Source of the DNA: Candidatus Nomurabacteria bacterium
GTDB lineage: Bacteria; Patescibacteriota; Minisyncoccia; Phycocordibacterales; UBA9973
Length of the DNA stretch: 64,000 bases
NCBI GenBank assembly: GCA_026395965.1
Contig: JAPLXS010000006.1
Span: 233,165-297,164 of the forward strand
Direction: 5' to 3'
Shown: piece by piece, positions 1 through 64,000 of the stretch
How the letters are laid out: each line of letters begins with the position of its first letter
Numbering within the stretch: the stretch's first letter is position 1
Program-made: the position numbers and the translations under genes
The notes under the pieces: model-generated
Databases searched by the model: none
Seen by the model: the letters and a program-made list of their open reading frames with translations, nothing else
What the model was told of the DNA's origin: nothing

Positions 1-2
1 GA

Positions 3-1118
3 TTGAGACTACGTCTAGATGGAGTGTTGCATGAAGTTATAGAACTTCCTCCTTTTGTTCACAAATTTATAAACTCTAGAATAAAACTTATTTCTGGATT
101 AAAAATTACAAATTCTGCTATTGCACAAGATGGTCGTTTTAGTATATTTCTTGATCAAAGTGAAATCAGTCTTCGTGTTTCTATAATGCCTGGTGCTTAT
201 GGAGAGTCTATAGTAATGAGAATCCTTAACCCAAAATCAATCCGTGTAAAACTTGAAGATATGGGTATTGAGGCAAAATTGTTTGAGATTTTTATGAGTG
301 AGATAAAAAAGCCAAATGGTCTTATCCTTCTTACTGGTCCAACTGGATCTGGTAAAACTACAACTCTTTACTCTTTTTTACAAAGAATTTATTCCGAGGA
401 AATAAAGATTATTACAATAGAAGACCCTATCGAATACCACCTGCCGGGAATATCACAAACTCAAACTGACGATGAAAAGGGATATACATTCGTAGAAGGA
501 CTACGCTCTGCACTCCGCCAAGACCCTGATGTTATCATGGTCGGAGAAATCCGTGATGCAGAAACCGCCAAAACAGCAGTAGAATCTGCTCTTACTGGTC
601 ACTTGGTTTTCTCTACTCTACACACAAATAATGCTGCTGGAGTTATTCCTCGTCTGATAGACCTAGACATAAACCCTAAAACTTTAGTATCTGCACTATC
701 TTTATCTATTGCTCAAAGATTAATAAGAAAACTTTGTAATGAATGTAAGAAGGAAAAAGAAATTACAGAAAAAGAAACAAATACTATAAACCATGTGATA
801 GAGGCAGCAAAAAGTAATAGCAAAGATTTCTCTACTTATGGAATCGATTTGACTATGCCATTTAAACTATACAATCCTGTTGGCTGTGATAAATGTAATA
901 ACACAGGATTTCATGGACAGATGGGAATTTTTGAGGCTATCTATAACGATGCTGCAATAGAAGCGATAATACCTCAGAATCCTAGTGAGAGAGAAATCAA
1001 AAAAATAGCTGCTCATCAAGGAACTCTAAACATGAAAGAAGATGGTGTTATAAAAGTACTCAAAGGAATAACCTCCTTAGAAGAAGTTGGAAGTGTCGTA
1101 GATTTACTTGAAGAATAA
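3..1118 (+). CDS. pilB: Type IV pilus assembly / type II secretion ATPase, PilB/GspE family, C-terminal part (5' end cut by window edge)
   Basis: Walker A LLTGPTGSGKTTTLYS, GspE-type Asp/His boxes, C-terminal CNECKK...CDKCNNTG zinc-binding segment. Confidence 0.8.
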   Translation: MRLRLDGVLHEVIELPPFVHKFINSRIKLISGLKITNSAIAQDGRFSIFLDQSEISLRVSIMPGAYGESIVMRILNPKSIRVKLEDMGIEAKLFEIFMSEIKKPNGLILLTGPTGSGKTTTLYSFLQRIYSEEIKIITIEDPIEYHLPGISQTQTDDEKGYTFVEGLRSALRQDPDVIMVGEIRDAETAKTAVESALTGHLVFSTLHTNNAAGVIPRLIDLDINPKTLVSALSLSIAQRLIRKLCNECKKEKEITEKETNTINHVIEAAKSNSKDFSTYGIDLTMPFKLYNPVGCDKCNNTGFHGQMGIFEAIYNDAAIEAIIPQNPSEREIKKIAAHQGTLNMKEDGVIKVLKGITSLEEVGSVVDLLEE

Positions 1119-1129
1119 TTTAAATAAAA

Positions 1130-1163
1130 TAAAAACCCCTCGATTAATCGAGGGGTTTTTATT
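1130..1163 (+). terminator. Rho-independent terminator after pilB
   Basis: GC stem aaaaacccctcgattaatcgaggggttttt followed by T-run. Confidence 0.8.
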
Positions 1164-1382
1164 TAAGAAAACATAAATCTCTAAACAATCCTTTGAGAGC
1201 ATACACTTACAAAGTAATATAGGATTACAGGATAGAACCAGTAAATTTAACTAAACCAGTACGTCCTATGCACAGATATAGAGCACGGGGCCGATTGCTT
1301 AGAGATTTATATCCTCTTGATTAAAATGCTATAATAAAACCATAATAAATCTCTTTAAAGAGTATATCATAATAAATTTATA

Positions 1383-2375
1383 ATGTCAAGCCCAAACAAA
1401 ACAAATAAAGATGAGGGATTCTTAGACCAAACATTGCGTCCGGGTATTTGGTCGGACTATATAGGTCAAGAAAACATAAAAGCCAACCTTAAAATACTAC
1501 TCACTGCAGCAGAAGAACGCTCCCACCCTGCTGAACATATACTATTTTACGGACCGCCGGGACTTGGAAAGACTACACTCGCTCATTTAATAGCAAAAGA
1601 AACAAATAGACAAATCAAAATAACGTCTGGTCCAGCTATTGAAAAAGTTGGTGACCTTGCTTCTATTTTAACCAACCTATCCCCAGGAGATATTGTCTTT
1701 ATAGATGAAATACATAGACTAAATAAAATGGTAGAGGAAATACTTTATCCAGCTATGGAGTCAGGTGTACTTGATATCATTATAGGCAAGGGTCCATCTG
1801 CTCGTACAATACAACTAGAGCTCCCCCCTTTTACTCTCATAGCAGCTACTACTCGCATAGCACTTCTGTCCTCACCTCTTCGTTCTCGATTCTCTGGTGG
1901 AGTGTTTCGTTTAGAATTTTATACCAATGATGAAATCAAAAAAATAATAAATCGCTCTGCGAAAATACTTGGGGTAGAACTAGAAGATGAAGCTCTAGAC
2001 GAGATAGCTAAGCGTTCACGTTTTACACCTCGTACTGCAAATTATTTTCTAAAGCGTTGCAGAGACTATGCCCAGGTCAATAAAGCTATACTATCAAAAG
2101 ATGTTGTCAAAAAATCATTGGCTTTACTTGAAATAGACGAGCTTGGATTGTCTTCTTCTGATAGACGAATACTAGATATAATAATTTCTAAATTTAATGG
2201 CGGTCCAGTAGGTTTGAAAACTATTGCTGCAGCTACTTCTGAAGAAGAAGCTACTATAGAAGAAGTTGTAGAACCATACTTAATACAGCTTGGATTACTC
2301 GACCGCACAGCAAGAGGAAGAGTTGTAACAAAAAAAGGTTATGAACATTTGGGTTATGAATTTATAGAAAATTAA
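1383..2375 (+). CDS. ruvB: Holliday junction branch migration ATPase RuvB
   Basis: AAA+ Walker [18 protein letters not shown], Walker [11 protein letters not shown], RuvB C-terminal winged helix. Confidence 0.95.
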
Positions 2376-2406
2376 GAATTAAGAATTAATAATTACGAAT
2401 TAGGAG
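2371..2406 (+). repeat. Heptamer array (ATTAAGA ATTAAGA ATTAATA ATTACGA ATTAGGA); the ruvB stop codon lies in the first unit
   Basis: 7-nt periodic GAATTAN/TAATTAN tandem units; same family recurs at 11115, 12471, 12579, 19341, 19884, 20286, 58918. Confidence 0.7.
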
Positions 2407-2442
2407 TTTAATACTATGATATACAAATTTATTTTATAATTA

Positions 2443-2531
2443 AAATAATCTTATCAGAGGGGCTTGTGAGCGCGTCGGCGCGAACACTGAACGAATTTTC
2501 ACCAGAAAATTAGTGTACCCTCTGAGAAGAC
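2443..2531 (+). ncRNA. Candidate structured RNA element, copy 1: outer stem TCAGAGGG/CCCTCTGA enclosing hairpins GCGC-GTCG-GCGC and AATTTTC-ACCA-GAAAATT
   Basis: Near-identical reverse-complement copy at 31768-31858 with compensatory changes in both internal stems; same sense as flanking genes. Confidence 0.5.
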
Positions 2532-2562
2532 TATTTTATATTATAAAATTATTAACTTAATT

Positions 2563-3054
2563 ATGAAAATACTATCAATCGATCCTGGTTTTGAAAGAGT
2601 TGGAATAGCTATCATAGAAAAAACTTTCTTAAAGAAGGATTTATTGGTGTACTCAAATTGTTTTAAAACATCAGCAAAGATTCCATTCCCCCACCGACTT
2701 AGAGACATAGGTCTTGAAATTGAAACAATCATAAAAAAATACAAACCCGAAGCACTGGCAATAGAAAAACTATATTTTACTACAAACCAAAAAACTGCTA
2801 TGGGTGTAGCTGAAGCACGAGGAACTATAATATATGTATGTTCAAAAAATAATCTTACTATTTATGAATACACACCTCCACAAATAAAAGTTGCTGTTAC
2901 GGGATATGGTAAAGCTACAAAGAGTATGGTGATGTCTATGGTTCCAAAACTTATAGATATGAATGCCGATATAAATTCAGACGATGAGATAGATGCTATC
3001 GCTATAGGGCTCACTTGTCTTGCTTGTGAAAATGCAGATTTTGTAAAAAAATAA
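2563..3054 (+). CDS. ruvC: Holliday junction resolvase RuvC
   Basis: N-terminal MKILSIDPGFERVGIAI RNase H-like motif, size 163 aa, adjacent to ruvB. Confidence 0.9.
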   Translation: MKILSIDPGFERVGIAIIEKTFLKKDLLVYSNCFKTSAKIPFPHRLRDIGLEIETIIKKYKPEALAIEKLYFTTNQKTAMGVAEARGTIIYVCSKNNLTIYEYTPPQIKVAVTGYGKATKSMVMSMVPKLIDMNADINSDDEIDAIAIGLTCLACENADFVKK

Positions 3055-3112
3055 AATAAGCCGTATTTAAAAGATTATATTGAGTATATTCAATATTTAT
3101 ATTTTATCGGGT

Positions 3113-3121
3113 TTATCCACA
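3113..3121 (+). promoter_or_regulatory. Isolated perfect DnaA box TTATCCACA
   Basis: Exact consensus 9-mer in ruvC-downstream intergenic region. Confidence 0.4.
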
Positions 3122-3188
3122 AACAAAAATGTTGCAAAGAAAATTATATTTTGATACAAATAGTAAATTATAATTTTATTTTAAATTT

Positions 3189-3386
3189 ATGAGTTATCTT
3201 GATGATGAAGAATTAAAAATAGGTATTGATGGAGAGGAAGAGGAAGACCTTGAAGAAAGTGATTCCGATGAAAATTTCCACGACTTACTTGATAGTGATA
3301 ATGACCTAGAATTAGACGACGCAGATGAGGAGGAAGAAGACCTCTTTGGTGATGAAGTCAAAGGACTAGAAGAACCAGAACTATAA
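3189..3386 (+). CDS. Small highly acidic protein (65 aa, about 50% D/E)
   Basis: ORF followed by strong terminator; composition DDEEL...EEEEDLEESDSDE...DDADEEEED. Confidence 0.4.
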   Translation: MSYLDDEELKIGIDGEEEEDLEESDSDENFHDLLDSDNDLELDDADEEEEDLFGDEVKGLEEPEL

Positions 3387-3391
3387 TAAAT

Positions 3392-3424
3392 AAAACCCCG
3401 ACACTATGTCGGGGTTTTATTTAT
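3392..3424. terminator. Bidirectional rho-independent terminator (acidic ORF on +, tyrS on -)
   Basis: aaaaccccgacactatgtcggggtttta with flanking A/T runs. Confidence 0.8.
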
Positions 3425-4620
3425 ATAATATTTATCTTACAAAATCTTTTTTTGCCGATTCTGTATACTCCTTGTTTTGCTGTATCTGTATACAAAGAAA
3501 CTTTTTCGTCTAGGTCTAGGTTTGTTACTGCGCCGGCCTCCACCAATCTACGAAATTCTCCTTTTGAATCAACTATTTTATTTATTAAAAATATATCTAT
3601 TAAACTCTCATCCTTTTTTACTGATATGTTTTCAACATTATCTGGAATTTCTTTTTTAGAGAAAGTATTTTCCCAGTTTTCTTTTGCTTGTTTTGCTTTT
3701 TTTTCTCCGTGGTATATAGATATCGTTTCTTCTGCTAGTCTCATTTTTAAATCACGGGGATTAACAGAGTTCAAGGAAAGTTCATTTGCCATATCTTCTA
3801 TCTCTGACATTGTTGTATTAGTACAAAGCTCAAATCCTGGCACTATCATTCCGTCTGTCCAGCTCATAATCTTTCCATACATCTCTTCTGGTGTATCTGA
3901 GAAGGCTATCATATTGCCTTCTGTTTTACCCATCTTTTTTCCAGAATTATCTTCGAGAAGTTTTATAGTTATTACAAACTTTTCTTTATTTTTTATTGTC
4001 TTCATTAGATCGCGACCACAAAGCATATTGAATGTCTGATCGTTACCTCCAACCTCTCCATCTACATTCATGGCAACAGAATCGTAGGCTTGCATAAGAG
4101 GATACATGAATTCATTTATGTATATTGGTTTGCCTTCTTTTATTCTTTTATCAAACATATCTCTTTCCAGCATTTGCTGGACTGTCATTTGTGAAGCAAG
4201 TGAAAGAACATCTTCAAAATTCATTTTACTGAGCCATTTTGAGTTAAATTTGAATTGGGCAGCATTTTTACCACTAAAAGACAAAAAAGTACTAGCTTGT
4301 TTTTTGTAATTCTTTAGGTTGGCCATTACTTCTTTTTTTGTAAGTTGTTTTCGTGCTGCACTTTTGTCTGTTGGGTCGCCTATCATTGCGGTAAAGTCAC
4401 CCATCAATAAGATAATCTTGTGTCCAGCTTTTTGGAATTCACTTAGTTTTTTAATTGGGATTGCATGACCAAGATGAAGTGTTGGTCCAGTAGGATCTAT
4501 TCCTAAATATATCGTTAGTTTTTCTCCGCGATTCATTTTACTTAAAATAAAATCCTTGGATGGATAAGCAGCAGAAATACCTCTAGTTAATAGGTCATCG
4601 TTTTTTGTATTGCTATTCAT
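3421..4620 (-). CDS. tyrS: Tyrosyl-tRNA synthetase with C-terminal S4 domain
   Basis: HIGH motif PTGPTLHLGH, KMSKS-like KKMGKTEGN, C-terminal S4-like segment. Confidence 0.9.
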   Translation of the reverse strand: MNSNTKNDDLLTRGISAAYPSKDFILSKMNRGEKLTIYLGIDPTGPTLHLGHAIPIKKLSEFQKAGHKIILLMGDFTAMIGDPTDKSAARKQLTKKEVMANLKNYKKQASTFLSFSGKNAAQFKFNSKWLSKMNFEDVLSLASQMTVQQMLERDMFDKRIKEGKPIYINEFMYPLMQAYDSVAMNVDGEVGGNDQTFNMLCGRDLMKTIKNKEKFVITIKLLEDNSGKKMGKTEGNMIAFSDTPEEMYGKIMSWTDGMIVPGFELCTNTTMSEIEDMANELSLNSVNPRDLKMRLAEETISIYHGEKKAKQAKENWENTFSKKEIPDNVENISVKKDESLIDIFLINKIVDSKGEFRRLVEAGAVTNLDLDEKVSLYTDTAKQGVYRIGKKRFCKINII

Positions 4621-4687
4621 AGCTATACTTTACCACATAAATATATCTTTGTCCGCAAAAACAAATATTATGATATGATATCAGAAT

Positions 4688-7189
4688 ATGAGAAAACATA
4701 TCAAAAAATTCAATATTAAAAACATTATTTTAGTTATTTTAGGGATTGGTCTACTTTTTACTGGTATTCTGATTGCTTGGATTAGTACACTACAATTACC
4801 AGATTTTAAATCTTTTACTGAAAGAAAAATTCAGAGCTCGTCAAAAATATACGATAGAACTGGAACTATTTTGCTCTACGATGTACATGAAAACATAAAA
4901 AGAACTGTTATCCCTTATGAGCAAATGGGTGTTAATATTTTAAACGCAACAGTTGCAATAGAAGATTCTGAATTTTACCAACACAATGGTATTCGTATTT
5001 CATCTATAATCCGTGCGACTATTTGGACAAAATTAACAGGCAAAAAAGTTCAAGGTGGGTCAACTATAACTCAACAACTAATTAAAAATACTCTTTTAAC
5101 ACCTGAGTTGTCTATAACCAGAAAAGTAAAAGAGTGGATGCTGGCTCTTAAGTTGGAAAAAGTTATGACTAAAGACGAAATCCTTGCTCTTTATTTAAAT
5201 GAAGTTCCATACGGAGGAAATATATACGGTATAAAAGAATCTTCTATCGCTTTTTTTGGTAAAAATCCAATAGATTTAACACTAGCTCAGTCCGCATATC
5301 TAGCAGCTATTCCAAATGGTCCAACTTATTATTCTCCATATCGTAAAAATAAAGACAAACTCGATGAACGTAAAAATTTGGTATTAAAAAGAATGCTAGA
5401 TTTAGGTTTTATAAAAGAAGATGAATACAACAAAGCAAAGAATGAATTGGTTACATTTTTACCAGAACAACCTATGCACATAGCGGCACCTCATTTTGTT
5501 TTTTATATTAAAGATTATTTAGAAAATAAATATGGTGTTGATGCTCTTGAGGGCGGGGGTTTAAAAATAATAACTACACTAGATTACAATCTACAGAAAA
5601 AGGCTGAGGAAGTGGCACTGGTTAAAGCAAGAGAAAACGAAAAAAATTGGGATGGTAAAAATGCGGCAGTTGTTGTTATAGACCCAAAAACTGGGCAGAT
5701 ACTTTCTATGGTTGGTTCTAGAGATTATTTTGATAAAACAACTGATGGGAATTTTAATGTGGCAACTGCTTCTAGACAGCCTGGTTCTTCGTTTAAACCT
5801 ATAATATATTCACTTGCTTTTGAAAAAGGTTATACAGAAAAAACAACACTATTTGATGTTAAAACTGAATTTAATAGTTCTTGTGACCCTTCAGCATCAT
5901 CAAATTCAACTACTTGTTATTCACCAGATAACTATGACAATGCTTTCCGTGGTCCCATGACACTAAGAGATGCTCTTGCTCAATCTATAAACGTTATAGC
6001 TGTAAAACTTCTATACCTAGTTGGTGTTTCAGATGCTATTAAACTAGCCCATAATTTAGGTATAAGTACTTTAAAAAATGACCCCAATTTGTATGGTTTA
6101 ACTCTTGTTATTGGAGGAGGAGAAACAACCCTACTTGATATGACTTCTGTTTATGGAGTTTTTGCAAATAATGGTATTAAAAACCCAACTACTGGAATAA
6201 TATCTGTGGAAGATGGATCTGGAAATATACTAGAAAAAACTGAGCTTGCTTCTCAGCAAATAATAAAACCAAATACAACACATATTCTTTCTAGTATATT
6301 GTCTGATGATGCAGCGAGAACTCCTACTTTTGGAGCACATTCAATATTAAACATACCAGGCAGAGAAGTCGCAGTTAAAACAGGTACAACAAACAACAAC
6401 AAGGATGCATGGACTATTGGATATACGCCTTCTGTGGCTGTTGGTGTGTGGGTAGGTAACAATGACAACAAACCAATGAAAAAAGGTGGTGCAGCTCTTG
6501 CTGGGCCCATATGGAATGCTGTAATGTCCGAAGCACTAAAAAACCTACCAGTAGAATCTTTTGAGAAACAAGAACCTATAGACCAAACAATCCCACCTAT
6601 TCTTCGTGGTTTTTGGCAAGGTGGAGAAACTTTCACAATTGATTCTATATCTAATGGATTAGCAACAGAATACACTCCAGAAGAACTAAAAAAAGAAACA
6701 TCTATAACCAATGTTCATACTATTTTATATTGGATAAATAAAAACAATCCTCTTGATGCATTTACATCACCACAAAAAAATGACTCACAGTTTAAAAACT
6801 GGGAGTACGGTATACAAAAATGGTGGAATATAAATAGTTCTAAATACAAAACAGTAACTTCATCTGATATACCAAACACAGTAGACAACATACACACATC
6901 TCAATCAAAACCCACTTTTGAAATAAGTGGAATTGAAAACAAAATATATAAAAAAAATGAGACTATAAATATTTCTGTTTCTTCATCAAACAAAAATCCT
7001 ATTGTAAAATTAGATGTTTTTATAAACAATACATATTTAACATCAATAAAATCGTACCCTCTTTCAACATCATTTATTCCAAACAACATAAACGATATTT
7101 CTACTTTAAATACTATACGTGTTATTGGTGTAGATAATTTTGGAAATAAAGGTGAGCAAAAAATATCTTTTAGCGTAGAAAATAACTAA
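4688..7189 (+). CDS. Class A penicillin-binding protein (glycosyltransferase GT51 + transpeptidase) with C-terminal Ig-like extension
   Basis: N-terminal TM, GT51 motif EDSEFYQHNGI, transpeptidase SGSSFKP (SxxK), SRD, KTGTT. Confidence 0.9.
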   Translation: MRKHIKKFNIKNIILVILGIGLLFTGILIAWISTLQLPDFKSFTERKIQSSSKIYDRTGTILLYDVHENIKRTVIPYEQMGVNILNATVAIEDSEFYQHNGIRISSIIRATIWTKLTGKKVQGGSTITQQLIKNTLLTPELSITRKVKEWMLALKLEKVMTKDEILALYLNEVPYGGNIYGIKESSIAFFGKNPIDLTLAQSAYLAAIPNGPTYYSPYRKNKDKLDERKNLVLKRMLDLGFIKEDEYNKAKNELVTFLPEQPMHIAAPHFVFYIKDYLENKYGVDALEGGGLKIITTLDYNLQKKAEEVALVKARENEKNWDGKNAAVVVIDPKTGQILSMVGSRDYFDKTTDGNFNVATASRQPGSSFKPIIYSLAFEKGYTEKTTLFDVKTEFNSSCDPSASSNSTTCYSPDNYDNAFRGPMTLRDALAQSINVIAVKLLYLVGVSDAIKLAHNLGISTLKNDPNLYGLTLVIGGGETTLLDMTSVYGVFANNGIKNPTTGIISVEDGSGNILEKTELASQQIIKPNTTHILSSILSDDAARTPTFGAHSILNIPGREVAVKTGTTNNNKDAWTIGYTPSVAVGVWVGNNDNKPMKKGGAALAGPIWNAVMSEALKNLPVESFEKQEPIDQTIPPILRGFWQGGETFTIDSISNGLATEYTPEELKKETSITNVHTILYWINKNNPLDAFTSPQKNDSQFKNWEYGIQKWWNINSSKYKTVTSSDIPNTVDNIHTSQSKPTFEISGIENKIYKKNETINISVSSSNKNPIVKLDVFINNTYLTSIKSYPLSTSFIPNNINDISTLNTIRVIGVDNFGNKGEQKISFSVENN

Positions 7190-7193
7190 AAAA

Positions 7194-7457
7194 TTATTTA
7201 ATATCTGTGAAATATATATCTACTAAAATATCTTTTAGTTTTGAAAGTATTTGTTTTTTGTGAATCATAATCTCGCTTCTTAGAATTGGAGATCCTTGTA
7301 TATAAATACAACCACCTTTCAGTTTTATTTGATCACTATCTATAGGGTGTCGTATTTCTTCTGATATTGTTTTTATAACAATATTTTTAGTGTCTTCTTT
7401 TTGATTAATTAATTTTTTAAATTTTTCTAAAAAATTAGATATTTGATTATAATCCAT
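7194..7457 (-). CDS. Small DUF721/DciA-like protein downstream of dnaN
   Basis: 87 aa, position immediately after dnaN as is typical for DciA/DUF721; weak motif similarity only. Confidence 0.4.
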   Translation of the reverse strand: MDYNQISNFLEKFKKLINQKEDTKNIVIKTISEEIRHPIDSDQIKLKGGCIYIQGSPILRSEIMIHKKQILSKLKDILVDIYFTDIK

Positions 7458-7486
7458 TTGTGAAAAATTCTTAATTATTAATTACT

Positions 7487-8584
7487 CTATCTATTCATTG
7501 GCATAACTAGATACATAAAAGATGGGTCACCCACCCCTTTTATAATCATTGGTTTGTTGTTTCCATTTAATTCAATACTTAAAGAATCACCAGTAATAGA
7601 TTGAAAACAATCTAAAATATATTTGTAATTAAAGTTGGCCGAAACATTATCACCAGAAAGAGCTCCTGATATAAGTGTTGTATTTTCACCAACATCTGTG
7701 TTTTTAGATTCTATCTCAAAAACTTTTTCACTAGGTTTAATAGTTAAAACTACTTGGTTAAATTTATCTGAAAATATATTTGAAATCTTTAGTGATGAAA
7801 TAAAATCTTGTTTTAAAACAACTGATTTTGTTGTAGGGTTTTTAGGTATAATTTGTTTATAATCTGGAAAACTACCATCAACAACACGAGAGGTAAGATA
7901 AATATTTTCTACAGAGAAAGATATTTGATTTTTTTGTAGTGTTACTTTTAAATCATCTTCTATTCCATCAAAAACTTTTATTATTTCAACTACGTTTTTA
8001 AAAGGTATTAAAATACCACCAAAAGATAATTTTTGTTTAATTTTTATTTTCTTTTCTGCTAAACGAAATGAGTCAGTAGATACAAAGACCAACATATCAT
8101 CTTCAGGATAAATATAAACACTTCCAATTTCTGGTTTTATTTCTGATATAGAAGCACTATAATAAACCGATTTTATACCATCAATAAATTTCTTGTTTTG
8201 TATCAAAAAACTTTCCCCTTCTACTATTGGTATAGTTGGAAAATCTTCATGTAAAATACTTTTAAGTAAAATAGTACTTGTATTTGTTTTGACAAGTAAG
8301 TTTCCATTTATCAACTCAAACTTAACCATTAAATCCCCTTGTAGAATTGAAAACAAAGAAGACAAAATATCACCACGAACAGCAACTATACCTTCTTTTT
8401 CTATTCTTGCTGGTATTTCTATTTCTATCCCTATATTTAAATTTGTGGCTCTAAGTTTCAATGTTTTACCAGAAGCAACCCAAAGAACAGATCCGAGTAC
8501 AGGGAGTGTTAAATTTTTACCAGTTATTCTTTCTACTGATATAAGAGCTTTTTTAATTTTATCTATTGAGCATTCTATTTTCAT
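7487..8584 (-). CDS. dnaN: DNA polymerase III beta sliding clamp
   Basis: 365 aa, three-domain clamp architecture, N-terminus MKIECSIDKIKKAL, synteny with dnaA. Confidence 0.95.
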   Translation of the reverse strand: MKIECSIDKIKKALISVERITGKNLTLPVLGSVLWVASGKTLKLRATNLNIGIEIEIPARIEKEGIVAVRGDILSSLFSILQGDLMVKFELINGNLLVKTNTSTILLKSILHEDFPTIPIVEGESFLIQNKKFIDGIKSVYYSASISEIKPEIGSVYIYPEDDMLVFVSTDSFRLAEKKIKIKQKLSFGGILIPFKNVVEIIKVFDGIEDDLKVTLQKNQISFSVENIYLTSRVVDGSFPDYKQIIPKNPTTKSVVLKQDFISSLKISNIFSDKFNQVVLTIKPSEKVFEIESKNTDVGENTTLISGALSGDNVSANFNYKYILDCFQSITGDSLSIELNGNNKPMIIKGVGDPSFMYLVMPMNR

Positions 8585-8827
8585 AATATTGTTTTGTAGA
8601 TGATATCAATTGTATCCCCTACTCTGTATAACTTATATATTAATACTTACTATTATTACTATGGGTGTGGATATGTGGATTACTTAAATATGTTTTTAAA
8701 ATAAAGGTATTTTTTAAATTATGTTTTTTAGAAATAAAATTAATTGTTAATTACTTTCCGGATTTTAAATAAACGAATATTTTTCCACATTTTTATTTTT
8801 TATAAACACACTTTATCCACATACTTA
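8585..8827. promoter_or_regulatory. Candidate oriC (dnaA-dnaN intergenic) with four DnaA-box 9-mers
   Basis: tgtggatat 8666-8674, tgtggatta 8674-8682, ttttccaca 8781-8789, ttatccaca 8813-8821; AT-rich spacer. Confidence 0.6.
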
Positions 8828-10192
8828 TTATTTAAACATTATTCGAATCTTTTCAATTTCTTGTAATAATGACGGGTCGGTTTTTAGATCAGATTTTATT
8901 TTCAGGTGAGAGTGAATTACTGTTGTATGATCTCTATCCCCCAATTTTTGACCTATCAATGGATATGAGATATTGAAATCTTCACGGAGTAAATACATTG
9001 CGACTTGTCGGGCTCTAACTATTTCCTTTCTTCTTGTTTTTTCGTATATAACTTCTTCGGCTAAACCATAATAATCAGAAACAATTTTAACAATATCTTT
9101 AATAGCAACAGTCTTTTTGGGTCTAATGTTATTTTTTATAAGCATTTTAACCTCAGCTATTGTTAGGGATCTGTTTTTTAATTGAGACTGGCAAATAACA
9201 GTATTTAAACTACCCTCAAGCTCTCTTATATTCCCCTCGAGTGACTCTGCTAAAGAAGCAACTATTTCTGGTTCTATAATACAGTTTGTGGATTCAAATT
9301 TTGCTTTTATAATAGCAACTCTTGATTCGTAATCAGGCTCAACTATTTGTACTGTCATACCAGAAGCAAATCTAGACTGTAGTCTCTCTTCTAACCCTTG
9401 GATAAAATTGGGATGTTTATCTGAAGAAAATATTATCTGCTTGTTACTCTCGTATAAAGTATTAAAAAGATGAAATAACTCTTCTTGAGTCTTATCTTTA
9501 CCAGAAATAAATTGAATATCGTCCATAATGATAACATCATATTTTCTATATTTTTCTTTAAAAGAGTTTGGGTTTTTGTTTTGAATTGAGTTTATGTAAT
9601 CGATTGTAAATCTCTCTAGGCTGACATAATAAATCTTTTTTAAAGGGTAATTTATCTTTATTGTGTTGCCTATTGCCTGAATCATATGTGTTTTTCCTAA
9701 TCCTGTGCCACCATATACAAAAAACGGGTTATAGTTTTGCCCAGGGTTCGATATTATTGCTTGAGATACAGCATATGCCAGCTCATTGAATGGTCCAACT
9801 ATAAAAGAATTGAAATTATATTTTGGGTTTAAATTATCGTCTTTATTTACATATAAATCGTTGAGTGGAAGTTCTTTGTTTATATTTATAGGAGTTTTTG
9901 GGGTAGCTTTTTCTTCGTTCTTAGTTTCAGCGTCGTTTTTGGAATCTTGCTTGTGTATATAGTATTCAACAGCACGAATACTCTCTTCGTTGCTAATAAG
10001 GGTTTTTAAAATAAGTTTATGAAACTTGTTATATAGCCAATCTTTAACAAATTCATTTGGAACCCCAACATGAATAACACCACTATCCTCTTTGATTATA
10101 TAGGTATTTTTAAACCAAGTAGTAAAATTTGCCTTTGAAATACCTAATTCAATTTCAGATAGACATTTATTCCAGAGTTCTTTTGTTTCCAT
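8828..10192 (-). CDS. dnaA: Chromosomal replication initiator DnaA
   Basis: Walker A GGTGLGKTHM, DnaA signature helix-turn-helix VARQVAMYLLRE at C-terminus. Confidence 0.95.
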   Translation of the reverse strand: METKELWNKCLSEIELGISKANFTTWFKNTYIIKEDSGVIHVGVPNEFVKDWLYNKFHKLILKTLISNEESIRAVEYYIHKQDSKNDAETKNEEKATPKTPININKELPLNDLYVNKDDNLNPKYNFNSFIVGPFNELAYAVSQAIISNPGQNYNPFFVYGGTGLGKTHMIQAIGNTIKINYPLKKIYYVSLERFTIDYINSIQNKNPNSFKEKYRKYDVIIMDDIQFISGKDKTQEELFHLFNTLYESNKQIIFSSDKHPNFIQGLEERLQSRFASGMTVQIVEPDYESRVAIIKAKFESTNCIIEPEIVASLAESLEGNIRELEGSLNTVICQSQLKNRSLTIAEVKMLIKNNIRPKKTVAIKDIVKIVSDYYGLAEEVIYEKTRRKEIVRARQVAMYLLREDFNISYPLIGQKLGDRDHTTVIHSHLKIKSDLKTDPSLLQEIEKIRIMFK

Positions 10193-10310
10193 CCCGTTAG
10201 AGATAGTCCCCCAAAGGTGGGACGTATCATATTGATTATTATTAATTATTTATACAGTTAGTAATTATACAAACCACCATTAGAATATAACGAACATATC
10301 TCTAACGGGA
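10192..10310 (-). other. Inverted-repeat leader element, site 1: TCCCGTTAGAGATA ... TATCTCTAACGGGA, 3' arm abutting the dnaA ATG
   Basis: 14-bp perfect IR separated by about 90 bp; same architecture at 18395-18672 and 42583-42703 with covarying outer positions. Confidence 0.6.
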
Positions 10311-10383
10311 TCCATAAGGACCATTATACATTGTTTTTTAATTACCCAACAATAAAATATCTTAATTAACATGTTGATATCAT

Positions 10384-10442
10384 GTGGATATGTTTTGCTT
10401 TCTATGTTGCAATATTCGACAATATAGTATATATTATCCAAT
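10384..10442. promoter_or_regulatory. DnaA-box-like 9-mers upstream of dnaA / rpmH
   Basis: tgtggatat 10384-10392 and ttatccaat 10434-10442. Confidence 0.4.
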
Positions 10443-10583
10443 ATGTCTCAAACGTACCAACCAAATAAAAGAAAAAGAGCTAAAACACACGGATTTCTAG
10501 TTCGTGCTAAAACACCAAACGGTAGAAAGGTAAATACTGCTCGTCGTCAAAAAGGTAGAGCAAACGTATCAGTAAAGAAATAA
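10443..10583 (+). CDS. rpmH: 50S ribosomal protein L34
   Basis: 46 aa [30 protein letters not shown]... below the ORF-track length cutoff; canonical rpmH-rnpA synteny. Confidence 0.9.
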
Positions 10584-10585
10584 AC

Positions 10586-10906
10586 ATGCTTTCAAAGAAA
10601 AAACGGGTTACAAAAGGAGTTTTTAATATCCTACTAAAGGATGGAAAAACCTTTAGTAACTCGCTTTTTTTGTTTTATTTTATAAAAGCACAATCCCCTC
10701 ATTACGCAGTTGTGGCACCAAAGGGTATATTTAAAACAGCTACACAAAGAAATAAATATAGAAGGATTGGTTATAACATACTACGTTCTCTTCCTGTAAA
10801 ATCAGGTTCCGGTATTTTTATGTATAAGAAACCAGCTCTTATTGCTGAAAACAAAGATATTAAGGAAAGTATGGTTTCTTTGTTGAATAAAATAAATATT
10901 ATATAA
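10586..10906 (+). CDS. rnpA: RNase P protein component
   Basis: 106 aa basic protein directly after rpmH. Confidence 0.8.
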   Translation: MLSKKKRVTKGVFNILLKDGKTFSNSLFLFYFIKAQSPHYAVVAPKGIFKTATQRNKYRRIGYNILRSLPVKSGSGIFMYKKPALIAENKDIKESMVSLLNKINII

Positions 10907-10907
10907 A

Positions 10908-11114
10908 ATGGGTAAATCAATAATTTGGCTTATAAACATATACCAAAAAACACCCTTAAAATCACACTCATCGTGTGTTTTTTTACCAACTTGTTCTGAA
11001 TACACCAAACAATCAATTGTAAAATATGGAGCTTTTAAAGGGGTTTTACGAGGTATTATAAGGATATTTCGTTGCCATCCTTGGCAGAAAAATAGATATG
11101 ACCCGGTAAGATAG
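10908..11114 (+). CDS. yidD: Membrane protein insertion efficiency factor YidD
   Basis: 68 aa, motif CxFxPTCSEY...CHPW; synteny rnpA-yidD-yidC. Confidence 0.85.
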   Translation: MGKSIIWLINIYQKTPLKSHSSCVFLPTCSEYTKQSIVKYGAFKGVLRGIIRIFRCHPWQKNRYDPVR

Positions 11115-11240
11115 TTAATAATTAGGAATTAAGAATTACTAGTACCCAATAGGTCATTCTACTGAATGAGGCGTTTTGCTAAATCTGGAATTAAAAACCC
11201 CAATTAACCAAAATTCTTAATTCCTAATTTTTAATTATTT
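11115..11240. repeat. Inverted pair of heptamer arrays (11115-11140 forward, 11211-11240 reverse-complement) flanking a 70 bp core
   Basis: ttaataattaggaattaagaattact ... aaattcttaattcctaatttttaattattt. Confidence 0.6.
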
Positions 11241-11262
11241 TTTTTTATGATACAATAGGCTG

Positions 11263-12003
11263 ATGTCAGGACTATGGAATACTATATTTTATCAGCCAAT
11301 ATATAACATACTAATTTTAGCCATAAATAACCTTACTTTTGGTGATGTTGGTTTTGCTATTATTTTAGTTACAATTATTGTTAAATTGGCCCTATCTCCC
11401 CTCACTCGTAAATCTATAAAGAGCCAAATATTAATGAAGAGAATGGAACCAGAGATAAAACAGATCAAAAAAGACTTTCCAAACAAAGAAGAACAAGCAA
11501 AGAAAACATTTGAATTATATAAAAAATATGGAACAAACCCATTTTCAGGATGTTTAGTTGTATTATTACAATTACCAGTAATTTTTGCTCTTTACTTTGT
11601 TTTTTATAGAGGACTTGCTATTGACCCAAGTAAAATATATTCATTTATATCAACACCAACAAACCTGCACACAAATTTCTTGGGATTAATAGAAATGGGT
11701 CAAAGAAGCATGATCCTAGCTTTTTTTGCAGGATTAACACAGTTTATACAAGGATATCTTGCAACTCCAATCAAATCCAAACTCGAAATTGTTGGTCAAG
11801 TTGATCTGAATACCCCTAAAACGTTCCAAGAGCAACTGTCAGACAGTATGCAAATGAATGTAAGATATATCCTCCCTATCTTTATAACCTTTATAGCATG
11901 GCAGATTTCAGCAGCAGTAGCTTTATATTGGATTACAAGTAATACTTTTACTATTGTTCAAGAATGGTATATTCGAAAACAATTAGCTAAAAATGCAATA
12001 TAA
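11263..12003 (+). CDS. yidC: Membrane protein insertase YidC (short Gram-positive-type form)
   Basis: 246 aa, multiple TM helices, synteny. Confidence 0.85.
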   Translation: MSGLWNTIFYQPIYNILILAINNLTFGDVGFAIILVTIIVKLALSPLTRKSIKSQILMKRMEPEIKQIKKDFPNKEEQAKKTFELYKKYGTNPFSGCLVVLLQLPVIFALYFVFYRGLAIDPSKIYSFISTPTNLHTNFLGLIEMGQRSMILAFFAGLTQFIQGYLATPIKSKLEIVGQVDLNTPKTFQEQLSDSMQMNVRYILPIFITFIAWQISAAVALYWITSNTFTIVQEWYIRKQLAKNAI

Positions 12004-12009
12004 ACATAT

Positions 12010-12477
12010 ATGTATAAAGATAAAATAAAGGAGGCAGTTGAAAGTATATTTAAACATACAGCTTGTACTATTACAAAGTGTGATTTTTCAGAAGAGAGTG
12101 GAATGCTTTGGTGTATGATAGAAACACCAGATTCAAACTTTATGATAGGTAGAGATGGGGAAACATTACGCTCACTCAACCATATAATTCAAAAGATTGT
12201 AGAAAAAGATACAATAAAAACAGAAGAAAAAGGACCAAGTATATTTATCGATATAAACGGTTATCAAAAAAAGCGATTTGAGAATTTAAAGAACATAGCT
12301 CACATGATGGCAGAGAGAGCCCGTTATTTTAAAAGCAATATAGAGATAGATCCAATGCCCGCATTTGAAAGAAGAATAGTACACATGTTCTTGGAAGGCG
12401 CCAAAGATATCAAAACAGAGTCAGAGGGCTACGGACCTACGAGAAGAGTTGTTATAAAATACATAGAGAGTAATTAA
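12010..12477 (+). CDS. jag: Jag/KhpB RNA-binding protein (KH + R3H domains)
   Basis: R3H motif RRIVHMFLEG...GYGPTRRVVI; downstream of yidC. Confidence 0.8.
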   Translation: MYKDKIKEAVESIFKHTACTITKCDFSEESGMLWCMIETPDSNFMIGRDGETLRSLNHIIQKIVEKDTIKTEEKGPSIFIDINGYQKKRFENLKNIAHMMAERARYFKSNIEIDPMPAFERRIVHMFLEGAKDIKTESEGYGPTRRVVIKYIESN

Positions 12478-12634
12478 GAATTAATAATTACGAATTAGGA
12501 ATAAAAAATACCATGACAGTGTCATGGTATTTTTTATCTAGTATTATTTTTTTAATTTTTAATTATTGTTCTCTCCCCTATTCCAATTCCTAATTCCTAA
12601 TTCCTAATTCGTAATTATTAATTCTTAATTATTT
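12471..12634. repeat. Heptamer array (12471-12502), terminator hairpin (12503-12536), then inverted 8-unit heptamer array (12579-12634)
   Basis: taattaagaattaataattacgaattaggaata | aaaaaataccatgacagtgtcatggtatttttt | tattccaattcctaattcctaattcctaattcgtaattattaattcttaattattt; stop codons of jag and of the 503 aa gene lie inside the arrays. Confidence 0.7.
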
Positions 12635-14136
12635 AACCCCAACCCCCACAATGTTGAATCTTTTTTATTTGTAAAGAATAATGTTTTTTCTTGTTTGTCT
12701 AAAAATAAATTAGTTCCGTCTACTGGAGTTTCTGAAGTTGAATTAGCTATTGTTTCAGAATCTCCAGTTGTAGAATTTATTTTTATAAAAAAATCATCAA
12801 AAGAAACCAATCCTTGATACCAAGAGTCAGGATACTGATTTCCATTAATAACATTTGGAACACTACAGTAAATGGTTATATTGTCTATACTCCATACACA
12901 TTTGTCTGACAAACCATATCTATCTAGTTCTTTTGTAGTGTGTTTTTTAATATCAAAAATTGATAGTTTGGGGCCACTAGATGTAGATGTGCTAAACAAA
13001 ACAAGAGAACCATTGTGGTTTACTAAAGTGGTGAGCCCAGGTACTCCCCCAAAAACCTTTGTAGTAGTTTTAGTTGTTGTATTTAAAACAAAGATAGTGC
13101 CATTTGCAGTATAAGATGGTTTTGTTGTTAGATATATTTTTTGATTGTTATCCCATTGTGATAGCCATTCTGTAAAAGGAGAATTAAAAACTATATCTTT
13201 TTTTGTGTTTCCAAATGTTCCGACGACACCAGATGCACCGTTGTTGTTTTCTGTTATATAGAAAAATTTAGTTTTATCGATAGAAGTGCTAAAATCAGAA
13301 ATATTTTGAGGTAAAAATTCTCCAGACGGAGCACCAAGCGAAGCCATAAAACTATTTATAGATTTATCTTCTGAGAGATATCTGTAAACAAAAGTATTAC
13401 CTGTATTATCAAAAAAAGTTTCATAAATACTTGGAATTGTAGAATTTGAAATCTTCTCTTTGTTTTTTGTATCTAAAAACATTTTATATATGTGGCCGTT
13501 CATCCTCTCTACGTATCTTATAGAAGGAGCTATCTCTGTAGTTCTTATTGGTGTTGTTGCCCCACCTTGTGCTATTTTTGTAAAATATGGAGCTGTAAAA
13601 GTATCTATTTTTCCTGTAACTCCCAAGTTGTTTAATTTTTGGAAAGATTTTATTGCATCTACTGTTTTTTTATCTAAAACCCCAGTTGTTGCTAGTTGTG
13701 GTTTTAGAGAAAGTGTAGTATTTAGAAATTTTTGAATTTCAATTCTACCCGCTTTTGTATCAGGAGATATTACTACCCTAGCTGGCTCAGGAGCCTGTAC
13801 TACTTGCGTATTTGGATTAACTGCTATTGGTCTTATATCGTCCAAAAAGGTGGCACCAGCAACAGAAAAGTCTGTTATTTGGTAGAACTTATTGACTGGT
13901 GTTGTAGATGTTCCTTGGTCTTGATTTTGAACTTCAGTTGATGTTTCATTGTTTGTAATAGGTGTTGTTGCAACCTGGCTACCATTACCAAAAGGGTTAA
14001 AACTTTGATACCAAGATGATTGGGTGTTTGTAGTACTAACACTAGGATTCTTGCTAGACCAAAAGTAAAAACCAAGGATAATTATCCCTACTATTATAAA
14101 TGTTGTTATAAAAATGATTTTTGTTTTTTGTGGCAT
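12625..14136 (-). CDS. Membrane-anchored secreted protein with peptidoglycan-binding domain and beta-rich C-terminal region
   Basis: N-terminal TM, T/S/Q-rich linker, PG_binding_1-like LATTGVLDKKTVDAIKSFQKLNNLGVTGKIDTFTAPYF. Confidence 0.55.
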   Translation of the reverse strand: MPQKTKIIFITTFIIVGIIILGFYFWSSKNPSVSTTNTQSSWYQSFNPFGNGSQVATTPITNNETSTEVQNQDQGTSTTPVNKFYQITDFSVAGATFLDDIRPIAVNPNTQVVQAPEPARVVISPDTKAGRIEIQKFLNTTLSLKPQLATTGVLDKKTVDAIKSFQKLNNLGVTGKIDTFTAPYFTKIAQGGATTPIRTTEIAPSIRYVERMNGHIYKMFLDTKNKEKISNSTIPSIYETFFDNTGNTFVYRYLSEDKSINSFMASLGAPSGEFLPQNISDFSTSIDKTKFFYITENNNGASGVVGTFGNTKKDIVFNSPFTEWLSQWDNNQKIYLTTKPSYTANGTIFVLNTTTKTTTKVFGGVPGLTTLVNHNGSLVLFSTSTSSGPKLSIFDIKKHTTKELDRYGLSDKCVWSIDNITIYCSVPNVINGNQYPDSWYQGLVSFDDFFIKINSTTGDSETIANSTSETPVDGTNLFLDKQEKTLFFTNKKDSTLWGLGLNN

Positions 14137-14147
14137 ATGTTTTTAAA

Positions 14148-15392
14148 TTAATGACCAGCATTAGGTCCAGTTGACCAATGCCAATTTTCTTTGGGTAAAT
14201 TCTTGAATCCATAGTTTATCGCATTTTTTTGTAGCCAAGTAAAACATTCTTTTGTGCTGGCTACTTTTTCAAATTTAGGATTTTGATTATCCCAATTAAT
14301 CAATTTTCCGTTACATTTTAAATCAACCGCAAGACCTTGCTCATGGTTTGATGTTCCTGGTTTTGCTGTTTGGGGTTTACATGAACTAGCGGGAACTGTT
14401 AACTTTGGGGCTGGGCAGTTTTTATTTCTTAGTGCTGTTTGCTCATCAAGTGACCTATATCCCCCTCCAGATAAAGTTATACCACCTAAATTAAAAGCAT
14501 CAGCAATCATAAGTTGAAGTTTTGGAGCGTAAGCAGAACAAAATCTAAAATTAGCTGTTTTTGTTTGTACCATTCTTGTTCCACCCGGGCAGTTATCAAA
14601 ACTATTTTTAGTTGGAGCTAAAGAACCCTCGTCTGATAGTATTGGTATTTCTTCTTCTTCTATTCCTGCAGTAACCGGATCGATTTTTACCCCTCCCCCT
14701 CCTAGTAGGTCTGGGTTGATAGTGTTTAATAAAGCATAAGAACCTAGTGCTATAAGTAGTCCAAGTATTGAGTTTTTTATTCTACCTTTTGCTTCTGTTT
14801 TACCAAAAATTGATTCATTACCCATATATTGAACACCACCTATAACAATCATTATAACAGCGAGCACAGCACAGAGACCTATGGCGATATTAAATATTGA
14901 ATTAAAATAAGTACCAATATTATCTGGTGCTGTTTTCATTCCTCCTATAGGAGCGAGGAGATTATAAACTTTTTCAGAAAATGTACCTGAAGAAGTTGTT
15001 CCTGGTGTTATGGTAACAACTTGTGTCTCTGTGGGGATAACAACAGCAGGAGTAACTTGTTCTGCGTGAGTTTGACTATCTAGTATTTTATAGAAGCATC
15101 CTTTTTTTAGTTCTAGTATTTTTTCTTGTGCAGTTCCCCCGTAAATTTCTGAATTAACCATTACTTTTTTGTCGTTATTGCAAGTCTGAAAAGCAGCTAT
15201 ATTTTTTGACACATTATGAGTATCAGAATAAGGAGATGTGTAGGGCTCTGTAGCTCCTTTCAATGGTATAGTAAAATAATAAACAGTGTCTGTTATTGCG
15301 CTAACTGTTTTTATTAATGAAAAAAATATAAATAAATATATAAATATATAAAATAATTTTTTATTTTTTGTTTGAGATTTATTTTTTTTCAT
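14148..15392 (-). CDS. Membrane protein with paired hydrophobic helices and C-terminal M15 (VanY-like, LAS family) zinc peptidase domain; putative secretion-system-associated cell-wall hydrolase
   Basis: N-terminal signal/TM, two hydrophobic helices IFNIAIGLCAVLAVIMIVIGG / ILGLLIALGSYALL, Gly-rich linker, M15 motif SNHEQGLAVDL. Confidence 0.6.
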   Translation of the reverse strand: MKKNKSQTKNKKLFYIFIYLFIFFSLIKTVSAITDTVYYFTIPLKGATEPYTSPYSDTHNVSKNIAAFQTCNNDKKVMVNSEIYGGTAQEKILELKKGCFYKILDSQTHAEQVTPAVVIPTETQVVTITPGTTSSGTFSEKVYNLLAPIGGMKTAPDNIGTYFNSIFNIAIGLCAVLAVIMIVIGGVQYMGNESIFGKTEAKGRIKNSILGLLIALGSYALLNTINPDLLGGGGVKIDPVTAGIEEEEIPILSDEGSLAPTKNSFDNCPGGTRMVQTKTANFRFCSAYAPKLQLMIADAFNLGGITLSGGGYRSLDEQTALRNKNCPAPKLTVPASSCKPQTAKPGTSNHEQGLAVDLKCNGKLINWDNQNPKFEKVASTKECFTWLQKNAINYGFKNLPKENWHWSTGPNAGH

Positions 15393-15393
15393 A

Positions 15394-16425
15394 TTATAGA
15401 TTTATTAATAATTCATTACTTATTGTTTGAAACAATTCATTTATATTTTCAACTTTGAAATTAATTGTTGCATACCCTCCACGCGAAGACGGTCTAACTG
15501 TGAGCTCTGTTTTTCTAGAAGGAGTATCAACATCTTCACCATTTATTTTCCAGTTGTATGAAAAATCAGATTTATTGCCTTTTAGGGACATAAAATACGG
15601 TTCAGCAACAAGAGTCATTTCATCTTCTAGCATAAAAGTTTCTTTATCTAGTGCATTGTTGTAAAGAACACCTTCTGTTGGAGATTTTTTATAAAAAACT
15701 ATTTTTGGTTTGTATGCTTGTACTTCTGTAGTATTTTCAGCACTGTAATTACCACTAACAGCAGAAGCAACAACTGTTATTTCATTTTTCTGGTCAAACA
15801 TATCACTTTTAAAAAGATACGAATTTTTGTTGTATCCAGAAACTGATTGGTCTACTTCTCCATTTTTTTTCCAAGTATAAGAAATACTTCCATTGCCAGA
15901 TTTTATACTAGATGTATTTGGGATAGCTACAACACGTATAAAACTACCAACAGTTGGTAATATTTTTCCTTTATAAAATGGTGGAGCATATCCATCAACA
16001 GACTCCCACATTGTTTCTATTTCTGATGGAACTATTACAATTTTTTTGTTTATGGTTGTGACAGAACCAACTGGTTGAATATTTATATTTATAACACTAG
16101 CTGTATCTGGGCCAAGTGCTTTAAAAGAGTAGCTAAGTTTTCCTATTCCAGCGAGAACTGTAACACCCCCAGTTTGCCATGTTATTATTGCTTTGTTTAA
16201 GTCAGTAGCATAACTAGAAATATTTATAGTTACATCTTCGTATGGCTGAGGATTACTAGGGATTGTTTCTACGCTGATTTCCCCTTCTTGTACTTGAATC
16301 TGTGGTTCAGCAAAAGAAAAATAAGGCATACTTATTATTCCTATAATAAAAATACCAAAGATAAAAAATTTTATTTTCATGAATTTCACTAGATATATTA
16401 TATAATAATCTTGTAAATCAAACAA
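15394..16425 (-). CDS. Secreted hypothetical protein (signal peptide, beta-rich)
   Basis: N-terminal MKIKFFIFGIFIIGIISMPYFSFA; no recognisable catalytic motif. Confidence 0.5.
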   Translation of the reverse strand: MFDLQDYYIIYLVKFMKIKFFIFGIFIIGIISMPYFSFAEPQIQVQEGEISVETIPSNPQPYEDVTINISSYATDLNKAIITWQTGGVTVLAGIGKLSYSFKALGPDTASVININIQPVGSVTTINKKIVIVPSEIETMWESVDGYAPPFYKGKILPTVGSFIRVVAIPNTSSIKSGNGSISYTWKKNGEVDQSVSGYNKNSYLFKSDMFDQKNEITVVASAVSGNYSAENTTEVQAYKPKIVFYKKSPTEGVLYNNALDKETFMLEDEMTLVAEPYFMSLKGNKSDFSYNWKINGEDVDTPSRKTELTVRPSSRGGYATINFKVENINELFQTISNELLINL

Positions 16426-16565
16426 GAAAATTAAAGATATTGATACATATTTTGTGTAATTAATAAAATTATTTCCTCTTTACCCCAAAGGGGCACTACG
16501 AGATAAATAATTTTATTAATTACACAAAATAATACCTATAATAAATAGACGTTGGACGTCTATTT

Positions 16566-18395
16566 TTATGAATTTGTTGAAAGTAAGTCTTTCTTGGCTT
16601 TTTGAATAGCAAGTATTTGTGATGGATCTGAAGTAATGATCTGGTCCTCTGTATAAGAAGCTATTGTTTTAATAGCAACGTGTTTTAGCCCAGCAAAGAA
16701 TATACCCTCGCCTACATTTGCTTCAAGTAAGAGGTATTTTTCTTCATCTGTGAGGTTGAAAGTCTTTTGTAATACATCTATGGTTGCTGGGGATTGTTTC
16801 AAGAGTAGTTGAATAGATGAGTTTGTAACAATAGGTATACCATAAGGACTTTTCATAAAATCTCCTACGTCCTGAGTGATAGTAGCAAGACCTAGATAGT
16901 ATTTACGTCCTCTTTTTGCAATAGAATACAAGAAAGAAGCAGTATCTTCTGATTTCATCATCCACCAAGCCTCATCAACTACGAGCAATCTCTTTTTGAT
17001 ATTTTTACGGATAGAATTCCAAATATAGTGAGTGATTATATACATTGCGACAGGCTTAAGCTCATCCTCCATGTCTCTAACAGAAAAAACAATAAATTTT
17101 CTATTTATATCTACGTTTGAAGGCTGGTTTAAGAATGAAGCCCAAGAACCATGAGTATATTTTACCAATCTCTGCATAAGAGACTCACTTCCCTCCATAC
17201 CAGAAAGAACTACTTCAAAGTCTGAGAGCATTGGAGGTTCAATATTCATGAAATCTGAATTGGTTGTTATGTCTTTCAAGGCATAAGTTTCAGTAATAGC
17301 AGAGTCAACAAGTGAATCTTCTTCTGGTGTAAGTCCACCAAGCATTATTCTAAATAGACCAACAAGATTTATGGTATTTGCACGGAGTACATCAGCACCA
17401 GTTTCATCTCCTGTAGGTATTGGTAAGTCAAAAGGGTTTATGTGGTGGTCTGAAGAAAGAGCAATGTTGAAATATCTACCTCCCACTGCTTCTGCTAGGT
17501 ATTCGTATTCGCGTTCAGGGTCTATAACAATAACTTCTGTATCAAACATCAAAGTACGAATAATCTCTAGTTTTGTGGCATAAGATTTACCTGCACCAGC
17601 TGTAGCAAAGGTAATAGAGTTGTAGTTTGGTAAAGAAAATCTATCAAAAAGTATAAGACTAGAGTTATGACGGTTTACCCCATATAGTATTCCCCTATCT
17701 TCTGTTAGGTCAAAGGATACAAATGGGAAAATACTTGAAAGAGGTTCAGTATTTAGTTTTTGGTGTATACCTAAAATATCTGTACCTAATGGTATGACAC
17801 TTTTGAAGCCCTCATTTTGTTGAAATAATGCAGGTTTAAGATAAATAAGCTTTGAATCTAGAAGAGATTTTATCTCGTTCTCAATTTTAAATAAATCATT
17901 GTCATTCTCGGCATATACAGTGATATAAAGCCCGACATCAAACATTTTCTCTTGAGCTTGCATTAGATTGTTTCTCAAATCCTCTAGGTCTCTGTATGCT
18001 GTATCTAGCATCGGGTCACGAACGAGACCTTTTGATTCACGAATAGAAATCTGACTTTGAACCTCAGCTACTTTTTTCTGGAAAGATCTCATTATTTCTG
18101 CTGTATCTATAGGATGAATAAAAATAGAAATATCATAAACCTTGTCCAGGTTTATGATTGGAGAAAACCAGTTGTCACTGAGGTATCTTGGGTATGATAT
18201 TACGAAAAATGTTCTAGCTATTTTATCTCCAAGATTTAAAGATTTTGGTGTTATTTGAAGAGCAGAAGGAGCAATAATATCTTGTAGCTCAAGAGTTGCA
18301 GCTTTGTAGATTTCACTAGGCAAAACAGGCATAACCATACTTCGGTTATTTTTAAGATCGTCCCCTTTTCCAAATAATGATGAAAATATTGACAT
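16566..18395 (-). CDS. VirB4/PrgJ-type type IV secretion ATPase, central + ATPase portion (apparent C-terminal fragment of a split gene)
   Basis: VirB4 mid-region ARTFFVISYPRYL, Walker A ATAGAGKSYATK, Walker B RLLVVDEAWWMM. Confidence 0.8.
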   Translation of the reverse strand: MSIFSSLFGKGDDLKNNRSMVMPVLPSEIYKAATLELQDIIAPSALQITPKSLNLGDKIARTFFVISYPRYLSDNWFSPIINLDKVYDISIFIHPIDTAEIMRSFQKKVAEVQSQISIRESKGLVRDPMLDTAYRDLEDLRNNLMQAQEKMFDVGLYITVYAENDNDLFKIENEIKSLLDSKLIYLKPALFQQNEGFKSVIPLGTDILGIHQKLNTEPLSSIFPFVSFDLTEDRGILYGVNRHNSSLILFDRFSLPNYNSITFATAGAGKSYATKLEIIRTLMFDTEVIVIDPEREYEYLAEAVGGRYFNIALSSDHHINPFDLPIPTGDETGADVLRANTINLVGLFRIMLGGLTPEEDSLVDSAITETYALKDITTNSDFMNIEPPMLSDFEVVLSGMEGSESLMQRLVKYTHGSWASFLNQPSNVDINRKFIVFSVRDMEDELKPVAMYIITHYIWNSIRKNIKKRLLVVDEAWWMMKSEDTASFLYSIAKRGRKYYLGLATITQDVGDFMKSPYGIPIVTNSSIQLLLKQSPATIDVLQKTFNLTDEEKYLLLEANVGEGIFFAGLKHVAIKTIASYTEDQIITSDPSQILAIQKAKKDLLSTNS

Positions 18396-18672
18396 CCCGT
18401 TAGAGATAGGAAGCGCCTAATCTGTTTTTAAGATAACGCTTACCCATTCCCGATTTTAAATATAATTCTCTCGACCGAGCTTTTTTCTCGCTCTTACATG
18501 CTTCATAATAAATAATTTCAAACGGACCTCTTCCTTTTGTATAAGTAGACAAACCATTGTTGTGTTGCAGAAGGCGTTTCCGTAAATCTTTTGTACTTCC
18601 TGTGTATATATTACCATCTTTTTTACTTTTTAATATATAAGTGTAATAAAACATATATAATCTCTAACGGGA
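18395..18672 (-). other. Inverted-repeat leader element, site 2 (TCCCGTTAGAGAT ... ATCTCTAACGGGA) with GIY-YIG gene nested between the arms
   Basis: 13-bp perfect IR; GIY-YIG ATG 5 nt inside the upstream arm, its TAA stop inside the downstream arm, which directly abuts the VirB4 ATPase ORF ATG. Confidence 0.6.
18400..18654 (-). CDS. Small GIY-YIG nuclease family protein (UPF0213/YhbQ-like)
   Basis: FYYTYILKSKKDGNIYTGSTKDLRKRLLQHNNG...YTKGRGPFEIIYYE, 84 aa. Confidence 0.8.
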   Translation of the reverse strand: MFYYTYILKSKKDGNIYTGSTKDLRKRLLQHNNGLSTYTKGRGPFEIIYYEACKSEKKARSRELYLKSGMGKRYLKNRLGASYL

Positions 18673-18683
18673 CCAGTATAATA

Positions 18684-19337
18684 TTATTGTAGTTTCATTC
18701 CTTGGCTAGTGTCGCCAGGGTTAAATGTTTTATAAAAAAGCTCGACTACTTGGTCTGTTTTAAGTTGAGAAGTTCTGATGCCTACTCTACCAAGACCACT
18801 GATAATAACACCTACTCTCTGGTCGAGCTGTGTACGCTTCTCCTCAAATGAAGCCATATCCATTGCCTTTTTTGTATCTTCTATTTGTTTTTTTGGAGCA
18901 CCGCTTCCCATAAAACTATCCATCATTTTATTGCTAGACTTTATAACATTTGCACTGTAAGGTACAACAATAAAAAAAGTTTTTGTCATTATATTTACTT
19001 CGTCAGTAAATGATTTTATGAAGTCTATGTATTCTTTGGTTTGTATTTTTAAAAGAGGCTCTGTTTGCTCTTTTAATCTTTCTTCTAGGGTCATTAGGTA
19101 TGGGCGTATGTCCAATCTGCGTGATTGCATACATATTTGAGTTGGAAAATCTAAACCGTTGAGAAAATTTTGGAACTCACTTATGATAGCTGTTTGTTCG
19201 TCTGCTGATTTAAGAGATAAGTTTAGAGAAGATGCTAGTAGTATAGAACGAAGACCACCATCCTTTAGTATGATGATGCCATTTCTTACTTCTTTAATTG
19301 GTACAAACTCCTGAGAGCTTTTTGCATCTATTGCCAT
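18684..19337 (-). CDS. VirB4/PrgJ N-terminal domain protein (apparent N-terminal fragment of split VirB4)
   Basis: Gram-positive VirB4 N-terminal pattern QEFVPI..NGIIILKDG...LNLSL...EQTAIISEFQNFLNGLD..TQI. Confidence 0.55.
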   Translation of the reverse strand: MAIDAKSSQEFVPIKEVRNGIIILKDGGLRSILLASSLNLSLKSADEQTAIISEFQNFLNGLDFPTQICMQSRRLDIRPYLMTLEERLKEQTEPLLKIQTKEYIDFIKSFTDEVNIMTKTFFIVVPYSANVIKSSNKMMDSFMGSGAPKKQIEDTKKAMDMASFEEKRTQLDQRVGVIISGLGRVGIRTSQLKTDQVVELFYKTFNPGDTSQGMKLQ

Positions 19338-19340
19338 ATA

Positions 19341-19446
19341 AAATAATTACGAATTAATAATTACGAATTTATAACTAATAACATTGTACCATATTACAAA
19401 TAATTAAGAATTATTAACCTTACTCCCTAATTCCTAATTATTAATT
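19341..19446. repeat. Heptamer arrays (19341-19370 and 19401-19419 forward; 19425-19446 reverse) in the 5' leader of the VirB4-N ORF
   Basis: aaataattacgaattaataattacgaattt ... taattaagaattattaacc ... ccctaattcctaattattaattt. Confidence 0.6.
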
Positions 19447-19455
19447 TATAATTAT

Positions 19456-19875
19456 TTACTCCTTCTCTCCTCTATTACTATCCTGCACATCTAAACTCCA
19501 CGAAAGGTCTTTTAGTTTATTTGATGTAACCATAGGAACAACAGATACTAGTTGTGGAGTAGAAGATTCTTCTTTTTCTTTAATTTCTGGTTTTACAAGT
19601 CTTTGTTTCCATATATATAATTTACCAGAAATAAAATAATTAAAGGCAGCTTCAAGGTAATAGATAAATGGCTTTTCATTTATCTTGTAAAATACCAAAA
19701 GAAATGACAATACACCTATGGGTATTATTAAAAATATACCAATCCACAAAGGAAATAATTTATAAACAACAAAGGCCATACCAGCCCCACCAACAATATA
19801 TATAAATTGGCGAAAAGTAAAAGGGCCAAATAATTTGTCCTCGACGTCAATAAATTGTGGTACTTTGAATTGCAT
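19456..19875 (-). CDS. PrgI/VirB3-like small two-TM type IV secretion protein
   Basis: 139 aa, pattern DVEDKLFGPFTFRQFIYIVGGAGMAFVVY + second TM, located upstream of VirB4 as in PrgI-PrgJ. Confidence 0.55.
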   Translation of the reverse strand: MQFKVPQFIDVEDKLFGPFTFRQFIYIVGGAGMAFVVYKLFPLWIGIFLIIPIGVLSFLLVFYKINEKPFIYYLEAAFNYFISGKLYIWKQRLVKPEIKEKEESSTPQLVSVVPMVTSNKLKDLSWSLDVQDSNRGEKE

Positions 19876-19883
19876 ATAATGGG

Positions 19884-19915
19884 TAATTACGAATTAGGAA
19901 TTAATAATTACGAAT
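19884..19915 (+). repeat. Heptamer array (forward) left of the four-helix-bundle gene
   Basis: taattacgaattaggaattaataattacgaat. Confidence 0.6.
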
Positions 19916-19921
19916 GAACGA

Positions 19922-20272
19922 TTAAGATCTGGATGTTTTTATAATCGAACCAAGTATTTTTAATAATTCTTCACATTCACACATAAGTGTACCAGATTGT
20001 TCCTTGTTTAGAAAACCACTATCTGATAAAAGCTGTAACCAATAAAGTGTTTCCCTTGCCTCTTTGTATGAAATACTCATCTTTGAGATGAAATCATTTT
20101 TTGATTGTGCCCCTATTGCCTCCTCTATATTTGCCCCAATAGATGTTCCGGATCGAATTAATTGTTTTGAAAGAATAAATTCTTTTTTGTCTTTAGTTAA
20201 ATCCTGATATATTTTTATTATATTAAGACTGAAGGCATAACTCTTACTTCTTACGATATTGTCCGACTTCAT
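19922..20272 (-). CDS. Four-helix-bundle protein (TIGR02436-like; family commonly found in 23S rRNA intervening sequences)
   Basis: QLIRSGTSIGANIEEA...KMSISYKEARETLYWLQLL signature, 116 aa. Confidence 0.75.
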   Translation of the reverse strand: MKSDNIVRSKSYAFSLNIIKIYQDLTKDKKEFILSKQLIRSGTSIGANIEEAIGAQSKNDFISKMSISYKEARETLYWLQLLSDSGFLNKEQSGTLMCECEELLKILGSIIKTSRS

Positions 20273-20285
20273 TTTTTTTGATTTA

Positions 20286-20318
20286 AATTCTTAATTCCTA
20301 ATTATTAATTCTTAATTT
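20286..20318 (-). repeat. Heptamer array (reverse orientation) right of the four-helix-bundle gene
   Basis: aattcttaattcctaattattaattcttaatttt, inverted relative to 19884-19915. Confidence 0.6.
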
Positions 20319-20319
20319 T

Positions 20320-21441
20320 CTAAAACTCTTCCCTATAAGGGTCATGTGATTTTGGTGAAGAAACAGTATTTGAAGGTAAAGGAGACGGAGTAGATATTTT
20401 GGGAATTGAATAGTCTGAAACAGTATGATCACTCATAGTTATACTTTTTAATTTGTCCCCCATAGATATGGCTTGTGTATTTACAATAGGAGACTTGGGA
20501 ATAGGAATACTAGGTTTTACTTCCCATGCATCTTTTAGCTCGTCTTTTATTTTAACAGGAGTTTCTATTTTTGTAGTTATATGTTCTATGTAATCAAGCC
20601 TATCTTCTTTTTTTATTATACTAGCACTTTGTGCTACGCTTTCTGTTGGTTTTTTAATTTCTATAACTTCTTCTATTTTGGGTATTGTTGTTTGTACTGC
20701 TGGGAGCTCTATACTTGATTTTGCATAAGGAGGAACAGGAACCTTGTCCTCGCTCTCTACTTTCATATCACTACCGTTTATTTTTTCTTGCTCATTCTTT
20801 TTCATAACCTCTCTAATGTTAATGAAAATATTTTCATTAACATCTTTTATTAGGTCTGAAATTTCTTCTTTTGGTAGTGGTATTTTAGAAATTATTTCAC
20901 CCTCGTATTTATCTGAATGTATAACATTTTGTATTACTTTTACTGTTATATCTTCTATAATACCCATCTGCTCGATGTTTAATTTGTATTTCTTTGATAT
21001 CTCGTAAAGCTTATTTTTCCAGTCAGAGCCTGCTATCGCCTCCTGAATATCTTTTGGCATAGTAATAAAACGAGGGTCTAAAATCAAAGGTTTTTTTTCA
21101 AAAACTGTTTTGGCTGTTCTTTCTAGTTTTTTCTTTAACTCCTCGGCAATTTTTTTGAAAATTAATCTATCGAGTTCACCGAGTAGGATGTTTGTATCAT
21201 CATTAGTTATTCTCATTCTGGATTGAATTTCTTTTTGATATTCTTCTGGTTTTAAAATTCCGCATAGAAGTAATTCAGTTTCTGTTGAAAGATCATCAAG
21301 TTGCTCGGGGCTGTATTTTTTATTCATCTCTAGAATAACCAATTTCCAATTTACACTATCAATAGCCTCCCGACTTTCTTTTGAAAGGAGTGCTCTTGCT
21401 TCTTCTATTTGAATTTTAAGTAAATCAACTTTGGTATCCAT
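20320..21441 (-). CDS. Hypothetical coiled-coil protein with Pro-rich C-terminus (secretion-locus component)
   Basis: 373 aa, charged helical repeats, no enzymatic motif. Confidence 0.5.
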   Translation of the reverse strand: MDTKVDLLKIQIEEARALLSKESREAIDSVNWKLVILEMNKKYSPEQLDDLSTETELLLCGILKPEEYQKEIQSRMRITNDDTNILLGELDRLIFKKIAEELKKKLERTAKTVFEKKPLILDPRFITMPKDIQEAIAGSDWKNKLYEISKKYKLNIEQMGIIEDITVKVIQNVIHSDKYEGEIISKIPLPKEEISDLIKDVNENIFINIREVMKKNEQEKINGSDMKVESEDKVPVPPYAKSSIELPAVQTTIPKIEEVIEIKKPTESVAQSASIIKKEDRLDYIEHITTKIETPVKIKDELKDAWEVKPSIPIPKSPIVNTQAISMGDKLKSITMSDHTVSDYSIPKISTPSPLPSNTVSSPKSHDPYREEF

Positions 21442-21536
21442 CTTGATATATAATAGTTCCTTGAAAGTGGAATTATCTTATTAATTATAGTTTATAATAC
21501 AAACTTACTCAATCTTTAATAATAAAATTAATTTTA

Positions 21537-21941
21537 TTATTTTATAAAATAGGAATAATCTCCACCAGAAATAATAAAATTAATTGTTTGGTCCCATGGC
21601 GTTTTTGTAAACTCTATATTATTCTTTATGTCGTTACTAATTATAGATAATATTGGATCAAAAACATTTTTATATATTTCAGCTATTATTTTTTTAGTTA
21701 TTTCTTCGCTTAAACCAACTTCATTTTGTAAAATATAATCAAAATCTTCTATATCAGTAAGACCAGAAAGAATTAAACCAATTTCAATTTGAATTCTTTC
21801 GTTTTCTTCATCTATAAGACCAAACTGATTGCTAATCTCGTCTGTTTTTTTAATCCAATCTACAGAGTTAATAGCAACCTGTTTTATCTTGGGCAGCTTT
21901 ATTATTTCATCTAATATTTTTTGTTTTGTTATTTCATTCAT
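21537..21941 (-). CDS. Hypothetical small acidic protein (secretion-locus component)
   Basis: 134 aa ORF in operon context. Confidence 0.45.
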   Translation of the reverse strand: MNEITKQKILDEIIKLPKIKQVAINSVDWIKKTDEISNQFGLIDEENERIQIEIGLILSGLTDIEDFDYILQNEVGLSEEITKKIIAEIYKNVFDPILSIISNDIKNNIEFTKTPWDQTINFIISGGDYSYFIK

Positions 21942-21946
21942 ATGTT

Positions 21947-24628
21947 TTAATGGTGTCCTCCTCCATGACTGTCATGACCAGAGCTTGCAGGTTTTGGGAC
22001 GGCAGCTGGCTTAGGTGCAGGTGCTACTGGAGCAGAATGTCCTCCCCCACCTCCATGACTTTCAGAACTCTTTGTTTGTATACCAAGTATCATATTGTCT
22101 CTTGCTTCAGAAGTACCTCTTACTGACCTGCCCGACATAGAGAAAATATTTGCGATTTTATTTGTTGTACTTCCAATATAATCTGATTGGTTTTTTGCAA
22201 CTTTATTTTTTACATCTTCTATCTTGTGCGTAATATTTTTAATATCTGAACCAAAAGAAGCTATTGATTTACCTGTACCGTTTCTTTCTAGTGCCAAGGC
22301 AGCATTAGCTTCATTTGTAGCTTTCAGAAGATCAGTTTTTGCTTTTTGTAGATCTTGCTCAGATTTATCTTTTGATTCTCTAAATTTAAGATCCGCTACA
22401 TATTTAGCTTCTTTTATTTTAGTTTCTTTTTCTGGGGTCATTCCTCCTGGGGAAGATTCTGCATCAGATTTCATTTTAGCAATTCTCTCCATATCTAGAT
22501 TGTATTCAGCTGTTGGAGCACCTTCAATCTTATTAACCTTAGCTTCTGCCTCAGTTTTTGCTTTTACTAGAGATTCAATATATGTCTTCCCTATCTTTCC
22601 GTTATCTGTAGCATATTCATCTGATCCATCTGGATTCTTTTTCCCGGTTTTACCACCCAGGCTGATTGAAGTTTTTTCTGCTTTTAATTCTTTTATTTCA
22701 TTAGAAAGTCTCATTTTTTCTGCTGGATCTGCAGTTTCAGCCATATCTTGTTTGGCTTTAGTTAACTTGTCTTCAATTTCATGTAGTTTATGTGAATTAT
22801 TATTTTCAACAAGTTTTTTACCAACTTCAGTCTTTCTTTTTTCAACTTCATCACCTCTTGTCGCCATAGTTTTTAGTTCTGCTAGTCTTGTTGTTCTTTT
22901 GGCTGCTTTGTCTTCTATTGCTTTCTTGTATCCACCTTCTTTTGCTTTTCCAAAATCTACTCCAAGATTTTTGCCTGTAGCAGCCCCTGCTTTTGTATTA
23001 CGAACATCAAAGCTTGCTTTATTTGCACCACTACCAATATCTATAAGTTTTGCCGCCATTCTACCTTTTAGTCCACCATCTGCTACTTTTTTAGCTAAGT
23101 ATGAATTGTTTTCAATATTACCTCCAAGTCTTCCAACGCTTGCCCTCATAGCAAGTGCGGCTCCACCAGTCATAGCACCAAGAGCGATTCCTCCTACAGC
23201 ACCACCAGCTTTAGATAGAGACTCTCCTATTTGACCAGACATACTTACTGCTACATCTTTTGCTTTCATAAGAAGGATCATTATAAATGCAAACGGAACT
23301 ATTATTTTTAAGACAAAAGTTAAACCACTTGCATTTAATCCACCTGGTGTATTCATTGCATCCATAACACCAAGTCCTTTACTTAGAAACCCGACAATCA
23401 AATACATAAAAAAAGCAAACACCGGAGCTACAAAAGCCATTGAAAGTAGGTCTGGCCACCACTTTTTCCAACCAATCATTTTTATATCTTGAAGCTGTGG
23501 AACTATATAACTAAAAAATGCGAGAGGAGCTAGTATCATAGAGAGCCAAAGCATTACCACCCTGCCTATGAAAATAAGAGCAGATGATGCAAATGCTATG
23601 GTTCCTACTATGTTGATCGCAGTAGAGAGAAAAACAACAATAATAAAACCACCGATAGATATACCGCCACTATTATCTGTCTCACTTGTATCAAGCCCTT
23701 TTGATTTAATTTTTCCTACTTCAGCGGAACTTGTTATAATAGCAACCGGATTAACTTTTGAAACTATTGCTTCAGATAATTTAATTTCTCCAAGATCACC
23801 CCGTTCACTAACAACAGGAAGAGGGTTACCACTCTCATCTTTTTGAACTGTGCCTGTGATTATTGTTTTATCATTATAAAAAACTCGCGCTAAAATATTT
23901 GAAGTATCTATAATAACTTGGGTTGTAAACAAGCTGAAGTTTATAAGTAGTCCAATGATAACTACATTGATAATCATTTCTTTTGTTTTAACACTATGTA
24001 ATTCCAAGATTGTTCCAAAAGCGATATATAGTAAAACAAATATGAAAAACATATTACAAAAGTCTCTTACTATTCCCCACCCACTAAGTACAAATTCTGA
24101 ACGATAAGAAACATCGCTAAGAGAATACATAAAAGTAAAGTCTAATGCTCTACCAGAAAGTCCAAAAACAAATGATGTAGGTACAAAAAATATATAGTAT
24201 AAAAGTTGAGCACCGCAACCTTTCAACCCGTCTCCAGAAGTAATCCCACAAGGCGGAAGTCCACCAGAGTTTTCTTGTTGTGTTGGTGTTACCCCTGTTC
24301 CAGATAATGCACCTACAGTAGTAGTTTGAGCATTAGCAACTGCTTCTTTACACTGACTATAAGAAATACCTGTCTGTGAACTACTTGCTGCTTCATCAGC
24401 TGTCCTATCTGCATTACACTCATTTAGTATTTTTGGAGTACTTGTAGATAATACTTCAGATACACCTGCAGCAGAAAATGATATTTTATTATAACTGTAC
24501 AAAATAGCAGCTTCTACTTTGATACTTTGTATTTTTGGAGTATTTTTTATTCCAAGACCCAAAGTAAATGGCGCAAATAATTGCACAAAAACTGAAAGTA
24601 TTAGAATGTATGGTAAGAATTTCTTCAC
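21947..24628 (-). CDS. VirB6/TrbL-like (TcpH/PrgH-type) polytopic membrane protein with long C-terminal coiled-coil and Gly/His/Pro-rich tail
   Basis: Signal peptide, at least 6 TM helices in residues 150-460, glycine-zipper AGGAVGGIALGAMTGGAALA, K/E-rich coiled coil, tail GGGGGHSAPVAPAPKPAAVPKPASSGHDSHGGGHH. Confidence 0.55.
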   Translation of the reverse strand: MKKFLPYILILSVFVQLFAPFTLGLGIKNTPKIQSIKVEAAILYSYNKISFSAAGVSEVLSTSTPKILNECNADRTADEAASSSQTGISYSQCKEAVANAQTTTVGALSGTGVTPTQQENSGGLPPCGITSGDGLKGCGAQLLYYIFFVPTSFVFGLSGRALDFTFMYSLSDVSYRSEFVLSGWGIVRDFCNMFFIFVLLYIAFGTILELHSVKTKEMIINVVIIGLLINFSLFTTQVIIDTSNILARVFYNDKTIITGTVQKDESGNPLPVVSERGDLGEIKLSEAIVSKVNPVAIITSSAEVGKIKSKGLDTSETDNSGGISIGGFIIVVFLSTAINIVGTIAFASSALIFIGRVVMLWLSMILAPLAFFSYIVPQLQDIKMIGWKKWWPDLLSMAFVAPVFAFFMYLIVGFLSKGLGVMDAMNTPGGLNASGLTFVLKIIVPFAFIMILLMKAKDVAVSMSGQIGESLSKAGGAVGGIALGAMTGGAALAMRASVGRLGGNIENNSYLAKKVADGGLKGRMAAKLIDIGSGANKASFDVRNTKAGAATGKNLGVDFGKAKEGGYKKAIEDKAAKRTTRLAELKTMATRGDEVEKRKTEVGKKLVENNNSHKLHEIEDKLTKAKQDMAETADPAEKMRLSNEIKELKAEKTSISLGGKTGKKNPDGSDEYATDNGKIGKTYIESLVKAKTEAEAKVNKIEGAPTAEYNLDMERIAKMKSDAESSPGGMTPEKETKIKEAKYVADLKFRESKDKSEQDLQKAKTDLLKATNEANAALALERNGTGKSIASFGSDIKNITHKIEDVKNKVAKNQSDYIGSTTNKIANIFSMSGRSVRGTSEARDNMILGIQTKSSESHGGGGGHSAPVAPAPKPAAVPKPASSGHDSHGGGHH

Positions 24629-24692
24629 ACTGATTATTATAACAATTTTTCAGAATAAAATCTCGATATTGAACTTTTATTTGATAAAATAA

Positions 24693-26819
24693 CTACCAAA
24701 TATTTAATACTTGTTCGTAGTCTGCTGCTGTTCCATCTGGGTAATCACTACAGTTTGTTCCTCCTGTGTTGGAGGAAGTAGCTGAAAGGTAATTATAATG
24801 AGTGTATGTCGAATTGATAGTATAGTCACTCATAAAATATATATCTCTTGGTTCAGGTTCAAGTGATTTATTTATCAACGGAACAATGGGAACATCTAAG
24901 GTTAGAGGGTCATTGTGGCATTTAAATATATATTTTTGTGTTGGGTTTTGTACGTAGTAAGGACCTCTTTCAGTAGGTTTGTACCAAGGGTTACCAAATC
25001 TTGCAGTTGGTCCTGTGTAGTTTGGATTTACTGTGCCAGCTTTGTTTGTGGTTTGTGCATAACACTGGTTTATAAGGTCATCTATGTTTTCAACATAAGG
25101 TTTTAGAGTATCTATCTCCCTATATATCATATCTATATCTGTTTGTGTTTTTAATGTTGGGGCTATTATATAGTACTTTCTTAGAAGTTGTGCTAGTTTT
25201 GCTTTTTCTAAATCAGTAAATGTCAAAGGGTTCTGCTCTATAAGCAAACACTTGTTTTCTGTAGGGTCGTTTGGAGCTGAGTTTATTTCAGAGTCATGTG
25301 TTGCTACGTATGAGTTATTTATATCACCACCTGCATGACAATTCGGGTCTAGTGTATCTATTTTGCCGTCGATGTCGTTGTCTAAGCCATCGTTACACTG
25401 ATAAACAACTGATGGGTAAGTTACTTCAGAATCATGTGTATCTATGTAAGAGTTATTTATATCACCACCCGTATGACAACTTGGGTCAAGTGCATCTGTG
25501 AGACCATCGGCATCATTGTCTAATCCGTCGGAACATTGTTTCTTTTCACCATCAGATGGTAATGAATTTGATACAGTAAATGTAGTCCAAGGACCACAAT
25601 TGTTGTCTTCACTTGATTCTATTATAAGACCTGCATCACTGCTAGATTTTTTGTCGGCACAAGCTCTTATATAGTAAGTTCCCGATTGAGGAAAAGTATA
25701 TAAAACTTTTGCAGTATTGTTTGTACCTGCTGATAGTACTGGTAGATTTACATTTAATTCAACATTCCCATTTGTACTTATATTGTTGCTTGTTGGGGCT
25801 GTTTTTGAAATTGTAAAAAAGGTAGAGAAACCAGTTACAGTGGAACCCTTGCCATCATTTCTAATGATAGATGTAAGAGTTACGGGTGTGTTTATAAGAG
25901 CAGTAGCTGGAGTAGTAAAACCAGATATTAAATCTGGACTCATACTCACAGGTGAGCTTGATTCTGAAAAATGATCTGGAGTGTATGCTTTAGTCAAGTC
26001 TCCTCCTGTATGACAATTTGGGTCGAGTGTATCTACAAGACCATCGGTATCGTTGTCTAGCCCGTCGGAACATTGTTTTATATTTCCTCCAACATTAACA
26101 AATACACTACCACTTACATATCCTAAGTCCCCCATACATGTGACTATATAAGACTTATTTGACGAAAGCGTACCAGTTTTAAATGATCCACTTGTACCTG
26201 TTCCGTTGCCGAAACCCGACTGACATGAAGTAGTATTTGTTGAAGTCCAACTCACAGTAGAAGACGCTCCCGATGCAATAGCTTGAGGACTAGCAGAAAC
26301 GGCAACTGTTGGCAAAAGATTGCTACCATCAGTTACACTCACAACTACGTTGTCTACCCCATCACCAAACTCTCCTGTACAGATTATTGTATAAGACTTG
26401 CTGTCAGACAAAGCTCCTGTTTCAAATGTTCCTGTTGCAGGAAGTACTTTGTCATCGCCGGCATTACAAGAAGTAGTATTGATTGAAGTCCAACTAATAG
26501 TCGATGATTTACCAGGTGCAACTTCTGAAGGGCTAGCTGTAGCCATAACTGTGGGTATGCCTGTACCGTCTACAAAGTTTGTACAAAGTGGAGGGTTGAC
26601 TGCTTTGTTGGTACACTCTGGTGTTTTATCTGCTACCAAGGGTACGTTTTTTTTGAATAAACTATTTATAAGCGGTGAAAATAGTTTTCCAACACTTGTA
26701 GATGTTTTTACACCAAAAGAATCTCTGTTGTTATAGATTAAATACCCGGATACCAAAAGTAATATAACAATTATTATTGTTATTATTAGAGCTTTACTTT
26801 TTTGGGGTGTATTTTCCAT
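24693..26819 (-). CDS. Secreted/anchored protein with tandem Ig-like domains and three Cys-flanked DGLDND-DG Ca-binding-like modules
   Basis: N-terminal TM; repeated about 55 aa units (SSTISWTSINTTSC / SSTVSWTSTNTTSC); motif C-x-DGLDND-x-DGL-x-D-x-LDP-x-CH three times. Confidence 0.55.
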   Translation of the reverse strand: MENTPQKSKALIITIIIVILLLVSGYLIYNNRDSFGVKTSTSVGKLFSPLINSLFKKNVPLVADKTPECTNKAVNPPLCTNFVDGTGIPTVMATASPSEVAPGKSSTISWTSINTTSCNAGDDKVLPATGTFETGALSDSKSYTIICTGEFGDGVDNVVVSVTDGSNLLPTVAVSASPQAIASGASSTVSWTSTNTTSCQSGFGNGTGTSGSFKTGTLSSNKSYIVTCMGDLGYVSGSVFVNVGGNIKQCSDGLDNDTDGLVDTLDPNCHTGGDLTKAYTPDHFSESSSPVSMSPDLISGFTTPATALINTPVTLTSIIRNDGKGSTVTGFSTFFTISKTAPTSNNISTNGNVELNVNLPVLSAGTNNTAKVLYTFPQSGTYYIRACADKKSSSDAGLIIESSEDNNCGPWTTFTVSNSLPSDGEKKQCSDGLDNDADGLTDALDPSCHTGGDINNSYIDTHDSEVTYPSVVYQCNDGLDNDIDGKIDTLDPNCHAGGDINNSYVATHDSEINSAPNDPTENKCLLIEQNPLTFTDLEKAKLAQLLRKYYIIAPTLKTQTDIDMIYREIDTLKPYVENIDDLINQCYAQTTNKAGTVNPNYTGPTARFGNPWYKPTERGPYYVQNPTQKYIFKCHNDPLTLDVPIVPLINKSLEPEPRDIYFMSDYTINSTYTHYNYLSATSSNTGGTNCSDYPDGTAADYEQVLNIW

Positions 26820-26842
26820 ATATTTACTTAAATAATTATTAT

Positions 26843-29815
26843 TTATTTACAATCAGGGTCTTGTGAGTCTACTAGTCCATCCATATCGTTGTCTAACCCG
26901 TCTGTACATCTTAATCCGTCTTCATGTGAACCGATAATATCTGAAGGGTCATAATAAAGTATATCTTCTTCGGCAAAACATTCTTCGTATTTTGTTTTGT
27001 ATTGAGCAAAGGTTAAGATATTACCTGCACTAGTTGCATTTTTTATACAATTTTTGTAGTCAATTAAACACTGAGCATTATTTGTATCATTTTCACATTC
27101 TTTTCTTGTCGCAACACAAGCATTTATTGCAAGTTGATTTAGGTTATTTAATTGTGACAACAATTGAGCATCACGACGATCTTGAGCAGCTTTTATGATT
27201 ATACTTACTTCTTTCTTGATACCATTTAGTTTCGAAGTGTTGAGACTAGCTGTACTTGCATCATTTGCATAGTTTGTTTTTTTTGTGTTTACATCTTCAT
27301 TTTTTCTAACAATGTTTTTTGTCATATTGTATCCTTCTTCTACCATTGGAACATATGCAGTGTTTTTTATTAGAGTTGATATTTTCTCACTTTCGTTAAA
27401 CTCATGTTGCATTGTTTCATAGGTATCTTTAAAAGCTTTAGCATATTTTTCATAAGCCATTGTTATGAGTTTGGGCACTCTTGTTTTTACAGAATTTGTA
27501 ACTACATTCATTGCATTGATTTCACGGCTGCCATCATTATCACCATAAGCTATTGCATAATGATTAGCAACTTCTGTCATTGGTAGTGATGTAAGTATTG
27601 ATTTCCATAGTGCACTATTTTTATTTTCTGCACGAATAGCTATATTTTCAGTTGGACTTTTGTCTGGATTAATCGGGAATATACTATTGAAATAATTTTC
27701 CCAAGATTCTTTTCCTTCTTTGTCCGCAGTCCAGTATGAAAATGTTAAACCGCCACTATTATCAAATAGATGTCCTTCTATTGATTGAGCATATTTTATA
27801 AAATAACTAGCTGTTTGACCTGTATTTGCTTTAAATGATGGGTTTGGTCCAGGGATACAATATTCAAGCTCACCAAGTTTTGGCATTACACTTGGTAGTA
27901 TTTGCAGTATTTCTTTTGTTGCGACTATGTAGTCTTTTTGTATTTGTATTACACCTCTTTTATCTATTGGACTTGTCTGGTTTTTACAAACACCTTTTAT
28001 TGTCCCTCCACACTTCCAGTTTTGCCATTCTTTGCCATTCCAAAAAGCCCTGTCACCTTTTTCCCATCCTGTGTAACCGTTATTGAATAACTTGGTATTT
28101 CCATCTGTTGTTACGTTGTAGTAATAATTTGAAGGATAATATCTTTGATTTGCTTCGTCATAGGGAGCTAAATTTATATATAAGTTTGGCTCATTTGTAT
28201 AAGCATTCCAGTTGCCTAGTGATATGGTAGGTGTATGTATATATGTGTTTCCAAGGTCACGAGTTAGATCAAATTGACTATTTGTGTATCCACTATAACC
28301 TGAGTTGTTTGCCCCAGTGTTGTCACCCAAGTAATCATTTGAGGTGTTTGACCCGTATCCACCAACACCAATATTTTCGTTGTTGTATGTATATGTATTA
28401 TCTGAAAGACTAGCTAGTCCGTTTGATTTAAATTTATCTAAAAGATTTGAAAACAGACTACTAAGCGAGTCATTTATAGTCTTTGCTACTTCTAATTGAC
28501 GATCTGGAGAGTTTATATAACTTGAAAGTTTGTCTTTTATGATACTTCCAGGTGTAACTACATTCCACTTTGTACAAACGTCGTAGTTTGGATTAGCGCT
28601 ACTTTTATTGGGACTAAATACATACTGCTCATTTAATGAACTTGCATAATTATTTGCAAAAGAAGGTGCTTCTGCTGGACCAATATCAGATTTAATTTTT
28701 GGCTTACCTGGACCATCATATATCTGCCATTCAGCACATGTTTTTTGACTCAAAAATCCGTTGTTTTGAGCGACTTCATCTTTTGTTTCAGATGTTTGTT
28801 GAGCTATTCTATCTGCTAGTTTTTGGCTAGCCAGCATATTGAATCCAAGAGGATTGTTTGACTCTTTTTGAGTTAGTGCCATATATCCATCCCACCCGCC
28901 TGATGAAAAATCATTTGCAAAATTGTTGTTTGCTCTTTGTGATCTTTGAAGTGCTGTTTCTGGTGTACCTGTGTCTACATAGGAATTTTTGTCTGTTATA
29001 AATGCTGCTAAATCAGAAGTTAGTGAATCGAGGAAGTTGGCCGCACCGTACTTTAGAGCACCTGCATTGTAACCGGTTACGATAGATCTAGAAAAATCCT
29101 TACCATATGGAAATGCCCCATTTGAAAACCTTTGAACCCCTTGGTCATATACATTTTTTTCTATACCATTTGTAAACTTTGTAACACTTTGGACATACAT
29201 GGGGTTTCCATTTAAACCATGGTTGACCCAGTTTACAGTCTGGTGGGTCATAGAAGCGAGTTGGTTTTGTGCTAGTCTTGTTGCTAGTCCGTTGAAACAA
29301 TCTTCTCTTTTTTTATTTGCTTCATCTATTGAGATTGAGTTATCTATTTTTGTTTCAAGTGATTTGTTTATAGTTTTGCCTACTCGTGTACAGTCTATAG
29401 AGTCAACAAGTGGAGCAGCAGCATCACTTACGTAAGGTATCCATCCAGCAACGTTGGTAAGAACATCTTTTCCTGCCTGACAAACAGTGGATTGTGCACC
29501 TGCAACAGTTTCCGACCCCATAAAATCATCCAAAAGTTTGTTTGCTTGGTTTTTTATAAAATCTGTCATTTGTGTTGAAACTTTATCAACAATACCAGTA
29601 CAACCAACAACACCCATCAGGGTGTCTGTATTTAGTATATTTTCAGAATTTACTTGATATGGATTATCTCCACTATTTGGATTGTCCCAATTTAGACCGC
29701 CGTCACCAGTTGCACTAGCTACATAAGGAAAAGAAAATTGAGAAAAAGAAATAACTATAGAAATTATAAAAAAAATTGATATTGTCTTGAATGTAAATAT
29801 ATTTTTTCTATCCAT
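26843..29815 (-). CDS. Giant secreted protein (990 aa) ending in the same Cys-flanked DGLDND-DG module
   Basis: Signal peptide; Asn/Tyr/Gly-rich; C-terminal LRCTDGLDNDMDGLVDSQDPDCK. Confidence 0.55.
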   Translation of the reverse strand: MDRKNIFTFKTISIFFIISIVISFSQFSFPYVASATGDGGLNWDNPNSGDNPYQVNSENILNTDTLMGVVGCTGIVDKVSTQMTDFIKNQANKLLDDFMGSETVAGAQSTVCQAGKDVLTNVAGWIPYVSDAAAPLVDSIDCTRVGKTINKSLETKIDNSISIDEANKKREDCFNGLATRLAQNQLASMTHQTVNWVNHGLNGNPMYVQSVTKFTNGIEKNVYDQGVQRFSNGAFPYGKDFSRSIVTGYNAGALKYGAANFLDSLTSDLAAFITDKNSYVDTGTPETALQRSQRANNNFANDFSSGGWDGYMALTQKESNNPLGFNMLASQKLADRIAQQTSETKDEVAQNNGFLSQKTCAEWQIYDGPGKPKIKSDIGPAEAPSFANNYASSLNEQYVFSPNKSSANPNYDVCTKWNVVTPGSIIKDKLSSYINSPDRQLEVAKTINDSLSSLFSNLLDKFKSNGLASLSDNTYTYNNENIGVGGYGSNTSNDYLGDNTGANNSGYSGYTNSQFDLTRDLGNTYIHTPTISLGNWNAYTNEPNLYINLAPYDEANQRYYPSNYYYNVTTDGNTKLFNNGYTGWEKGDRAFWNGKEWQNWKCGGTIKGVCKNQTSPIDKRGVIQIQKDYIVATKEILQILPSVMPKLGELEYCIPGPNPSFKANTGQTASYFIKYAQSIEGHLFDNSGGLTFSYWTADKEGKESWENYFNSIFPINPDKSPTENIAIRAENKNSALWKSILTSLPMTEVANHYAIAYGDNDGSREINAMNVVTNSVKTRVPKLITMAYEKYAKAFKDTYETMQHEFNESEKISTLIKNTAYVPMVEEGYNMTKNIVRKNEDVNTKKTNYANDASTASLNTSKLNGIKKEVSIIIKAAQDRRDAQLLSQLNNLNQLAINACVATRKECENDTNNAQCLIDYKNCIKNATSAGNILTFAQYKTKYEECFAEEDILYYDPSDIIGSHEDGLRCTDGLDNDMDGLVDSQDPDCK

Positions 29816-29836
29816 GATTTTTATTGTATCATATTT

Positions 29837-30745
29837 TTAATTACTTTTACTAGCAATATCGTTTAAATCAGTACCTATTGCATCGGTGTATTTTTTATAA
29901 TTAAGAAGAGACCTCATACCTACTATAGGGTCAGTTATTATTTGAGTTAATCCTTCTATGGATTGTGCTATTTTTTCGTAATCATTTGAAAGATTTAAAT
30001 GCGCGAGAGCATAAGAGCTGGGAACAGGTACTTTTACAAGCTCTTCACTAAAAGCTCTATATGCGAGAGCTACTGTTTTGGCAGAATACAATGCTTGAGG
30101 GTCATTGTTTGCTACTCCTTGAGATAAAAGCAATAGCTCACTTCCTAGGTCATCGTTTTTGTATTTTTTTAAAATAGCTGTTAGCGAAACTATGTAGTCC
30201 ATGTGTGTTTTACTTGAATCCGCTTTAATATTGAGCATATTTTGTGTGTATGCGCTTTCTAGGGGTATTGGTACTATTTGTTGCCCTATGGATTCAGAGA
30301 CTGATTTTATGGATTCTTCGTCTAGCTGACCTGTTTGTTGTAGAGACATAATAGTAGCAAAAAACTGTTTTGAGAGAATCTCATTTTCAGTTATTGAAAT
30401 TGTGTCATCTGAGCTAGTTATGATACCTTTTTGTTCCAAGGATTTTTTCTTTGCTAGTATAAAATCTTTATTTTCAGGGCCATTTTTATATGGGTCAAGT
30501 CCCCATAAGTACTCTTCCCAGTCCGCGATGCCGTTTTTGTTGCCATCTTTTTCGTTTATACTACCAATAGTCATTTTGATAGGCTCACCTTTGTATTTTC
30601 CACCGGTTTTATTTTTGAATAAAGATATCGCACCTTTTACTCCAAAATAAATAGCGATAAGAGCAAGTATTATAAGAATATTGAATATAAATTTTTTACT
30701 TGGAAGATATTTTTTATATTTGTTCATAGATATTGAGTCTTGCAA
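29837..30745 (-). CDS. Membrane-anchored hypothetical protein
   Basis: 302 aa, single N-terminal TM. Confidence 0.45.
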   Translation of the reverse strand: MQDSISMNKYKKYLPSKKFIFNILIILALIAIYFGVKGAISLFKNKTGGKYKGEPIKMTIGSINEKDGNKNGIADWEEYLWGLDPYKNGPENKDFILAKKKSLEQKGIITSSDDTISITENEILSKQFFATIMSLQQTGQLDEESIKSVSESIGQQIVPIPLESAYTQNMLNIKADSSKTHMDYIVSLTAILKKYKNDDLGSELLLLSQGVANNDPQALYSAKTVALAYRAFSEELVKVPVPSSYALAHLNLSNDYEKIAQSIEGLTQIITDPIVGMRSLLNYKKYTDAIGTDLNDIASKSN

Positions 30746-30815
30746 AAAATTAAGAATTATAACTTAACTCTCAAAAATTTTATAAATATATTATACAACT
30801 TTTATTTTAATTATC

Positions 30816-31691
30816 CTATATGTTTATAAATATATTACGAGATATTTCCAACCATTTTTCAAATTTTATATCTTCTGCACGAGATTTGGAATCTATATTT
30901 AAATTTTTAAATATAGATTCGATTTGAGATGGTGATATATCTAGGCTCTCTAGGTTTTTGCGAAGAACTTTTCTTTTGTGAGCAAAACCAGACTTGATGA
31001 CGTCAAAAAAGTTTTTTTCTTCTATTTCATTACGAAAATTTGATTTTGAAATGCCTGTTATAGATATAATAGCTGAATCTACCTTGGGTGAAGGAGAAAA
31101 GAACCTTTTTGCTACTTTCATTGTGTATTTAGGGGTACCATAAGCTTTCACACTTAGAGATAAAATACTTTCTTTGCCATCACGAGCTACTATTCTCTCG
31201 GCTACCTCTTTTTGGACAAGCAAAATCATTGTTTTGGGTTGGTCGGGCGACGATAAAAACTTTTTGAATATAGCACCTGTAATATTGTAAGGGATATTTG
31301 CAATTATCTTGTATTGACCACTTTTTAATCCAAAATCTTTGACTTCTATTTCTAATATATCACCATTTATAAGCATAAGTGAGCCAGAATCTATTTCTAC
31401 GGAGTATTTTTCTTTTAAAAATTCAAATAGCTCACGGTCTTTTTCAATAGCTATAACTTTGTGTGCTTTTAGGAGTAGTTTTGTAGTTAATGCCCCTTTA
31501 CCGGGACCAATCTCAAGTATTGTGTCAGTATCACCTACTTCTCCAGCTTCACCCATTTTGTTTAATGCAGGTTCAGATTTTAGAAAATTTTGACCTAAAG
31601 ATTTTTTGGCGCGCAAAATAGGAGCTTCAGTATGAAACTTTTCTTTGTGAAACTTTTTTGTTTCAAATGATTTTTTCTCCTTGTGAAACAT
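30816..31691 (-). CDS. rsmA: 16S rRNA (adenine1518/1519-N6)-dimethyltransferase
   Basis: KKSLGQNFL, SAM-binding LEIGPGKGALT, NIPYNI motif. Confidence 0.85.
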   Translation of the reverse strand: MFHKEKKSFETKKFHKEKFHTEAPILRAKKSLGQNFLKSEPALNKMGEAGEVGDTDTILEIGPGKGALTTKLLLKAHKVIAIEKDRELFEFLKEKYSVEIDSGSLMLINGDILEIEVKDFGLKSGQYKIIANIPYNITGAIFKKFLSSPDQPKTMILLVQKEVAERIVARDGKESILSLSVKAYGTPKYTMKVAKRFFSPSPKVDSAIISITGISKSNFRNEIEEKNFFDVIKSGFAHKRKVLRKNLESLDISPSQIESIFKNLNIDSKSRAEDIKFEKWLEISRNIFINI

Positions 31692-31767
31692 ATAAGTATA
31701 ATAGCACTAATTATGAGGAGATAAAATAAAAAATTGTCTTTTGGAATAATGTTGGTTTTTTAAATAG

Positions 31768-31858
31768 CTCTTCTCAGAGGGTACACCAATTTCTTGGTAG
31801 AAATTCGTTCAGTGTTCGGCTCGACAGCCTCACAAGCCCCTCTGATAAGATTATTTTA
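31768..31858 (-). ncRNA. Candidate structured RNA element, copy 2 (reverse complement of copy 1 at 2443-2531)
   Basis: Identical flanks and outer stem; internal stems GGCT-GTCG-AGCC and AATTTCT-ACCA-AGAAATT carry compensatory changes relative to copy 1. Confidence 0.5.
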
Positions 31859-31922
31859 AAAACAAACTATAACTTATTGTTGAGTATCACGAAAAATAAA
31901 AATAGTCTTTGAAAAATACATT

Positions 31923-31990
31923 GCACAGGGCGGCGGCCCGAGCATAGTAAATTTTCAGCAGAAAATTATACGCGTATTTTGAGGAGAGCT
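31923..31990 (+). ncRNA. Degenerate third copy of the same element (two hairpins retained: GGGC-GGCG-GCCC and AATTTTC-AGCA-GAAAATT), head-to-head with copy 2
   Basis: Shared aattttcaNcagaaaatta core; outer stem lost. Confidence 0.35.
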
Positions 31991-32065
31991 ATTTTTATTT
32001 GTAGGGTTACAATATTTTAAATAGATCTATCTGTGTATTCAGTATTATGACTGAATATTGAACCT

Positions 32066-34015
32066 CTACAAGTAAACTATTTTTTCTCTACTTGAACTAT
32101 GAGCTTGTTCGAAGACTGTAAGGTGCGCAGGTATATCGTAGATGAATTCACTAGGTCTGTTTACTTGCTTCATACCATATATAGTACGCAGTGTTGCATA
32201 AGATAAAAATAATTTCTCTCTTGCACGAGTGAGAGCTACATAAAATAATCTACGCTCTTCTTCTGTGTCTTCTTTTCTTTTCATGCGGTCTTTGATGTGA
32301 GGAAATAAATCTTGTTCTAGTCCCGTAATAAATACATATTTAAACTCGAGCCCCTTTGATGCGTGTACAGTCATAAGTCTTACCCCTTTACCTTTATTTT
32401 CATGCATAAGAGTATCTTGATCACTAGATAAAGATGCATCTTCAAGAAGTTTTTCCATGCCAATGCCATCTGGCAGGTTGTCGTATTTAATAGCTAGTGT
32501 TACTAATTCCATCATATTTTCCAAGCGTTCTTGCTCGTCGCTTGTGCCGTGAGATAACTCGTCTTTGATACCACTTTTTTCTATTACATATTTGATTGAT
32601 TCTGAAGGAATATGTGTTTCTATATATTCTCGTATGTCATCGATTATTTTGTAAAAATTGTCGATTTTAATTTGTGTACCTTTTGGCAACTCATTTAACT
32701 GATTGGAAAAAAGTTTTGCGATGGTTACCTTTCCTATTCCACGAGCTGGAATATTTATTATTCTTTTTATATCAGACAAACTGTCTTTGTTGTACGCAAC
32801 ACGAACATACGAAAGTAAATCTTTTATTTCTTTTCTTTCAAAAAATTTTACACCAAGAACTTGATACGGAATCTGTTGGTCAAGTAGTGCTTCTTCTATA
32901 ACTCTAGATTGAAAGTTTGCACGATAAAGAATAGCGATGTCTTCAGGTTTATTATTTTTTATTAATTCGTCAATCTTTGAAGCAACAAAGAGTGCCTCGC
33001 TTTGCTCATCGAATGCTTCGCAGACACTTATCTCTTCTCCCGCAACATTTTCTGTAAATAAAATCTTTGGAACACGATACTGATTTTTTTCTATAATATT
33101 ATTTGCAGCTTCTATTATATTTTTTGTAGAGCGATAATTTTGTTCCAATAGTATTATTTTTGCACTAGGAAAATCTTTTTCAAAATGAAGCATGTTTTTA
33201 ATATTTGCTCCACGCCAACTGTAAATGTTTTGGTCTGTATCACCCACCACACAAATATTTTCTTCTTTTCCAACCAAAAGTTTTGTCATTTCATATTGGA
33301 CTTCATTTGTATCTTGGTACTCATCAATGTGAAGATATTTCCATCTCATTTGGTAGTTGTGTTTTACCTCAGGATACTTTTTTAAAATCAAAACACTTTC
33401 AAGCAAAAGATCATCAAAATCTAAAGCCTTTTCTTTTTTTAGTTGGGCCTCATATTCTCTCCATATTACAGCCACTATGCTTTGAAATGCACTTGTAACA
33501 TTGGCACTAAAAGTATCAACTGTAATAAAATCACCTTTTGATTTAGAAATAATAGATTTTATTTTTCTTGGCTCATTTTGTTTGGGGTCTATATCATGAG
33601 CTTTCATAATACTTTTAATAATACTCAAAGCACCACTTTCATCCATTATTACAAAGTATTTATTGAGACCTATTAAGTGAGAGTTTTCTTTTATAATATG
33701 AACTCCAAGAGAGTGGAAAGTAGAGACAAACGGAGCATTTTCTATGTTTCCAAAATTATCTATTTTTATATCATTACCGTGCATTTTGTCGCTTAGCATT
33801 GCCATAACACGCTCTTTCATCTCTTTGGATGCCTTGTTTGTAAATGTTACAGCGAGTATTGACCTAGGATCTACTCCTTTGTGTATGAGGTGGATTATTC
33901 TGTGAGTTATAGTCTTGGTCTTACCTGCACCAGCACCAGCTACTATAAGTAGAGGTCCTTCTGTATATAAAACTGCCTCCTTTTGTTTTTCATTCAAAGA
34001 TTCAATATATTGCAT
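32066..34015 (-). CDS. pcrA: Superfamily 1 DNA helicase UvrD/PcrA
   Basis: Walker A AGAGAGKTKT, helicase motifs through VHASKGLEF. Confidence 0.85.
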   Translation of the reverse strand: MQYIESLNEKQKEAVLYTEGPLLIVAGAGAGKTKTITHRIIHLIHKGVDPRSILAVTFTNKASKEMKERVMAMLSDKMHGNDIKIDNFGNIENAPFVSTFHSLGVHIIKENSHLIGLNKYFVIMDESGALSIIKSIMKAHDIDPKQNEPRKIKSIISKSKGDFITVDTFSANVTSAFQSIVAVIWREYEAQLKKEKALDFDDLLLESVLILKKYPEVKHNYQMRWKYLHIDEYQDTNEVQYEMTKLLVGKEENICVVGDTDQNIYSWRGANIKNMLHFEKDFPSAKIILLEQNYRSTKNIIEAANNIIEKNQYRVPKILFTENVAGEEISVCEAFDEQSEALFVASKIDELIKNNKPEDIAILYRANFQSRVIEEALLDQQIPYQVLGVKFFERKEIKDLLSYVRVAYNKDSLSDIKRIINIPARGIGKVTIAKLFSNQLNELPKGTQIKIDNFYKIIDDIREYIETHIPSESIKYVIEKSGIKDELSHGTSDEQERLENMMELVTLAIKYDNLPDGIGMEKLLEDASLSSDQDTLMHENKGKGVRLMTVHASKGLEFKYVFITGLEQDLFPHIKDRMKRKEDTEEERRLFYVALTRAREKLFLSYATLRTIYGMKQVNRPSEFIYDIPAHLTVFEQAHSSSREKIVYL

Positions 34016-34411
34016 GAATTGTATTGTAGCATTTTATTTAATTTATTATTTAGTCTCAATTATTTAAATACCCATTTTTAACTTTTTAGCCAAATATATG
34101 ATATGTGTTCTAATAACTTACCTGTGGATTACTCTGTTGACTAACAAACCCATCTGGGCTACCCTTAATATGTAGGGCCTCTGGTATAGGTCTTGCTATT
34201 ACAGAAAACCTTTAAAAAGCTTTATTTTCAAGCATTTCCGAAACGATTGTAACAATTACTCTAGCTTTACTTATAATCACAGCTCTCGCTTCAAGCGGTC
34301 GCACTGTGATTCCTAATATAGGGGTAAATTAGTTTAATTACTTAATTTAGGCTTATTCAACTCAATACAAAAGATTCTAAAGCTTGTTCAAGTAAAAATG
34401 GACACCTTAAG

Positions 34412-35611
34412 ATGAAAATATCGTTATTTTACAAGCCTTCTATTATAAAGGTTTGTTCTTTTTTTATACTATTATCTATTGTCACTTTCAGCCCAAAAAC
34501 TGCAAATGCCAGTTTTTTTACTGATTTTGCAAATTTAACAACAAAAGTTTTGGGTCTTAAGGCAAGCGCAGCTGATGCCGTGGAGCCACAAGGAGGTATA
34601 ACTCAAAATTCACAAACAATACCCCTTTTGGAATCATCAGTTAATCCTGATACTAAAAATATAAAAGATACACCTAGTATTATTGTAGATAATGAAGCTC
34701 TTTCATCTGAAAATATACAAGCTGTAGAAACTGATACTAACTCTTATGTTTCATCATCAGAGAAAATCATAACTTATAAGGTTAAGGAAGGTGAAACTCT
34801 AGGTAAAATAGCCGCAAAGTTTAATATTTCTAAAAATACTATTATTTATGCAAATACCACTATAAAGAATAATGTACTGAAAGTAGGACAAACACTTGTT
34901 ATTCTTCCTGTTGATGGTGTCTCTTATACAATAAAAAAAGGCGATACTTTAGCTTCTATTTCCAAAGCTTTCAAGGCTGATACCAACGATATCGCTGAAT
35001 ATAACGATATTTCTATCAATAAAGGACTCCAAGCTGGAGAAACAATAATAGTTCCAGGAGGAACAGCTATTGTTAAGAAGGCCGAACCTACTATTGCAAA
35101 AGCAGAAAACAAGGTTGAAAAAGAGCAACCTCAACCCAAGACCCAAATACAAGAAAGTTCAAATGATACAGAGGCTCAAACTCCTACACCTACCCAAGCT
35201 CCAAACACCGCAACAGGTAAAGGTATTTTAGGTGGATATATATGGCCATTCCCAAGTGGAACAGGAAGAGTTTCCCAAAAACTACATGACGATAATGCTT
35301 ATGACTTTGCGGCACCAAAAGGTACACCTATATATGCTATCCAAGATGGTAACGTTTTGATTGCAGATGGAAATGGTTACAACGGAGGATATGGATTGTA
35401 CGTAGTTATAGACTTTAATGATGGAGCACAGGCAATATTTGGGCATATGAGTAAAGTCACTGCTATCGCTGGAGAATCTGTAAAGAAAGGAGACATAATA
35501 GGATATGTAGGGTCTACTGGTAAATCAACAGGTAATCATGTGCATATCGGATATCGTGGAGGAATGTCAAATCCTTACAAAAATCTACCTTTAAATAGTG
35601 ATGGACTATAA
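34412..35611 (+). CDS. LysM-domain M23 family metalloendopeptidase
   Basis: Signal peptide, two or three LysM repeats (YKVKEGETLGKIAAKFNIS; YTIKKGDTLASISKAF), M23 motif GNHVHIGY. Confidence 0.85.
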   Translation: MKISLFYKPSIIKVCSFFILLSIVTFSPKTANASFFTDFANLTTKVLGLKASAADAVEPQGGITQNSQTIPLLESSVNPDTKNIKDTPSIIVDNEALSSENIQAVETDTNSYVSSSEKIITYKVKEGETLGKIAAKFNISKNTIIYANTTIKNNVLKVGQTLVILPVDGVSYTIKKGDTLASISKAFKADTNDIAEYNDISINKGLQAGETIIVPGGTAIVKKAEPTIAKAENKVEKEQPQPKTQIQESSNDTEAQTPTPTQAPNTATGKGILGGYIWPFPSGTGRVSQKLHDDNAYDFAAPKGTPIYAIQDGNVLIADGNGYNGGYGLYVVIDFNDGAQAIFGHMSKVTAIAGESVKKGDIIGYVGSTGKSTGNHVHIGYRGGMSNPYKNLPLNSDGL

Positions 35612-35614
35612 TTT

Positions 35615-35938
35615 ATGAAACAAAAATCAATTATTAAAATAGTTTTTATTTTGTTTGCAGTTATTTCATCACTCTTTATATTTTCAGCTGATGGTTCTTT
35701 TGATAAACCCAAAGAAGAAAATAAAGTTTTATCTATAGAGTCAGTTGTTACTAAGCCGATTGTTTTAGCACAGAATACAACCTCTATTAAAAAACCAATT
35801 ATTGCAAAAAAATCACCAGTTAAAAAGATTACAAAAAAGAAAAAGAAGATTGCAAAAAAGAAAAAAAGAGTTAATTTAAACCCCCCAATCATTACTATGG
35901 ATACTGCTCCACACTCAGCAAAAAATAAATCAAACTAA
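35615..35938 (+). CDS. Small secreted lysine-rich protein
   Basis: Signal peptide then KKPIIAKKSPVKKITKKKKKIAKKKKR. Confidence 0.45.
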   Translation: MKQKSIIKIVFILFAVISSLFIFSADGSFDKPKEENKVLSIESVVTKPIVLAQNTTSIKKPIIAKKSPVKKITKKKKKIAKKKKRVNLNPPIITMDTAPHSAKNKSN

Positions 35939-35941
35939 ACT

Positions 35942-35973
35942 AAATCCCCCGAAGCGAAAGCTTCGGGGGATTT
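35942..35973. terminator. Bidirectional rho-independent terminator
   Basis: aaatcccccgaagcgaaagcttcgggggattt. Confidence 0.85.
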
Positions 35974-35990
35974 AGTTTTTTGATTCGTAA

Positions 35991-37562
35991 TTATTTAATC
36001 TCTCTTGGTCTGTATTGTAGAGCCTCAAGTACATGAGACGATGAAATATTTTCAAAGCCTTCTAGGTCGGCAATAGTACGAGCCAATTTAATAGTACGAT
36101 GGTAAGCACGAGCAGAGAGTTGTAATCGCTCCGCATGCGTATTTAATAATTTTTTGGTTTCATCATCGAGTGGTGCATAAATATTTAATTCTTTAACATT
36201 TATTTCACTATTGGTGTTTATTTTTCTTGTTGAGTTTTTGAATCTTTTTGTTTGAACTTCACGAGCTTTTTGAACTCTATCTTTTATTGTATTTGTTTTG
36301 TCACCTTCTTGTATGTTGCTTGAAAGTTTTTCGTAATCTATGTTTCCAACTGTAACCCAAATATCTATACGGTCCATAATAGGACCAGAAAGTTTTCTCT
36401 TGTATCGGTCTAAATCACCTGGTTTACAAATACAGTTTTTTTGTTTACTCCCCTTGTGACCACAAGGGCATGGGTTCATAGCTGCAACTAAAATAAAATT
36501 GGAAGGAAAAACAGCTGAACCTTTTGCGCGAGAAATAGAAACAATATTATCTTCAAGCGGTTGTCTTAGTGCCTCTAAAACCCTTTTTTCAAATTCTGGA
36601 AATTCATCTAAAAACAATACTCCTTTATGAGCAAGGGTTACTTCTCCTGGTTTGGGATATACACCTCCACCAATCATAGATACATAACTAGCTGTATGAT
36701 GAGGTGCACGAAATGGAGATTCTGTGACAAGAGTTTCATCCAGTAATCCAACCACAGAATGTATCCCTGTAATTTCTAAACATTCATCTCTACTTAGGTT
36801 GGGGAGTATATTTGAAAATACTCGAGCCAGCATTGTCTTCCCTGTTCCAGGAGGTCCAGACATCGCTATATTGTGTCCACCTGCTGCAGCAATTTCAAGA
36901 CCACGTTTTGCACCTTCTTGCCCTTTGATGTCAGAAAAATCAATACCGTTATTTTTGTCATTGTGCTCTATTTCTGTTTTTGGAAATGCTGACAACTTTG
37001 GTCTTTCTTTTTCAAGAGCATTACCGTGTTTATCTTTCTTTGTAATATAAATATGATCTATTACTTCTTTTAAATTTTTTGCACCATATACTTGTATTCC
37101 ATCTACAAGAGCAGCTTCGTATGCATTTTCAAAAGGTAAATATATTTCTTTATATCCAAGTTTCTTGGCAACTTCAGTTAAAGGTAGAGCACCTTTTATT
37201 GGATGAAGTTCTCCATTTAAAGATAATTCCCCTAAGAATATTCTTCCATCTGGATTGAAATTTATTTCTTCTGCTGAGAGCAGATAAGCAAGTGCAATAG
37301 CTAAATCAAAATACGGACCTTCTTTTTTGAGATCAGCAGGAGAAAGAGATATTACAATTTTCTGGTTTTGATTCTTAGGAGAATTATAACCGGAATTTTT
37401 TAAAGCTGAACTCATCCTATCTTTAGACTCATCTACTGCTTTGTCTGGTAATCCTACTAATGTAAAAGAATGCAAAGTATTTTTTGTGATATCAACTTCT
37501 ATAGTAACTATTTTACCTTTTAATAGGTGTGTTTGAGCAGAATATATTCTTGAAAATGACAT
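35991..37562 (-). CDS. comM: Mg-chelatase-like AAA+ protein ComM/YifB
   Basis: Lon-like N-domain, Walker A SGPPGTGKTML, ChlI-type C-terminal domain. Confidence 0.85.
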   Translation of the reverse strand: MSFSRIYSAQTHLLKGKIVTIEVDITKNTLHSFTLVGLPDKAVDESKDRMSSALKNSGYNSPKNQNQKIVISLSPADLKKEGPYFDLAIALAYLLSAEEINFNPDGRIFLGELSLNGELHPIKGALPLTEVAKKLGYKEIYLPFENAYEAALVDGIQVYGAKNLKEVIDHIYITKKDKHGNALEKERPKLSAFPKTEIEHNDKNNGIDFSDIKGQEGAKRGLEIAAAGGHNIAMSGPPGTGKTMLARVFSNILPNLSRDECLEITGIHSVVGLLDETLVTESPFRAPHHTASYVSMIGGGVYPKPGEVTLAHKGVLFLDEFPEFEKRVLEALRQPLEDNIVSISRAKGSAVFPSNFILVAAMNPCPCGHKGSKQKNCICKPGDLDRYKRKLSGPIMDRIDIWVTVGNIDYEKLSSNIQEGDKTNTIKDRVQKAREVQTKRFKNSTRKINTNSEINVKELNIYAPLDDETKKLLNTHAERLQLSARAYHRTIKLARTIADLEGFENISSSHVLEALQYRPREIK

Positions 37563-37570
37563 ATAAATTT

Positions 37571-37602
37571 AAAACCCCCGAAATAACTATTTCGGGGGTT
37601 TT
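37571..37602. terminator. Rho-independent terminator
   Basis: aaaacccccgaaataactatttcgggggtttt. Confidence 0.85.
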
Positions 37603-37609
37603 AATAATA

Positions 37610-37972
37610 TTAAAAAACCTTTTCCATGCACTCTTTACATGTAAGAGCTGCAGGATTTGCTTCTAAGCGATCTTCTTCTATCTCCTTTTTACAATTTTCA
37701 CAAAAACCATATGATTCAGCACCTATGTTTTCTAATGCTTTATTTATATCAGAAAGTCTTGATTCTAGGGAATTAAGTTTCATGGAGCGTTCCTCGTAGT
37801 CTTCTGCTCTTTCGGACATATCAGCCTCATCTGAAACATCTTGAGCAACGATATCTGTGTCTGGAGTAGCTTCCCAATCCCCTGTTTTGTCTACTTTACC
37901 AAGAGTACCCAGTTCTTCTACTAATAACTTTTTTTCGTCTTCTAATTTATTTTTGTAGATATTTAGATTCAT
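37610..37972 (-). CDS. DksA/TraR family C4-type zinc finger protein
   Basis: Coiled-coil N-terminus; CENCKKEI...CKEC. Confidence 0.7.
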   Translation of the reverse strand: MNLNIYKNKLEDEKKLLVEELGTLGKVDKTGDWEATPDTDIVAQDVSDEADMSERAEDYEERSMKLNSLESRLSDINKALENIGAESYGFCENCKKEIEEDRLEANPAALTCKECMEKVF

Positions 37973-38112
37973 TATATTTTTATAAACGGTGTTTTAGTAT
38001 GACCATTTATTGTTATTTGTTTATAATATTTTTCTAGCTTAAATTGATTATCTGTCGTATGCGACAAAATTCATATTTATATATTAACAATTAATAATAT
38101 AAATAACAATAA

Positions 38113-39033
38113 TTATACTGATGTAGCATTTTTTGTTATTAATCTTGTTATGATTTCTTTTAGTGTTTCAATGTTGCTTGTAAGAACGAAAGTATTTTTA
38201 TTTACAAAAACATAATAAAGTATTGCTTCACCGTTTTCCCCGTATAAAACACGAGCGTCTTTGTTGTTTACTACGATGTCTTGCCACTGTTTATAAAAAA
38301 CCAAAGAATCTGGGTCAGTTATGTTTATATTAAATAAAACATAAACATCCCTCAATAGGCTTTTTTCCCAATCCAAAGTGGAAGCATAAGTTAAGTTATA
38401 ATCTTTATTTTCAAGAATTATAAATACAGTAGCGTTGTCACTACCAGGTGTAATATTTGTATTTGAATATTTTCCAATAAGATATTTATCAGATAGTGAT
38501 CTGGTGAGTGCACCTGGTGGATTTATTCCCAGTGCAGAAAGAAATTTATTTGATGTTACTGTTTCGTTTGTATTTTTTGTAGGAAATAAAACTTTTATTA
38601 ACCCTCCACCAAGAGAGGGTGTTTGTTTTATGATATTTGACATATCATTTGTGTTTGTCACATTTGATATATCTATATTTTGATATGCATCAAAAGCAAT
38701 AAAAGTATCTATGTTTTTTATTGTAGCAACAGGTGCATCATTTATATTTTTTTGTCTAATTAAAAAATATGAACCAACGACTGCTAGTGTTATCAAAACT
38801 ACTCCACCTATTATAAGAAAAGTTTTTGAGGTGTTTGTTCCTTCTGCTTCTTTGTAAACTTCTTCCCTCTCTCTTTTTTCTTTTTCAGCTAATGCAATTT
38901 TAATAACAGATACTTCATTGGTTCTAATAGCATCTGCCATGTCAGAAGTATAGGTTCTTAGAACTTTTATATTTTTTTCTGTATTCTGTTGTGGTTGATT
39001 TTCATCCATTATTTTTAGTTTTTTATAAAACAA
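38113..39033 (-). CDS. Hypothetical single-TM membrane protein
   Basis: 306 aa, TM FLIIGGVVLITLAVVGSYFLI. Confidence 0.45.
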   Translation of the reverse strand: MFYKKLKIMDENQPQQNTEKNIKVLRTYTSDMADAIRTNEVSVIKIALAEKEKREREEVYKEAEGTNTSKTFLIIGGVVLITLAVVGSYFLIRQKNINDAPVATIKNIDTFIAFDAYQNIDISNVTNTNDMSNIIKQTPSLGGGLIKVLFPTKNTNETVTSNKFLSALGINPPGALTRSLSDKYLIGKYSNTNITPGSDNATVFIILENKDYNLTYASTLDWEKSLLRDVYVLFNINITDPDSLVFYKQWQDIVVNNKDARVLYGENGEAILYYVFVNKNTFVLTSNIETLKEIITRLITKNATSV

Positions 39034-39146
39034 TAATTTTATATTTTTTCAAAAATAAAACTCATGATTATATTCTATCATAATTGGCAGTGAATTTTTG
39101 GATTCAAACAGTGCATCTACTCGAGTGAAATTTAACGTAAAAGTTT

Positions 39147-41285
39147 TTAAACTTTTACGGGTTCTATTGGTTTAAAGAAGTTACCATCCGCTTCTTTGAT
39201 AGAAAGATTTAGGCGTCCTCTTTCGTCAACTTTAATTATTTTAATAGGAACGATTGCCCCCTCTTTAAGAATATCAGAAACTTTTTCAACACGAAATGGT
39301 GCTATCTCTGAGATGTGAACAAGTCCTTCTGTGTCATGTCCTATTTTTACAAAAGCACCAAATTCCATAATTTTTACAACTTCACCGGAAGCCATGTCAC
39401 CTACTTTATATTCATGTGTCATACTCTCTATTATTTCAACAGCCTTTTCTGCTCCCCCATTTTTCCCTGTAACAAAAACTGTACCATCTTCTTCTATTGT
39501 AATATCAGTCCCAGTTTTTTCACGAATAGCATTTATATTTTTTCCACCTGGTCCAATTATTAGACCTATCTGATCTTTCTTGATTTTGATTGTTAAAATC
39601 ATTGGAGCCTTTGGAGATATATTTGTACGAGGCGACGCTATCTCAGCTGTAATAGTTTCTAGTATTTGTAGTCGAGCTATACGAGCACGAGTTAGAGCTT
39701 CTTTTAATATTGATAGTTTCACACCTTCCACTTTTACATCTAATTGTATAGCTGTGATTCCATCTTTTGTTCCAGCAACTTTGCAGTCCATATCACCATA
39801 ATGATCTTCTGGTCCTTGAATGTCCGATAGAAGTACATAGTTATTTGTGTCCTTTTCATCTGACATTAGTCCGATAGAAATACCAGCAACAGGAGTTTTT
39901 ATTGGTACACCCCCATCCATAAGAGCTACAGTAGCTGCACAAATAGAAGCTTGAGAAGTGGAACCATTTGATGCAGTTGATTCTGATACTACGCGAATAG
40001 TATATGGGAATAAAGTTTTTTCTGGGATAACAGGTGTTAATGCTTTCTCTGCCAAAAATCCATGACCCATCTCTCTTCTGTTTATGCCTCCTACTCGTCC
40101 TGTTTCACCGCCAGAATATGGAGGGAAGTTGTAGTGATGCATGAAACGTTTCTTTGATTCAGACTCCATACCTTGAACAGACAACATATCTTCTGGTCCA
40201 CCAAGAGCAAGTACAGACAGAACATGTGTTTCACCTCTATAGAATATACCAGAGCCATGCAATACATCTGATATTCCTCCTGCTTTAGCATAAATTTTTC
40301 TTATTTCATCTACTTCTCTTCCGTCTGCACGAATTCCTTTTAGGAGTGCCATCTTGTGAAACGCACCATCAAGATAGTGATGTAGATAATCTTCAGCTAC
40401 ATTTTTTTCTTTATCATCATTTGCATCTTTATATTTTTCATCTAGTATCTCTCCCCATAGAGTTTCAGCTTCACTTGTAACTTTTTTGCTTTCTTTACTG
40501 AAAAGTTTTTCCTCAAGCATTGGTCTTATCTTTTCATTAAATATAGAAATTATATCTGCACCCATTTCTGTTTTTGGAAATGATAGTTTTTCTTTTCCTA
40601 ATTCGTTTCTAAGTGTCTTTTCGAAATCTTCCCACTTAGAAATCTCTACTGAAGCTAAGTCAAAACATTGACTCATATCCTCTTCACTCACTTCAAAGGA
40701 CATTGCTTCTATCATATTTATAGTTTTGTCCTTTCCACAAACAAGCAGATCAAGCGCATAAACTGCTTCATCTGCACTTGGAATATAATTGTTTACTTTT
40801 ATTGTTGGATCTTCTTTTGTCTTACTTATCTGTACAGCACCAATAGGTCCGTTCCATGGTATATCTGATATATGTAGAGCTATTGAAACAGCGTTGATTC
40901 CAAGAGTTTTTGGGTCAGTGTTTCCTACTGCAATTACAGTAACTATAACTTGAACAGCATTTTTGATATGTTGATCAAAAAGAGGACGAATAGTTCTGTC
41001 TATCATTCTTGCTGCTAAAATAGACTGGTCACTTGGACGACCTTCTCTTTTGTTGTATTGGCCTCCCAATATTTTTCCGGCAGCATAAAACTTTTCTAGG
41101 TATTCAACAGTTAGATTGAAATATCCCATGTTCTTGCTTCCGTCTTTTGAGATGACTGCAGTGGCCATAACTACAGTTCCTTCACTTTTTAAAATCACAG
41201 AACCATTTGCTTGATTTGCTAAATCACTAAATAAAGCGATGATTTTTTTACCACCAATTTCTACTTCATATTCTTTGCTTTGCAT
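39147..41285 (-). CDS. pnp: Polyribonucleotide nucleotidyltransferase (PNPase)
   Basis: Two RNase PH domains, KH (IGPGGKNI) and S1 C-terminus. Confidence 0.95.
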   Translation of the reverse strand: MQSKEYEVEIGGKKIIALFSDLANQANGSVILKSEGTVVMATAVISKDGSKNMGYFNLTVEYLEKFYAAGKILGGQYNKREGRPSDQSILAARMIDRTIRPLFDQHIKNAVQVIVTVIAVGNTDPKTLGINAVSIALHISDIPWNGPIGAVQISKTKEDPTIKVNNYIPSADEAVYALDLLVCGKDKTINMIEAMSFEVSEEDMSQCFDLASVEISKWEDFEKTLRNELGKEKLSFPKTEMGADIISIFNEKIRPMLEEKLFSKESKKVTSEAETLWGEILDEKYKDANDDKEKNVAEDYLHHYLDGAFHKMALLKGIRADGREVDEIRKIYAKAGGISDVLHGSGIFYRGETHVLSVLALGGPEDMLSVQGMESESKKRFMHHYNFPPYSGGETGRVGGINRREMGHGFLAEKALTPVIPEKTLFPYTIRVVSESTASNGSTSQASICAATVALMDGGVPIKTPVAGISIGLMSDEKDTNNYVLLSDIQGPEDHYGDMDCKVAGTKDGITAIQLDVKVEGVKLSILKEALTRARIARLQILETITAEIASPRTNISPKAPMILTIKIKKDQIGLIIGPGGKNINAIREKTGTDITIEEDGTVFVTGKNGGAEKAVEIIESMTHEYKVGDMASGEVVKIMEFGAFVKIGHDTEGLVHISEIAPFRVEKVSDILKEGAIVPIKIIKVDERGRLNLSIKEADGNFFKPIEPVKV

Positions 41286-41500
41286 TATTTTAAGAGCTAC
41301 TCTTCAGACCCTAGTATTGAAATCCATATATTTATGGCTTCAAATCTAACCGTCTGAAGACTAGCAAAATTACTTATTAATACTTATATTTATAACACAC
41401 ATTTGGTAAAATGCATAAAAACTATTTCACCTGTTTGTGCCTATTAATACAAACAAATTATTAAAATTAAAAACAATTTAAATTACTAATAAAAAAAACC

Positions 41501-41538
41501 TGTATATTATTTTAAGTAATATACAGGTTTGGTTTTTT
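41501..41538. terminator. Rho-independent terminator
   Basis: aaaaaaaacctgtatattattttaagtaatatacaggtttggtttttt. Confidence 0.7.
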
Positions 41539-41950
41539 ATTTTTTATCTAATTTGCGGAATGCATCATTGACCTTCACAAAACGGTCTCCTTTTTTGGGT
41601 GTATTTTTATCCCAGTAATATTTTGCTGTTGGAAGCATAAGGATTGTGATACCAAAACTATTGATTCTCACAACAGCCGGCGCAGTTTTTTTAAAAATTG
41701 TTGGATGTGCAAAATCAGCACCAACCGACTCGATTTCAAAAACTTCTCCTTCTTTCAAATTTAACCAAGAATAATTTGGTTTTTCATGATAAAAATAATT
41801 ACCTAATAGTATTGCACCAAGAATATGAAATCCCCAGAGTAGATACAAGTAGGGGTTGTGGTTCATTTCATCTATGCAAACATACAAAATAATAATAGCT
41901 GTTATTATAAAAATAAAAGTACCCGAAAATAAACTCATATCTTTTTTCAT
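41537..41950 (-). CDS. Hypothetical membrane protein
   Basis: 137 aa, two N-terminal TM helices. Confidence 0.4.
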   Translation of the reverse strand: MKKDMSLFSGTFIFIITAIIILYVCIDEMNHNPYLYLLWGFHILGAILLGNYFYHEKPNYSWLNLKEGEVFEIESVGADFAHPTIFKKTAPAVVRINSFGITILMLPTAKYYWDKNTPKKGDRFVKVNDAFRKLDKK

Positions 41951-42038
41951 TTAACTTACCGCGCAAACGGATTTTTTTAATTTACAAAATATATTTGTTC
42001 TTAACTTAACATAAAATACTCGTATTATCAATCAATAT

Positions 42039-42066
42039 AAAAAGACCTCGCATGTAGGTCTTTTTA
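42039..42066. terminator. Rho-independent terminator
   Basis: aaaagacctcgcatgtaggtcttttt. Confidence 0.7.
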
Positions 42067-42076
42067 TATTGATATT

Positions 42077-42583
42077 TTAGTATATTAAATATTTACGGTA
42101 ATTGTTTGATAGATCTAGAAAATCATCTGCTTGTTCTTTGAGTTTCATAGACGCACTTTTTCCAAATGATACAACTTCTACTTGAACCCCAGATGTACTC
42201 TGTAAATATTCGACAAGTGGTACAAAATCTCCATCACCAGCAACCAATACGACAGCATCTAGCTTGGGCGCCATCTTCATGGCATCAACTGCTAGTCCAA
42301 CATCCCAGTCACCCTTTTTTGCTCCACCAGCAAAAATTTGTAATTCTTTTGTTCTGGTTTCTATTCCAAGTTTTGTTAATGCTTCAAAAAAATTTTTCTC
42401 TTCCCCTCCTTCACTTGTGATAACATATGCAATTGCACGAACTAGTTTACGACCAGCAACTGCATCTTTTAAAACTGCACCAAAGTTTACTTTTCTTTTA
42501 TATAAATTTTTAGCAGAATGATATAGATTTGATGTATCTATAAAAACTCCTACTCTTTGTTCTTTGTGTTTTATTACGCTCAT
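42077..42583 (-). CDS. NYN-domain (LabA-like PIN-fold) protein
   Basis: VGVFIDTSNL...GDWDVGLAVDAM...LVAGDGDFVPLV. Confidence 0.7.
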   Translation of the reverse strand: MSVIKHKEQRVGVFIDTSNLYHSAKNLYKRKVNFGAVLKDAVAGRKLVRAIAYVITSEGGEEKNFFEALTKLGIETRTKELQIFAGGAKKGDWDVGLAVDAMKMAPKLDAVVLVAGDGDFVPLVEYLQSTSGVQVEVVSFGKSASMKLKEQADDFLDLSNNYRKYLIY

Positions 42584-42703
42584 CCCGTTAGAAGCAGGTC
42601 GTGGTCTTTAGAAAACTCACATACCTACTTAATTAAAATTATTATATTATATTATATAAACCCGTTCTTTTTATAGAAACCATGACCGCGGCTTCTAACG
42701 GGA
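42583..42703 (-). other. Inverted-repeat leader element, site 3: TCCCGTTAGAAGC ... GCTTCTAACGGGA, 3' arm abutting the NYN gene ATG
   Basis: 13-bp IR with conserved CCCGTTAG/CTAACGGG core and covarying outer bases relative to sites 1 and 2. Confidence 0.6.
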
Positions 42704-42815
42704 CTCATATATTTTAATTGTATTAAAAATTTACATCGACCAATGTTGTTTAAACAACATTTATATTATATACCCTTAATTATGTATTTTATAGTCTATC
42801 TATTTATAAGATAAC

Positions 42816-42846
42816 AAAAATCCCGACAGATGCCGGGATTTTTGTT
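42816..42846. terminator. Rho-independent terminator after rpsO
   Basis: aaaaatcccgacagatgccgggattttt. Confidence 0.75.
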
Positions 42847-43105
42847 ATGCTTTTAGTTTTTTACTTTCAGTAGCGTATCTTTCTTTGTCTGTCTTTTCTA
42901 GATACTTTAAATGATTTCTACGATCAGCAACCATTTTTATAAGTCCTCTACGTGAGTGGTTGTCTTTTTTGTGTTCTTTCAAATGTCCTGCAAGTTCGTC
43001 TATTCTTTTACTCAAAATAGCGATTTGCACTTCTGGGCTACCTGTATCAGTACCATGTAACTGGTTCTTTTTTATAATATTTTGCTTTTTCTTTGTTGTT
43101 AACAT
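42845..43105 (-). CDS. rpsO: 30S ribosomal protein S15
   Basis: [39 protein letters not shown]. Confidence 0.85.
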
Positions 43106-43301
43106 TGTGCAAGTATATTAGCATAAATTGTTAAAGAATGCAAGAGGCATATGATATGGCTCTAAATAACCATTTTTATGATACAATTATTGTACGACAT
43201 TGAAATATTTGACCTACTATAATTTTTTGGTTAATTAATTTTGATTTAAAAGTTGCAATAAAAAGTATCTATAAAATTATTATCAATTATTTACTATTTG
43301 G

Positions 43302-44240
43302 ATGATTACCTATTTAGAACAATTAAAAAGAGAATTTCTTGAACATGTAGAAATAGAGAAAGGCAATAGTTTGAAAACTGTAAATAATTACGATTATTAT
43401 ATTGGCCGTTTTTTTGATTTTGCAAAAATTTCTGAACCAAAAGAAATATCTGATGAAAAAATTCGTGAATATCGTTTATATTTAAATCGTCAGCCTGGTG
43501 TAAAAATCCGTGGACAAGAATCTGGTAATCTTAAAAAAAATACTCAAAATTATCATCTAATTGCATTGAGGTCTTTTCTTAAATATTTAATGAAAAGAGG
43601 TATCACTTCCCTATCACCTGAACGTATAGACTTGGCAAAAATAAAGGAAAGAAGTTTGGATTTAATATCTAGCGCAGAGCTTAATAGACTATTGTCTGCC
43701 CCTCTTACTTTAGCATCTACAGATAATAAATTCGACGGCCCCAAAAAATTAAGAGACAAGGCAATTTTAGAATTATTTTTTTCTACAGGTTTACGCTTGT
43801 CAGAATTGTGTTCTATAAATAGGGATCTTGATTTATCTAAAGATGAATTCTCTATTCGTGGTAAAGGAGAAAAAGTCCGAGTTGTATTTTTATCTGACTC
43901 AGCCAAAGATGCAATACGCGAATATTTAAAAATCCGCAAAGATATGGATGAACCACTTTTTATTCAATACTCTCAAAATAGCGGAAAAAGTAACAGACTC
44001 ACTCCACGCTCAGTAGAACGAATTGTAAAATACTATGCTATCGTTGCCGGTATTTCAAAAAAAGTTACACCCCATATCATAAGACACTCATTTGCTACAG
44101 ACTTGCTTTCAAATGGTGCAGATATTCGTTCTGTCCAAATGATGCTAGGTCACGCCAATATTGCTACTACTCAGATATATACTCATATTACAGACAAACA
44201 ACTTCGTGATGTTCATAAGAAATTTCATAGTAAAAAATAA
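43302..44240 (+). CDS. xerD: Tyrosine site-specific recombinase XerC/XerD family
   Basis: R..HxxR..Y catalytic set: HIIRHSFATDLL...LGHANIATTQIYTH. Confidence 0.85.
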   Translation: MITYLEQLKREFLEHVEIEKGNSLKTVNNYDYYIGRFFDFAKISEPKEISDEKIREYRLYLNRQPGVKIRGQESGNLKKNTQNYHLIALRSFLKYLMKRGITSLSPERIDLAKIKERSLDLISSAELNRLLSAPLTLASTDNKFDGPKKLRDKAILELFFSTGLRLSELCSINRDLDLSKDEFSIRGKGEKVRVVFLSDSAKDAIREYLKIRKDMDEPLFIQYSQNSGKSNRLTPRSVERIVKYYAIVAGISKKVTPHIIRHSFATDLLSNGADIRSVQMMLGHANIATTQIYTHITDKQLRDVHKKFHSKK

Positions 44241-44282
44241 TTCTATTAATTTAAAAAATAAAAAGTTATAATAAAAGCATAT

Positions 44283-44933
44283 ATGAAATACGAAAAACAC
44301 AAAGAATTTTTTAGTACCGCATACAGAACTGGAAGTGATACTTGGACTCATCTTCCCCTTGAAAACAGAGGAGAATTGTTGATGGATCATTTACCTAAAA
44401 ATTCTCTTATACTTGATGTTGGTTCTGGAAGAGGTTTGTTTTCAAAGAAGCTAGTAGAGTTTGGCTACCGAGTAGTGGGTCTTGATTTTGAGCCAAATAT
44501 TGTTAGAAAAACAAATGAAAATGTTTTACACTGGGGACTAGAAGGAAAGCTAAAGTTTGTAGAAGGTAGTGCTCTCGATATACCATTTACCGATAATGGT
44601 TTTGATGGAGTATGTGATTTTGGTCTCATAGAAAATCTATACCCCGAAGACTGGGAGGTTTATGCTAATGAAATAGGTCGTGTTTTAAAACCTGGAGGAT
44701 TTTATTTAAATATTGCTCTCTCGAGTGAAACACAACAATTTTTTGAATTTTCACCCAAAGCATTAAATGGCGGAAGTTTTAAAAAATATGATGTTACATA
44801 TCATTTTTTTAAAAAAGACGAGATGAAAAATATTTTCAATCACCAGCTAAACCCAATTGAGCAAAATATCAAAGTAATAGAGAGGCCCAACCATTTGGCT
44901 TTACTCGAAACACTTTTTCAAAAACCTGAGTAA
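44283..44933 (+). CDS. Class I SAM-dependent methyltransferase
   Basis: Motif I ILDVGSGRG, motif II VVGLD. Confidence 0.7.
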   Translation: MKYEKHKEFFSTAYRTGSDTWTHLPLENRGELLMDHLPKNSLILDVGSGRGLFSKKLVEFGYRVVGLDFEPNIVRKTNENVLHWGLEGKLKFVEGSALDIPFTDNGFDGVCDFGLIENLYPEDWEVYANEIGRVLKPGGFYLNIALSSETQQFFEFSPKALNGGSFKKYDVTYHFFKKDEMKNIFNHQLNPIEQNIKVIERPNHLALLETLFQKPE

Positions 44934-44978
44934 ATTTTCTATTATTATTTAAATTTTTTTGTGGTAATATGTACGTAT

Positions 44979-45749
44979 ATGAAGATTATCTCTTGGAATA
45001 CAAATGGATTAAGAGCAACTTCAAAACAAGGGTATTTTATGCCTTTGTTTTCTTTTAATGACCCAGATATTGTTTGTCTTCAAGAAACAAAATGTGAACC
45101 AGATCAACTTGATGAAAAAACAAGAAATTTAAATGGATATAACTCATATTTTTCATATTCCAAAAATAAAAAAGGATATAGTGGTGTAGGAATCTATTCA
45201 AAAATAAAACCAGAAAATGTAGAATACGGGATAGGCATAGAAAAATTTGACGACGAAGGAAGAACAATTGTCGCTTATTATAAAAACTTTGTATTGATAA
45301 ACTGTTACTTCCCTAATGGTGGTGCCAGTGAAGAAAGATTAAAATACAAACTTGAATTTTATGATGAATTTTTAAAATTTATAAATAATTTAAAAAATCA
45401 AAATAAAAATGTTGTTTTCTGCGGTGATGTAAATACTGCTCATAATGAAATAGATTTAGCACGACCAAAATCAAACAAAGACAATACAGGATTCTTGCCA
45501 ATAGAGCGAGCATGGTTGGATAAAGTTATAAATAACGAATGGGTTGATGTGTTCCGTAACCTATATCCAGACGAAAAGGATGTTTATACATACTGGGACA
45601 TGAAAACCAGAGCCAGAGATAGAAATGTTGGATGGCGAATAGATTATTTTTTTATAAATAAATCATTCTTAACTAAGATAAAAAACTTCAAGACACTAGC
45701 AGATTATTATGGCTCAGACCATTGCCCCATAATGATTGAAATAAAATAA
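44979..45749 (+). CDS. xth: Exodeoxyribonuclease III / AP endonuclease (start set at MKIISWN, inside the longer ORF 44961)
   Basis: MKIISWNTNGLRA, CLQETK, final DHCP motif. Confidence 0.85.
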   Translation: MKIISWNTNGLRATSKQGYFMPLFSFNDPDIVCLQETKCEPDQLDEKTRNLNGYNSYFSYSKNKKGYSGVGIYSKIKPENVEYGIGIEKFDDEGRTIVAYYKNFVLINCYFPNGGASEERLKYKLEFYDEFLKFINNLKNQNKNVVFCGDVNTAHNEIDLARPKSNKDNTGFLPIERAWLDKVINNEWVDVFRNLYPDEKDVYTYWDMKTRARDRNVGWRIDYFFINKSFLTKIKNFKTLADYYGSDHCPIMIEIK

Positions 45750-45790
45750 AATAACCCAGGAATATTTCCTGGGTTGTTTTATTTTATTTT
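45747..45790. terminator. Bidirectional rho-independent terminator
   Basis: aaaataacccaggaatatttcctgggttgttttatttt. Confidence 0.8.
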
Positions 45791-46756
45791 TAAACTTTTC
45801 TCTTGTTCCTCAGTTATAGTTCCTTTTAAAAGATTAATAATTACTTGAGATTGTAAATCTTTAGATAAAAATTCAAATGGTCCTGTAATTTTTTTTCCAT
45901 CAGTTTCCCATTTTCTAACTGCCTCACCCAATATTTTAGGATTTAATTCAACATATATAATATCATCGACGTCTACCCCCTTTTCTTTTGCTTTATTTAT
46001 TTGTGCATATTTGTGTTCTTTGGCACTTAAATTTGTTGTAAATTGTACGCCAATAGATTTTTCTTCAAAAGTGAAATCTTGTCTGTTTATACCCACTCCT
46101 CTTACTTTGTGTTTTGATGAGATAATAAAATCAATCTTATTTTCAACATCCTCGAAAGCATTCGCTTCTCTAACAGATATACCCAAATCGGAACGATCGA
46201 TAGCTATTCTCTCAAGAACTCCCATCATGATTTTTTCCGCCATTATTCCTAATTGCTTACTTTCTTTTCCAGATCTTTCTGCTATTTCCCCATATGCTTT
46301 TGAAACCAAAGCATCACTTTTTTGTGTTTTGTCGGATAGAACTGTAGCTAATTCTTTATTTAATTTTGAATAAAGAGCATCTTCAGACATTTTTTCAAGC
46401 ATAATTCTGATTAATTTTTTACCATCACCAGACTGAATCAATGTTTCTGGTAGGCAAAAGTTTATTCCGTATCTTCTTGCTGATACTATTTGACCAATAC
46501 TAAATTTTTCATCCCGATTATTGTCGATAAAAAAGCCTTTGTTGTGTTTGTCATAGCTAACAAATTTTTTCTCAGAACCCTCTTTTCCGATCTCTAATTC
46601 TAGGTTTTTATTTAGTATATTAATACTATTTTCAATTTCTAGTATATTTTCATTGATTATTAAGTCAATTTCTTGTCCCAAGAAAGAGCTAGTTGGGCTA
46701 TTTTGTGTCTCATAGGTGTCCTTTATAAATACTTGTTCCATTCTATTGAAATTCAT
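45779..46756 (-). CDS. Hypothetical protein
   Basis: 325 aa ORF, no motif recognised. Confidence 0.4.
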   Translation of the reverse strand: MNFNRMEQVFIKDTYETQNSPTSSFLGQEIDLIINENILEIENSINILNKNLELEIGKEGSEKKFVSYDKHNKGFFIDNNRDEKFSIGQIVSARRYGINFCLPETLIQSGDGKKLIRIMLEKMSEDALYSKLNKELATVLSDKTQKSDALVSKAYGEIAERSGKESKQLGIMAEKIMMGVLERIAIDRSDLGISVREANAFEDVENKIDFIISSKHKVRGVGINRQDFTFEEKSIGVQFTTNLSAKEHKYAQINKAKEKGVDVDDIIYVELNPKILGEAVRKWETDGKKITGPFEFLSKDLQSQVIINLLKGTITEEQEKSLKIK

Positions 46757-46795
46757 ATATTTATTATATATGAATTAATAAATTACACCATTCGT

Positions 46796-48337
46796 CTAAA
46801 TACCATGTTTTTTATAGAGTTTCACAACTTCATCTTTCTCTAGCTTGTCTTTCTTTTCTTTTCCTCTCTCTCCGAGTATTCTAAGTTCATTATCTCCTAG
46901 TGTATCCAACGATTTAACCATTTCTCCTAAGCGGTCCTTTGTATTCTTTGATGGATCATCTAGTACTTCCTCAAGAAGAGCGCTCAGTATCCATCCCATA
47001 CGAGGACTTGGTTTCACGTGTAACTCATTTATCATATATTCTCCGTCTATAGCTAGCTGACCAACTGATATTGGATCATGAAGAACCTCTTCTATCATTG
47101 CATGGTATTTGCGTAAACGATAAGGCGCTTCTTTCTTTTTCATACCAACTCGGTCACATTCTCTTATTTTCATTAGCTCCCAGATGTTTTCTTTTCCTAC
47201 ATTTACAACCACACGACGAACAGCAGAAAGTGATATCATCTCTGTATCTGAAAAAAACATGTGACTTCGAACGAGTTTCACAACTAAATCAGTAGTTTTT
47301 TGAGAAAACTTTAATCTATTCATTATTTGTTTAGTCATTCGAGCTCCTACAACTTCGTGTCCATAAAATGTGTATTTACCCTTTCCTCCAGCTTTTGTTC
47401 CATCCCATCTTCTGGTTTTAGGTTTTCCAATATCATGAAACAAAGCTGCTAAACGAATTTCAAGCGACCAGTCTTTATTTCCTGCATGACCAAGTGCATG
47501 AAGCAAATGTTCCCATACATCATATATATGTTCACCTTTTTGTTCACAACCAATTCCCTCTTCAAGTTCAGGGATAATATATTTAAGTAGATTAAGTTTA
47601 GAAAGAAGACCAATACCTACGATGGGATTGTCGGACATAATAATTTTTGAAAATTCATCTCTTATTCTTTCGAATGATATATTTTTTATTAGATTAGAAT
47701 TATCTACAACAGCCTGTATTGTTTCATTTGTTAATGCAAAGCCAAGTTGGGTTGAAAAACGTATTGCACGTATCATTCGCAATGCGTCTTCGTTGAATCT
47801 GTCATTTGGATTACCTACAGCTCTTATAATTTTGTCCTTTATATCCTTTTGTCCGTTATAGTAGTCAATAATTTGTCCTTTGTTAGGGTTATAGGAAAGA
47901 GCATTTATAGTAAAATCACGTCTCATAAGATCATCTTCTATCTTTTTGCTAAATTTTACCTCGTCTGGATGTCTAAAATCACTATATTTAGCTTCAATTC
48001 TATATGGGGTAACTTCTACTATATGATATTTTGTTTCAGGTGAAACACTATCAGATGTGGTGTCGGATGTTTCACATGTAACATTTTGAGTAATTTTTGG
48101 TATACAAACACCAACTGTGCCAAATTTATTCTCATAAATTGTTTTTTCAAAAAGTGAAACTATCTCTTCTGGGTTTGCATTTGTAGTAATATCCCAGTCG
48201 TTTGGTTCCCTATTCATTATTAGGTCACGGACACATCCTCCTACAAGAAAAACCTCGAATCCAGAGTTTTCGAGTGTTTCAGTTACATGTGTAACATAAT
48301 TTGGTATTAAGTCGTTATTTATTATGTTTTTTAACAT
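46796..48337 (-). CDS. cca: CCA-adding tRNA nucleotidyltransferase with HD domain (start moved to MLKNIINN to avoid tRNA overlap)
   Basis: Pol-beta motif LVGGCVRDL, HD motif LFHDIGKPK. Confidence 0.8.
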   Translation of the reverse strand: MLKNIINNDLIPNYVTHVTETLENSGFEVFLVGGCVRDLIMNREPNDWDITTNANPEEIVSLFEKTIYENKFGTVGVCIPKITQNVTCETSDTTSDSVSPETKYHIVEVTPYRIEAKYSDFRHPDEVKFSKKIEDDLMRRDFTINALSYNPNKGQIIDYYNGQKDIKDKIIRAVGNPNDRFNEDALRMIRAIRFSTQLGFALTNETIQAVVDNSNLIKNISFERIRDEFSKIIMSDNPIVGIGLLSKLNLLKYIIPELEEGIGCEQKGEHIYDVWEHLLHALGHAGNKDWSLEIRLAALFHDIGKPKTRRWDGTKAGGKGKYTFYGHEVVGARMTKQIMNRLKFSQKTTDLVVKLVRSHMFFSDTEMISLSAVRRVVVNVGKENIWELMKIRECDRVGMKKKEAPYRLRKYHAMIEEVLHDPISVGQLAIDGEYMINELHVKPSPRMGWILSALLEEVLDDPSKNTKDRLGEMVKSLDTLGDNELRILGERGKEKKDKLEKDEVVKLYKKHGI

Positions 48338-48346
48338 TATATTTTG

Positions 48347-48418
48347 TGCCCCTGGAGGGAATCGAACCCCCATCACTGATTCCGAAGATCAGTACTTTAT
48401 CCATTAAGCTACAAGGGC
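48347..48418 (-). tRNA. tRNA-Arg (anticodon UCG)
   Basis: Cloverleaf: acceptor GCCCTTG/CAGGGGC, anticodon loop CTTCGGA, T-arm GGTTCGATTCC. Confidence 0.8.
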
Positions 48419-48855
48419 TTTTCGTTTTTAAACCATTTAAATTCTACCGCAGTTTTCCTTCTGTGGCAATTGGCACACCTAACTTCACACTTTTTGATTT
48501 CTTCTTTAACTTTTTCTAGAGGGTAACGAGATTTCATTAAGGATGAAACAGCTTTAAATTTAATACCTTTATTTTTACTATGATCAAATTCAAGAACAGT
48601 AATATCTGATTCTGCACAATCAACACAAGGGTTATTTAATAAATATTCCTTTACAAAATTATGCATTATAGATTTTAACTCTAGATTTCTTCTTTGAGTT
48701 TTTTCTAGGTAGTAGTTTTTGTTTTTTTGATAATGATTTCTAATTAATTGCCTAGTACATTCTTTACATTGATATTGCAATAAATTTAAAGATCTAATCT
48801 TAAAATTAAACTGATCCTCCGTCTTCATTATCTTACATTTTGTGCATTTACGCAT
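48409..48855 (-). CDS. HNH endonuclease (zinc-finger type), abutting tRNA-Arg
   Basis: CxxC...CxxC, VLEFDH, CANCHRRK. Confidence 0.6.
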   Translation of the reverse strand: MRKCTKCKIMKTEDQFNFKIRSLNLLQYQCKECTRQLIRNHYQKNKNYYLEKTQRRNLELKSIMHNFVKEYLLNNPCVDCAESDITVLEFDHSKNKGIKFKAVSSLMKSRYPLEKVKEEIKKCEVRCANCHRRKTAVEFKWFKNEKPL

Positions 48856-48960
48856 TGAAGTAATTATACTTTATTTAAATTCGAATTACAACATATATTC
48901 GAATTAAAATTGCAAAAAAAAAGATAAAATAGTATACTTAAAAAGTAAAATCATATATTT

Positions 48961-49031
48961 GCGGGATTGGTTTAGTGGTAGAACACGTCCTTGCCAAGGA
49001 TGAGACAGGAGTCCGATTCTCCTATCCCGCA
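48961..49031 (+). tRNA. tRNA-Gly (anticodon GCC)
   Basis: Acceptor GCGGGAT/ATCCCGC, anticodon loop TTGCCAA, T-arm GAGTCCGATTCTC. Confidence 0.8.
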
Positions 49032-49033
49032 CA

Positions 49034-49069
49034 ATAATAAAGACCAGCCTCGGCTGGTCTTTATTATTG
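49034..49069 (+). terminator. Rho-independent terminator after tRNA-Gly
   Basis: aataataaagaccagcctcggctggtctttattatt. Confidence 0.8.
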
Positions 49070-49268
49070 TGCTGAACAAAAAAGCAAACTACCTATTTAG
49101 ATAAATTACATACAATATAATTGAATAATATTCAACCAGATTATATCTACTCAACCTCTACAACAACACAAATATTTAAAGGCCACAAATAATAATATAA
49201 CATTATAAATGTCTTTGATGTTTATGAGTCCTTTATACACAGTAAAAACCCTTAAAAATTAATAATTT

Positions 49269-49277
49269 TGTGGATAA
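49269..49277 (-). promoter_or_regulatory. Perfect DnaA box (TTATCCACA on - strand)
   Basis: tgtggataa in a 465 bp AT-rich ORF-free region. Confidence 0.35.
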
Positions 49278-49534
49278 GTATGTGTGTATTGTTTATAAAA
49301 GACATATTTAAAGATAGAATATTTGAAGGACAAAACAAAAGAACATTTTATTAGCCTTATATTTAAGCATATATTTGAATTTATACCCACACTGAAGATT
49401 CTTGGTGTCCAATAACTAAAAAGTGTTTCACGTGAAACGATATTTAGTGTTACACATGTAACATATCAATAAAATGTCTCTGTTGGTTGTTATGTTGATT
49501 CAATTTATGTTAAAATTTATACATATTATACATA

Positions 49535-49948
49535 ATGTATAAACAAGCTATTTGTATGAAGAATTTTACATCAAATACTCAAAAAATAGGAGAACTTGGT
49601 GAAGGTGTAGCATGTAATTACTTAATTAAACATAGTTTTTTGATTTTAGAGAGAAATTATACTAAGAAATGGGGTGAAATTGATATAATTGCTCAAAAAG
49701 GGGATAAAAGATATTTTATTGAGGTTAAGTCAAAGAATGTATCTAAATTAGATGTTTCACATGTAACAAGTAGGCCAGAAGAGGGTATGCATCCATGGAA
49801 AATGAAAAGATTAAGAAGGGTAGTAGAGACTTATCTTATCAGCAAGCGACTTGGGTATGTAGAATGGCAATTTGATCTACTTGTTGTATATTTGGATATA
49901 TATAATAGAAAGGCAAGGGTAGAGGTAGTGGAGAATGTTATTTTATAG
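49535..49948 (+). CDS. YraN/UPF0102 family endonuclease-like protein
   Basis: GE..A..YL...F.ILERNY....GEIDII......YFIEVKS. Confidence 0.65.
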   Translation: MYKQAICMKNFTSNTQKIGELGEGVACNYLIKHSFLILERNYTKKWGEIDIIAQKGDKRYFIEVKSKNVSKLDVSHVTSRPEEGMHPWKMKRLRRVVETYLISKRLGYVEWQFDLLVVYLDIYNRKARVEVVENVIL

Positions 49949-50133
49949 ATGTGGCTTGGATAAGGGGTAGTCTAGACTACCGTTTCGGGTACTTTTCAAT
50001 TTTGATCAACATTAAACTATGAAAGCATTATATTTAATAATAATCTTGATTACAATAAACAGAAAAGCCTTTCGACTGTCGCCTCTCGGCGCGATTCTCT
50101 AATCGCCTACGCATATATAGCAGTCTGTTTGCT

Positions 50134-50191
50134 ATCCCGCACCATATTAAAAAAACACCTTGATAGGTGTTTTTTTAATATGGTGCGGGAT
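50134..50191. terminator. 26-bp-arm perfect palindrome incorporating the 3' acceptor end of the adjacent tRNA
   Basis: atcccgcaccatattaaaaaaacacc ttgata ggtgtttttttaatatggtgcgggat. Confidence 0.6.
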
Positions 50192-50254
50192 AAGGGAGTC
50201 GAACCCTTCACCACAGTTTGGAAAACTGTTATTTTACCGATAAACTAATCCCGC
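50181..50254 (-). tRNA. tRNA-Gly (anticodon UCC), CCA encoded
   Basis: Acceptor GCGGGAT, anticodon stem ACAGT/ACTGT with loop TTTCCAA, T-arm GGTTCGACTCC, 3' CACCA. Confidence 0.75.
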
Positions 50255-50318
50255 AGTAGATTTATAATAGCAGGTTTTAGAGATTATTTCAAGAAAGGGA
50301 GGGGAGAGATATTGATCA

Positions 50319-50543
50319 AGTGTATGCTTATTGGTTATTGTGTGAACAATAATAAATGCAGGGATATCTTTCTCTTTGAGAAGAGTTGCATATATGTACG
50401 GGAACGCGAGTATGCTTATCGACTACTGCGTAAGCAGGGATATCTTTCTTTACGATAACAGTTGTATGTATAGATGAGAACGTGAGTACGCTTATCGACT
50501 ACCACGTAAACCGGGATATCTTTCTCTACGAGAACAGTATGCC
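50319..50543. repeat. About three imperfect tandem copies of a 76 bp unit between two tRNAs
   Basis: Units begin gagtaYgcttatcgactacYRcgtaa...gggatatctttctYt; both halves of each unit are conserved. Confidence 0.7.
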
Positions 50544-50629
50544 TTTTGTATTTTTTCAAAGCAAAGCTTCTCAAAAATATACAAAAGCCTTTCGATTCCC
50601 GGAAGATTCAACCTCAAGGTTGAATCTCA

Positions 50630-50690
50630 CCCCGACAATAAGTAAAAAGACCACTAATTTATTTAGTGGTCTTTTTACTTATTGTCGGGG
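50630..50690. terminator. 28-bp-arm perfect palindrome incorporating the tRNA-Pro 3' end
   Basis: ccccgacaataagtaaaaagaccactaa ttta ttagtggtctttttacttattgtcgggg. Confidence 0.6.
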
Positions 50691-50755
50691 TGCCGGGAAT
50701 CGAACCCGGCCCTTATGTTCCCAAAACATAGATACTACCGATATACTACACCCCG
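50685..50755 (-). tRNA. tRNA-Pro (anticodon UGG)
   Basis: Acceptor CGGGGTG/CACCCCG, anticodon stem TATGT/ACATA with loop TTTGGGA, T-arm GGGTTCGATTCCC. Confidence 0.75.
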
Positions 50756-50818
50756 AGTTAGTTTATATATCTTAGCATATTTTAAGCAAAAAACAATTTT
50801 TATGTACCAATATTTAGT

Positions 50819-50833
50819 TGCAAATCATTTGCA
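50819..50833. promoter_or_regulatory. 15-bp perfect palindrome TGCAAATCATTTGCA, candidate Fur/Zur-type operator
   Basis: 7-1-7 palindrome 23 bp upstream of the Fur-family gene ATG. Confidence 0.5.
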
Positions 50834-50855
50834 TTTATGTTATCCTTCTTTGTGT

Positions 50856-51299
50856 ATGAATAATACAAGTAAAAATCAAATAAATATAGATACCATATTA
50901 AAGGATAATGGTTTGAAAGTTACTCCTGCTAGGTTATCTATTTTGAATATATTTACTAAAAGTAAATTTCCATTGAATGCTTTTAGTGTTTATAGTGAAT
51001 TAAGTAAAGACAAGAAAAATAAAAATATAAATGAGGCCACAGTTTACAGAACACTATCTTCACTAGAAAAAAATGATATTTTAAAAATTGTTAATTTAAG
51101 AAAAGATTCAGTTTACTTTGAATTAAATAACGATCACCACCATCATATTGTTTGTACTATATGTGGAACAGTTGAAGATTTTAAAGAAAATATAAGTATA
51201 GAAAAAATATTATCAAAAATAATTGAAAAGTCGACTAAGTTTAAAAAAATAAAAGAACACTCCTTGGAATTATTTGGAATTTGTAAGGTTTGTAATTAA
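50856..51299 (+). CDS. zur: Fur-family metalloregulator, probably Zur (start set at MNNTSKNQ to avoid tRNA overlap)
   Basis: DNA-binding helix ATVYRTLSSL, metal sites HHHHIVCTICG...C..C; upstream of ZIP transporter. Confidence 0.75.
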   Translation: MNNTSKNQINIDTILKDNGLKVTPARLSILNIFTKSKFPLNAFSVYSELSKDKKNKNINEATVYRTLSSLEKNDILKIVNLRKDSVYFELNNDHHHHIVCTICGTVEDFKENISIEKILSKIIEKSTKFKKIKEHSLELFGICKVCN

Positions 51300-52056
51300 A
51301 TATTATATGGTAATGAATTATGTATACGCATTTATAAGTGTTTTTATTGTAAGTCTAGTATCTTTTATTGGAGTATTTTCACTAACTTTAAAAGAGGGTG
51401 TTTTAAATAAATATATTAATTTCTTTATAAGTTTGGCAATCGGCGCTTTACTTGGAGATGCATTTATCCATATTATTCCAGAAACATTTAAAAGTAATTT
51501 AGGTTCAAATTTGTCAGGAATACTTATTATTTTTGGTGTTTTATTGTTTTTTATATTAGAAAAATTTATTCATTGGCATCATCATGGTGAAGAAAAAGAT
51601 ATAAATAGTATTCATCCTGTAGGGAAGCTTGTCTTATTTACAGATGGATTCCACAATTTTATAGATGGAGCAATAATAGGAGCAAGCTTTTTAATAAGTA
51701 TTCCAGTAGGTATTGCTTCCACTATTGCTATTGTTTTGCACGAAATCCCTCAAGAAATAGGGGACTTTGCTGTGTTAATTCACTCAGGTTACACAGTAAA
51801 ACGAGCTCTTTGGCTTAATTTTATTTCAGCATTAGCTTCTGTTTTAGGACTTTTGATATTTTATATATTTGGATCTATGGTTCAAAATTCTGTTTTATTT
51901 TTTATTCCTATTGCTGCTGGAGGTTTTATATATATAGCTCTTGCAGATTTGATTCCAGAGCTGCATAAAACTAAAGAAATAAAATATTCATTAATCCAGA
52001 TTGGTATAATAATGCTTGGTGTTCTTGCTATGGCAGCACTTACTTTAATTGAATAA
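51274..52056 (+). CDS. zupT: ZIP-family zinc transporter (ZupT-like); true start may be the internal Met at about 51307
   Basis: HEIPQEIGDFAVLIHSG signature, 8 TM helices. Confidence 0.75.
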   Translation: MEFVRFVIKYYMVMNYVYAFISVFIVSLVSFIGVFSLTLKEGVLNKYINFFISLAIGALLGDAFIHIIPETFKSNLGSNLSGILIIFGVLLFFILEKFIHWHHHGEEKDINSIHPVGKLVLFTDGFHNFIDGAIIGASFLISIPVGIASTIAIVLHEIPQEIGDFAVLIHSGYTVKRALWLNFISALASVLGLLIFYIFGSMVQNSVLFFIPIAAGGFIYIALADLIPELHKTKEIKYSLIQIGIIMLGVLAMAALTLIE

Positions 52057-52074
52057 TTTTTTGTATTTTAACCA

Positions 52075-52114
52075 AAAGAAAAACCACTCGTAGATAGAAT
52101 AGAGTGGTTTTTTC
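52075..52114. terminator. Bidirectional rho-independent terminator
   Basis: aaaaaccactcgtagatagaatagagtggtttttt. Confidence 0.75.
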
Positions 52115-52145
52115 TTAACTTAATTGCTTTATAATAACAATCAAA

Positions 52146-52418
52146 TTATTTAACAGCGTCTTTAAGAGCTTTTGCTGCTCTAAATTTTGGAACTGTTGTT
52201 GCAGCTACTTTAACTTGCTCTCCTGTCTTTGGGTTGCGAGCCATACGGGCTGCACGCGCCTTAACAGAAAAGATACCAATACCTGCTATTGATACTTCGC
52301 CTCCTTTTTTCAAAGTAGCAACGATTGCATCAAAGATTCCATTCACTACTTCTTCAGCTTGAACTTTTGTTCCGCCTAGTTTTTCATGAACGAGTTCTAC
52401 TATTGCTTGTTTATTCAT
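52146..52418 (-). CDS. hup: DNA-binding protein HU
   Basis: 90 aa, MNKQAIVELV...GIGIFSVKARAARMARNPKTGE. Confidence 0.9.
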   Translation of the reverse strand: MNKQAIVELVHEKLGGTKVQAEEVVNGIFDAIVATLKKGGEVSIAGIGIFSVKARAARMARNPKTGEQVKVAATTVPKFRAAKALKDAVK

Positions 52419-52580
52419 TATGTTAATTCTATATTTTTTTTACAAATAAAGAATGTTATTAGAATAATAATTCGACCGTTTTCAAACGATCCCTAATAAA
52501 TAGGTATGATATCATTATATACCAAGGTAATTTTAAAACAAGTGTTTTAGCCTGTTGACATATTTGATAAATGTATCATT

Positions 52581-52630
52581 AAAAAATGCAGTAAATTTTG
52601 TATTAGCAAAATTTACTGCATTTTTTATTT
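52581..52630. terminator. Rho-independent terminator
   Basis: aaaaaatgcagtaaattttgtattagcaaaatttactgcatttttt. Confidence 0.75.
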
Positions 52631-52644
52631 AATTTATAGATTTT

Positions 52645-54168
52645 TTATCTTGCGTATTCAGTGATTCTGTTTTCACGAATCATTGTGACTCTGATTTCAC
52701 CAGGGTAGGTGAGTTCTTGTTCAATCTTTTTTGCTATATCACGAGCCATTTCTTTTGCTTGTAGGTCTGTAACTTTTTCAGGTGTTACAAATATACGTAT
52801 TTCTCTTCCAGCTGATAGGGCATATGACTTTTCTACTCCTTCAAATGTCTTTGTAAGTGCTTCAAGGTCTTGTAAACGCTTGATATAATTTTCAACAGAG
52901 TCACGTCTTGCACCTGGGCGACCTCCTGAAATATGGTCTGCAGCCTGAACGATAACAGCTTCTATGGATTCATGAGGGCAATCATCGTGATGACTCTTCA
53001 TAGATGTGATAATACGGGGATCAGCACCAAACTTTTGAAGTATACGAATACCTATATCTATATGTGTTCCTTGAACTTCGTGGTCTAAAGCCTTACCTAT
53101 ATCATGTACAAGTGCACCTGCTTTAGCTATCTGTACATCTGCTCCTAGTTCAGAAGCAAGCATTCCTGCTATATGTGCCATCTCTATGGAGTGTTGAAGA
53201 ACGTTTTGTCCGTACGATGTACGGAAATAAAGTCTTCCTACTATTGCACAAATACGAGGGTCAAGATTAAAGATTCCACATTCGTATACGGCTTGGTCTC
53301 CTTTTTCTTTTATTATCTTATTTATATCCTCTTGAGCTTTAGCTATAACTTCTTCTATCTTAGCTGGTTGAATTCTTCCATCTAGTATTAAGTTTTCAAG
53401 TGCAAGACGTGCTACTTGGCGGCGTACTGGATCAAAAGATGAGATAACAATAGCTCCTGGTGTTTCATCTATAATAAGTTCAACACCAGAACCTTTTTCA
53501 AATGCACGTATATTTCTTCCTTCTTTTCCAATAATCTTTCCTTTTATGTCATCATTTGGTATAGCTACTGACGTAGTCATCATTTCACTAGCAGTAGATG
53601 CAGCCAAACGATTGATACTAGCAGCAAGAATGTCTTTTGCACGACGATCAAGTTTTTCTGCGTTCAAACTTTCCATCTTTTGCATACGTACAACTAAATC
53701 TTCTTCATATTTTGTTTCAATAGTTTTGAATAAAATATTTTTTGCATCATCAAGAGAAAGCTTTGATATTTTTTCAAGTTCTTTATCTTTTTCTGCTTCC
53801 ATGTTGTCTACTCTTTCTTTAACCTTTTTAACCTCTTCTATTTTGAATTTTATTTTTTCTACTTCTTTATCTATTTCACTTTGGCGTCCATCAAGAAGCT
53901 CATCTTTTTTTATAAGACGATTTTCTGTGTGCTTCCATTCCTCTTCTTTTGCCCGTGTTTCTTTGTTGACCTCATTTAGATGATCCTCTCCTTTTTTCTT
54001 GGCCTCATCAATGACCTTTTGAGCATCTTCTTTTGCAGCTAGCATTATTTTCTTTATCTCAAGATCCATAGAACCTTTTTGACCAAGTGAAACAATGAGA
54101 CGCAAATAATATCCGATACCAGCACCTATTGCTAGAGCTAGAATAGATATGATTATTATTGTTATCAT
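52645..54168 (-). CDS. rny: Ribonuclease Y
   Basis: N-terminal TM, coiled coil, KH domain, HD domain LVHDIGK. Confidence 0.9.
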   Translation of the reverse strand: MITIIIISILALAIGAGIGYYLRLIVSLGQKGSMDLEIKKIMLAAKEDAQKVIDEAKKKGEDHLNEVNKETRAKEEEWKHTENRLIKKDELLDGRQSEIDKEVEKIKFKIEEVKKVKERVDNMEAEKDKELEKISKLSLDDAKNILFKTIETKYEEDLVVRMQKMESLNAEKLDRRAKDILAASINRLAASTASEMMTTSVAIPNDDIKGKIIGKEGRNIRAFEKGSGVELIIDETPGAIVISSFDPVRRQVARLALENLILDGRIQPAKIEEVIAKAQEDINKIIKEKGDQAVYECGIFNLDPRICAIVGRLYFRTSYGQNVLQHSIEMAHIAGMLASELGADVQIAKAGALVHDIGKALDHEVQGTHIDIGIRILQKFGADPRIITSMKSHHDDCPHESIEAVIVQAADHISGGRPGARRDSVENYIKRLQDLEALTKTFEGVEKSYALSAGREIRIFVTPEKVTDLQAKEMARDIAKKIEQELTYPGEIRVTMIRENRITEYAR

Positions 54169-54405
54169 GCGACTTTTTTGTCGCTTTTACAACACAGAGA
54201 TTAGACCACCCGTTTGTATTGGGAGTTTATCAAAACATGTATGATTGATTTAGAACAAAACTGAAAATGGAATGTGTAATTCATAAAAAAATCGATATCG
54301 TGACTGCATTAAAAAAGCTAACATTTAAATATAAACTTTTAAATTTCGATATTATTATAATACTCTAAAAACAGGGTTTTGTCTATGGCAAAGAATTTTT
54401 ATTAT

Positions 54406-54439
54406 AAAAACCCTCTAATCTAGATTAGAGGGTTTTTAT
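54406..54439. terminator. Rho-independent terminator
   Basis: aaaaaccctctaatctagattagagggttttt. Confidence 0.8.
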
Positions 54440-54447
54440 AATTTTAT

Positions 54448-55038
54448 TTACTTTATACTTTTTGGTTTTGATATTATTGCATCCACAATACCATACTTTT
54501 TAGCTTCATCGGATGTCATCCAGTAGTCACGGTCTGAGTCTTTCTCTACTTCATGAATCTTTTTGTTTGTATTTGCAGCGAGAATTTTGTTCAAATTGTC
54601 TTTTGTTCGAAGAATATGTTTTGCGTTGATGGCAATATCTGATGCTTGCCCTTCTGTTCCACCCATAACTTGGTGAATCATAACTTCTGAGTTTGGCAAT
54701 GAAAATCTTTTGCCTTTTTGACCAGAAGAAAGTATTAACGCTCCCATTGATGCAGCGATACCTACACAGATAGTGGACACATCACTTTTAATAAAATTCA
54801 TTGTATCTATGATTGCTAGTCCAGCAGTAACTGAACCGCCGGGCGAGTTTACATAAAGATGGATATCTTTCTTTGGATCTGAATGATTAAGATAAAGAAG
54901 CTGGGCTATTATAAGATTGGCAACATGGTCGTCTATCGGACCACCAAGAAATATTATTCTTTCGTTTAGAAGACGAGAATATATGTCATAAGCTCTTTCT
55001 CCAAATTGTGATTTTTCTATAACTGTGGGTATTAACAT
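54448..55038 (-). CDS. clpP: ATP-dependent Clp protease proteolytic subunit
   Basis: Ser-His-Asp triad context [18 protein letters not shown]. Confidence 0.9.
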
Positions 55039-55163
55039 ATGTATTAGTTTCTAGTAACTAGCTTTTAGTGACTAGAAGAATTAACTGGTAACGTTTTGAT
55101 TATAACATAAAATATTTTTTTTTATATTTTTACAAAATTATTATGGGGTACTCTTGGTGGATA

Positions 55164-55208
55164 AAAAACAACAGAGTTCAACATAAATGTTGAACTCTGT
55201 TGTTGAAA
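55164..55208. terminator. Rho-independent terminator
   Basis: aacagagttcaacataaatgttgaactctgtt. Confidence 0.75.
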
Positions 55209-55231
55209 TATATTCCGTTTCACAGAGGCTA

Positions 55232-56308
55232 CTATTTTTGGTTTTCTAAGAATTTAAATACTTTTTCATTCTCTAGCATTTGCTCTACATAAGCACGAGC
55301 ACGAGAGTGGTCAGCATCTTTGTACATGGCAGTTATTTGAACAACATCTTTTTCTATTTCTTCTTCTGTTGGTTTTAGACTTTCTTTTTCAGATATTGTA
55401 TGGATAATCATTTGAAGCTTTGAACGTTTTTCTGCTTCAGAACGCCATTCAGTTCTCAACTCCTCTTCAGTTTTATTTATTTGTTTTAAATAATCTTCAA
55501 ATTTAAATCCAGCACTTGTTACATCTGCTTGTAGACGGTACATGATTTTGTCTGTTTCACTCTGAATAAGAATTTCTGGTATTTCTCCTTCTGTATGTTT
55601 CACAAGCTCTTCAACTATAGCCATACGAAGTTTATCTTTTTGTTCAGTTTCTTTTTCTATGCGCATATTGCCACGGATTTTTTCTTTGAAAGCATCTGCA
55701 CTGGCAAAGTCTCCAAAAGTTTTTACGAATGCATCGTCAAATACAGGGTATTCACTTTCAGTAATTTCTGGATGGTTTGCTTTGTGTTCTTCTTCGGATT
55801 CTCCTTCTTTGTGTTCGTGAGCTGGTCTTGTCTGTTCTGCTCTCATTTTACGAAGCTCAAGGATTGTTTTCTCAACTTCAGCTTCATCAACTACTATTTC
55901 TTTTTTATAATCTTCTTTTGAATTTTGTTCTTGAGATATTTTTTTATAATCAGGAAGTTTCATTTCTGGGAGTACTGCAGTTATTATTTTAAATTCTAAA
56001 TCAGAACCCTTGCCGATTTTTGTTATTGATACTTGTGGTTGCCCAATAGCATCGATTTTATTTTCTTCTAAAATTTTTGCATAAACACTAGATAGTGCAG
56101 CTTCAGCCATTTCTTCTAGTAGTTGCATTTCTTGTACGTTTTCTTTTACTACAGATGCAGGAACTTTTCCTTTTCTGAAACCTGCTATTTCCATTCTCTC
56201 CCCGATACGATCCAATGCTTTACCCTCGTATTTTTCGAATTCTACTACCTCTAAAATACCTATTATTTCTACCTCACTTTTGTCTAATTTTGTAATTGTT
56301 GTTTTCAT
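55232..56308 (-). CDS. tig: Trigger factor
   Basis: Ribosome-binding signature GFRKGKVP; tig-clpP synteny. Confidence 0.85.
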   Translation of the reverse strand: MKTTITKLDKSEVEIIGILEVVEFEKYEGKALDRIGERMEIAGFRKGKVPASVVKENVQEMQLLEEMAEAALSSVYAKILEENKIDAIGQPQVSITKIGKGSDLEFKIITAVLPEMKLPDYKKISQEQNSKEDYKKEIVVDEAEVEKTILELRKMRAEQTRPAHEHKEGESEEEHKANHPEITESEYPVFDDAFVKTFGDFASADAFKEKIRGNMRIEKETEQKDKLRMAIVEELVKHTEGEIPEILIQSETDKIMYRLQADVTSAGFKFEDYLKQINKTEEELRTEWRSEAEKRSKLQMIIHTISEKESLKPTEEEIEKDVVQITAMYKDADHSRARAYVEQMLENEKVFKFLENQK

Positions 56309-56373
56309 AGTTTTTACATCTTATACTAAAATTTAATAATTTTCAAATACACAATATAATCACAATTTTACAC

Positions 56374-56411
56374 CCTAACTCACTTTACGCTATAGCGTAA
56401 AGTGAGTTAGG
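56374..56411. repeat. 38-bp perfect palindrome CCTAACTCAC-TTTACGCTATAGCGTAAA-GTGAGTTAGG, 3' of the wHTH/Cas2-like gene
   Basis: Shares the 16-bp core TTACGCTATAGCGTAA with the palindrome at 56916-56949. Confidence 0.7.
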
Positions 56412-56420
56412 AAAAATTAT

Positions 56421-56897
56421 TTACTTAAATCCTTTTTCTAATTTGAATGTTTTTACTAGATCTTTTAAGCCTATCTCTTTTATGTACTCCATAAATTCTT
56501 TTGGAAGAGGGGAAGGTCCAACCCATACACTTCTTTGAATCATAATAAAACCAAATTTGATCAATGCCCTGCGGAACCAGTCACGCTCATTCTTTTTATC
56601 TTCTGGTATATCATAAAGAAGAAGCAAATTTTTTGGACCATTGTTTTCTATTGGTTCAAATGTTTTTAATTGATATTTTTTATTTTTAGATAAAAATTCT
56701 TTCCCTTTTTTATTCAAAATATAATATTCATTTTTTTTATCTAAATACCCGTTATTGTATAGTTCAGCAAATTTGTTTCTAACGGATTGTTTTTTGTAAT
56801 TTTGTAGAGTAGGAAGAAAAAACGCACTCATAGGAATACCTTTATAATAAAATTTAGGAGTATTTAATATTTCTAATATATCATTTTTTATAGACAT
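56421..56897 (-). CDS. Hypothetical small protein, probable N-terminal wHTH plus C-terminal Cas2/VapD-fold-like domain
   Basis: LLLYDIPEDKKNERDWFRRALIKFGFIMIQRSVWVG resembles the Cas2 core YDI...R...L...G.R.Q.SV; no CRISPR or cas neighbours. Confidence 0.35.
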   Translation of the reverse strand: MSIKNDILEILNTPKFYYKGIPMSAFFLPTLQNYKKQSVRNKFAELYNNGYLDKKNEYYILNKKGKEFLSKNKKYQLKTFEPIENNGPKNLLLLYDIPEDKKNERDWFRRALIKFGFIMIQRSVWVGPSPLPKEFMEYIKEIGLKDLVKTFKLEKGFK

Positions 56898-56915
56898 AAT
56901 TATATTGTATCATTC

Positions 56916-56949
56916 TAACCCGCATTACGCTATAGCGTAATGCGGGTTA
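56916..56949. repeat. 34-bp perfect palindrome TAACCCGCA-TTACGCTATAGCGTAA-TGCGGGTTA, 5' of the same gene
   Basis: Same core as 56374-56411; outer arm covaries. Confidence 0.7.
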
Positions 56950-57015
56950 AGATTTTATACATTATTAGCTTGATTAAAAATTATAATAATTCTAAATAAT
57001 TTTAACCCATCAATT

Positions 57016-57047
57016 AAAAAATCCCTCAAACGAGGGATTTTTTAATT
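57016..57047. terminator. Rho-independent terminator
   Basis: aaaaaatccctcaaacgagggatttttt. Confidence 0.8.
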
Positions 57048-57073
57048 CATAGAATTTTAGAAAATATTATTAT

Positions 57074-57661
57074 TTAATTTTCTAGTTTTGGCGCGTATTC
57101 TTTTGTGTATTTTTCTTTGCACTCATTTAGGACTTTTATGGCTTCGTCTCTTCCGTAAAATGTTTCAACTACTCCTGTGCCTGGTTTTTTTAAGGCTTTT
57201 ACATTTTCCCAGAAGTATTTAGTTTGTGTTTTGAAATATTCACCAAGATCATCAACGTTCTTTATGTGGTCTGAACGTCTATCATCATTTAGAACGGCGA
57301 TTATTTTGTCATCTACTTCACCACCATCAATAAATTTCATTACACCAATTATTCGAGCTTCTACAAGACAGCCCGCAACAAGAGGTTCTGTGATGTTTAC
57401 AATTTCAACATCAAGAGGATCACCATCGTAATCCCAAGTCATAGGTATTGCTCCGTATGTAAATGGATATGCAAGAGATGAGTATCCTACACGATCAAGT
57501 TTTAGTTGTCCTGATTCTGTAATCATTTCGTACTTATTTATACTTCCTTCTGATACTTCTATGATTGCATTTATTACTCCATTTTCTTCATTCGCGAAAG
57601 CGGGGAGTACATGCAATAGGTTGTACATGTATTTACTTGGTTTTTGATTTATATTTGCCAT
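57074..57661 (-). CDS. ppa: Inorganic pyrophosphatase (family I)
   Basis: DGDPLDV, Mg-binding acidic cluster. Confidence 0.9.
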   Translation of the reverse strand: MANINQKPSKYMYNLLHVLPAFANEENGVINAIIEVSEGSINKYEMITESGQLKLDRVGYSSLAYPFTYGAIPMTWDYDGDPLDVEIVNITEPLVAGCLVEARIIGVMKFIDGGEVDDKIIAVLNDDRRSDHIKNVDDLGEYFKTQTKYFWENVKALKKPGTGVVETFYGRDEAIKVLNECKEKYTKEYAPKLEN

Positions 57662-57734
57662 AAATTTTTTTATTTAATTTATTAATAATTTTCAAAATTA
57701 TTAATAAATTACTTTTAAAGTTCTAATACTTTAT

Positions 57735-58916
57735 TTACGCCTCTGTACCATCATCTACTATCCCATCATCTATATTACTATCAGCTTCCTTATTTTCTTC
57801 TTCGTTTGTTTTTGAGTCAGCACTTTTGATATCTATTCTCCATCCTGTTAGTTTCGCAGCAAGACGAACATTTTGTCCTCCTTTTCCGATAGCTAGAGAC
57901 AATTGATCAGTTGCTACTTCTACTGTTGCTTTGTGTTCAGCATCATTTACTTCTATGCCTAGTACGTTGGCTGGTGATATAGAACTTGATATATATGTAG
58001 CTGCATCAGGAGACCAAGGAATAATATCTATTTTTTCTCCATTTAATTCACTCATAACAGTAGTTACGCGAACTCCTTTTTGTCCTACACATGAACCCAC
58101 TGGATCTACGTGCTCATCATTTGAAAATACAGCAATCTTTGAACGGCTTCCAGCTTCACGAGCAATAGATTTTATTTCTACTACTCCTCCTGCTATTTCG
58201 GGAGCTTCCATAGCAAAAAGTCCTTCTATAAGTTCTGGATGCGTACGAGAAAGCTTTAGATTTACTCCGCGTGGAGTTTCTTCTACTGAATACAAATATG
58301 CACGGATTCTCTCGCCACGACGATAGAACTCACCAGGGATTTGTTCTTCAGGCAAGATAATACCTGTAGCACGATTGAAGTCGATATATACGATTCCTCT
58401 TTCTACCTTAGAAACGAATCCGTTTATTATTTCTCCTTCCTTTGTTCCGTATTCGTCTATGATAGCACTACGCTCTGCTTCACGGATTTTTTGTATGATA
58501 ACTTGCTTTGCAGTTTGTGCAGCAATACGTCCATAATCATCTTTGTTTTCAAGAGGGAATATAAGTTCGTCTCCTGTTTTAACGTCATTTTTGATTTTTT
58601 TAGCATCTTCTAATAGGATGTGATGTTCTTCGTTGAAGCGAACTCTCTCATCATCTTCGGAAATCTCTTCTTCCTCTTCGTCTTCAGTTGTCATTCTGAC
58701 AAGAGTATCATCTACAGCTATTTTGATTTGATAGAATTCCATTAAACCAGTATCTACATCTATCTTTGCTCTTATAATTTGACCCTTTTTGCCGTAATCT
58801 TTTTTGTATGCAGCAGCAAGAGCTTGCTCTATAGCATCTATTATTTTTTCTCGAGGAATTTTTCTTTCTACCTCAAGCTGCTCAAGAGCAGATTTCATTG
58901 TTTTTAAATCCAACAT
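57735..58916 (-). CDS. nusA: Transcription termination/antitermination factor NusA
   Basis: N-terminal domain, S1, two KH motifs (IGKGGQNVRLAAKLTGWRIDI). Confidence 0.9.
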   Translation of the reverse strand: MLDLKTMKSALEQLEVERKIPREKIIDAIEQALAAAYKKDYGKKGQIIRAKIDVDTGLMEFYQIKIAVDDTLVRMTTEDEEEEEISEDDERVRFNEEHHILLEDAKKIKNDVKTGDELIFPLENKDDYGRIAAQTAKQVIIQKIREAERSAIIDEYGTKEGEIINGFVSKVERGIVYIDFNRATGIILPEEQIPGEFYRRGERIRAYLYSVEETPRGVNLKLSRTHPELIEGLFAMEAPEIAGGVVEIKSIAREAGSRSKIAVFSNDEHVDPVGSCVGQKGVRVTTVMSELNGEKIDIIPWSPDAATYISSSISPANVLGIEVNDAEHKATVEVATDQLSLAIGKGGQNVRLAAKLTGWRIDIKSADSKTNEEENKEADSNIDDGIVDDGTEA

Positions 58917-58917
58917 A

Positions 58918-58966
58918 TAATTAATTACGAATTAAGAATTAAAAATTACGAATTGATAATTAATAA
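58918..58966 (+). repeat. Heptamer array directly upstream of the nusA start codon
   Basis: taattaattacgaattaagaattaaaaattacgaattgataattaataa. Confidence 0.6.
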
Positions 58967-59140
58967 CCGTTTTTTATTAAATTTTACTTACTATTAAATT
59001 GTTCCTTCTTTCCCTTTTGTTTAAGGATTAAGAAAAATAAAAGCCCGGTTCGAGGACGGACTTACATAGAGAATGTTACCCCAATAAACGCGATTAGTCA
59101 ATAAAACACACAAACACTACATCGATGTGTTTTATACATT

Positions 59141-59189
59141 TCAAAAGTGGAGAATTTTTTGCTTGGAGCAAAAAATTCTCCACTTTTGA
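59141..59189. repeat. 22-bp-arm perfect palindrome in the nusA upstream region
   Basis: tcaaaagtggagaattttttgc ttgga gcaaaaaattctccacttttga. Confidence 0.6.
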
Positions 59190-59301
59190 AACCAAAAAAA
59201 TAATTATTTCACACTGTGCATAACTTTTGCTTTTATATATATAATAGTAATGATATACTTAACAAACAAATATTAATAACTAAAGTAATTATTTTATAAA
59301 C

Positions 59302-60621
59302 ATGAATTTATTTAAATTTTCTATATTGAGTTTCCTTGTTGCGTTTTCTCTTGTCACACCCAACGCATCTTTTGCAGCAGATGTGCCAGCTACAACCCCC
59401 AAAGTTTCTACAAGTACAACAGCTACAATTGTTGCAACTGTAAATATAGTAAATGCAAAAATAACATCTCAAGTTGGAAATACTTTCAATATATCTTTTG
59501 GTCTTAGTAATCGTGAAGGATTGCAGACAGGTGTAAAATATGGAGTGAAACTCATAATGGACAAGACCAAATATGTTTCCGATGAAAAAGTTTACGATGA
59601 ATCTATTACTTTATATGAAAATTCAACTATCAATAGAGATATCGTTTATACTGCACCTACTTTAAAGGCTGGTACATATAGCCTTGTATTATCTAGTCAA
59701 AATACTGGCGGCTTCCCATTTGGAATAGTTTCACTTGGTAAGGTTAAGCTAGTAGAAGCTCCAAAAGGCGTTATCGTTCAAAATGACTCATGCTACCTAA
59801 CAGTAGAAGGTGAAAAAGGTAGTCCACATTACAAACTTACTCAAAGCATAGATATAAGTGCAAGTGAGTCTTTACGTATTACATGCTCAGCTTTAAATGA
59901 AAAATCTACTCCTGTATCTGTAACTCCTATTTTTGAAACTAGATACACAAGTGCATATGGAGATATTGCTCCACAGTCAGGAGGAGACAACACAGCTATA
60001 TCTTTTAAAAAGAATGAAAAGAAAAATATATCTTTTGTTTTACCAAAAGGAGAGAAACCACAGTCTTATAGTATAGATATCAAGCTCACAGGAGCTGATA
60101 CTTCTTCAAATACTATTTTTACAAATTATATTTTAAGTGGAGTAAGTGCAAGTATAGCCAAGCTTTCTCTTGATAAAGATATTTATTACGGTGGAGACAA
60201 AGGAGAGATGTCTATATTGTGGTTAGTATCAGGTGGAAATACACCAAGATCTATAGTGAAATCAGCCAATGCTCCTGTTATTTCACTTGCATTAAGTATT
60301 ACAAATGATCAAGGTAGGGCTTGTATAAACCCTATTTCTCAAGCTTTGGTATCAGATCCAGCAAAGCCAGACACAACAATACCTTTTTCAATCAAAACCA
60401 ATTGTACTAACCCACAAGTAAAGGCTACTATTACAGATGATAAAGGTAGTATTCTTGATGAAAAAGACTTTACTTTCAAGAGTAATCCTATACAACCAGT
60501 CAAACCAGCTTCAAAACTATTTACTATGAAAAACATACTGATTGCAGCAGGAGTATTATTGGCTATTATTGCCTTAGGTTTTTATCTTAAAAAGAAAAAT
60601 GACCCAAGTATTACTATTTAA
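59302..60621 (+). CDS. Cell-surface protein with signal peptide and C-terminal TM anchor
   Basis: N-terminal signal MNLFKFSILSFLVAFSLVTPNASFA, C-terminal LIAAGVLLAIIALGFYLKKKN. Confidence 0.5.
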   Translation: MNLFKFSILSFLVAFSLVTPNASFAADVPATTPKVSTSTTATIVATVNIVNAKITSQVGNTFNISFGLSNREGLQTGVKYGVKLIMDKTKYVSDEKVYDESITLYENSTINRDIVYTAPTLKAGTYSLVLSSQNTGGFPFGIVSLGKVKLVEAPKGVIVQNDSCYLTVEGEKGSPHYKLTQSIDISASESLRITCSALNEKSTPVSVTPIFETRYTSAYGDIAPQSGGDNTAISFKKNEKKNISFVLPKGEKPQSYSIDIKLTGADTSSNTIFTNYILSGVSASIAKLSLDKDIYYGGDKGEMSILWLVSGGNTPRSIVKSANAPVISLALSITNDQGRACINPISQALVSDPAKPDTTIPFSIKTNCTNPQVKATITDDKGSILDEKDFTFKSNPIQPVKPASKLFTMKNILIAAGVLLAIIALGFYLKKKNDPSITI

Positions 60622-60631
60622 TAATATTATT

Positions 60632-62035
60632 ATGAAAAAATTCTCAACTTATCTTAAATATTTTACTTTCAGTTTCGTTTTGATTGTTTCCTCTTTTGTC
60701 TTCACTTCAAAAGCAAGTGCAGATACATATACATATACTTGCCCTGGAAACTTAGGTTTTGTAAATTCAATTGTAAACCTATCCCCAGGTATCTCTCCTT
60801 ATGTTTTCACTGCAGGTCAAAATTTTACAGTTTCTGCTCTTGTTACTTCAACCCCAGCCTGTTTTTCTAATAGTAGTGATTATATCGAACCTACATTAAC
60901 AGCCAAAAATAACTCTGATGCAAGTGTTGTTATTATTGGTCAAGTGCCTGATTCTTCAGTTATAAATCCTACTGATGTATTTGGTCTTGATTTTTATACA
61001 TCAAATAATCCATATTCTGCTACTCCTTCCACTCGTGACTTTACAGCACCTGCTACAAATGGTTCATACGTAATGCATTTCAATACTAACCTAGCTTTAA
61101 GTCCGAACTTTGGTGTAGTTAGAAAAATGACAAATATGTGCGATAGCGAGTCCCCTGAGTCTCAAACTACAATTACTGGAACACCAGGTGATCAATATGT
61201 TTTGGGTCTTAGTGTGAAATCAAAATTTACTTATCTTAACCCACATATTATTTCTGGTTATACTGCTTCAAATGGTAGTTATTATAGTATTGGTACTAAT
61301 TATATAGATTGTATTCAGCAAAACCCAAGTATTAGCACATTAAATGATGGTGGAATTAATAATTCTCAATATTTAATGGGTGCATACTACAATTCAGGAA
61401 GTAACCTTTGTATGTCTTATAATCCAGTATATGCAAACAATTCAAATGCACTTACAGATTTTGGTTTTGTAAATGCGTATATAGGATATTTTAAAGTTTT
61501 TGATAATAACAACCCATATGGTCCTGCAATAGCTACTGCAAATATACCCAATAATGGTTATTCAAATGTTTTTAAAGGAACTTTGAACAATCTTAGTACT
61601 GTATGGCCTTCTTGGCCCATATTAACCGGTGATTTAAAAATAGCAGGGGAATGGCAAAATATTAGTAATTATACTATTCCTGCAGATAGTGTTAAGTCAT
61701 TGGATGCTCCAGATATTACATTTACAATGCCAGCGTCTGGTTCAGCTCTTGTTAAAACAAAAGCAGCTAAAATATTAGGAGTTGGAGTATACGAAACCAC
61801 AAATATCTATAACCCATCTGCTTCTGGAAGTATAGCCAATTATGGCGCGAAGGTTTCCATAAACCCAAATATAACTCTTAATAGTGCTGATACGATGAAT
61901 CCTTTGTATGATATGATCAATAACCCTAACGGTGTTTTCCTTAGAGTTAAATCAATAAATGGGGTAGCTCAACCTATTGACCCATTTAATACTTACCTAA
62001 GTATTTGTCATGCCAATAATTACAATAATTATTAA
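60632..62035 (+). CDS. Secreted hypothetical protein (start set at MKKFSTYLKYF)
   Basis: Signal peptide, N/S/T-rich. Confidence 0.45.
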   Translation: MKKFSTYLKYFTFSFVLIVSSFVFTSKASADTYTYTCPGNLGFVNSIVNLSPGISPYVFTAGQNFTVSALVTSTPACFSNSSDYIEPTLTAKNNSDASVVIIGQVPDSSVINPTDVFGLDFYTSNNPYSATPSTRDFTAPATNGSYVMHFNTNLALSPNFGVVRKMTNMCDSESPESQTTITGTPGDQYVLGLSVKSKFTYLNPHIISGYTASNGSYYSIGTNYIDCIQQNPSISTLNDGGINNSQYLMGAYYNSGSNLCMSYNPVYANNSNALTDFGFVNAYIGYFKVFDNNNPYGPAIATANIPNNGYSNVFKGTLNNLSTVWPSWPILTGDLKIAGEWQNISNYTIPADSVKSLDAPDITFTMPASGSALVKTKAAKILGVGVYETTNIYNPSASGSIANYGAKVSINPNITLNSADTMNPLYDMINNPNGVFLRVKSINGVAQPIDPFNTYLSICHANNYNNY

Positions 62036-62041
62036 AATAAT

Positions 62042-62578
62042 ATGAATAAAATATATAAAAATCTCAAATATATAACCTTCGTCCTTGCTATATTAGTTGG
62101 CTTTTCATCTAATATAAATAAAGCATTTGCTATTGATATTTCTCATGATATTACCTATACAGTAGGTGCCAATATTGTCTTAGTAGAAGTTGCAGATGCT
62201 GGTACTGTAGATACTCCTATTACCAATCTATTTTGGCATTCCGACGTACCAACCCCTCCAGCAATAAATCTAAACGTGACAAATAAGTTAGTAAGAGTAC
62301 AATGGACTCCCAACTTTGCTACTACTAGTTGTGCTTGTACATATCAAGATGGTGCAAATACAAAATCTTGTGGAAATTCTGGAGCAGCTCAAGCTAATAC
62401 AACATTTTCAGCAAATTATTGGTTATCATATACTTCTCCAAATTATATTGATTACACTACTGTTCCATCAACTATAAACTCAACCAATCCTTTACTTCCA
62501 AAATATACTGACCAAAACTTCCCAAGATTTTCTGTTCCTCAAAATACAGTATTCAATGTGTCTTGTACAGATATATAA
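62042..62578 (+). CDS. Secreted hypothetical protein
   Basis: Signal peptide MNKIYKNLKYITFVLAILVGFSS. Confidence 0.45.
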   Translation: MNKIYKNLKYITFVLAILVGFSSNINKAFAIDISHDITYTVGANIVLVEVADAGTVDTPITNLFWHSDVPTPPAINLNVTNKLVRVQWTPNFATTSCACTYQDGANTKSCGNSGAAQANTTFSANYWLSYTSPNYIDYTTVPSTINSTNPLLPKYTDQNFPRFSVPQNTVFNVSCTDI

Positions 62579-62644
62579 GTCTTACTTATACTTGGGTAGA
62601 TATAGGAAATAATTAATTATAAATATAATTTTATTTATCTATGC

Positions 62645-62673
62645 AAAAACGAACCCCTTGGGTTCGTTTTTGG
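62645..62673. terminator. Rho-independent terminator
   Basis: aaaaacgaaccccttgggttcgttttt. Confidence 0.8.
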
Positions 62674-62768
62674 TATGTGGATAACTCCTGTATATTCATT
62701 GACACTATATATAAAACATAGTATTATTTTAATTAAGGATTTCTGTAACTTACATAAACTAAAATAAA

Positions 62769-63695
62769 ATGAAAAAAATGTTTTTAATAATGTTGGTTGC
62801 GATAGCAACTGCATTAGTAGTGTCATGTACCAAAGACGATCTAACACAAGCTCCACAAGAAGAATTAGAGCCACATGTTGAATTGAAAGTAACACCAGAC
62901 AACGCAACCATTCCTTATGGTTCTACTGTGACTGTATCTTGGACTTCCATAAATGCTAAAACCGTAACCTTAAATGGCGAACCGGTGGCTACAAATGGAA
63001 CCAGAACTTTCAACAACTTGGTTTCAACTACTACATTTACTGCACTTGCAAAAAATGTCGTTAAAACTGCACACGATGAAAAAACAGTAAATATAGGTGA
63101 AGAACCTACTCCTACTGCTACTCTTACAATTTCGTCGCAAGATGCTATTGTACCTTATGGTCACGATGTGACTCTGAGTTGGAATACTACCAATGCAAAT
63201 ACTGTCACTCTCAATGGAGTGCCCGTACCTGCTATTGGTTCACAAACTGTAGTTAAACTACTTGCAAATACAACTTATGTGTTAAGAGCTGTAAATATTA
63301 CAAAAGATGCTACTAGCCAAAAGACTGTTATTGTTGGAGATTGGACTACTTCTAGATTTGGTTTATTGACACATGCTGGTCAAAATTGGTGGTTTGATAA
63401 AATGGAATCTTGGGGTAATGGTATTGTTGCTATTACTTATTATGCAACTCCAAATAATGGGTATGATGTTTATTTGCCCAATTATACAATTTCAAATTAT
63501 AGCCATAATGGTCAGTTCTTGGCTAATTCAACTCAATGGGAACTTATTGAAAATGATACTAAGATAAGAACAACTTTTAGTACGGGGTCTCATGTTGAGG
63601 TTATAGTCAGCTTAACTCAAACAGATTTTATTTTTAGAGAAGAAGATAAAAATGGTCAAGGAACTTATTATATGAGATATTTGAAAGTTCATTAA
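62769..63695 (+). CDS. Lipoprotein with two Ig-like repeats
   Basis: Lipobox LVVSC; repeats TVTVSWTSINAKTVTLNGEPV / VTLSWNTTNANTVTLNGVPV resemble the units in ORF 24693-26819. Confidence 0.5.
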   Translation: MKKMFLIMLVAIATALVVSCTKDDLTQAPQEELEPHVELKVTPDNATIPYGSTVTVSWTSINAKTVTLNGEPVATNGTRTFNNLVSTTTFTALAKNVVKTAHDEKTVNIGEEPTPTATLTISSQDAIVPYGHDVTLSWNTTNANTVTLNGVPVPAIGSQTVVKLLANTTYVLRAVNITKDATSQKTVIVGDWTTSRFGLLTHAGQNWWFDKMESWGNGIVAITYYATPNNGYDVYLPNYTISNYSHNGQFLANSTQWELIENDTKIRTTFSTGSHVEVIVSLTQTDFIFREEDKNGQGTYYMRYLKVH

Positions 63696-63716
63696 TAGCT
63701 ATTTTTTCAAAAATTT

Positions 63717-63752
63717 AAACCACCTTATTAATTATAAGGTGGTTTTTTATTT
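63717..63752 (+). terminator. Rho-independent terminator
   Basis: aaaccaccttattaattataaggtggtttttt. Confidence 0.8.
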
Positions 63753-63771
63753 ATAGAAAACATCAAAAAAT

Positions 63772-63838
63772 AATCGTATCATAAGATTGATTTAATCGTA
63801 TCATAATGATATGATTATAGTAGTTAAATGATACGATT
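63772..63838. promoter_or_regulatory. Three copies of 11-mer AATCGTATCAT (two direct, one inverted) upstream of a regulator gene
   Basis: 63772-63783, 63794-63805, inverted 63828-63838. Confidence 0.45.
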
Positions 63839-63840
63839 AT

Positions 63841-64000
63841 ATGAAACAGTTAAATAAAAGACAAATTGATATTTTAGAGAAAATTCCTACAAAAGAAGGA
63901 GTATCTTCTTCAGATGTTTTTAAGACTTTTAATCAAAAGGTTTCTTTAATAACAATAAAAAGAGATTTAGATAGTCTCGTTTTATTAAAATATTTGAATA
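63841..64000 (+). CDS. Probable HTH transcriptional regulator, N-terminal part (3' end cut by window edge)
   Basis: MKQLNKRQIDILEKIPTKEGVSSSDVFKTFNQKVSLITIKRDLDSL wHTH-like. Confidence 0.4.
   Translation, partial: MKQLNKRQIDILEKIPTKEGVSSSDVFKTFNQKVSLITIKRDLDSLVLLKYLN

Follow-up and report, generated by a model that had tools for sequence, protein, structure and literature searches.

An 18-kb gene cluster for a type IV secretion system (T4SS) occupies positions 12625–30745 of the minus strand of the analysed stretch of DNA (64 kb, hereafter the window), and every open reading frame (ORF) listed for it in the original prediction is present at the coordinates given in Table 1. The system is of the Gram-positive (MPF-FATA-like) type, and the cluster very probably corresponds to the chromosomal T4SS characteristic of Patescibacteria, here in a member of Candidatus Nomurabacteria (class Paceibacteria). 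All of its genes are intact under translation table 11 and end with TAA or TAG, so that an alternative genetic code was dropped from consideration.

Table 1. Features of the T4SS cluster and of the elements inserted in it (window positions)
Position	Strand	Feature	Evidence
12625..14136	-	PG_binding_1 protein, 503 aa, membrane-anchored, last gene of cluster	PF01471
14148..15392	-	Fusion, 414 aa: signal/TM, VirB2-like T4SS pilin hairpin, VanY/M15	PF18895, PF02557, NF045849
15394..16425	-	Conserved protein, 328–343 aa, one N-terminal TM/signal segment	tblastn homologues
16566..18395	-	VirB4 ATPase core, 609 aa	NF045971 (CD1110 family), PF19044, Walker motifs
18396..18671	-	Mobile insertion, 276 bp, not part of T4SS	Inverted repeats, GIY-YIG ORF, empty sites in relatives
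18684..19337	-	TrsD-like protein, 217 aa, counterpart of the N-terminal domain of single-chain VirB4	NF045971, NF045975, NF041427, PF26593
19456..19875	-	PrgI/VirB3-like two-TM protein, 139 aa	PF12666, two hydrophobic segments
19922..20272	-	'23S rRNA intervening sequence protein' (IVP) gene, 116 aa, four-helix bundle	PF05635, 100 bits
20320..21441	-	Soluble protein, 373 aa, two copies of ~100-aa repeat	Homologue in 53 loci
21537..21941	-	Soluble protein, 134 aa, single copy of the 373-aa protein's repeat	Seen in 17 loci
21947..24628	-	Polytopic membrane protein, 893 aa, VirB6-like fold	Fold search
24693..26819	-	Surface protein, 708 aa, N-terminal anchor and CARDB	PF07705
26843..29815	-	Surface protein, 990 aa, conserved, cysteine-containing, N-terminal anchor	NF033662, below cut-off
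29837..30745	-	Membrane-anchored protein, 302 aa, first gene of cluster	Homologues next to ksgA

The cluster is flanked by jag, yidC, rnpA and dnaA on one side and by ksgA on the other. The origin neighbourhood within the window holds dnaN, dnaA, rpmH, rnpA, yidC and jag, and four DnaA-box-like sites lie in the dnaA–dnaN spacer, in agreement with the housekeeping setting near oriC that had been proposed; counted over the whole window, DnaA boxes show no enrichment, and only a local cluster at 8666–8821 is suggestive. Proximity to dnaA, dnaN, rnpA, ksgA and rpmH is the pattern seen in Paceibacteria, and the flanks are shared with related loci. At least 596 relatives of the VirB4 protein were found in the genome collection, the best 80 of which, all from Patescibacteria metagenome-assembled genomes (MAGs), served for comparison (one locus per species-representative MAG, picked by VirB4 similarity; labels include Paceibacteria, Nomurabacteria, Parcubacteria and, for some, 'uncultured Candidatus Saccharibacteria'). 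The order ksgA–302–990–(708)–VirB6-like–134/373–prgI–trsD–virB4–343–pilin-hydrolase–PG-binding–jag–yidC–rnpA–dnaA–dnaN, in which numbers denote proteins by length, recurs with varying completeness over these best 80 of at least 596 loci, and synteny with the same housekeeping flanks is found in related species-level genomes wherever contigs reach far enough. Since gene order is largely kept across the 80 loci and the GC content of the cluster (0.336) resembles that of the rest of the window (0.320), the cluster belongs to the core genome rather than to an integrative element. Not just the five recognisable genes but twelve in all travel together. Scans for promoters and terminators were uninformative, with fewer promoter-like sites than in shuffled sequences and terminator-like sites mostly within genes; an Rfam search returned four tRNAs only and no family over the inverted-repeat elements described below.

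The VirB4–TrsD pair and the envelope components

The 609-aa ATPase is a VirB4 protein, as predicted: it matches NF045971 (NCBIfam) with 363.5 bits (cut-off 325) over profile positions 183–734 of 752, and has Pfam matches to P-loop_TraG and AAA_10 (84.8 bits for PF19044), whereas models of the FtsK/HerA type reach marginal scores only (DUF87, 24.8 bits). Its Walker A (ATAGAGKS) and Walker B (LLVVDE) motifs are intact in the translation. Identity to the homologues in the best 80 of at least 596 related loci ranges from 75 to 94%, and VirB4 exceeds DnaA in conservation in all 52 paired loci (medians of 79% versus 65%), a figure that is inflated because the loci were selected on VirB4 similarity. 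The neighbouring 217-aa TrsD-like protein aligns below cut-offs to positions 2–134 of NF045971 and 102–238 of NF045975, matches the NF041427 TrsD model with an E-value of 1.4e-6, also below cut-off, and carries a precomputed PF26593 TraC-like tag. Together, the two proteins span positions 2–134 and 183–734 of the 752-position single-chain VirB4 model.

The original prediction had described virB4 as split. This description does not hold: the TrsD-like gene is a separate ORF of ~215 aa adjoining virB4 in 79 of 79 comparable loci, so that virB4 is not broken. The apparent split is the ancestral, normal two-gene layout, to which a small insert carrying an 84-aa GIY-YIG ORF has been added in the short spacer, and is not a disruption. 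Two other causes, a group I intron and an intein, were considered and rejected: the ORFs lie in different frames, every relative has two separate genes, and the insert measures just 276 bp.

The assignment of the 139-aa protein to the PrgI/VirB3 family is borne out by PF12666 (39.7 bits, cut-off 27). For the 893-aa polytopic protein, a fold search by two methods ranked TrwI/VirB6 first, with modest significance, the VirB6-like fold covering residues ~130–480; the C-terminal tail is long, charged, helical and rich in Gly and His. Sequence-profile searches of this protein for VirB6 gave no match, and a precomputed PF19590 tag on five of its homologues was not reproduced by direct hmmscan.

The 414-aa protein was originally described as a membrane-anchored M15 peptidase. 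The peptidase domain is confirmed (VanY/M15, PF02557, residues 288–398, 42.8 bits), but a T4SS_pilin domain had been overlooked (PF18895, residues 157–216, 34.3 bits, cut-off 26.6), which is also matched below cut-off by the pilin-like model NF045849 (25.5 bits). The pilin domain is kept in 22 of 25 syntenic homologues, among which the catalytic domain is swapped between NlpC/P60, VanY, M15_4, amidases, YkuD and SLT; these counts cover the 25 syntenic genes, a search of a large protein database with the pilin segment having returned short stand-alone pilins only. We found no description of such hydrolase-domain swapping on a pilin fusion in the literature. The fusion is probably the wall-remodelling (VirB1-analogous) component of the system. 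It is also the only form in which a pilin is present at the locus. Adjacent to it, the 503-aa protein combines one N-terminal hydrophobic segment, the predicted peptidoglycan-binding domain (PF01471, residues 130–181, 35.4 bits) and a conserved C-terminal domain with no assigned fold, and has a syntenic homologue in 67 of the best 80 related loci; its family profile retrieved only TolB from the PDB, at a non-significant E-value of 0.11. No VirB8-like protein (PrgL, TcpC, TraM) was detectable, six family-alignment profiles searched against all PDB sequences giving no significant match.

Conserved proteins without a family and small inserted elements

Six further conserved proteins of the cluster have no assigned function; four of these are anchored in the membrane and have large extracellular portions. 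Searches of Pfam and NCBIfam, even at lax thresholds, gave nothing usable for the 893-, 990-, 343-, 373-, 134- and 302-aa proteins. The 343-aa protein (328 aa in the public gene call, which begins at an internal ATG) has a tblastn homologue in 76 of the 80 loci at a median identity of 34%, its gene lying directly downstream of virB4 in most of them; it has no PDB sequence match and no Pfam or NCBIfam match. The 373-aa protein, found in 53 of the best 80 loci and ending in a conserved C-terminal DPYRE motif, has no significant family or PDB match and is weakly paralogous (E-value of 0.001) to the 134-aa protein, which was seen in 17 of these loci. The 302-aa protein adjoins ksgA in 38 of the best 80 loci and contains a helical domain and a conserved D-x-DGDG-x-x-DWEE calcium-binding-like motif; no family or PDB match was found for it.

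The two large surface proteins differ in their distribution. The 708-aa protein, with a CARDB domain (PF07705, 35.9 bits) and three CxDGxDNDxDGxxDxxDPxC repeats read in its translation, varies among relatives and was seen in just 15 of the 80 loci. The 990-aa protein, which has the same sequence as NTU81_01980 from a Candidatus Nomurabacteria MAG, has homologues in 47 of the best 80 loci and 170 in databases, none of them named, and bears one copy of a C-terminal acidic double-disulfide repeat (NF033662, 32 bits, below cut-off). Its AlphaFold model (pLDDT 57, pTM 0.30) is too poor to use, and a Foldseek search with it gave no fold match. The protein is a candidate for an adhesin or for a component of the machine outside the cell.

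Two small elements interrupt the cluster. The 276-bp insert is bounded by the inverted repeats CCCGTTAGAGA and TCTCTAACGGG, occupies the short spacer that separates virB4 from the trsD-like gene, with its 3′ end abutting the virB4 ATG, and carries the GIY-YIG nuclease ORF (18400–18654; PF01541, 67 bits). The corresponding site is empty in seven related loci (L059, L002, L003, L004, L006, L009 and L010). The insert may belong, as an autonomous member, to a so far undescribed family of tiny mobile elements, whose only gene would be the 84-aa nuclease and which may have 13–14-bp terminal inverted repeats, a 5–6-bp target duplication and a preference for landing on start codons (ATGAA, ATGGA), and may have given rise to ORF-less miniature derivatives. 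No description of such a family was found in the literature. If the family is real, GIY-YIG would act as a transposition nuclease in bacteria, within a minimal element (~276 bp) directed at the start codons of very compact genomes, and should the family prove a true transposon class, its importance would exceed that of the T4SS locus itself. The second element, the IVP gene, is bordered by AT-rich imperfect inverted repeats and was detected by tblastn in just 5 of the 80 related loci; it occupies the same position in L059, L030 and L054 and the trsD/virB4 spacer in L050, a spacer that in L057 and L076 contains more divergent IVP-like ORFs. It is a variable insertion and not a T4SS component.

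Proposed role and alternative readings

Among the ORFs of at least 100 aa in the window, none was found to contain a VirD4/T4CP or relaxase domain, as had been predicted; those at 60599–62035, 62042–62578 and 62769–63695 were additionally compared with NCBIfam. The only integrase is an XerC/D-like tyrosine recombinase (43302–44240) that lies ~12.5 kb from the cluster and is not adjacent to it. Neither of the two outcomes that would have spoken against the original prediction, an ATPase of the FtsK/HerA type or a relaxase, T4CP and integrase beside the cluster, was thus seen in the window. The genome may have a gene for a coupling protein at another place; VirD4-like genes were found in most Patescibacteria, far from virB4 (PMC12102498). 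Profile matches, conserved synteny and the literature agree on a monoderm-type T4SS that is chromosomal, lies near the origin and lacks a DNA-processing module, in a small-genome, probably episymbiotic bacterium, and on a likely non-conjugative use. The T4SS very probably derives from monoderm conjugation machinery of the MPF-FATA class, with loss of the DNA-processing module and vertical inheritance by the origin.

In the mechanism that we propose, the VirB6-fold polytopic protein, the VirB3-like PrgI and the two-chain VirB4 ATPase would form the membrane translocon, while the fusion of pilin hairpin and peptidase and the peptidoglycan-binding protein would together open and span the wall. 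VirB4 would power assembly of a pilus-like or channel structure reaching the host cell, through which proteins or other molecules, rather than conjugating DNA, would pass between epibiont and host. Such host-directed transport is the role that we consider rather likely, by analogy with the T4SS of Southlakia epibionticum, which that bacterium needs in order to grow on its host. No substrate, effector or signal is identifiable from the locus. The interchangeable hydrolases on the VirB2-like hairpin may target the host's wall and not the cell's own, in which case the T4SS would be a wall-breaching feeding or attachment device. That either this targeting or the GIY-YIG element family, or both, will prove real and previously undescribed seems to us a serious possibility, if a little short of probable.

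Among the alternatives, a mainly adhesive organelle, in which VirB4 would assemble a VirB2-type filament or surface complex for host attachment without cargo, is improbable. The retention of the VirB2-like pilin domain in 22 of 25 syntenic genes, the large surface proteins with Ca-binding repeats encoded in the cluster, the absence of a coupling ATPase from the window and the potential for conjugative pili mentioned in a review (PMC12857230) are all consistent with it; however, a pilin fused to an enzyme of ~200 residues, with a domain of ~120 residues ahead, is hard to fit into a VirB2-type helical filament, and Paceibacteria already possess type IV pili with which to adhere (the window encodes a T2SSE ATPase).

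Of the two roles originally proposed, cell–cell interaction and DNA uptake, the latter is the less likely, because competence in Saccharibacteria requires ComEC and type IV pili, and the T4SS is still essential in a comEC deletion mutant, which is non-transformable and unaffected in viability (PMC12857230). We regard as unlikely a competence-type machine, like Helicobacter ComB or archaeal Ced, importing DNA as nucleotides or for recombination. Like ComB, the window has neither relaxase nor coupling protein, and a ComM-like Mg-chelatase ATPase (35991–37562, 5 kb away), RuvB, RuvC and UvrD/PcrA lie nearby, together with a type IV pilus ATPase at 3–1118; in the ABY1 class, moreover, the T4SS adjoins comF, recG and radA (PMC12102498). 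These neighbours are nevertheless ordinary origin-proximal housekeeping genes, conserved whatever the function, and a weak match to the NCBIfam CedB model (E-value of 1.4e-6, far below cut-off) involves the shared P-loop region only. Neither ComEC nor ComF nor the Ced membrane components were found in the window.

A remnant of an integrative conjugative element (ICE), decaying or domesticated and non-functional after relaxase loss and inactivation of virB4 by insertion, could be read from the homology of several components to Firmicutes and Mycoplasma conjugative elements (NF045971, NF045975, NF045849), from the two small selfish genes (GIY-YIG, IVP) and from the tyrosine recombinase 12.5 kb away, but it is highly implausible given the intact ORFs, the separate trsD-like and virB4 genes in 79 of 79 loci, which leave nothing broken, the intact Walker motifs and conservation above DnaA of VirB4, the recurrent housekeeping flanks where contigs are long enough, a GC content no different from the flanks, and the XerC/D-like, non-adjacent nature of the recombinase. 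Of the marks of an ICE, neither relaxase and T4CP nor a boundary integrase nor atypical composition was seen in the window, and the distribution among the related genomes, as far as their contigs extend, is not patchy.

Comparison with known systems

The Patescibacteria T4SS is an active topic and, to our knowledge, no T4SS had earlier been shown to be required for the growth of its owner. The locus described here does not introduce a new principle; as a clean example from Paceibacteria it lends itself to comparative or structural work, and the value of the check lies in its corrections, the ATPase being no pseudogene, the peptidase a pilin fusion and the interruption a mobile element.

Relaxase-free, origin-proximal T4SS of Patescibacteria have already been published (Quinonero-Coronel 2025, Wang 2023, 2025 review). 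A survey of 3,035 genomes reported the same architecture, without relaxase, by dnaA, rnpA, ksgA and rpmH (Quinonero-Coronel et al. 2025, PMC12102498), and a 2025 review gives the same reading (PMC12857230). The surveyed systems share with the present one an MPF-FATA-related VirB4, a separate TrsD-like protein beside virB4, PrgI/VirB3 and a VirB2-like pilin near virB4, the lack of a relaxase and, in Paceibacteria, the location near dnaA, dnaN, rnpA, ksgA and rpmH; their VirB6 near virB4 may have its counterpart in the 893-aa protein with the VirB6-like fold. Nothing essential differs from that survey, which does not mention the pilin-hydrolase fusion with a catalytic domain swapped between relatives, the six further genes conserved in synteny or the GIY-YIG and IVP elements between genes.

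The T4SS of Southlakia epibionticum ML1 is likewise chromosomal and Gram-positive-like. Downstream of virB4 it has genes for pilins and peptidoglycan hydrolases, the cluster lacks a recognisable relaxase or coupling protein, and the low numbers of its locus tags point to a position near the chromosome start. The organism belongs to the class Saccharimonadia, and its system has six stand-alone VirB2-like pilins instead of one pilin-hydrolase fusion. Its T4SS genes (SEML1_0006–0019) were found essential by Tn-seq (Wang et al. 2023, PMC10633639), whereas for the present locus essentiality is only inferred, a requirement for epibiotic growth being known from S. epibionticum alone.

Mycoplasma ICEs also provide a VirB2-like protein in the monoderm T4SS of a wall-poor, small-genome lineage (Mbov_0397 VirB4, Mbov_0395 pilin-like protein). 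The present locus matches the NCBIfam models of both, VirB4_plasma with 255 bits and the pilin-like model with 25.5 bits, each below its cut-off; the Mycoplasma elements are mobile and carry a DDE transposase. Among Firmicutes MPF-FATA systems, CTn2 (CD1110-family VirB4), pCF10 (PrgH/I/J/K/L) and pGO1 (TrsD/TrsE) were compared. The present locus passes their VirB4 and PrgI family models, shares with pGO1 a TrsD-like protein upstream of the ATPase, and resembles PrgK and CwlT in its membrane-anchored multidomain wall hydrolase. In contrast to them, it has no relaxase, T4CP (PcfC/VirD4), oriT, adhesin (PrgB) or detectable VirB8-like PrgL, possesses a VirB2-like pilin domain that is absent from the Gram-positive systems, and is part of the core chromosome rather than of a plasmid or ICE.

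Composition of the secretion locus

The window is coding dense, with a GC content of 32%, and its minus strand bears fourteen successive ORFs (12625-30745), separated by short spacers of 1-140 nt, which very probably encode a Patescibacteria-type chromosomal type IV secretion system (T4SS; see the table). The VirB4 match spans positions 183-734 of the 752 in the NF045971 profile and exceeds its curated cut-off of 325 bits. Both the Walker A (ATAGAGKS) and Walker B (LLVVDE) motifs are intact, and the match to the HerA-type DUF87 is marginal (24.8 bits). The ATPase is thus a VirB4, as the original prediction had it, and the FtsK/HerA-like alternative fails. The PrgI/VirB3 and peptidoglycan-binding assignments are likewise borne out by domain matches. 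The predicted M15 cell-wall peptidase does contain a VanY/M15 domain, but the same chain also has a T4SS_pilin domain.

Features of the secretion locus and of the surrounding window
Feature	Position	Strand	Evidence or remark
DnaA	8828-10192		
ORF-less inverted-repeat copy, 117 bp	10193-10309		
PG_binding_1 protein, 503 aa	12625-14136	-	Profile search
T4SS_pilin + VanY/M15 peptidase fusion, 414 aa	14148-15392	-	PF18895, residues 157-216; peptidase, residues 288-398
343-aa protein	15394-16425	-	
VirB4 ATPase	16566-18395	-	NCBIfam NF045971 (VirB4-like conjugal transfer ATPase, CD1110 family), 363.5 bits; Pfam P-loop_TraG, 84.8 bits
GIY-YIG insert, 276 bp	18396-18671		PF01541, 67 bits
TrsD-like protein, 217 aa	18684-19337	-	N-terminal positions of VirB4 models (2-134 of NF045971); TrsD family
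PrgI/VirB3	19456-19875	-	PF12666, 39.7 bits (cut-off 27)
23S rRNA intervening sequence protein, 116 aa	19922-20272	-	PF05635, four-helix-bundle; second variable insert
373-aa protein	20320-21441	-	
134-aa protein	21537-21941	-	
VirB6-like protein, 893 aa	21947-24628	-	
CARDB-domain protein, 708 aa	24693-26819	-	Profile search
990-aa protein	26843-29815	-	
302-aa protein	29837-30745	-	
ORF-less inverted-repeat copy, 119 bp	42584-42702		
158-aa protein	56421-56897	-	PaaX central / Cas2-like domain (PF20803, E 1.8e-15; CRISPR_Cas2 weak)
Four successive ORFs (439, 478, 178, 308 aa)	59302-63695	+	No family assignment

In the 893-aa protein, a signal-like N terminus is followed by about seven hydrophobic segments; sequence-profile support for VirB6 was not found in Pfam, NCBIfam or PDB. 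The 302-, 343-, 708- and 990-aa proteins are membrane-anchored, the 708- and 990-aa proteins bearing acidic double-disulfide repeats and the 302-aa protein a calcium-binding-like motif. The 134- and 373-aa proteins, encoded between the VirB6-like gene and prgI and kept in many relatives, are soluble, and the former is weakly paralogous (E about 0.001) to a ~100-aa repeat that occurs twice in the latter. Both may act in the cytoplasm as accessory factors of the T4SS.

These families suggest a membrane translocon built of the VirB6-like protein, PrgI and a two-chain VirB4; the wall would be remodelled and spanned by the pilin-anchored peptidase together with the PG-binding protein, and the four membrane-anchored proteins would form or decorate the extracellular part. 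By analogy, the machine would mediate contact-dependent exchange with a host cell, as protein export or import of molecules rather than conjugation, and such host-directed transport is probably the role of the T4SS. In Southlakia epibionticum, the homologous cluster, from which the coupling protein and relaxase are missing, is essential for growth on the host according to Tn-seq (Wang et al. 2023, PMC10633639), a result also summarized in a 2025 review (PMC12857230). That the T4SS is a purely adhesive pilus seems unlikely. That it serves DNA uptake is quite unlikely: according to the review, deletion of comEC abolishes competence and leaves viability unaffected, which argues against uptake as the essential role.

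Genomic setting

The locus is flanked by dnaN, dnaA, rpmH, rnpA, yidC and jag on one side and by ksgA and uvrD/pcrA on the other, and the dnaA-dnaN spacer contains four DnaA-box-like sites, in agreement with the predicted location among housekeeping genes near the origin. The absence of a relaxase and coupling protein was also confirmed, a domain scan of the other ORFs of at least 100 aa in the 64-kb window revealing neither a relaxase nor a VirD4/TcpA or TraG-type coupling domain; these remaining ORFs are housekeeping or unannotated. The sole recombinase gene in the window, of XerC/D-like type, lies at a distance of 12.5 kb, and with no relaxase, coupling protein or integrase adjacent, an ordinary integrative conjugative element is not indicated.

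When one genome per species was scanned, at least 596 relatives of VirB4 came to light, and the 80 best (75-94% identity) were taken for comparison. All 80 are from Patescibacteria MAGs, labelled Paceibacteria, Nomurabacteria, Parcubacteria and in some cases 'uncultured Candidatus Saccharibacteria'; NTU81_01980, from a Candidatus Nomurabacteria MAG, has exactly the sequence of the 990-aa protein. As judged by tblastn, one gene order recurs among the 80 loci, with varying completeness: ksgA - 302 - 990 - (708) - VirB6-like - 134/373 - prgI - trsD-like - virB4 - 343 - pilin-hydrolase - PG-binding - jag - yidC - rnpA - dnaA - dnaN, where numbers denote proteins by length. VirB4 is better conserved than DnaA in 52 of 52 loci with both complete (median 79% versus 65% identity, among loci L002-L081 picked by VirB4 similarity), an unusual finding for a secretion ATPase. 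The recurrent synteny, the similar GC content inside and outside the locus (0.336 versus 0.320), the conservation of VirB4 and its intact Walker motifs make an integrative conjugative element or its decaying remnant very unlikely. The locus is part of the core genome and not a mobile element.

Elsewhere in the window, a weak cell-wall anchor motif of LPXTG-like type (E 0.005) lies at the end of the first (439-aa) of the four successive ORFs. The gene for the Cas2-like 158-aa protein is isolated, the window having neither a CRISPR array nor further cas genes. The 23 genes examined between 3421 and 34015 end in TAA (18) or TAG (5) and never in TGA, which appears to be avoided; they contain no in-frame TGA, so that the standard code fits.

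Inserts in the spacers and a GIY-YIG inverted-repeat family

The original prediction described virB4 as split. However, the TrsD-like gene (~215 aa) and virB4 (~612 aa) are separate ORFs in 79 of the 79 loci having both, usually with a gap of 1-100 nt (TAA-T-ATG, for example, in L002, L004 and L010), and a TrsD homologue adjoins virB4 in most Patescibacteria (PMC12102498). The two-gene layout is thus ancestral rather than a disruption, and what is peculiar here is the 276-bp spacer insert. This insert, with ends CCCGTTAGAGA / TCTCTAACGGG, encodes an 84-aa GIY-YIG protein, at least 482 relatives of which were found in a metagenome scan.

Six occurrences of the 9-mer CCCGTTAGA in the window, where 0.14 would be expected, form three inverted pairs that bound the GIY-YIG copy and the two ORF-less copies. 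Each copy stops exactly at the ATG of a gene, namely virB4, dnaA and an NYN-domain gene. Members of the family have the ends (T)CCCGTTAGAG.../...CTCTAACGGG(A), and their repeats form a stable stem (z about -4.2). Full copies, of 272-283 bp, have the GIY-YIG gene as their sole ORF, its stop codon lying inside the right repeat; miniature copies, of 63-119 bp, have none. Copies are also present in loci L020, L008, L029, L033, L054, L068 and L082-L161. Among 74 distinct insertions in the DNA collected (58 ORF-sized and 16 miniature), 55 lie directly against an ATG, and an exact direct duplication of 5 nt (such as ATGAA, ATGGA or ATGAG) accompanies 38; others have duplications that are 6-7 nt long or non-ATG. 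The GIY-YIG copy of the window shows no target duplication. The 56 ATG-abutting copies with sufficient flank precede 53 different N termini, and the empty dnaA site is seen in relatives. No published description of such a GIY-YIG element was found in an incomplete coverage of the literature.

In six relatives (L059, L002, L010, L004, L006 and L003), a TATAAT box lies only 6-7 nt before the dnaA ATG and no Shine-Dalgarno sequence is present upstream, an arrangement suggesting that the mRNA of dnaA is leaderless or nearly so. The 117-bp element of the window separates the box (region 10310-10330) from the true start codon.

The gene for the 23S rRNA intervening sequence protein was detected by tblastn in 5 of 80 relatives. 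Such genes occupy T4SS intergenic spacers, that between trsD and virB4 in L050, L057 and L076, and occur also in L030, L054 and L059. They are flanked by inverted repeats of their own, a near-perfect 25-nt pair in L057 and AT-rich, imperfect ones in the window. This layout, a long stem whose loop contains the ORF, resembles that of rRNA intervening sequences. ORF-less AT-rich repeat words of a similar kind fill the prgI-trsD spacer of the window (19338-19455) and the trsD-virB4 spacer of L022.

Pilin-hydrolase fusions and comparison with known systems

The T4SS_pilin domain is kept in 22 of 25 syntenic homologues of the 414-aa protein (alignment A6). The catalytic domain is NlpC/P60 in five, VanY in three, and Peptidase_M15_4 and Amidase_5 in two each; Amidase_2, YkuD, SLT_2 and SLT_4 each occur once. 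Among related species the VirB2-like pilin hairpin is conserved and the C-terminal cell-wall enzyme is exchanged, a shuffling of modules that recalls polymorphic effectors. When the pilin segment alone served as database query, all the proteins returned were stand-alone pilins of 100-200 aa, so that fused and stand-alone forms both exist; such fusions are not mentioned in the 2025 survey (PMC12102498).

That survey (Quinonero-Coronel et al. 2025, PMC12102498) found VirB4 in 2,417 of 3,035 Patescibacteria genomes, mostly as one clade nested in MPF-FATA, with TrsD, VirB3/PrgI, VirB6 and VirB2-like pilins near virB4 and relaxases almost absent; in Paceibacteria and Microgenomatia the T4SS lies close to dnaA, dnaN, rnpA, ksgA and rpmH. 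The type of system encoded by the locus is therefore already known, and the literature (PMC12102498, PMC10633639, PMC12857230) supports the original interpretation of a relaxase-free machine. The window agrees with the pattern of the survey.

Follow-up and report, generated by a model that had tools for sequence, protein, structure and literature searches.

A T4SS-like pilin core joined to an M15B peptidase domain in Nomurabacteria is one allele of a polymorphic pilin and wall-enzyme family

Type IV secretion systems (T4SSs) commonly carry a membrane-tethered, extracytoplasmic wall enzyme encoded one or two genes past virB4, such as PrgK (pCF10), TraG (pIP501), CwlT (ICEBs1), TcpG (pCW3), and VirB1 in diderms, and local action is expected where the channel crosses the wall. 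PrgK, TraG, CwlT, and TcpG combine SLT/lysozyme with CHAP/NlpC/LytM domains, are tethered by one anchor at the N-terminus, and none of them is joined to a structural component. In Patescibacteria, the T4SS is conserved, lies beside the replication origin, and is essential for epibiotic growth in the sole species tested, and its role has been called “completely unknown” (PMC11665869). In Southlakia epibionticum ML1, an M15-fold protein (SEML1_0007, Hedgehog/DD-peptidase) and a lysozyme-like protein (SEML1_0006) are encoded directly downstream of virB4 in an origin-proximal T4SS cluster (Wang et al. 2023, PMC10633639), and Tn-seq found both of them and the pilins essential for epibiotic growth (PMC10633639). 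The two are larger (1113 and 643 aa) and encoded apart from the pilins, and neither has an annotated pilin domain. A 2025 survey of CPR T4SSs found that most VirB2-bearing genomes lack the wall hydrolase VirB1, and that Saccharimonadia and Microgenomatia carry arrays of 2–11 pilins (PMC12102498).

Here, we describe a Nomurabacteria locus in which pilin and wall enzyme form one polypeptide, and a family of related loci in Paceibacteria/Nomurabacteria in which both the enzyme and the N-terminal ectodomain are fast-swapping cassettes. In the literature searched, neither a fusion of a VirB2-like pilin to a wall enzyme nor such a family was described, and this absence is no proof of novelty. Placing the enzyme within the pilin would partly explain the “missing VirB1”. 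Like a Rosetta stone, the fusion ties pilins functionally to wall enzymes, complementing Saccharibacteria, where pilins and the M15-fold protein are separate and each essential. An enzyme-bearing T4SS pilin would represent a new architectural theme in type IV secretion, and the family offers a testable clue to the role of a poorly understood CPR machine, namely which bond is cut, whose wall is cut, and how the enzyme relates to host type.

The stretch analyzed (the window) is 64 kb long, and all features reported here lie on its minus strand. It contains a conserved, origin-proximal T4SS-like operon of Paceibacteria/Nomurabacteria with the order PrgI, VirB4 N-terminal part, VirB4 C-terminal part, p343, pilin-X, and p503. 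Of 86 related loci, 71–80 kept this order, and the pilin gene directly adjoins the gene on either side. A PrgI/VirB3-like protein (19456–19875; Pfam PrgI, 39.7 bits) precedes the TraC-like N-terminal part of VirB4, a separate 217-aa gene (18684–19337) identified by homology to genes of 216–217 aa, to which it is 55–88% identical (43% to an ORF truncated at the L068 edge). Its counterpart occupies the equivalent position in 72 loci, and these genes carry PF26593 (TraC-like) in the six loci whose precomputed Pfam annotation was read. The 609-aa C-terminal P-loop part of the VirB4 ATPase (16566–18395) matched the NCBIfam VirB4-like CD1110 family at 363.5 bits (cut-off 325) as well as Pfam P-loop_TraG. 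An 893-aa polytopic membrane protein (21947–24628), with many hydrophobic segments in its translation and an equivalent gene of 800–1000 aa in the matching place in related loci, had no Pfam match and is a VirB6-like candidate. The Pfam scan covered the window ORFs apart from several shorter ones (e.g., 37610–37972, 41537–41950, 42077–42583, 48409–48855, 49535–49948, 56421–56897, and 62042–62578), and no T4CP match was found among the ORFs scanned. A promoter and terminator scan returned results at or below shuffle expectation.

The genes on either side of the pilin are closely packed. Immediately upstream, p343 (15394–16425) encodes a secreted or membrane-anchored partner whose stop lies 1 nt ahead of the pilin ATG; it was found in 80 of the 86 loci and matched neither Pfam nor PDB sequences. 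Immediately downstream, after a gap of 11 nt (median ~0 over 75 loci), p503 (12625–14136) encodes an N-terminal transmembrane helix, a disordered linker, PG_binding_1, and a 7-bladed beta-propeller. We counted this peptidoglycan-binding beta-propeller partner in favor of a wall-related function.

Between them lies a 414-aa ORF (14148–15392; ATG start, stop codon at 14148–14150), present in our ORF list, which a first-pass annotation had read as an M15 peptidase joined to a pilin-like hairpin. The ORF and all sequence strings quoted for it were present, and NCBI lists an identical protein (P0001) as [quoted passage not shown]. It begins with a Sec-type signal peptide (aa 1–32, 15297–15392), made up of MKKNKSQTKNKK, a hydrophobic stretch, and VSA, after which cleavage probably occurs; the hydropathy segment spans aa 12–35 and the model helix aa 10–29. 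A variable N-terminal ectodomain follows (aa 33–140, 14973–15296), predicted with low pLDDT and carrying conserved C71 and C99. This ectodomain type is shared with P0020, whose C-terminal domain is NlpC/P60, and with a few other proteins, and both cysteines are invariant within that subset; close relatives carry unrelated domains in its place.

The conserved pilin core (aa 141–235, 14688–14972) opens with the motif YNLLAPIG (14943–14966). It continues with helix 1 (IFNIAIGLCAVLAVIMIVIGGVQYMG, aa 165–190, or about aa 159–190 in the AF2 model; 14823–14918), a basic inter-helix loop (NESIFGKTEAKGRIKN / GNESIFGKTEAKGRIK, aa 191–206, 14775–14822), and helix 2 (SILGLLIALGSYALLNTINP, aa 207–226, 14715–14774), which ends in NTIN. 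The Gly-rich, acidic linker behind it (GGGGVKIDPVTAGIEEEEIPILSDEGSLAPTK, aa 231–262, 14607–14702; GGGG at aa 231–234) is flexible and poorly conserved, with pLDDT <55 for aa 231–250. This matches the earlier description of two hydrophobic helices separated by a short polar loop and followed by a Gly-rich linker. The M15B (VanY/LdcB-like) zinc peptidase domain fills the remainder (aa 263–414, 14151–14606). Whereas VirB2, TrbC, and TraA pilins are ~100–170 aa long, the mature protein has ~382 of the 414 aa encoded and two domains beyond the hairpin, a 108-aa N-ectodomain ahead of the core and a 152-aa enzyme behind it. A further difference from VirB2-type pilins is the extra conserved YxLLAPIG element ahead of helix 1.

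The suggested likeness of the hairpin to VirB2/TrbC-type pilins was borne out. The core matched T4SS_pilin (PF18895) at 34.3 bits (cut-off 26.6, E 2.6e-8, aa 157–216), and AF2 predicted a helical hairpin (H159–190 and H195–225, pLDDT 82–90), so both profile search and structure prediction agreed with it. Among 97 relatives, 79 matched PF18895 and six matched TrbC/VirB2 (PF04956). Stand-alone pilins of other species occupy the identical operon slot with up to 70% identity to the window core (P0135 52%, P0124 62%, and P0143 57%), and they stop a few residues past NTINPDLL. As in other CPR PF18895 pilins (e.g., S. epibionticum SEML1_0014–0019), hydropathy, sequence, and model place two hydrophobic helices and a short basic loop behind a signal peptide, and the gene belongs to a T4SS cluster that includes VirB4, PrgI (VirB3-like), and VirB6-like genes. 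The hairpin is therefore no plain signal-anchor but a VirB2-like pilin core with stand-alone pilins as its positional orthologs, and it is the locus’s own pilin rather than a borrowed tether. A profile of the core found no match among solved structures, with no detectable sequence similarity to solved pilins, and fold matches of the model to helical hairpins were non-specific; the link to VirB2 thus comes from Pfam and gene context, not from structure. In contrast to the Saccharimonadia and Microgenomatia arrays, the locus has a single pilin gene. When the 64-kb window was searched with HMMs made from the cores of fused and of stand-alone pilins, no other pilin module turned up. Because this view of the genome spans 64 kb, further pilins may exist elsewhere. 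T4SS_pilin is a computational family, and pilus assembly by the core is putative; we know of no pilus ever seen in Paceibacteria. The system in the preprint “A Novel Pilus System in CPR Bacteria” was considered and set aside, since its Ig-fold donor-strand pilins are unrelated.

The C-terminal region had likewise been assigned correctly to M15. It matched Pfam VanY (PF02557) at 42.8 bits (cut-off 25, E 5.5e-11, aa 288–398), and with both domain matches above threshold, neither a missing M15 match nor an ordinary signal-anchor was the outcome. The zinc-binding and catalytic motif SNHEQGLAVD (aa 348–357, 14322–14351) and the second M15 motif ENWH (aa 402–405, 14178–14189) fit the SxHxxGxAxD and ExxH signatures of M15B. 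In an alignment with 117 homologs (118 sequences), S348, H350, G353, A355, D357, E402, W404, H405, and R313 were invariant, as were six cysteines (268, 285, 326, 338, 360, and 383), in agreement with the conserved Cys pairs noted earlier. The AF2 model of the domain is confident (pLDDT >93) and has the LAS/Hedgehog-DD-peptidase fold. The ORF, its motifs, and both domain calls lie far beyond chance; the activity and bond specificity of the enzyme are predicted from the sequence. The nearest solved relatives are the carboxypeptidases LdcB and VanY, and the same fold occurs, with slightly lower Z, in the endolysins Ply500 and LysB4. However, identity to all of these is just ~26–29%, and the window domain has three extra probable disulfides and neither a resistance operon nor an endolysin context.

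These relatives, together with the NCBI label and a class A PBP gene 7 kb away, would suit a housekeeping LdcB/VanY-type carboxypeptidase that matures the cell’s own peptidoglycan from a two-helix anchor, with the T4SS neighborhood incidental. We regard this as very improbable, because the hairpin scores above the Pfam cut-off as T4SS_pilin and has stand-alone pilins as its orthologs in that operon slot. Moreover, close relatives have lytic transglycosylases, NlpC/P60 domains, or nothing in the position of the enzyme, a pattern that a fixed housekeeping role would not allow. A VanY-type vancomycin-resistance determinant, which the Pfam VanY match and weak NCBIfam matches might suggest, has a negligible chance of being correct. 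The NCBIfam scores were 20–27 bits against cut-offs of 250–500 (vanXY, 26.7 bits, cut-off 250; vanY_BG, 20.7 bits, cut-off 400), and the window ORFs covered by the Pfam scan gave no vanH/A/X/R/S-type match.

To place the window protein among its relatives, we compared 86 related loci with 90 pilins, on whose cores 75 C-terminal domains were found; the other 15 pilins have no enzyme, which indicates that the enzyme is not indispensable to the pilin. Peptidoglycan-active families accounted for 58 of the 75 domains (VanY 20, SLT-type 14, NlpC/P60 9, lysozyme-like 7 with weak matches, M15_4 3, YkuD 3, 3D 1, and CHAP-like 1, below cut-off), and no other functional class was found among the 75. A second, independent sample of 97 cluster representatives added Amidase_2, M23, and Peptidase_M15. 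The same core in the same slot thus carries at least ten peptidoglycan-enzyme families, as judged from their sequences, or none. This qualifies the earlier view of M15 as an unusual T4SS enzyme. The window protein does have M15B only, with no lytic transglycosylase, lysozyme, or CHAP/NlpC domain, and differs from PrgK, TraG, CwlT, and TcpG in this and in having the pilin itself as its anchor; its operon position, signal peptide, predicted out-in-out topology, and six invariant cysteines still mark it as an extracytoplasmic wall enzyme within a T4SS cluster. However, SLT, NlpC/P60, and CHAP types sit on the same pilin elsewhere, and SEML1_0007, separate and essential, shows that an M15-fold peptidase beside virB4 is not unique in CPR.

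The exchange of these domains was rapid and sharply bounded. In the eleven closest loci compared, the pilin core was 74–85% identical and the cassettes were unrelated. The C-domain type differed in 40 of 53 species pairs at 94–97% VirB4 identity, and even between species at 99.3–99.5%. Both ectodomains were replaced precisely at the core edges in loci that are elsewhere 83–88% identical in DNA, so that the blastn gaps were exactly the two ectodomain segments. N- and C-cassettes assorted independently, and the hypervariable N-ectodomains, which include TIG and fn3, look like binding modules. With one core, varied enzymes, and exchange at near-identical VirB4, the window protein represents a single allele within a polymorphic “pilin + wall enzyme” family. 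A conserved carrier with sharply bounded, quickly exchanged enzymatic C-cassettes, many of them peptidoglycan hydrolases, is also seen in “evolved” or specialized secretion-system subunits and polymorphic toxins (VgrG, Hcp, or PAAR with C-terminal effector domains, LXG, and CdiA-CT) and in phage tail proteins with lysin domains. By contrast with these, the machine here is a T4SS pilin, the N-terminus is a cassette as well, and no co-varying immunity gene is adjacent, homology restarting with the very first base of p503, the next conserved gene. Delivery into another cell would be putative here. The bacteria-killing T4SS of Xanthomonadales is similarly tied to peptidoglycan-degrading proteins, used there against other bacteria, but its X-Tfe effectors are substrates in their own right, which VirD4 recruits by means of a C-terminal signal and which have partner immunity proteins, whereas here the enzyme is part of the pilin.

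We propose, at roughly even odds, that the protein is the VirB2-type pilin of a chromosomal T4SS-like machine, with an M15B enzyme in cis for peptidoglycan processing at the wall crossing. As a three-part surface protein, it would be exported by Sec, lose its signal peptide, and insert its two helices as a hairpin, with the short basic loop (K198, K202, R204, and K206) facing the cytoplasm as in known VirB2 topology. The N-ectodomain and the C-terminal enzyme would then both lie outside the membrane, in the out-in-out topology predicted from the sequence. The ~32-residue flexible linker may keep the intact, probably disulfide-bonded peptidase in the wall zone where the apparatus assembles, and there the enzyme would cleave or trim peptidoglycan stem peptides. 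Such processing in cis would replace the separate membrane-anchored hydrolase of classical monoderm T4SSs (PrgK, TraG, CwlT, and TcpG), with ectodomain cassettes being swapped between otherwise near-identical loci. Peptidoglycan processing where the T4SS crosses a wall, its own or the host’s, is the most likely function. Because the enzyme is tethered to the producer’s membrane, the producer’s own wall would be the default first substrate. Still, rapid enzyme change and hypervariable N-ectodomains fit an outward, host-related target better than own-wall housekeeping, and the substrate could be the wall of either partner. VanY and LdcB relatives are carboxypeptidases that trim stem peptides, not openers of the sacculus, so a hole-making role would need endopeptidase specificity. 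The YkuD transpeptidases found in some alleles do not lyse walls either, which we counted against a lytic role. A requirement of the T4SS for the enzyme, in assembly or function, would have indirect support solely from the separate SEML1_0006 and SEML1_0007, essential in S. epibionticum.

A more tentative possibility, which we think has somewhat less than one chance in three, is an enzyme-armed pilus, in which the decorated pilin polymerizes or caps a filament and the binding module and enzyme on its surface attack or remodel host peptidoglycan at contact, which would clear a path for uptake or exchange. VirB2-type pilins have both termini outside the cytoplasm, exposed on the exterior of the assembled pilus in F-type structures, which we counted in its favor. 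It would also draw on the exchange of ectodomains exactly at the core edges between similar loci, the change of enzyme type at near-identical VirB4, the independent assortment of cassettes with TIG and fn3 on the N-terminal side, and the need of S. epibionticum for its T4SS and pilins in host-dependent growth; reviews that speculate on the pilus as a conduit to the host were counted on this side too. In a further speculative form, with a similarly limited chance, the filament would carry interchangeable host-binding (N) and peptidoglycan-cutting or -modifying (C) cassettes that drill or remodel the host wall, and the cassette would be a host-range determinant evolving by recombination like polymorphic toxins. 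Taken jointly with the armed pilus, and doubtful to the same degree, cassette polymorphism would track host wall chemistry. However, a co-varying immunity gene is absent at the point where p503 homology restarts, the enzyme would still have to cross the producer’s own wall, and by geometric estimate two globular domains per subunit would crowd a VirB2-type filament. In addition, no pilus has been observed in the lineage, and no host is known for the organism.

The linker bears on a last alternative, an unlikely one, in which the core acts as a carrier for export and targeting, and cleavage within the linker then frees the enzyme, much as the TrbC propilin is processed at its C-terminus. RP4 TrbC sets a precedent for T4SS propilins trimmed at that end, the long linker is flexible and shows little conservation, and the stand-alone pilins end soon after NTINPDLL. 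Yet Pfam found no TraF-like or other dedicated peptidase gene in the locus, the linker has no visible conserved cleavage motif, and the Sec signal peptide would by itself be enough for export of the enzyme.

The related loci also carry several C-domain types that have no Pfam match, three of which stayed unassigned. For the L021 type, no match was obtained. The L007 type (nine loci) did not significantly match any PDB sequence or the profiles of VanY and M15_4, but its invariant GGTE, H..G....D, and E..H.H give it a LAS-like appearance. The L008 type is weakly similar to C-type lysozyme (E 4.7e-4), and the L012 type is SLT-like (hhalign, 95%).

The gene at window 14148..15392 (-) encodes 414 amino acids (aa), and every string that the first-pass annotation quoted from it was found where stated. 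A Sec-type signal peptide (aa 1-32) precedes a poorly predicted N-terminal ectodomain with two conserved Cys (aa 33-140). The conserved pilin core spans aa 141-235, and a flexible Gly/acidic linker (aa 231-262) leads from it to the M15B domain (aa 263-414). Within the core, a YxLLAPIG element precedes helices 1 and 2, which a basic loop connects, and the motif NTINPDLL follows helix 2. The two hydrophobic helices noticed earlier correspond to aa 165-190 and 207-226, with NESIFGKTEAKGRIKN between them, the Gly-rich linker to GGGG at aa 231-234, and the M15 zinc motif to SNHEQGLAVD at aa 348-357; a second M15 motif, ENWH, lies at aa 402-405. Profile searches supported both halves of the proposed fusion, with 42.8 bits for VanY (PF02557, Pfam curated cut-off 25) and 34.3 bits for T4SS_pilin (PF18895, cut-off 26.6). 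A sub-threshold NCBIfam match (25.5 bits vs. 40) was to the mycoplasma ICE "Mbov_0395 pilin-like conjugal transfer protein." AF2 modeled the hydrophobic region as a helical hairpin (pLDDT 82-90) and the C-domain very confidently (pLDDT >93).

In an alignment with 117 homologues, H350, D357, and H405, which match the VanY/LdcB zinc-ligand positions, were invariant, as were E402, R313, S348, G353, A355, W404, and six Cys, in line with the earlier claim of conserved Cys. These Cys fit a disulfide-bonded, extracytoplasmic C-domain; MdbA-like oxidoreductases are reported to be enriched in CPR bacteria (PMC6744442). Given a signal peptide predicted to be cleaved and a positive inter-helix loop, both ectodomains should be extracytoplasmic, by analogy with known VirB2 topology.

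The window lies on the chromosome near the replication origin (dnaA, dnaN, rnpA, yidC, and jag at 7.5-12.5 kb, ksgA at 30.8 kb), and a T4SS-like cluster, entirely on the minus strand, spans the jag-ksgA interval. It includes a VirB6-like polytopic protein without a Pfam match (21947-24628 (-)), a PrgI/VirB3-like protein (19456-19875 (-)), the VirB4 N-terminal half as a 217-aa TraC-like gene (18684-19337 (-)), the 609-aa VirB4 P-loop half (16566-18395 (-), NCBIfam CD1110 family, 363 bits), the conserved, secreted or anchored p343 (15394-16425 (-)), the pilin-M15B gene, and p503, a peptidoglycan (PG)-binding beta-propeller (12625-14136 (-)). The p343 stop lies 1 nt ahead of the pilin ATG, and 11 nt separate the pilin stop from the p503 start. 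No coupling protein or relaxase was matched by Pfam among the window ORFs scanned, with several 120-178-aa ORFs outside the scan. An identical NCBI protein, on a 333-kb contig of a Candidatus Nomurabacteria MAG, is labeled merely "D-alanyl-D-alanine carboxypeptidase family protein." Context and scores disfavor a housekeeping carboxypeptidase, which we consider very unlikely, and likewise a vancomycin resistance determinant, a role that can practically be dismissed.

A core-only search recovered stand-alone pilins of 114-175 aa, up to 70% identical, consisting of a signal peptide, YxLLAPIG, two helices, NTINPDLL, and a short tail. Fused (P0021, P0115, P0082) and stand-alone (P0135, P0124, P0143) proteins share one slot, flanked by the orthologues of p343 and p503 and downstream of the split VirB4. 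The order PrgI, VirB4N, VirB4C, p343, pilin, p503 was kept in 71-80 of 86 loci; departures were mostly cuts at contig ends, with occasional rearrangements (e.g., L024) and one locus, L074, without these neighbors. Pilin and p503 genes abut (median gap ~0, 75 loci), and core HMMs detected no further pilin module within the 64 kb of the window. This shared slot, together with the above-cut-off T4SS_pilin match, favored the proposed VirB2-like hairpin over a generic anchor. On sequence and synteny, then, we take the hairpin to be the pilin of its locus, where "T4SS_pilin" denotes a computational family in a lineage in which no T4SS pilus has been seen. The core had no detectable similarity to any solved pilin.

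Run against one genome per GTDB species, the core alignment yielded 201 matches that were confirmed. We examined the best 80 of these, all at loci in MAGs of Paceibacteria, Nomurabacteria, and Parcubacteria (ORF starts approximated as the first Met). Among 90 pilin-module ORFs, 15 were stand-alone and 75 carried a C-terminal domain of ~95-245 aa (mostly 150-240). By BLAST clustering, Pfam, profile comparison, and PDB search, these were VanY (20/75), SLT-type (14/75; SLT, SLT_2, and two divergent groups), NlpC/P60 (9/75), C-type-lysozyme-like (7/75; weak, E 4.7e-4), Peptidase_M15_4 and YkuD (3/75 each), 3D (1/75), and CHAP-like (1/75, below cut-off), with 17/75 lacking an assigned family. None of the 75 could be assigned to a non-cell-wall function, those 17 having no family. 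The other enzyme types keep simple catalytic motifs, weak evidence given such short patterns. An exhaustive HMMER search of the core against 1.84 billion cluster representatives returned 15,184 matches at E<=1e-3, of which 3,093 reached E<=1e-10; the top 150 are almost all proteins of 300-900 aa. Pfam on 97 matches added Amidase_2, M23, and Peptidase_M15 as further types and N-terminal TIG/fn3 domains; TrbC/VirB2 matched 6/97.

Both ends of the protein behave as exchangeable cassettes. The core was 74-85% identical to that of the window at loci with unrelated N- and C-domains, and among 53 species pairs whose VirB4 proteins are 94-97% identical, 40 differed in enzyme type, as did two pairs at 99.3-99.5%. 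P0020 shares the N-domain and core of the window's protein but ends in NlpC/P60, and the N-ectodomains form at least 23 clusters that assort independently of C-type. The DNA of L061 aligns collinearly with that of L071 (83-88% identity) apart from two holes, one at the N-ectodomain and one at the C-domain. Past the second hole the alignment picks up again from the very first base of p503, so there is no co-varying immunity gene. Such extreme turnover argues for an outward, host-directed role for the enzyme, as do N-domains resembling binding modules, the presence of non-lytic members (VanY/LdcB-like, YkuD), and the dependence of CPR bacteria on hosts; we regard this role as possible, but only tentatively.

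With moderate confidence, we favor the fusion protein as a VirB2-type subunit of this T4SS-like machine that carries a peptidoglycan enzyme. The enzyme would be displayed on the subunit's outer face and act on peptidoglycan at the point where the machine passes through a wall, thereby supplying a VirB1/PrgK/CwlT-type function in cis. This reading draws on the operon position, the exclusively wall-directed alternative C-domains, the neighboring PG-binding p503, and Southlakia epibionticum ML1, where M15-fold SEML1_0007 (Hedgehog/DD-peptidase) and lysozyme-like SEML1_0006 directly follow virB4 and are essential, like the separately encoded pilins (PMC10633639). There, M15-fold protein and pilins are separate genes, whereas the window has one fused gene. 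We take the bacterium's own wall as the default target because the enzyme is tethered to the producer's membrane and no immunity gene was found. A cut in the linker that sets the enzyme free seems unlikely.

The cluster has the same arrangement as the Patescibacteria T4SS of Quinonero-Coronel et al. 2025, with MPF-FATA-related VirB4, VirB2-like pilins, proximity to dnaA, and no relaxase (PMC12102498). In that survey, VirB1 was missing from most genomes with VirB2, and virB4-associated VirB1 homologues occurred in Paceibacteria only (PMC12102498); this signal may be pilin-enzyme fusions caught by VirB1 profiles. M15B peptidases, VirB2-like pilins, T4SS-associated wall hydrolases, and CPR origin-proximal T4SSs are known kinds. 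What appears undescribed is a pilin bearing the enzyme itself, with cassette polymorphism at both ends: full-text literature searches found no account of it, and this combination is absent from the 2025 survey's main text (PMC12102498), Wang et al. 2023 (PMC10633639), a 2025 FEMS review, and a 2024 PNAS perspective. Still, precomputed Pfam annotations already show the domain architecture, so it was not hidden at the database level.

Several further features were observed in the related loci. One C-domain type without a significant profile or PDB match (L007 6286-6774 and eight other loci) has invariant GGTE, H..G....D, and E..H.H plus conserved Cys (alignment A6), and looks like a divergent LAS-type metallopeptidase; another without an assigned family, the L021 type, has invariant "RTNNPGNIGN." Tandem fusions (P0156, P0216, P0230) hold 2-4 cores in 443-891 aa. 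Four loci have two pilin genes: in L038, L040 (SLT-like and VanY), and L083 (3D and CHAP-like) each bears a different enzyme, in L078 the second is stand-alone, and in L038 and L040 the second follows p503. TPA_asm loci titled "uncultured Candidatus Saccharibacteria" (L010, L011, L018-L020, and others) group with Paceibacteria-type loci by synteny and by VirB4 87-91% identical to the window's, and their labels are probably wrong.

Within the window, p343 is translationally coupled to the pilin gene and matched neither Pfam families nor PDB sequences. Judging from its sequence, it seems to be built of about three beta-sandwich repeats, and it might correspond to the S. epibionticum Ig-like/PEGA proteins SEML1_0004 and SEML1_0005. 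An 84-aa GIY-YIG gene (18400-18654 (-), Pfam 67 bits) sits between the virB4 halves. The split itself (217-aa TraC-like plus ~610-aa gene) is standard across all related loci, and since usually only a few bases separate the halves, this ORF looks like an insertion specific to the window's genome; L008 likewise has a ~270-bp gap there. Beside PrgI, a 23S_rRNA_IVP (four-helix-bundle) gene (19922-20272 (-), Pfam 100 bits) lies inside the T4SS cluster, as it does in at least one other genome (L003 5412-5804). At its C-terminal end, the VirB6-like protein has a long coiled-coil/charged region and a tail rich in Gly, His, and Pro (…HGGGGGHSAPVAPAPKPAAVPKPASSGHDSHGGGHH). Upstream, 24693-29815 (-) encodes proteins of 708 aa (CARDB domain) and 990 aa (no Pfam match), likely surface components, with similar-sized equivalents in related loci. 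A LysM + Peptidase_M23 protein (34412-35611 (+)), ~19 kb from the T4SS pilin gene, indicates that the genome has further wall hydrolases beyond the T4SS cluster.

Follow-up and report, generated by a model that had tools for sequence, protein, structure and literature searches.

The locus raises a simple question: has a virB4 gene been cut in two by a nuclease gene? In the 64-kb stretch of DNA analysed here (64,000 nucleotides; hereafter the window), three minus-strand ORFs follow one another, and an earlier sequence-only reading had proposed that an originally continuous virB4 of ~826 aa was cut by a homing-endonuclease-like GIY-YIG insertion, which supplied a stop for the upstream half and an ATG for the downstream half. 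The ORFs, and the peptide motifs that had been quoted for them, were confirmed, as was a repeat around the GIY-YIG gene. The features of the locus are:

16566..18395, minus strand: virB4 ATPase gene, 609 aa, intact and full length for the clade
18395..18672, minus strand: complete cassette, probably mobile, terminal bases T...A included, 278 bp, inserted at the virB4 start codon
18395..18407, minus strand: 3' terminal inverted repeat, ATCTCTAACGGGA, which holds the GIY-YIG stop TAA (18400-18402)
18400..18654, minus strand: GIY-YIG nuclease ORF of the UPF0213/YhbQ type, 84 aa, started by an ATG of its own within the element and ended by a TAA in the 3' arm
18660..18672, minus strand: 5' terminal inverted repeat, TCCCGTTAGAGAT in gene orientation
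18684..19337, minus strand: trsD-like gene, 217 aa, a free-standing homologue of the VirB4 N-terminal region; a conserved T4SS gene, not a fragment
19456..19875, minus strand: prgI/virB3-like gene of the same operon (PF12666), its start site empty in the window

Our preferred reading, to which we assign a probability of roughly 80%, is that the locus holds an ordinary trsD and virB4 pair together with a mobile GIY-YIG cassette that would insert at start codons and rebuild the start of its host gene.

The 609-aa ORF matches the profile of CD1110-type VirB4 (NCBIfam NF045971, conju_CD1110) with 363.5 bits, above the cut-off of 325, over profile positions 183-734 of 752. It also matches the VirB4 C-terminal domain structure (PDB 4AG5, E 3.4e-38) as well as TrwK, and Walker A (GAGKS) and Walker B (LLVVDEAW) motifs are visible in its translation. 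The 217-aa ORF matches the same CD1110 profile at positions 2-134. The alignment check that had been suggested thus places the two ORFs on successive, non-overlapping VirB4 segments. Further matches of the 217-aa ORF are to NCBIfam VirB4_plasma (positions 102-238, E 1.5e-9) and to the TrsD profile NF041427 (positions 13-143 of 201, E 1.4e-6, with a score of just 28.3 bits where the cut-off is 200). All of the 13 best PDB matches to its AlphaFold model (pLDDT 65) are TrwK/VirB4, and all are weak (E 0.04-0.3, TM 0.25-0.39).

These successive matches are what a cut gene would give, and the GIY-YIG gene does lie exactly between the two ORFs, with the ATPase ATG directly after the 3' arm (CTAACGGG, then ATG), as the sequence-only reading had described. 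However, the related loci do not support a cut. In 76 of 78, the same two ORFs are present with no GIY-YIG gene between them, and the N-domain ORF has its own stop codon in all 78 comparable related species genomes. Loci free of the nuclease, in which an intact VirB4 had been sought, still encode the N-domain separately. The ATPase ATG lies -4 to 15 nt after the N-gene stop, with nothing between and in any of the three frames, in 64 of the 78 genomes. In the window, the TAA that ends the 217-aa ORF (18684-18686) is its own: it lies outside the cassette, separated from the 5' arm by 11 nt, and is conserved in all relatives. The TAA in the repeat arm, which had been taken as the stop of the upstream VirB4 half, instead ends the GIY-YIG ORF.

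The lengths of the two proteins point the same way. VirB4 relatives of the 609-aa ORF are about 604-613 aa long (80-95% identity); profile positions 1-182, which this ORF lacks, are encoded by the separate upstream gene, unlike in canonical VirB4 of ~800 aa, where the N-terminal domain is on one polypeptide with the ATPase, and the same is true of all 78 relatives. Homologues of the N gene are uniformly ~217 aa: the best 120 in the database are all 215-219 aa, and among the 150 top-ranking representatives of 50%-identity clusters, which are 35-78% identical to the 217-aa query, a length of ~800-900 aa is seen in only 2. Even at 35-50% identity the homologues are still free-standing.

TrsD is known as a separate T4SS protein. 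A 2025 paper describes the TrsD-like free-standing protein as the most abundant T4SS component of Patescibacteria, found in 2,221 of 3,035 assemblies and mostly adjoining virB4, and proteins of this free-standing sort are counted there as TrsD homologues (PMC12102498). In the TrsD and TrsE/VirB4 systems of monoderm-type (MPF-FATA, pGO1 prototype) and Patescibacteria T4SS, a ~200-aa VirB4-N homologue lies directly upstream of a shorter VirB4, as it does here, in an operon with PrgI/VirB3 and a T4SS pilin-like protein, near dnaA. Nothing essential differs, and what the window operon has in addition are variable inserts: the GIY-YIG cassette and a four-helix-bundle (23S rRNA IVS protein) gene. 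The latter is itself flanked by a 38-nt inverted repeat.

Judged from these sequence comparisons, the window shows the usual layout of Patescibacteria T4SS, in which a trsD-like gene (the 217-aa ORF) and virB4 (the 609-aa ORF) are separate, and the split is ancestral. Since the two-gene layout is normal for this bacterial group, VirB4 has not been broken by the nuclease gene, and there is therefore no gene-splitting event to explain. A virB4 gene split by the GIY-YIG insertion, a reading to which we give practically no weight, is ruled out by the conserved stops, the ~217-aa N homologues and the diverse free-standing representatives.

The GIY-YIG gene is nonetheless a genuine insertion, as had been proposed, being absent at this position from the 76 loci mentioned above and bounded on both sides by inverted repeats. 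Its assignment also holds: the 84-aa ORF carries a PF01541 domain at residues 3-69 (67 bits, cut-off 22.6), and this catalytic domain is all it has, a profile search finding no DNA-binding domain. Among 73 distinct homologues, the GIY-YIG catalytic positions (Y..Y, YTG, R, H, E) are conserved to at least 95%. Of the structures solved, BH0048 (1ZG2, E 1.8e-9) and EF2693 (1YWL, E 9e-4) are closest; these UPF0213/YhbQ proteins (COG2827) have the same single-domain architecture and ~85-100 aa, and were deposited as hypothetical proteins with no function assigned.

The two arms of the cassette form a perfect 13-nt inverted repeat, and the last base of the 3' arm (18395) is the A of the virB4 ATG. 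The motif CCCGTTAGA occurs exactly six times in the window, in three inverted pairs, and is therefore no chance match. At the virB4 site the cassette was found only in the window and in two related loci (L002 and L005); the site is empty in L001, the nearest relative of the window by virB4 sequence in a crude neighbour-joining tree without support values. The cassette of the window is 95.7% identical to that of L005 and 90.6% identical to that of L002, compared with 77-84% for the flanking genes, and identity drops to flank level at the element borders with no co-conversion tract. Nucleotide-level constraint, or gene conversion among copies, could also cause element identity above that of the flanks.

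The two other inverted pairs of the window mark gene-less copies, which gives three family copies in 64 kb (slashes denote element borders):

10193..10309, minus strand: gene-less 117-nt derivative abutting the start of dnaA (8828-10192, minus strand), flanks ATGGAT/CCCG...CGGG/ATGGAA
42584..42702, minus strand: gene-less 119-nt element abutting the start of a NYN-domain gene (42077-42583, minus strand), flanks ATGAGT/.../ATGAGC

The derivative at dnaA matches the GIY-YIG cassette over 12 nt at the 5' end and over 14 nt at the 3' end, and its arms close a stem (z = -3.7). The element at the NYN gene has the same terminal 9-mer within longer arms, CCCGTTAGAAGC...GCTTCTAACGGG (fold z = -5.3).

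We assembled a family set of 91 non-redundant elements from the window and 160 fetched loci. Both arms are present in 69 of the 75 evaluable metagenome loci with a GIY-YIG homologue (62-89% identity). Directly after the element there is an ATG in 72 of the 91 and a GTG in 6, against an ATG background of 1.55% per position, and 74 of these 78 sites open an ORF of at least 60 codons, compared to 20% of random ATGs. Host genes that start at Pfam profile positions 1-4 include those for RuvX, MurG, enolase, transaldolase, an aconitase-family protein, a NYN protein and an ABC ATPase; FtsH, RecJ, class II aminoacyl-tRNA synthetase, DnaA, prgI, trsD and virB4 genes are further hosts. Filled and empty orthologous sites were both found at the virB4, trsD and prgI starts, the last being filled by a GIY-YIG cassette in three loci (L086, L100 and L103). 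Tandem copies of the element occur. With respect to the host gene, 54 elements are co-directional and none is opposed.

A perfect 4-nt target duplication is present in 56 of the 91 elements (shuffled mean 18.9, maximum 31) and absent from the other 35. The two nucleotides after ATG are identical at both element ends in 47 of 50, and insertions away from start codons have target duplications as well (TAAA, TTAA, TTCA, CTGG). At the virB4 site the window, L002 and L005 no longer have an intact left duplicate (through decay, ACTGGT and ATCTGT stand in place of ATGNNT), and for this site the 4-nt duplication is therefore taken from the family rather than seen there. The terminal base pair covaries, being T-A in 49 elements and C-G in 13, and the C...G elements turn the host start into GTG. 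That elements ending in C...G rebuild GTG and not ATG shows the element to be the source of the first base in the host start codon. Among 64 distinct arm pairs, 57-64 show Watson-Crick symmetry at each of arm positions 0-12; the two arms vary together at positions 0 and 10-12, and pairing ends after position 12. At the DNA level, the one preference to be seen is for ATG plus purines: AA follows the ATG at 60% of element sites and at 26% of background starts. It should be noted that target recognition may not account for all of the bias for start codons, part of which may stem from host selection. We found no description of start-codon insertion and rebuilding by a mobile cassette in the searchable literature.

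Under our preferred reading, integration would take place at A/TGNN, most often ATGAA, with duplication of 4 bp of target. The last base of the element, A (G in one subgroup), and the duplicated TGNN would then re-create the host start codon after the 3' arm, and the host ORF would therefore stay whole. The cassette points the same way as its host gene, has no recognisable promoter of its own, and is probably expressed from host transcription and translation signals, with ribosomes handed to the host gene by termination-reinitiation. At virB4, native coupling from trsD to virB4 would give way to a relay from trsD through GIY-YIG to virB4.

The subfamilies differ in how the nuclease is started. 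The nuclease ORF begins at an internal ATG in the subfamily of the window, and its TAA, within the 3' arm, precedes the host ATG by 4 nt. The nuclease of a sister subfamily lacks a start codon; reading begins at the left (duplicated) host ATG and runs through both arms (M-x-PVRD...SLTG), and the closing TGA overlaps the rebuilt host ATG (ATGA). In 17 of 36 elements one ORF spans the whole distance between the duplicated host ATG and this ATGA overlap. Database matches at E of at most 1e-5 number 2,527 proteins for this sister subfamily alone; in the best 120 of them, 98 start with M-x-P-V-R and 102 end in SLTG. Gene-less copies of 94-146 nt have the same ends as the GIY-YIG cassette. Those of type A keep sequence up to TTCCTATCTCTAACGGG, including the last GIY-YIG codons, and one copy (in L124) retains only the last ~40 nuclease codons.

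What moves the cassette is a separate matter. We tentatively propose, at somewhat less than even odds and from sequence patterns, a new class of prokaryotic transposon whose sole protein, a GIY-YIG nuclease of ~85-95 aa, would mobilise the element, possibly through cleavage of a hairpin or cruciform into which the 13-bp arms would fold, with the gene-less 94-146-bp copies as putative non-autonomous derivatives. Such an element would be a start-codon parasite that integrates at A/TGNN and expresses its nuclease with the promoter and ribosome entry of its host, and in one subfamily with the host start codon too; it would then rebuild this codon and hand ribosomes to the host gene through stop-start coupling. 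It could thereby colonise essential genes, among them dnaA, ftsH, murG and virB4, in very compact genomes. A point against this is that, to our knowledge, a nuclease by itself cannot perform strand transfer. We also know of no GIY-YIG nuclease that is recognised as a class of transposase, and the terms 'GIY-YIG transposase' and 'GIY-YIG transposon' did not occur in the papers returned by the literature search.

The comparison with IS elements and MITEs (Correia elements of Neisseria, IS5-type elements with 4-bp duplications) bears on this proposal. The cassette family resembles them in its terminal inverted repeats and short duplication, in its many copies with short, putatively non-autonomous derivatives among them, and in transcripts that form hairpins beside genes. 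In contrast to them, the only protein of the cassette is a GIY-YIG nuclease, with no DDE, HUH, serine, tyrosine or Cas1 transposase; its insertions are almost confined to start codons, which the terminal base of the element rebuilds; its orientation is strictly that of the host gene; and one subfamily lacks a start codon of its own. Terminal inverted repeats with a 4-nt duplication are typical of elements moved by DDE transposases, which would fit a passive, mobile insertion cassette or MITE-like unit, moved in trans by some transposase or by host recombination, with the GIY-YIG protein as cargo (such as a nuclease for addiction, repair or defence). A passenger role also agrees with the gene-less copies, which have these ends and occupy comparable sites, and we know of no case in which a GIY-YIG domain alone catalyses integration. 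However, the arms accompany the GIY-YIG gene in nearly all evaluable loci (the 69 of 75 above, at 62-100% protein identity), both arms lie within the nuclease reading frame in one subfamily, and no transposase gene was noticed near the three window copies, where the only recombinase seen is a XerC/D-like gene at 43302-44240. We regard a passive cassette as doubtful, though it is the strongest of the alternatives.

A homing endonuclease gene is unlikely; its nuclease would cut empty alleles, repair by recombination would copy the cassette into them, and the many sites would come from relaxed specificity for ATG-proximal sequence. Weak profile matches of the GIY-YIG domain to TIGR01453 (E 8e-6; 26 bits against a cut-off of 56), phrog_314 (E 1e-6) and the PADLOC HEase profile (E 7e-4) are consistent with it, as are nearly identical elements at the same site in diverged genomes. 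The likeness to free-standing phage homing endonucleases that the sequence-only reading had noted is sound in part: as with the phage GIY-YIG genes of this sort (Seg proteins, I-TevI-type nuclease domain; their features are general knowledge), a small, patchily distributed and selfish GIY-YIG gene sits between conserved genes. Beyond this the likeness fails. Unlike the phage genes, the cassette encodes an 84-aa catalytic domain with no DNA-binding domain, and it has 13-nt terminal inverted repeats, a 4-nt target duplication and gene-less derivatives. Its dozens of target genes are unrelated and have only ATG plus purines in common, and there is no co-conversion of the flanks, where identity beyond the element borders is at flank level. 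Homing predicts neither the duplication nor the terminal inverted repeats.

We consider it improbable, more so than homing, that the hairpin unit is a host regulatory RNA element (an RNase III site or a translational control hairpin) that does not move, with the GIY-YIG ORF incidental: the arms covary, their predicted pairing encloses the unit in a stem of 13-20 bp immediately before AUG (z = -2.7 to -5.3), and they hold a constant position ahead of start codons, but presence is patchy among close relatives at orthologous sites, target duplications extend to non-start sites, copies occur in tandem, and Rfam has no match in the window. A role at the RNA level could exist alongside mobility, not in place of it.

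Insertions of a related kind have been reported in rRNA genes of CPR bacteria, where IVS and non-intron GIY-YIG insertions combine an inverted-repeat stem with a small ORF (23S rRNA IVS protein or GIY-YIG), occupy several sites and are reported not to spread by homing (PMC11270868). The targets of the cassette described here are start codons of protein genes and not rRNA helices.

Taken as a start-codon-inserting mobile element, the 278-bp cassette may be a very small and very widespread selfish element, one subfamily alone accounting for the 2,527 database proteins given above. By inserting at a start codon and regenerating it, the element appears to have found a way of living where genomes leave hardly any room between genes. 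For metagenome-assembled genomes there is also a practical consequence: gene callers can misplace the starts of essential genes, owing to the duplicated ATG and to arms that are translated (M-x-PVRD at the N-terminus, SLTG at the C-terminus). If the GIY-YIG nuclease does drive mobility, a nuclease family would be added to the known enzymes of transposition, and a function would be suggested for part of the large uncharacterised UPF0213/YhbQ family.

Translation and family profiles place three ORFs on the minus strand of the T4SS operon, where the sequence-only reading had put them:

16566-18395, minus strand: virB4 ATPase ORF, 609 aa, matching the CD1110-type VirB4 model
18400-18654, minus strand: GIY-YIG ORF, 84 aa (PF01541, 67 bits)
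18684-19337, minus strand: trsD-like ORF, 217 aa, matching the VirB4 N-terminus
18395-18407 and 18660-18672: perfect 13-nt inverted repeat (the arms) around the GIY-YIG gene

That observation was largely right. The 609-aa protein scores above the NCBIfam cut-off for CD1110-type VirB4 ATPases and covers profile positions 183-734 of 752. As the 217-aa protein aligns to positions 2-134, the two cover successive, non-overlapping parts of VirB4. Further hits of the 217-aa protein are to the TrsD model and to a mycoplasma VirB4 model (positions 102-238). Among solved structures, 4AG5, the VirB4 C-terminal domain, matches the 609-aa protein at E 3.4e-38, and TrwK matches it too. A PDB sequence search with the 217-aa protein gave no significant match; the 13 best PDB matches to its AlphaFold model, which is of moderate confidence (pLDDT 65), are all TrwK/VirB4 and all weak. 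The GIY-YIG protein is a single-domain member of the UPF0213/YhbQ group; among solved structures, the uncharacterised BH0048 and EF2693 come closest to it. An exact-sequence look-up returned no record for this protein.

The sequence-only reading held that insertion of the GIY-YIG gene had cut one virB4 in two, with a TAA in the repeat arm ending the upstream half. The 217-aa ORF in fact ends earlier, at its own TAA (18684-18686), 11 nt upstream of the 5' arm, and the TAA within the 3' arm is the stop of the GIY-YIG ORF. We fetched 80 loci, each from a different species genome, and found both genes in 78. The N-terminal gene has its own stop codon in 78/78. The ATPase ATG lies -4 to 15 nt after that stop in 64/78, in all three frames and most commonly with a gap of 1 nt. 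A GIY-YIG gene separates the pair in only two relatives (L002 and L005), so that 76/78 have the two-gene layout without the nuclease; seven loci carry a gene-less insert of 119-130 nt (a short element sharing the ends of the GIY-YIG unit), three have other spacers of 26-84 nt, and two could not be assigned. Length hardly varies among the best 120 database hits to the 217-aa protein, which come from Nomurabacteria and Paceibacteria at 78-100% identity: every one has 215-219 aa. An exhaustive HMMER search of 50%-identity cluster representatives yielded 2,280 relatives, and among the best 150 of these (identity to the query 35-78%) just two reach ~800-900 aa. In these two rare long relatives, P0359 (797 aa) and P0382 (898 aa), the TrsD-like region spans residues 5-213, and they may be true TrsD-VirB4 fusions.

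A 2025 survey of 3,035 Patescibacteria genomes reports 2,272 homologues of a free-standing protein named TrsD, mostly adjoining virB4, and ranks it first in abundance among T4SS components (PMC12102498). The operon context here is consistent with that survey, including PrgI, a T4SS-pilin/VanY fusion protein and dnaA ~6.4 kb away. Since nearly all related loci encode the N-terminal domain as a separate, conserved gene with its own stop and no GIY-YIG neighbour, the gene-splitting interpretation is wrong; trsD plus virB4 is an already known two-gene layout, and the related loci and homologue lengths together rule out a split caused by insertion. A functional partnership between the GIY-YIG protein and the T4SS was likewise rejected, as the gene occupies this site in only 2/78 relatives and its homologues precede many unrelated genes.

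The inserted unit recurs elsewhere. The window contains exactly six copies of CCCGTTAGA, arranged as three inverted pairs:

18395-18672, minus strand: GIY-YIG unit, first CCCGTTAGA pair, at the virB4 start
10193-10309: gene-less 117-nt unit adjoining the dnaA start codon, with duplicated ATGGA; a short form of the GIY-YIG cassette
42584-42702: gene-less 119-nt unit adjoining the start of an NYN-domain gene, with duplicated ATGAG; its arms are longer and belong to another subtype (AGAAGC...GCTTCT)

All seven gene-less inserts at virB4 share the ends of the GIY-YIG unit (gtCCCGTTAGA...TCTAACGGG, followed by ATG). Of 80 metagenome loci fetched for their GIY-YIG relatives (62-89% identity), 75 have both flanks available, and in 69 of these both arms lie beside the GIY-YIG ORF. 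Pooling the window with all 160 fetched loci and removing duplicates gave 91 elements of at least 90 nt. An ATG directly follows the 3' end in 72 of the 91 (background 1.55% per position) and a GTG in a further six. These 78 sites open an ORF of at least 60 codons in 74 cases, compared to 20% for random ATGs. For seven of ten downstream proteins scanned (RuvX, MurG, enolase, transaldolase, an aconitase-family protein, an NYN protein and an ABC ATPase), the Pfam match begins at profile positions 1-4; the remaining three are FtsH, RecJ and a class II aminoacyl-tRNA synthetase. A preference for ATG followed by purine is apparent at the DNA level, with AA after ATG in 60% of element sites vs 26% of background starts.

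In 56/91 elements, the 4 nt preceding one terminal base are repeated exactly right after the other (shuffled mean 18.9, maximum 31). Where both ends carry ATG, the following two nucleotides are identical in 47/50 (shuffled mean 21.5, maximum 33). Insertions away from start codons also show 4-nt duplications (TAAA, TTAA, TTCA, CTGG). The base flanking CCCG...CGGG covaries between the two ends (T...A in 49 and C...G in 13 distinct arm pairs) and is part of the element; in C...G elements the host start has become GTG, and the left copy is still ATG. The duplication and the covarying terminal base therefore give the anatomy host A + TGNN + [T-arm ... arm-A] + TGNN, in which the last base of the element and the target duplication together restore the start codon of the host gene.

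Filled sites with empty comparators are found at three genes of the operon:

virB4 start: GIY-YIG unit in the window, L002 and L005; gene-less copies in other loci
trsD start: GIY-YIG unit in L107; gene-less copy in L086
prgI start: filled in L086, L100 and L103

The single metagenome contig L107 carries a GIY-YIG cassette at the trsD start (2984-3259) together with a gene-less copy at the virB4 start (~3915-4038). The window cassette is 95.7% identical to the L005 copy and 90.6% to the L002 copy, whereas identity in the flanking trsD and virB4 genes is only 77-84%. The drop in identity comes at the borders of the element, and no co-conversion tract surrounds these three cassettes. On a crude neighbour-joining tree built from virB4, the nearest relative of the window (L001) has an empty site, and loci with gene-less inserts are scattered. 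Tandem elements, as would arise from a second insertion at a rebuilt or duplicated ATG, occur in L001 (~1090-1211), in L144 (~390-688) and upstream of the GIY-YIG ORF in L135, in the order 3' arm of the first element, ATGAAT, 5' arm of the next. The anatomy, distribution, target duplication and start-codon rebuilding of the elements are read directly from these loci. From the sequences, we infer that the GIY-YIG nuclease may play a role in their mobility.

One 131-nt element (L124, 2659-2789) consists of the 5' arm, the last ~40 GIY-YIG codons and the 3' arm, and looks like a deletion intermediate between the full cassette and a gene-less derivative. Type A gene-less copies share 12 nt at the 5' end and 14-17 nt at the 3' end with the GIY-YIG cassette, retained ends that fit an origin by internal deletion. 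These copies (for example window 10193-10309, L001 1100-1211, L054 4248-4365 and L075 1618-1763) have a short GC-rich hairpin just upstream of the 3' arm. Its pairing is kept as its sequence varies (GTCCCAC..GGGGGAC, GGAAATGTAAACATTTCC, CCCCATG..GATGGGG), which suggests a conserved subterminal structure. An ORF from the left ATG to the 3'-arm TAA is present in only 3/14 gene-less copies; no peptide or frame constraint is supported, and a conserved peptide was dropped from consideration.

All 54 GIY-YIG elements that adjoin a start codon are co-directional with the host gene, and none is opposed. In the 276-nt subfamily of the window, the nuclease ATG lies inside the element and the 3'-arm TAA ends its ORF 4 nt short of the host ATG. 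Of 36 elements whose left ATG is intact, 17, mostly of a 272-278-nt sister subfamily, have a single ORF that starts at the duplicated host ATG, reads across the 5' arm (PVRD), nuclease and 3' arm (SLTG), and stops at a TGA overlapping the rebuilt host ATG (ATGA). This path leaves a signature at the protein level: among the best 120 of 2,527 database proteins, 98 have an M-x-P-V-R N-terminus and 102 an SLTG C-terminus. The second position varies among N, S, I, D, R, H and T, as expected of residues encoded by NNT codons. Elements that borrow the host ATG have no start codon of their own, so the nuclease would be made only by a copy landing on a working start codon. This requirement, together with host selection, could explain the start-codon bias.

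A 4-nt stop-to-start spacing or an ATGA overlap is an arrangement known to allow termination-reinitiation. Judging from the anatomy, ribosomes would pass from the cassette ORF to the host gene in this way, and the cassette would be expressed by coupling. In the window, the natively tight trsD-virB4 junction would become a relay from trsD to GIY-YIG to virB4. Folding predictions have the arms of each unit pair into a closing stem at the base of the AUG (z = -2.7 to -5.3).

The same operon contains other features. A gene for a 116-aa four-helix-bundle/23S rRNA intervening-sequence protein (PF05635, TIGR02436; 19922-20272, minus strand) lies between a 373-aa ORF and prgI. Its flanks (19892-19929 and 20280-20317) form a 38-nt imperfect inverted repeat, 82% complementary. 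A homologue is present in only 14/80 related loci, and in L026 it lies between prgI and trsD, not upstream of prgI. Given this patchy presence and changed position, the gene looks like a second variable cassette. The motif AATTC[G/T/C]TAATTA occurs 17 times in the window at no more than one mismatch (1.3 expected):

2390, 7466, 11119, 12471-12631, 19344-19440, 19884-19916, 20293, 35982, 58922-58954: AATTC[G/T/C]TAATTA sites

Near trsD, prgI and the four-helix-bundle gene, these sites fall in intergenic spacers, partly at 14-nt spacing, and make up the inverted repeats that flank the four-helix-bundle gene and that lie between prgI and trsD. In related genomes these spacers contain other short units, each particular to its lineage (CTACTAC... 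in L022, AGTAGGA... in L005). A 414-aa protein of the operon (14148-15392, minus strand) joins a T4SS pilin domain (PF18895) to a VanY D-Ala-D-Ala carboxypeptidase domain; its neighbour is a peptidoglycan-binding-domain protein (12625-14136).

Among known systems, IS/MITE-type elements share terminal repeats, target duplication, multiple copies and filled vs empty sites with the cassette, but the cassette lacks a transposase of any recognised class. The likeness to free-standing homing endonucleases of phages, proposed from sequence, holds for the GIY-YIG domain and the inserted gene; however, the cassette lacks their DNA-binding domain, single target and co-conversion, and its protein matches homing-endonuclease profiles weakly. 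The GIY-YIG insertions described in CPR rRNA genes, which reportedly do not spread by homing (PMC11270868), may belong to the same family as the cassette. GTTAGA/TCTAAC in the arms recalls integron attC core sites. An integron cassette was rejected on anatomy, as the repeats flank the ORF instead of forming one attC at its 3' end, and because the copies are single inserts at conserved-gene start codons, not cassette arrays; no integron integrase was noticed near element copies. Phage carriage was set aside after an exact-pattern scan of viral contigs (arm, 230-260 nt, arm, ATG) found no match, a weak negative given so narrow a pattern. A known RNA family was dropped, since an Rfam scan of the whole window at gathering thresholds returned only four tRNAs. 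A full-text literature search yielded no description of start-codon-targeting GIY-YIG cassettes, although most subscription journals lie outside its coverage and a prior description is possible. The gene inserted between trsD and virB4 belongs to a transposon-like cassette family that is widespread and whose lifestyle, built around start codons, is unusual.
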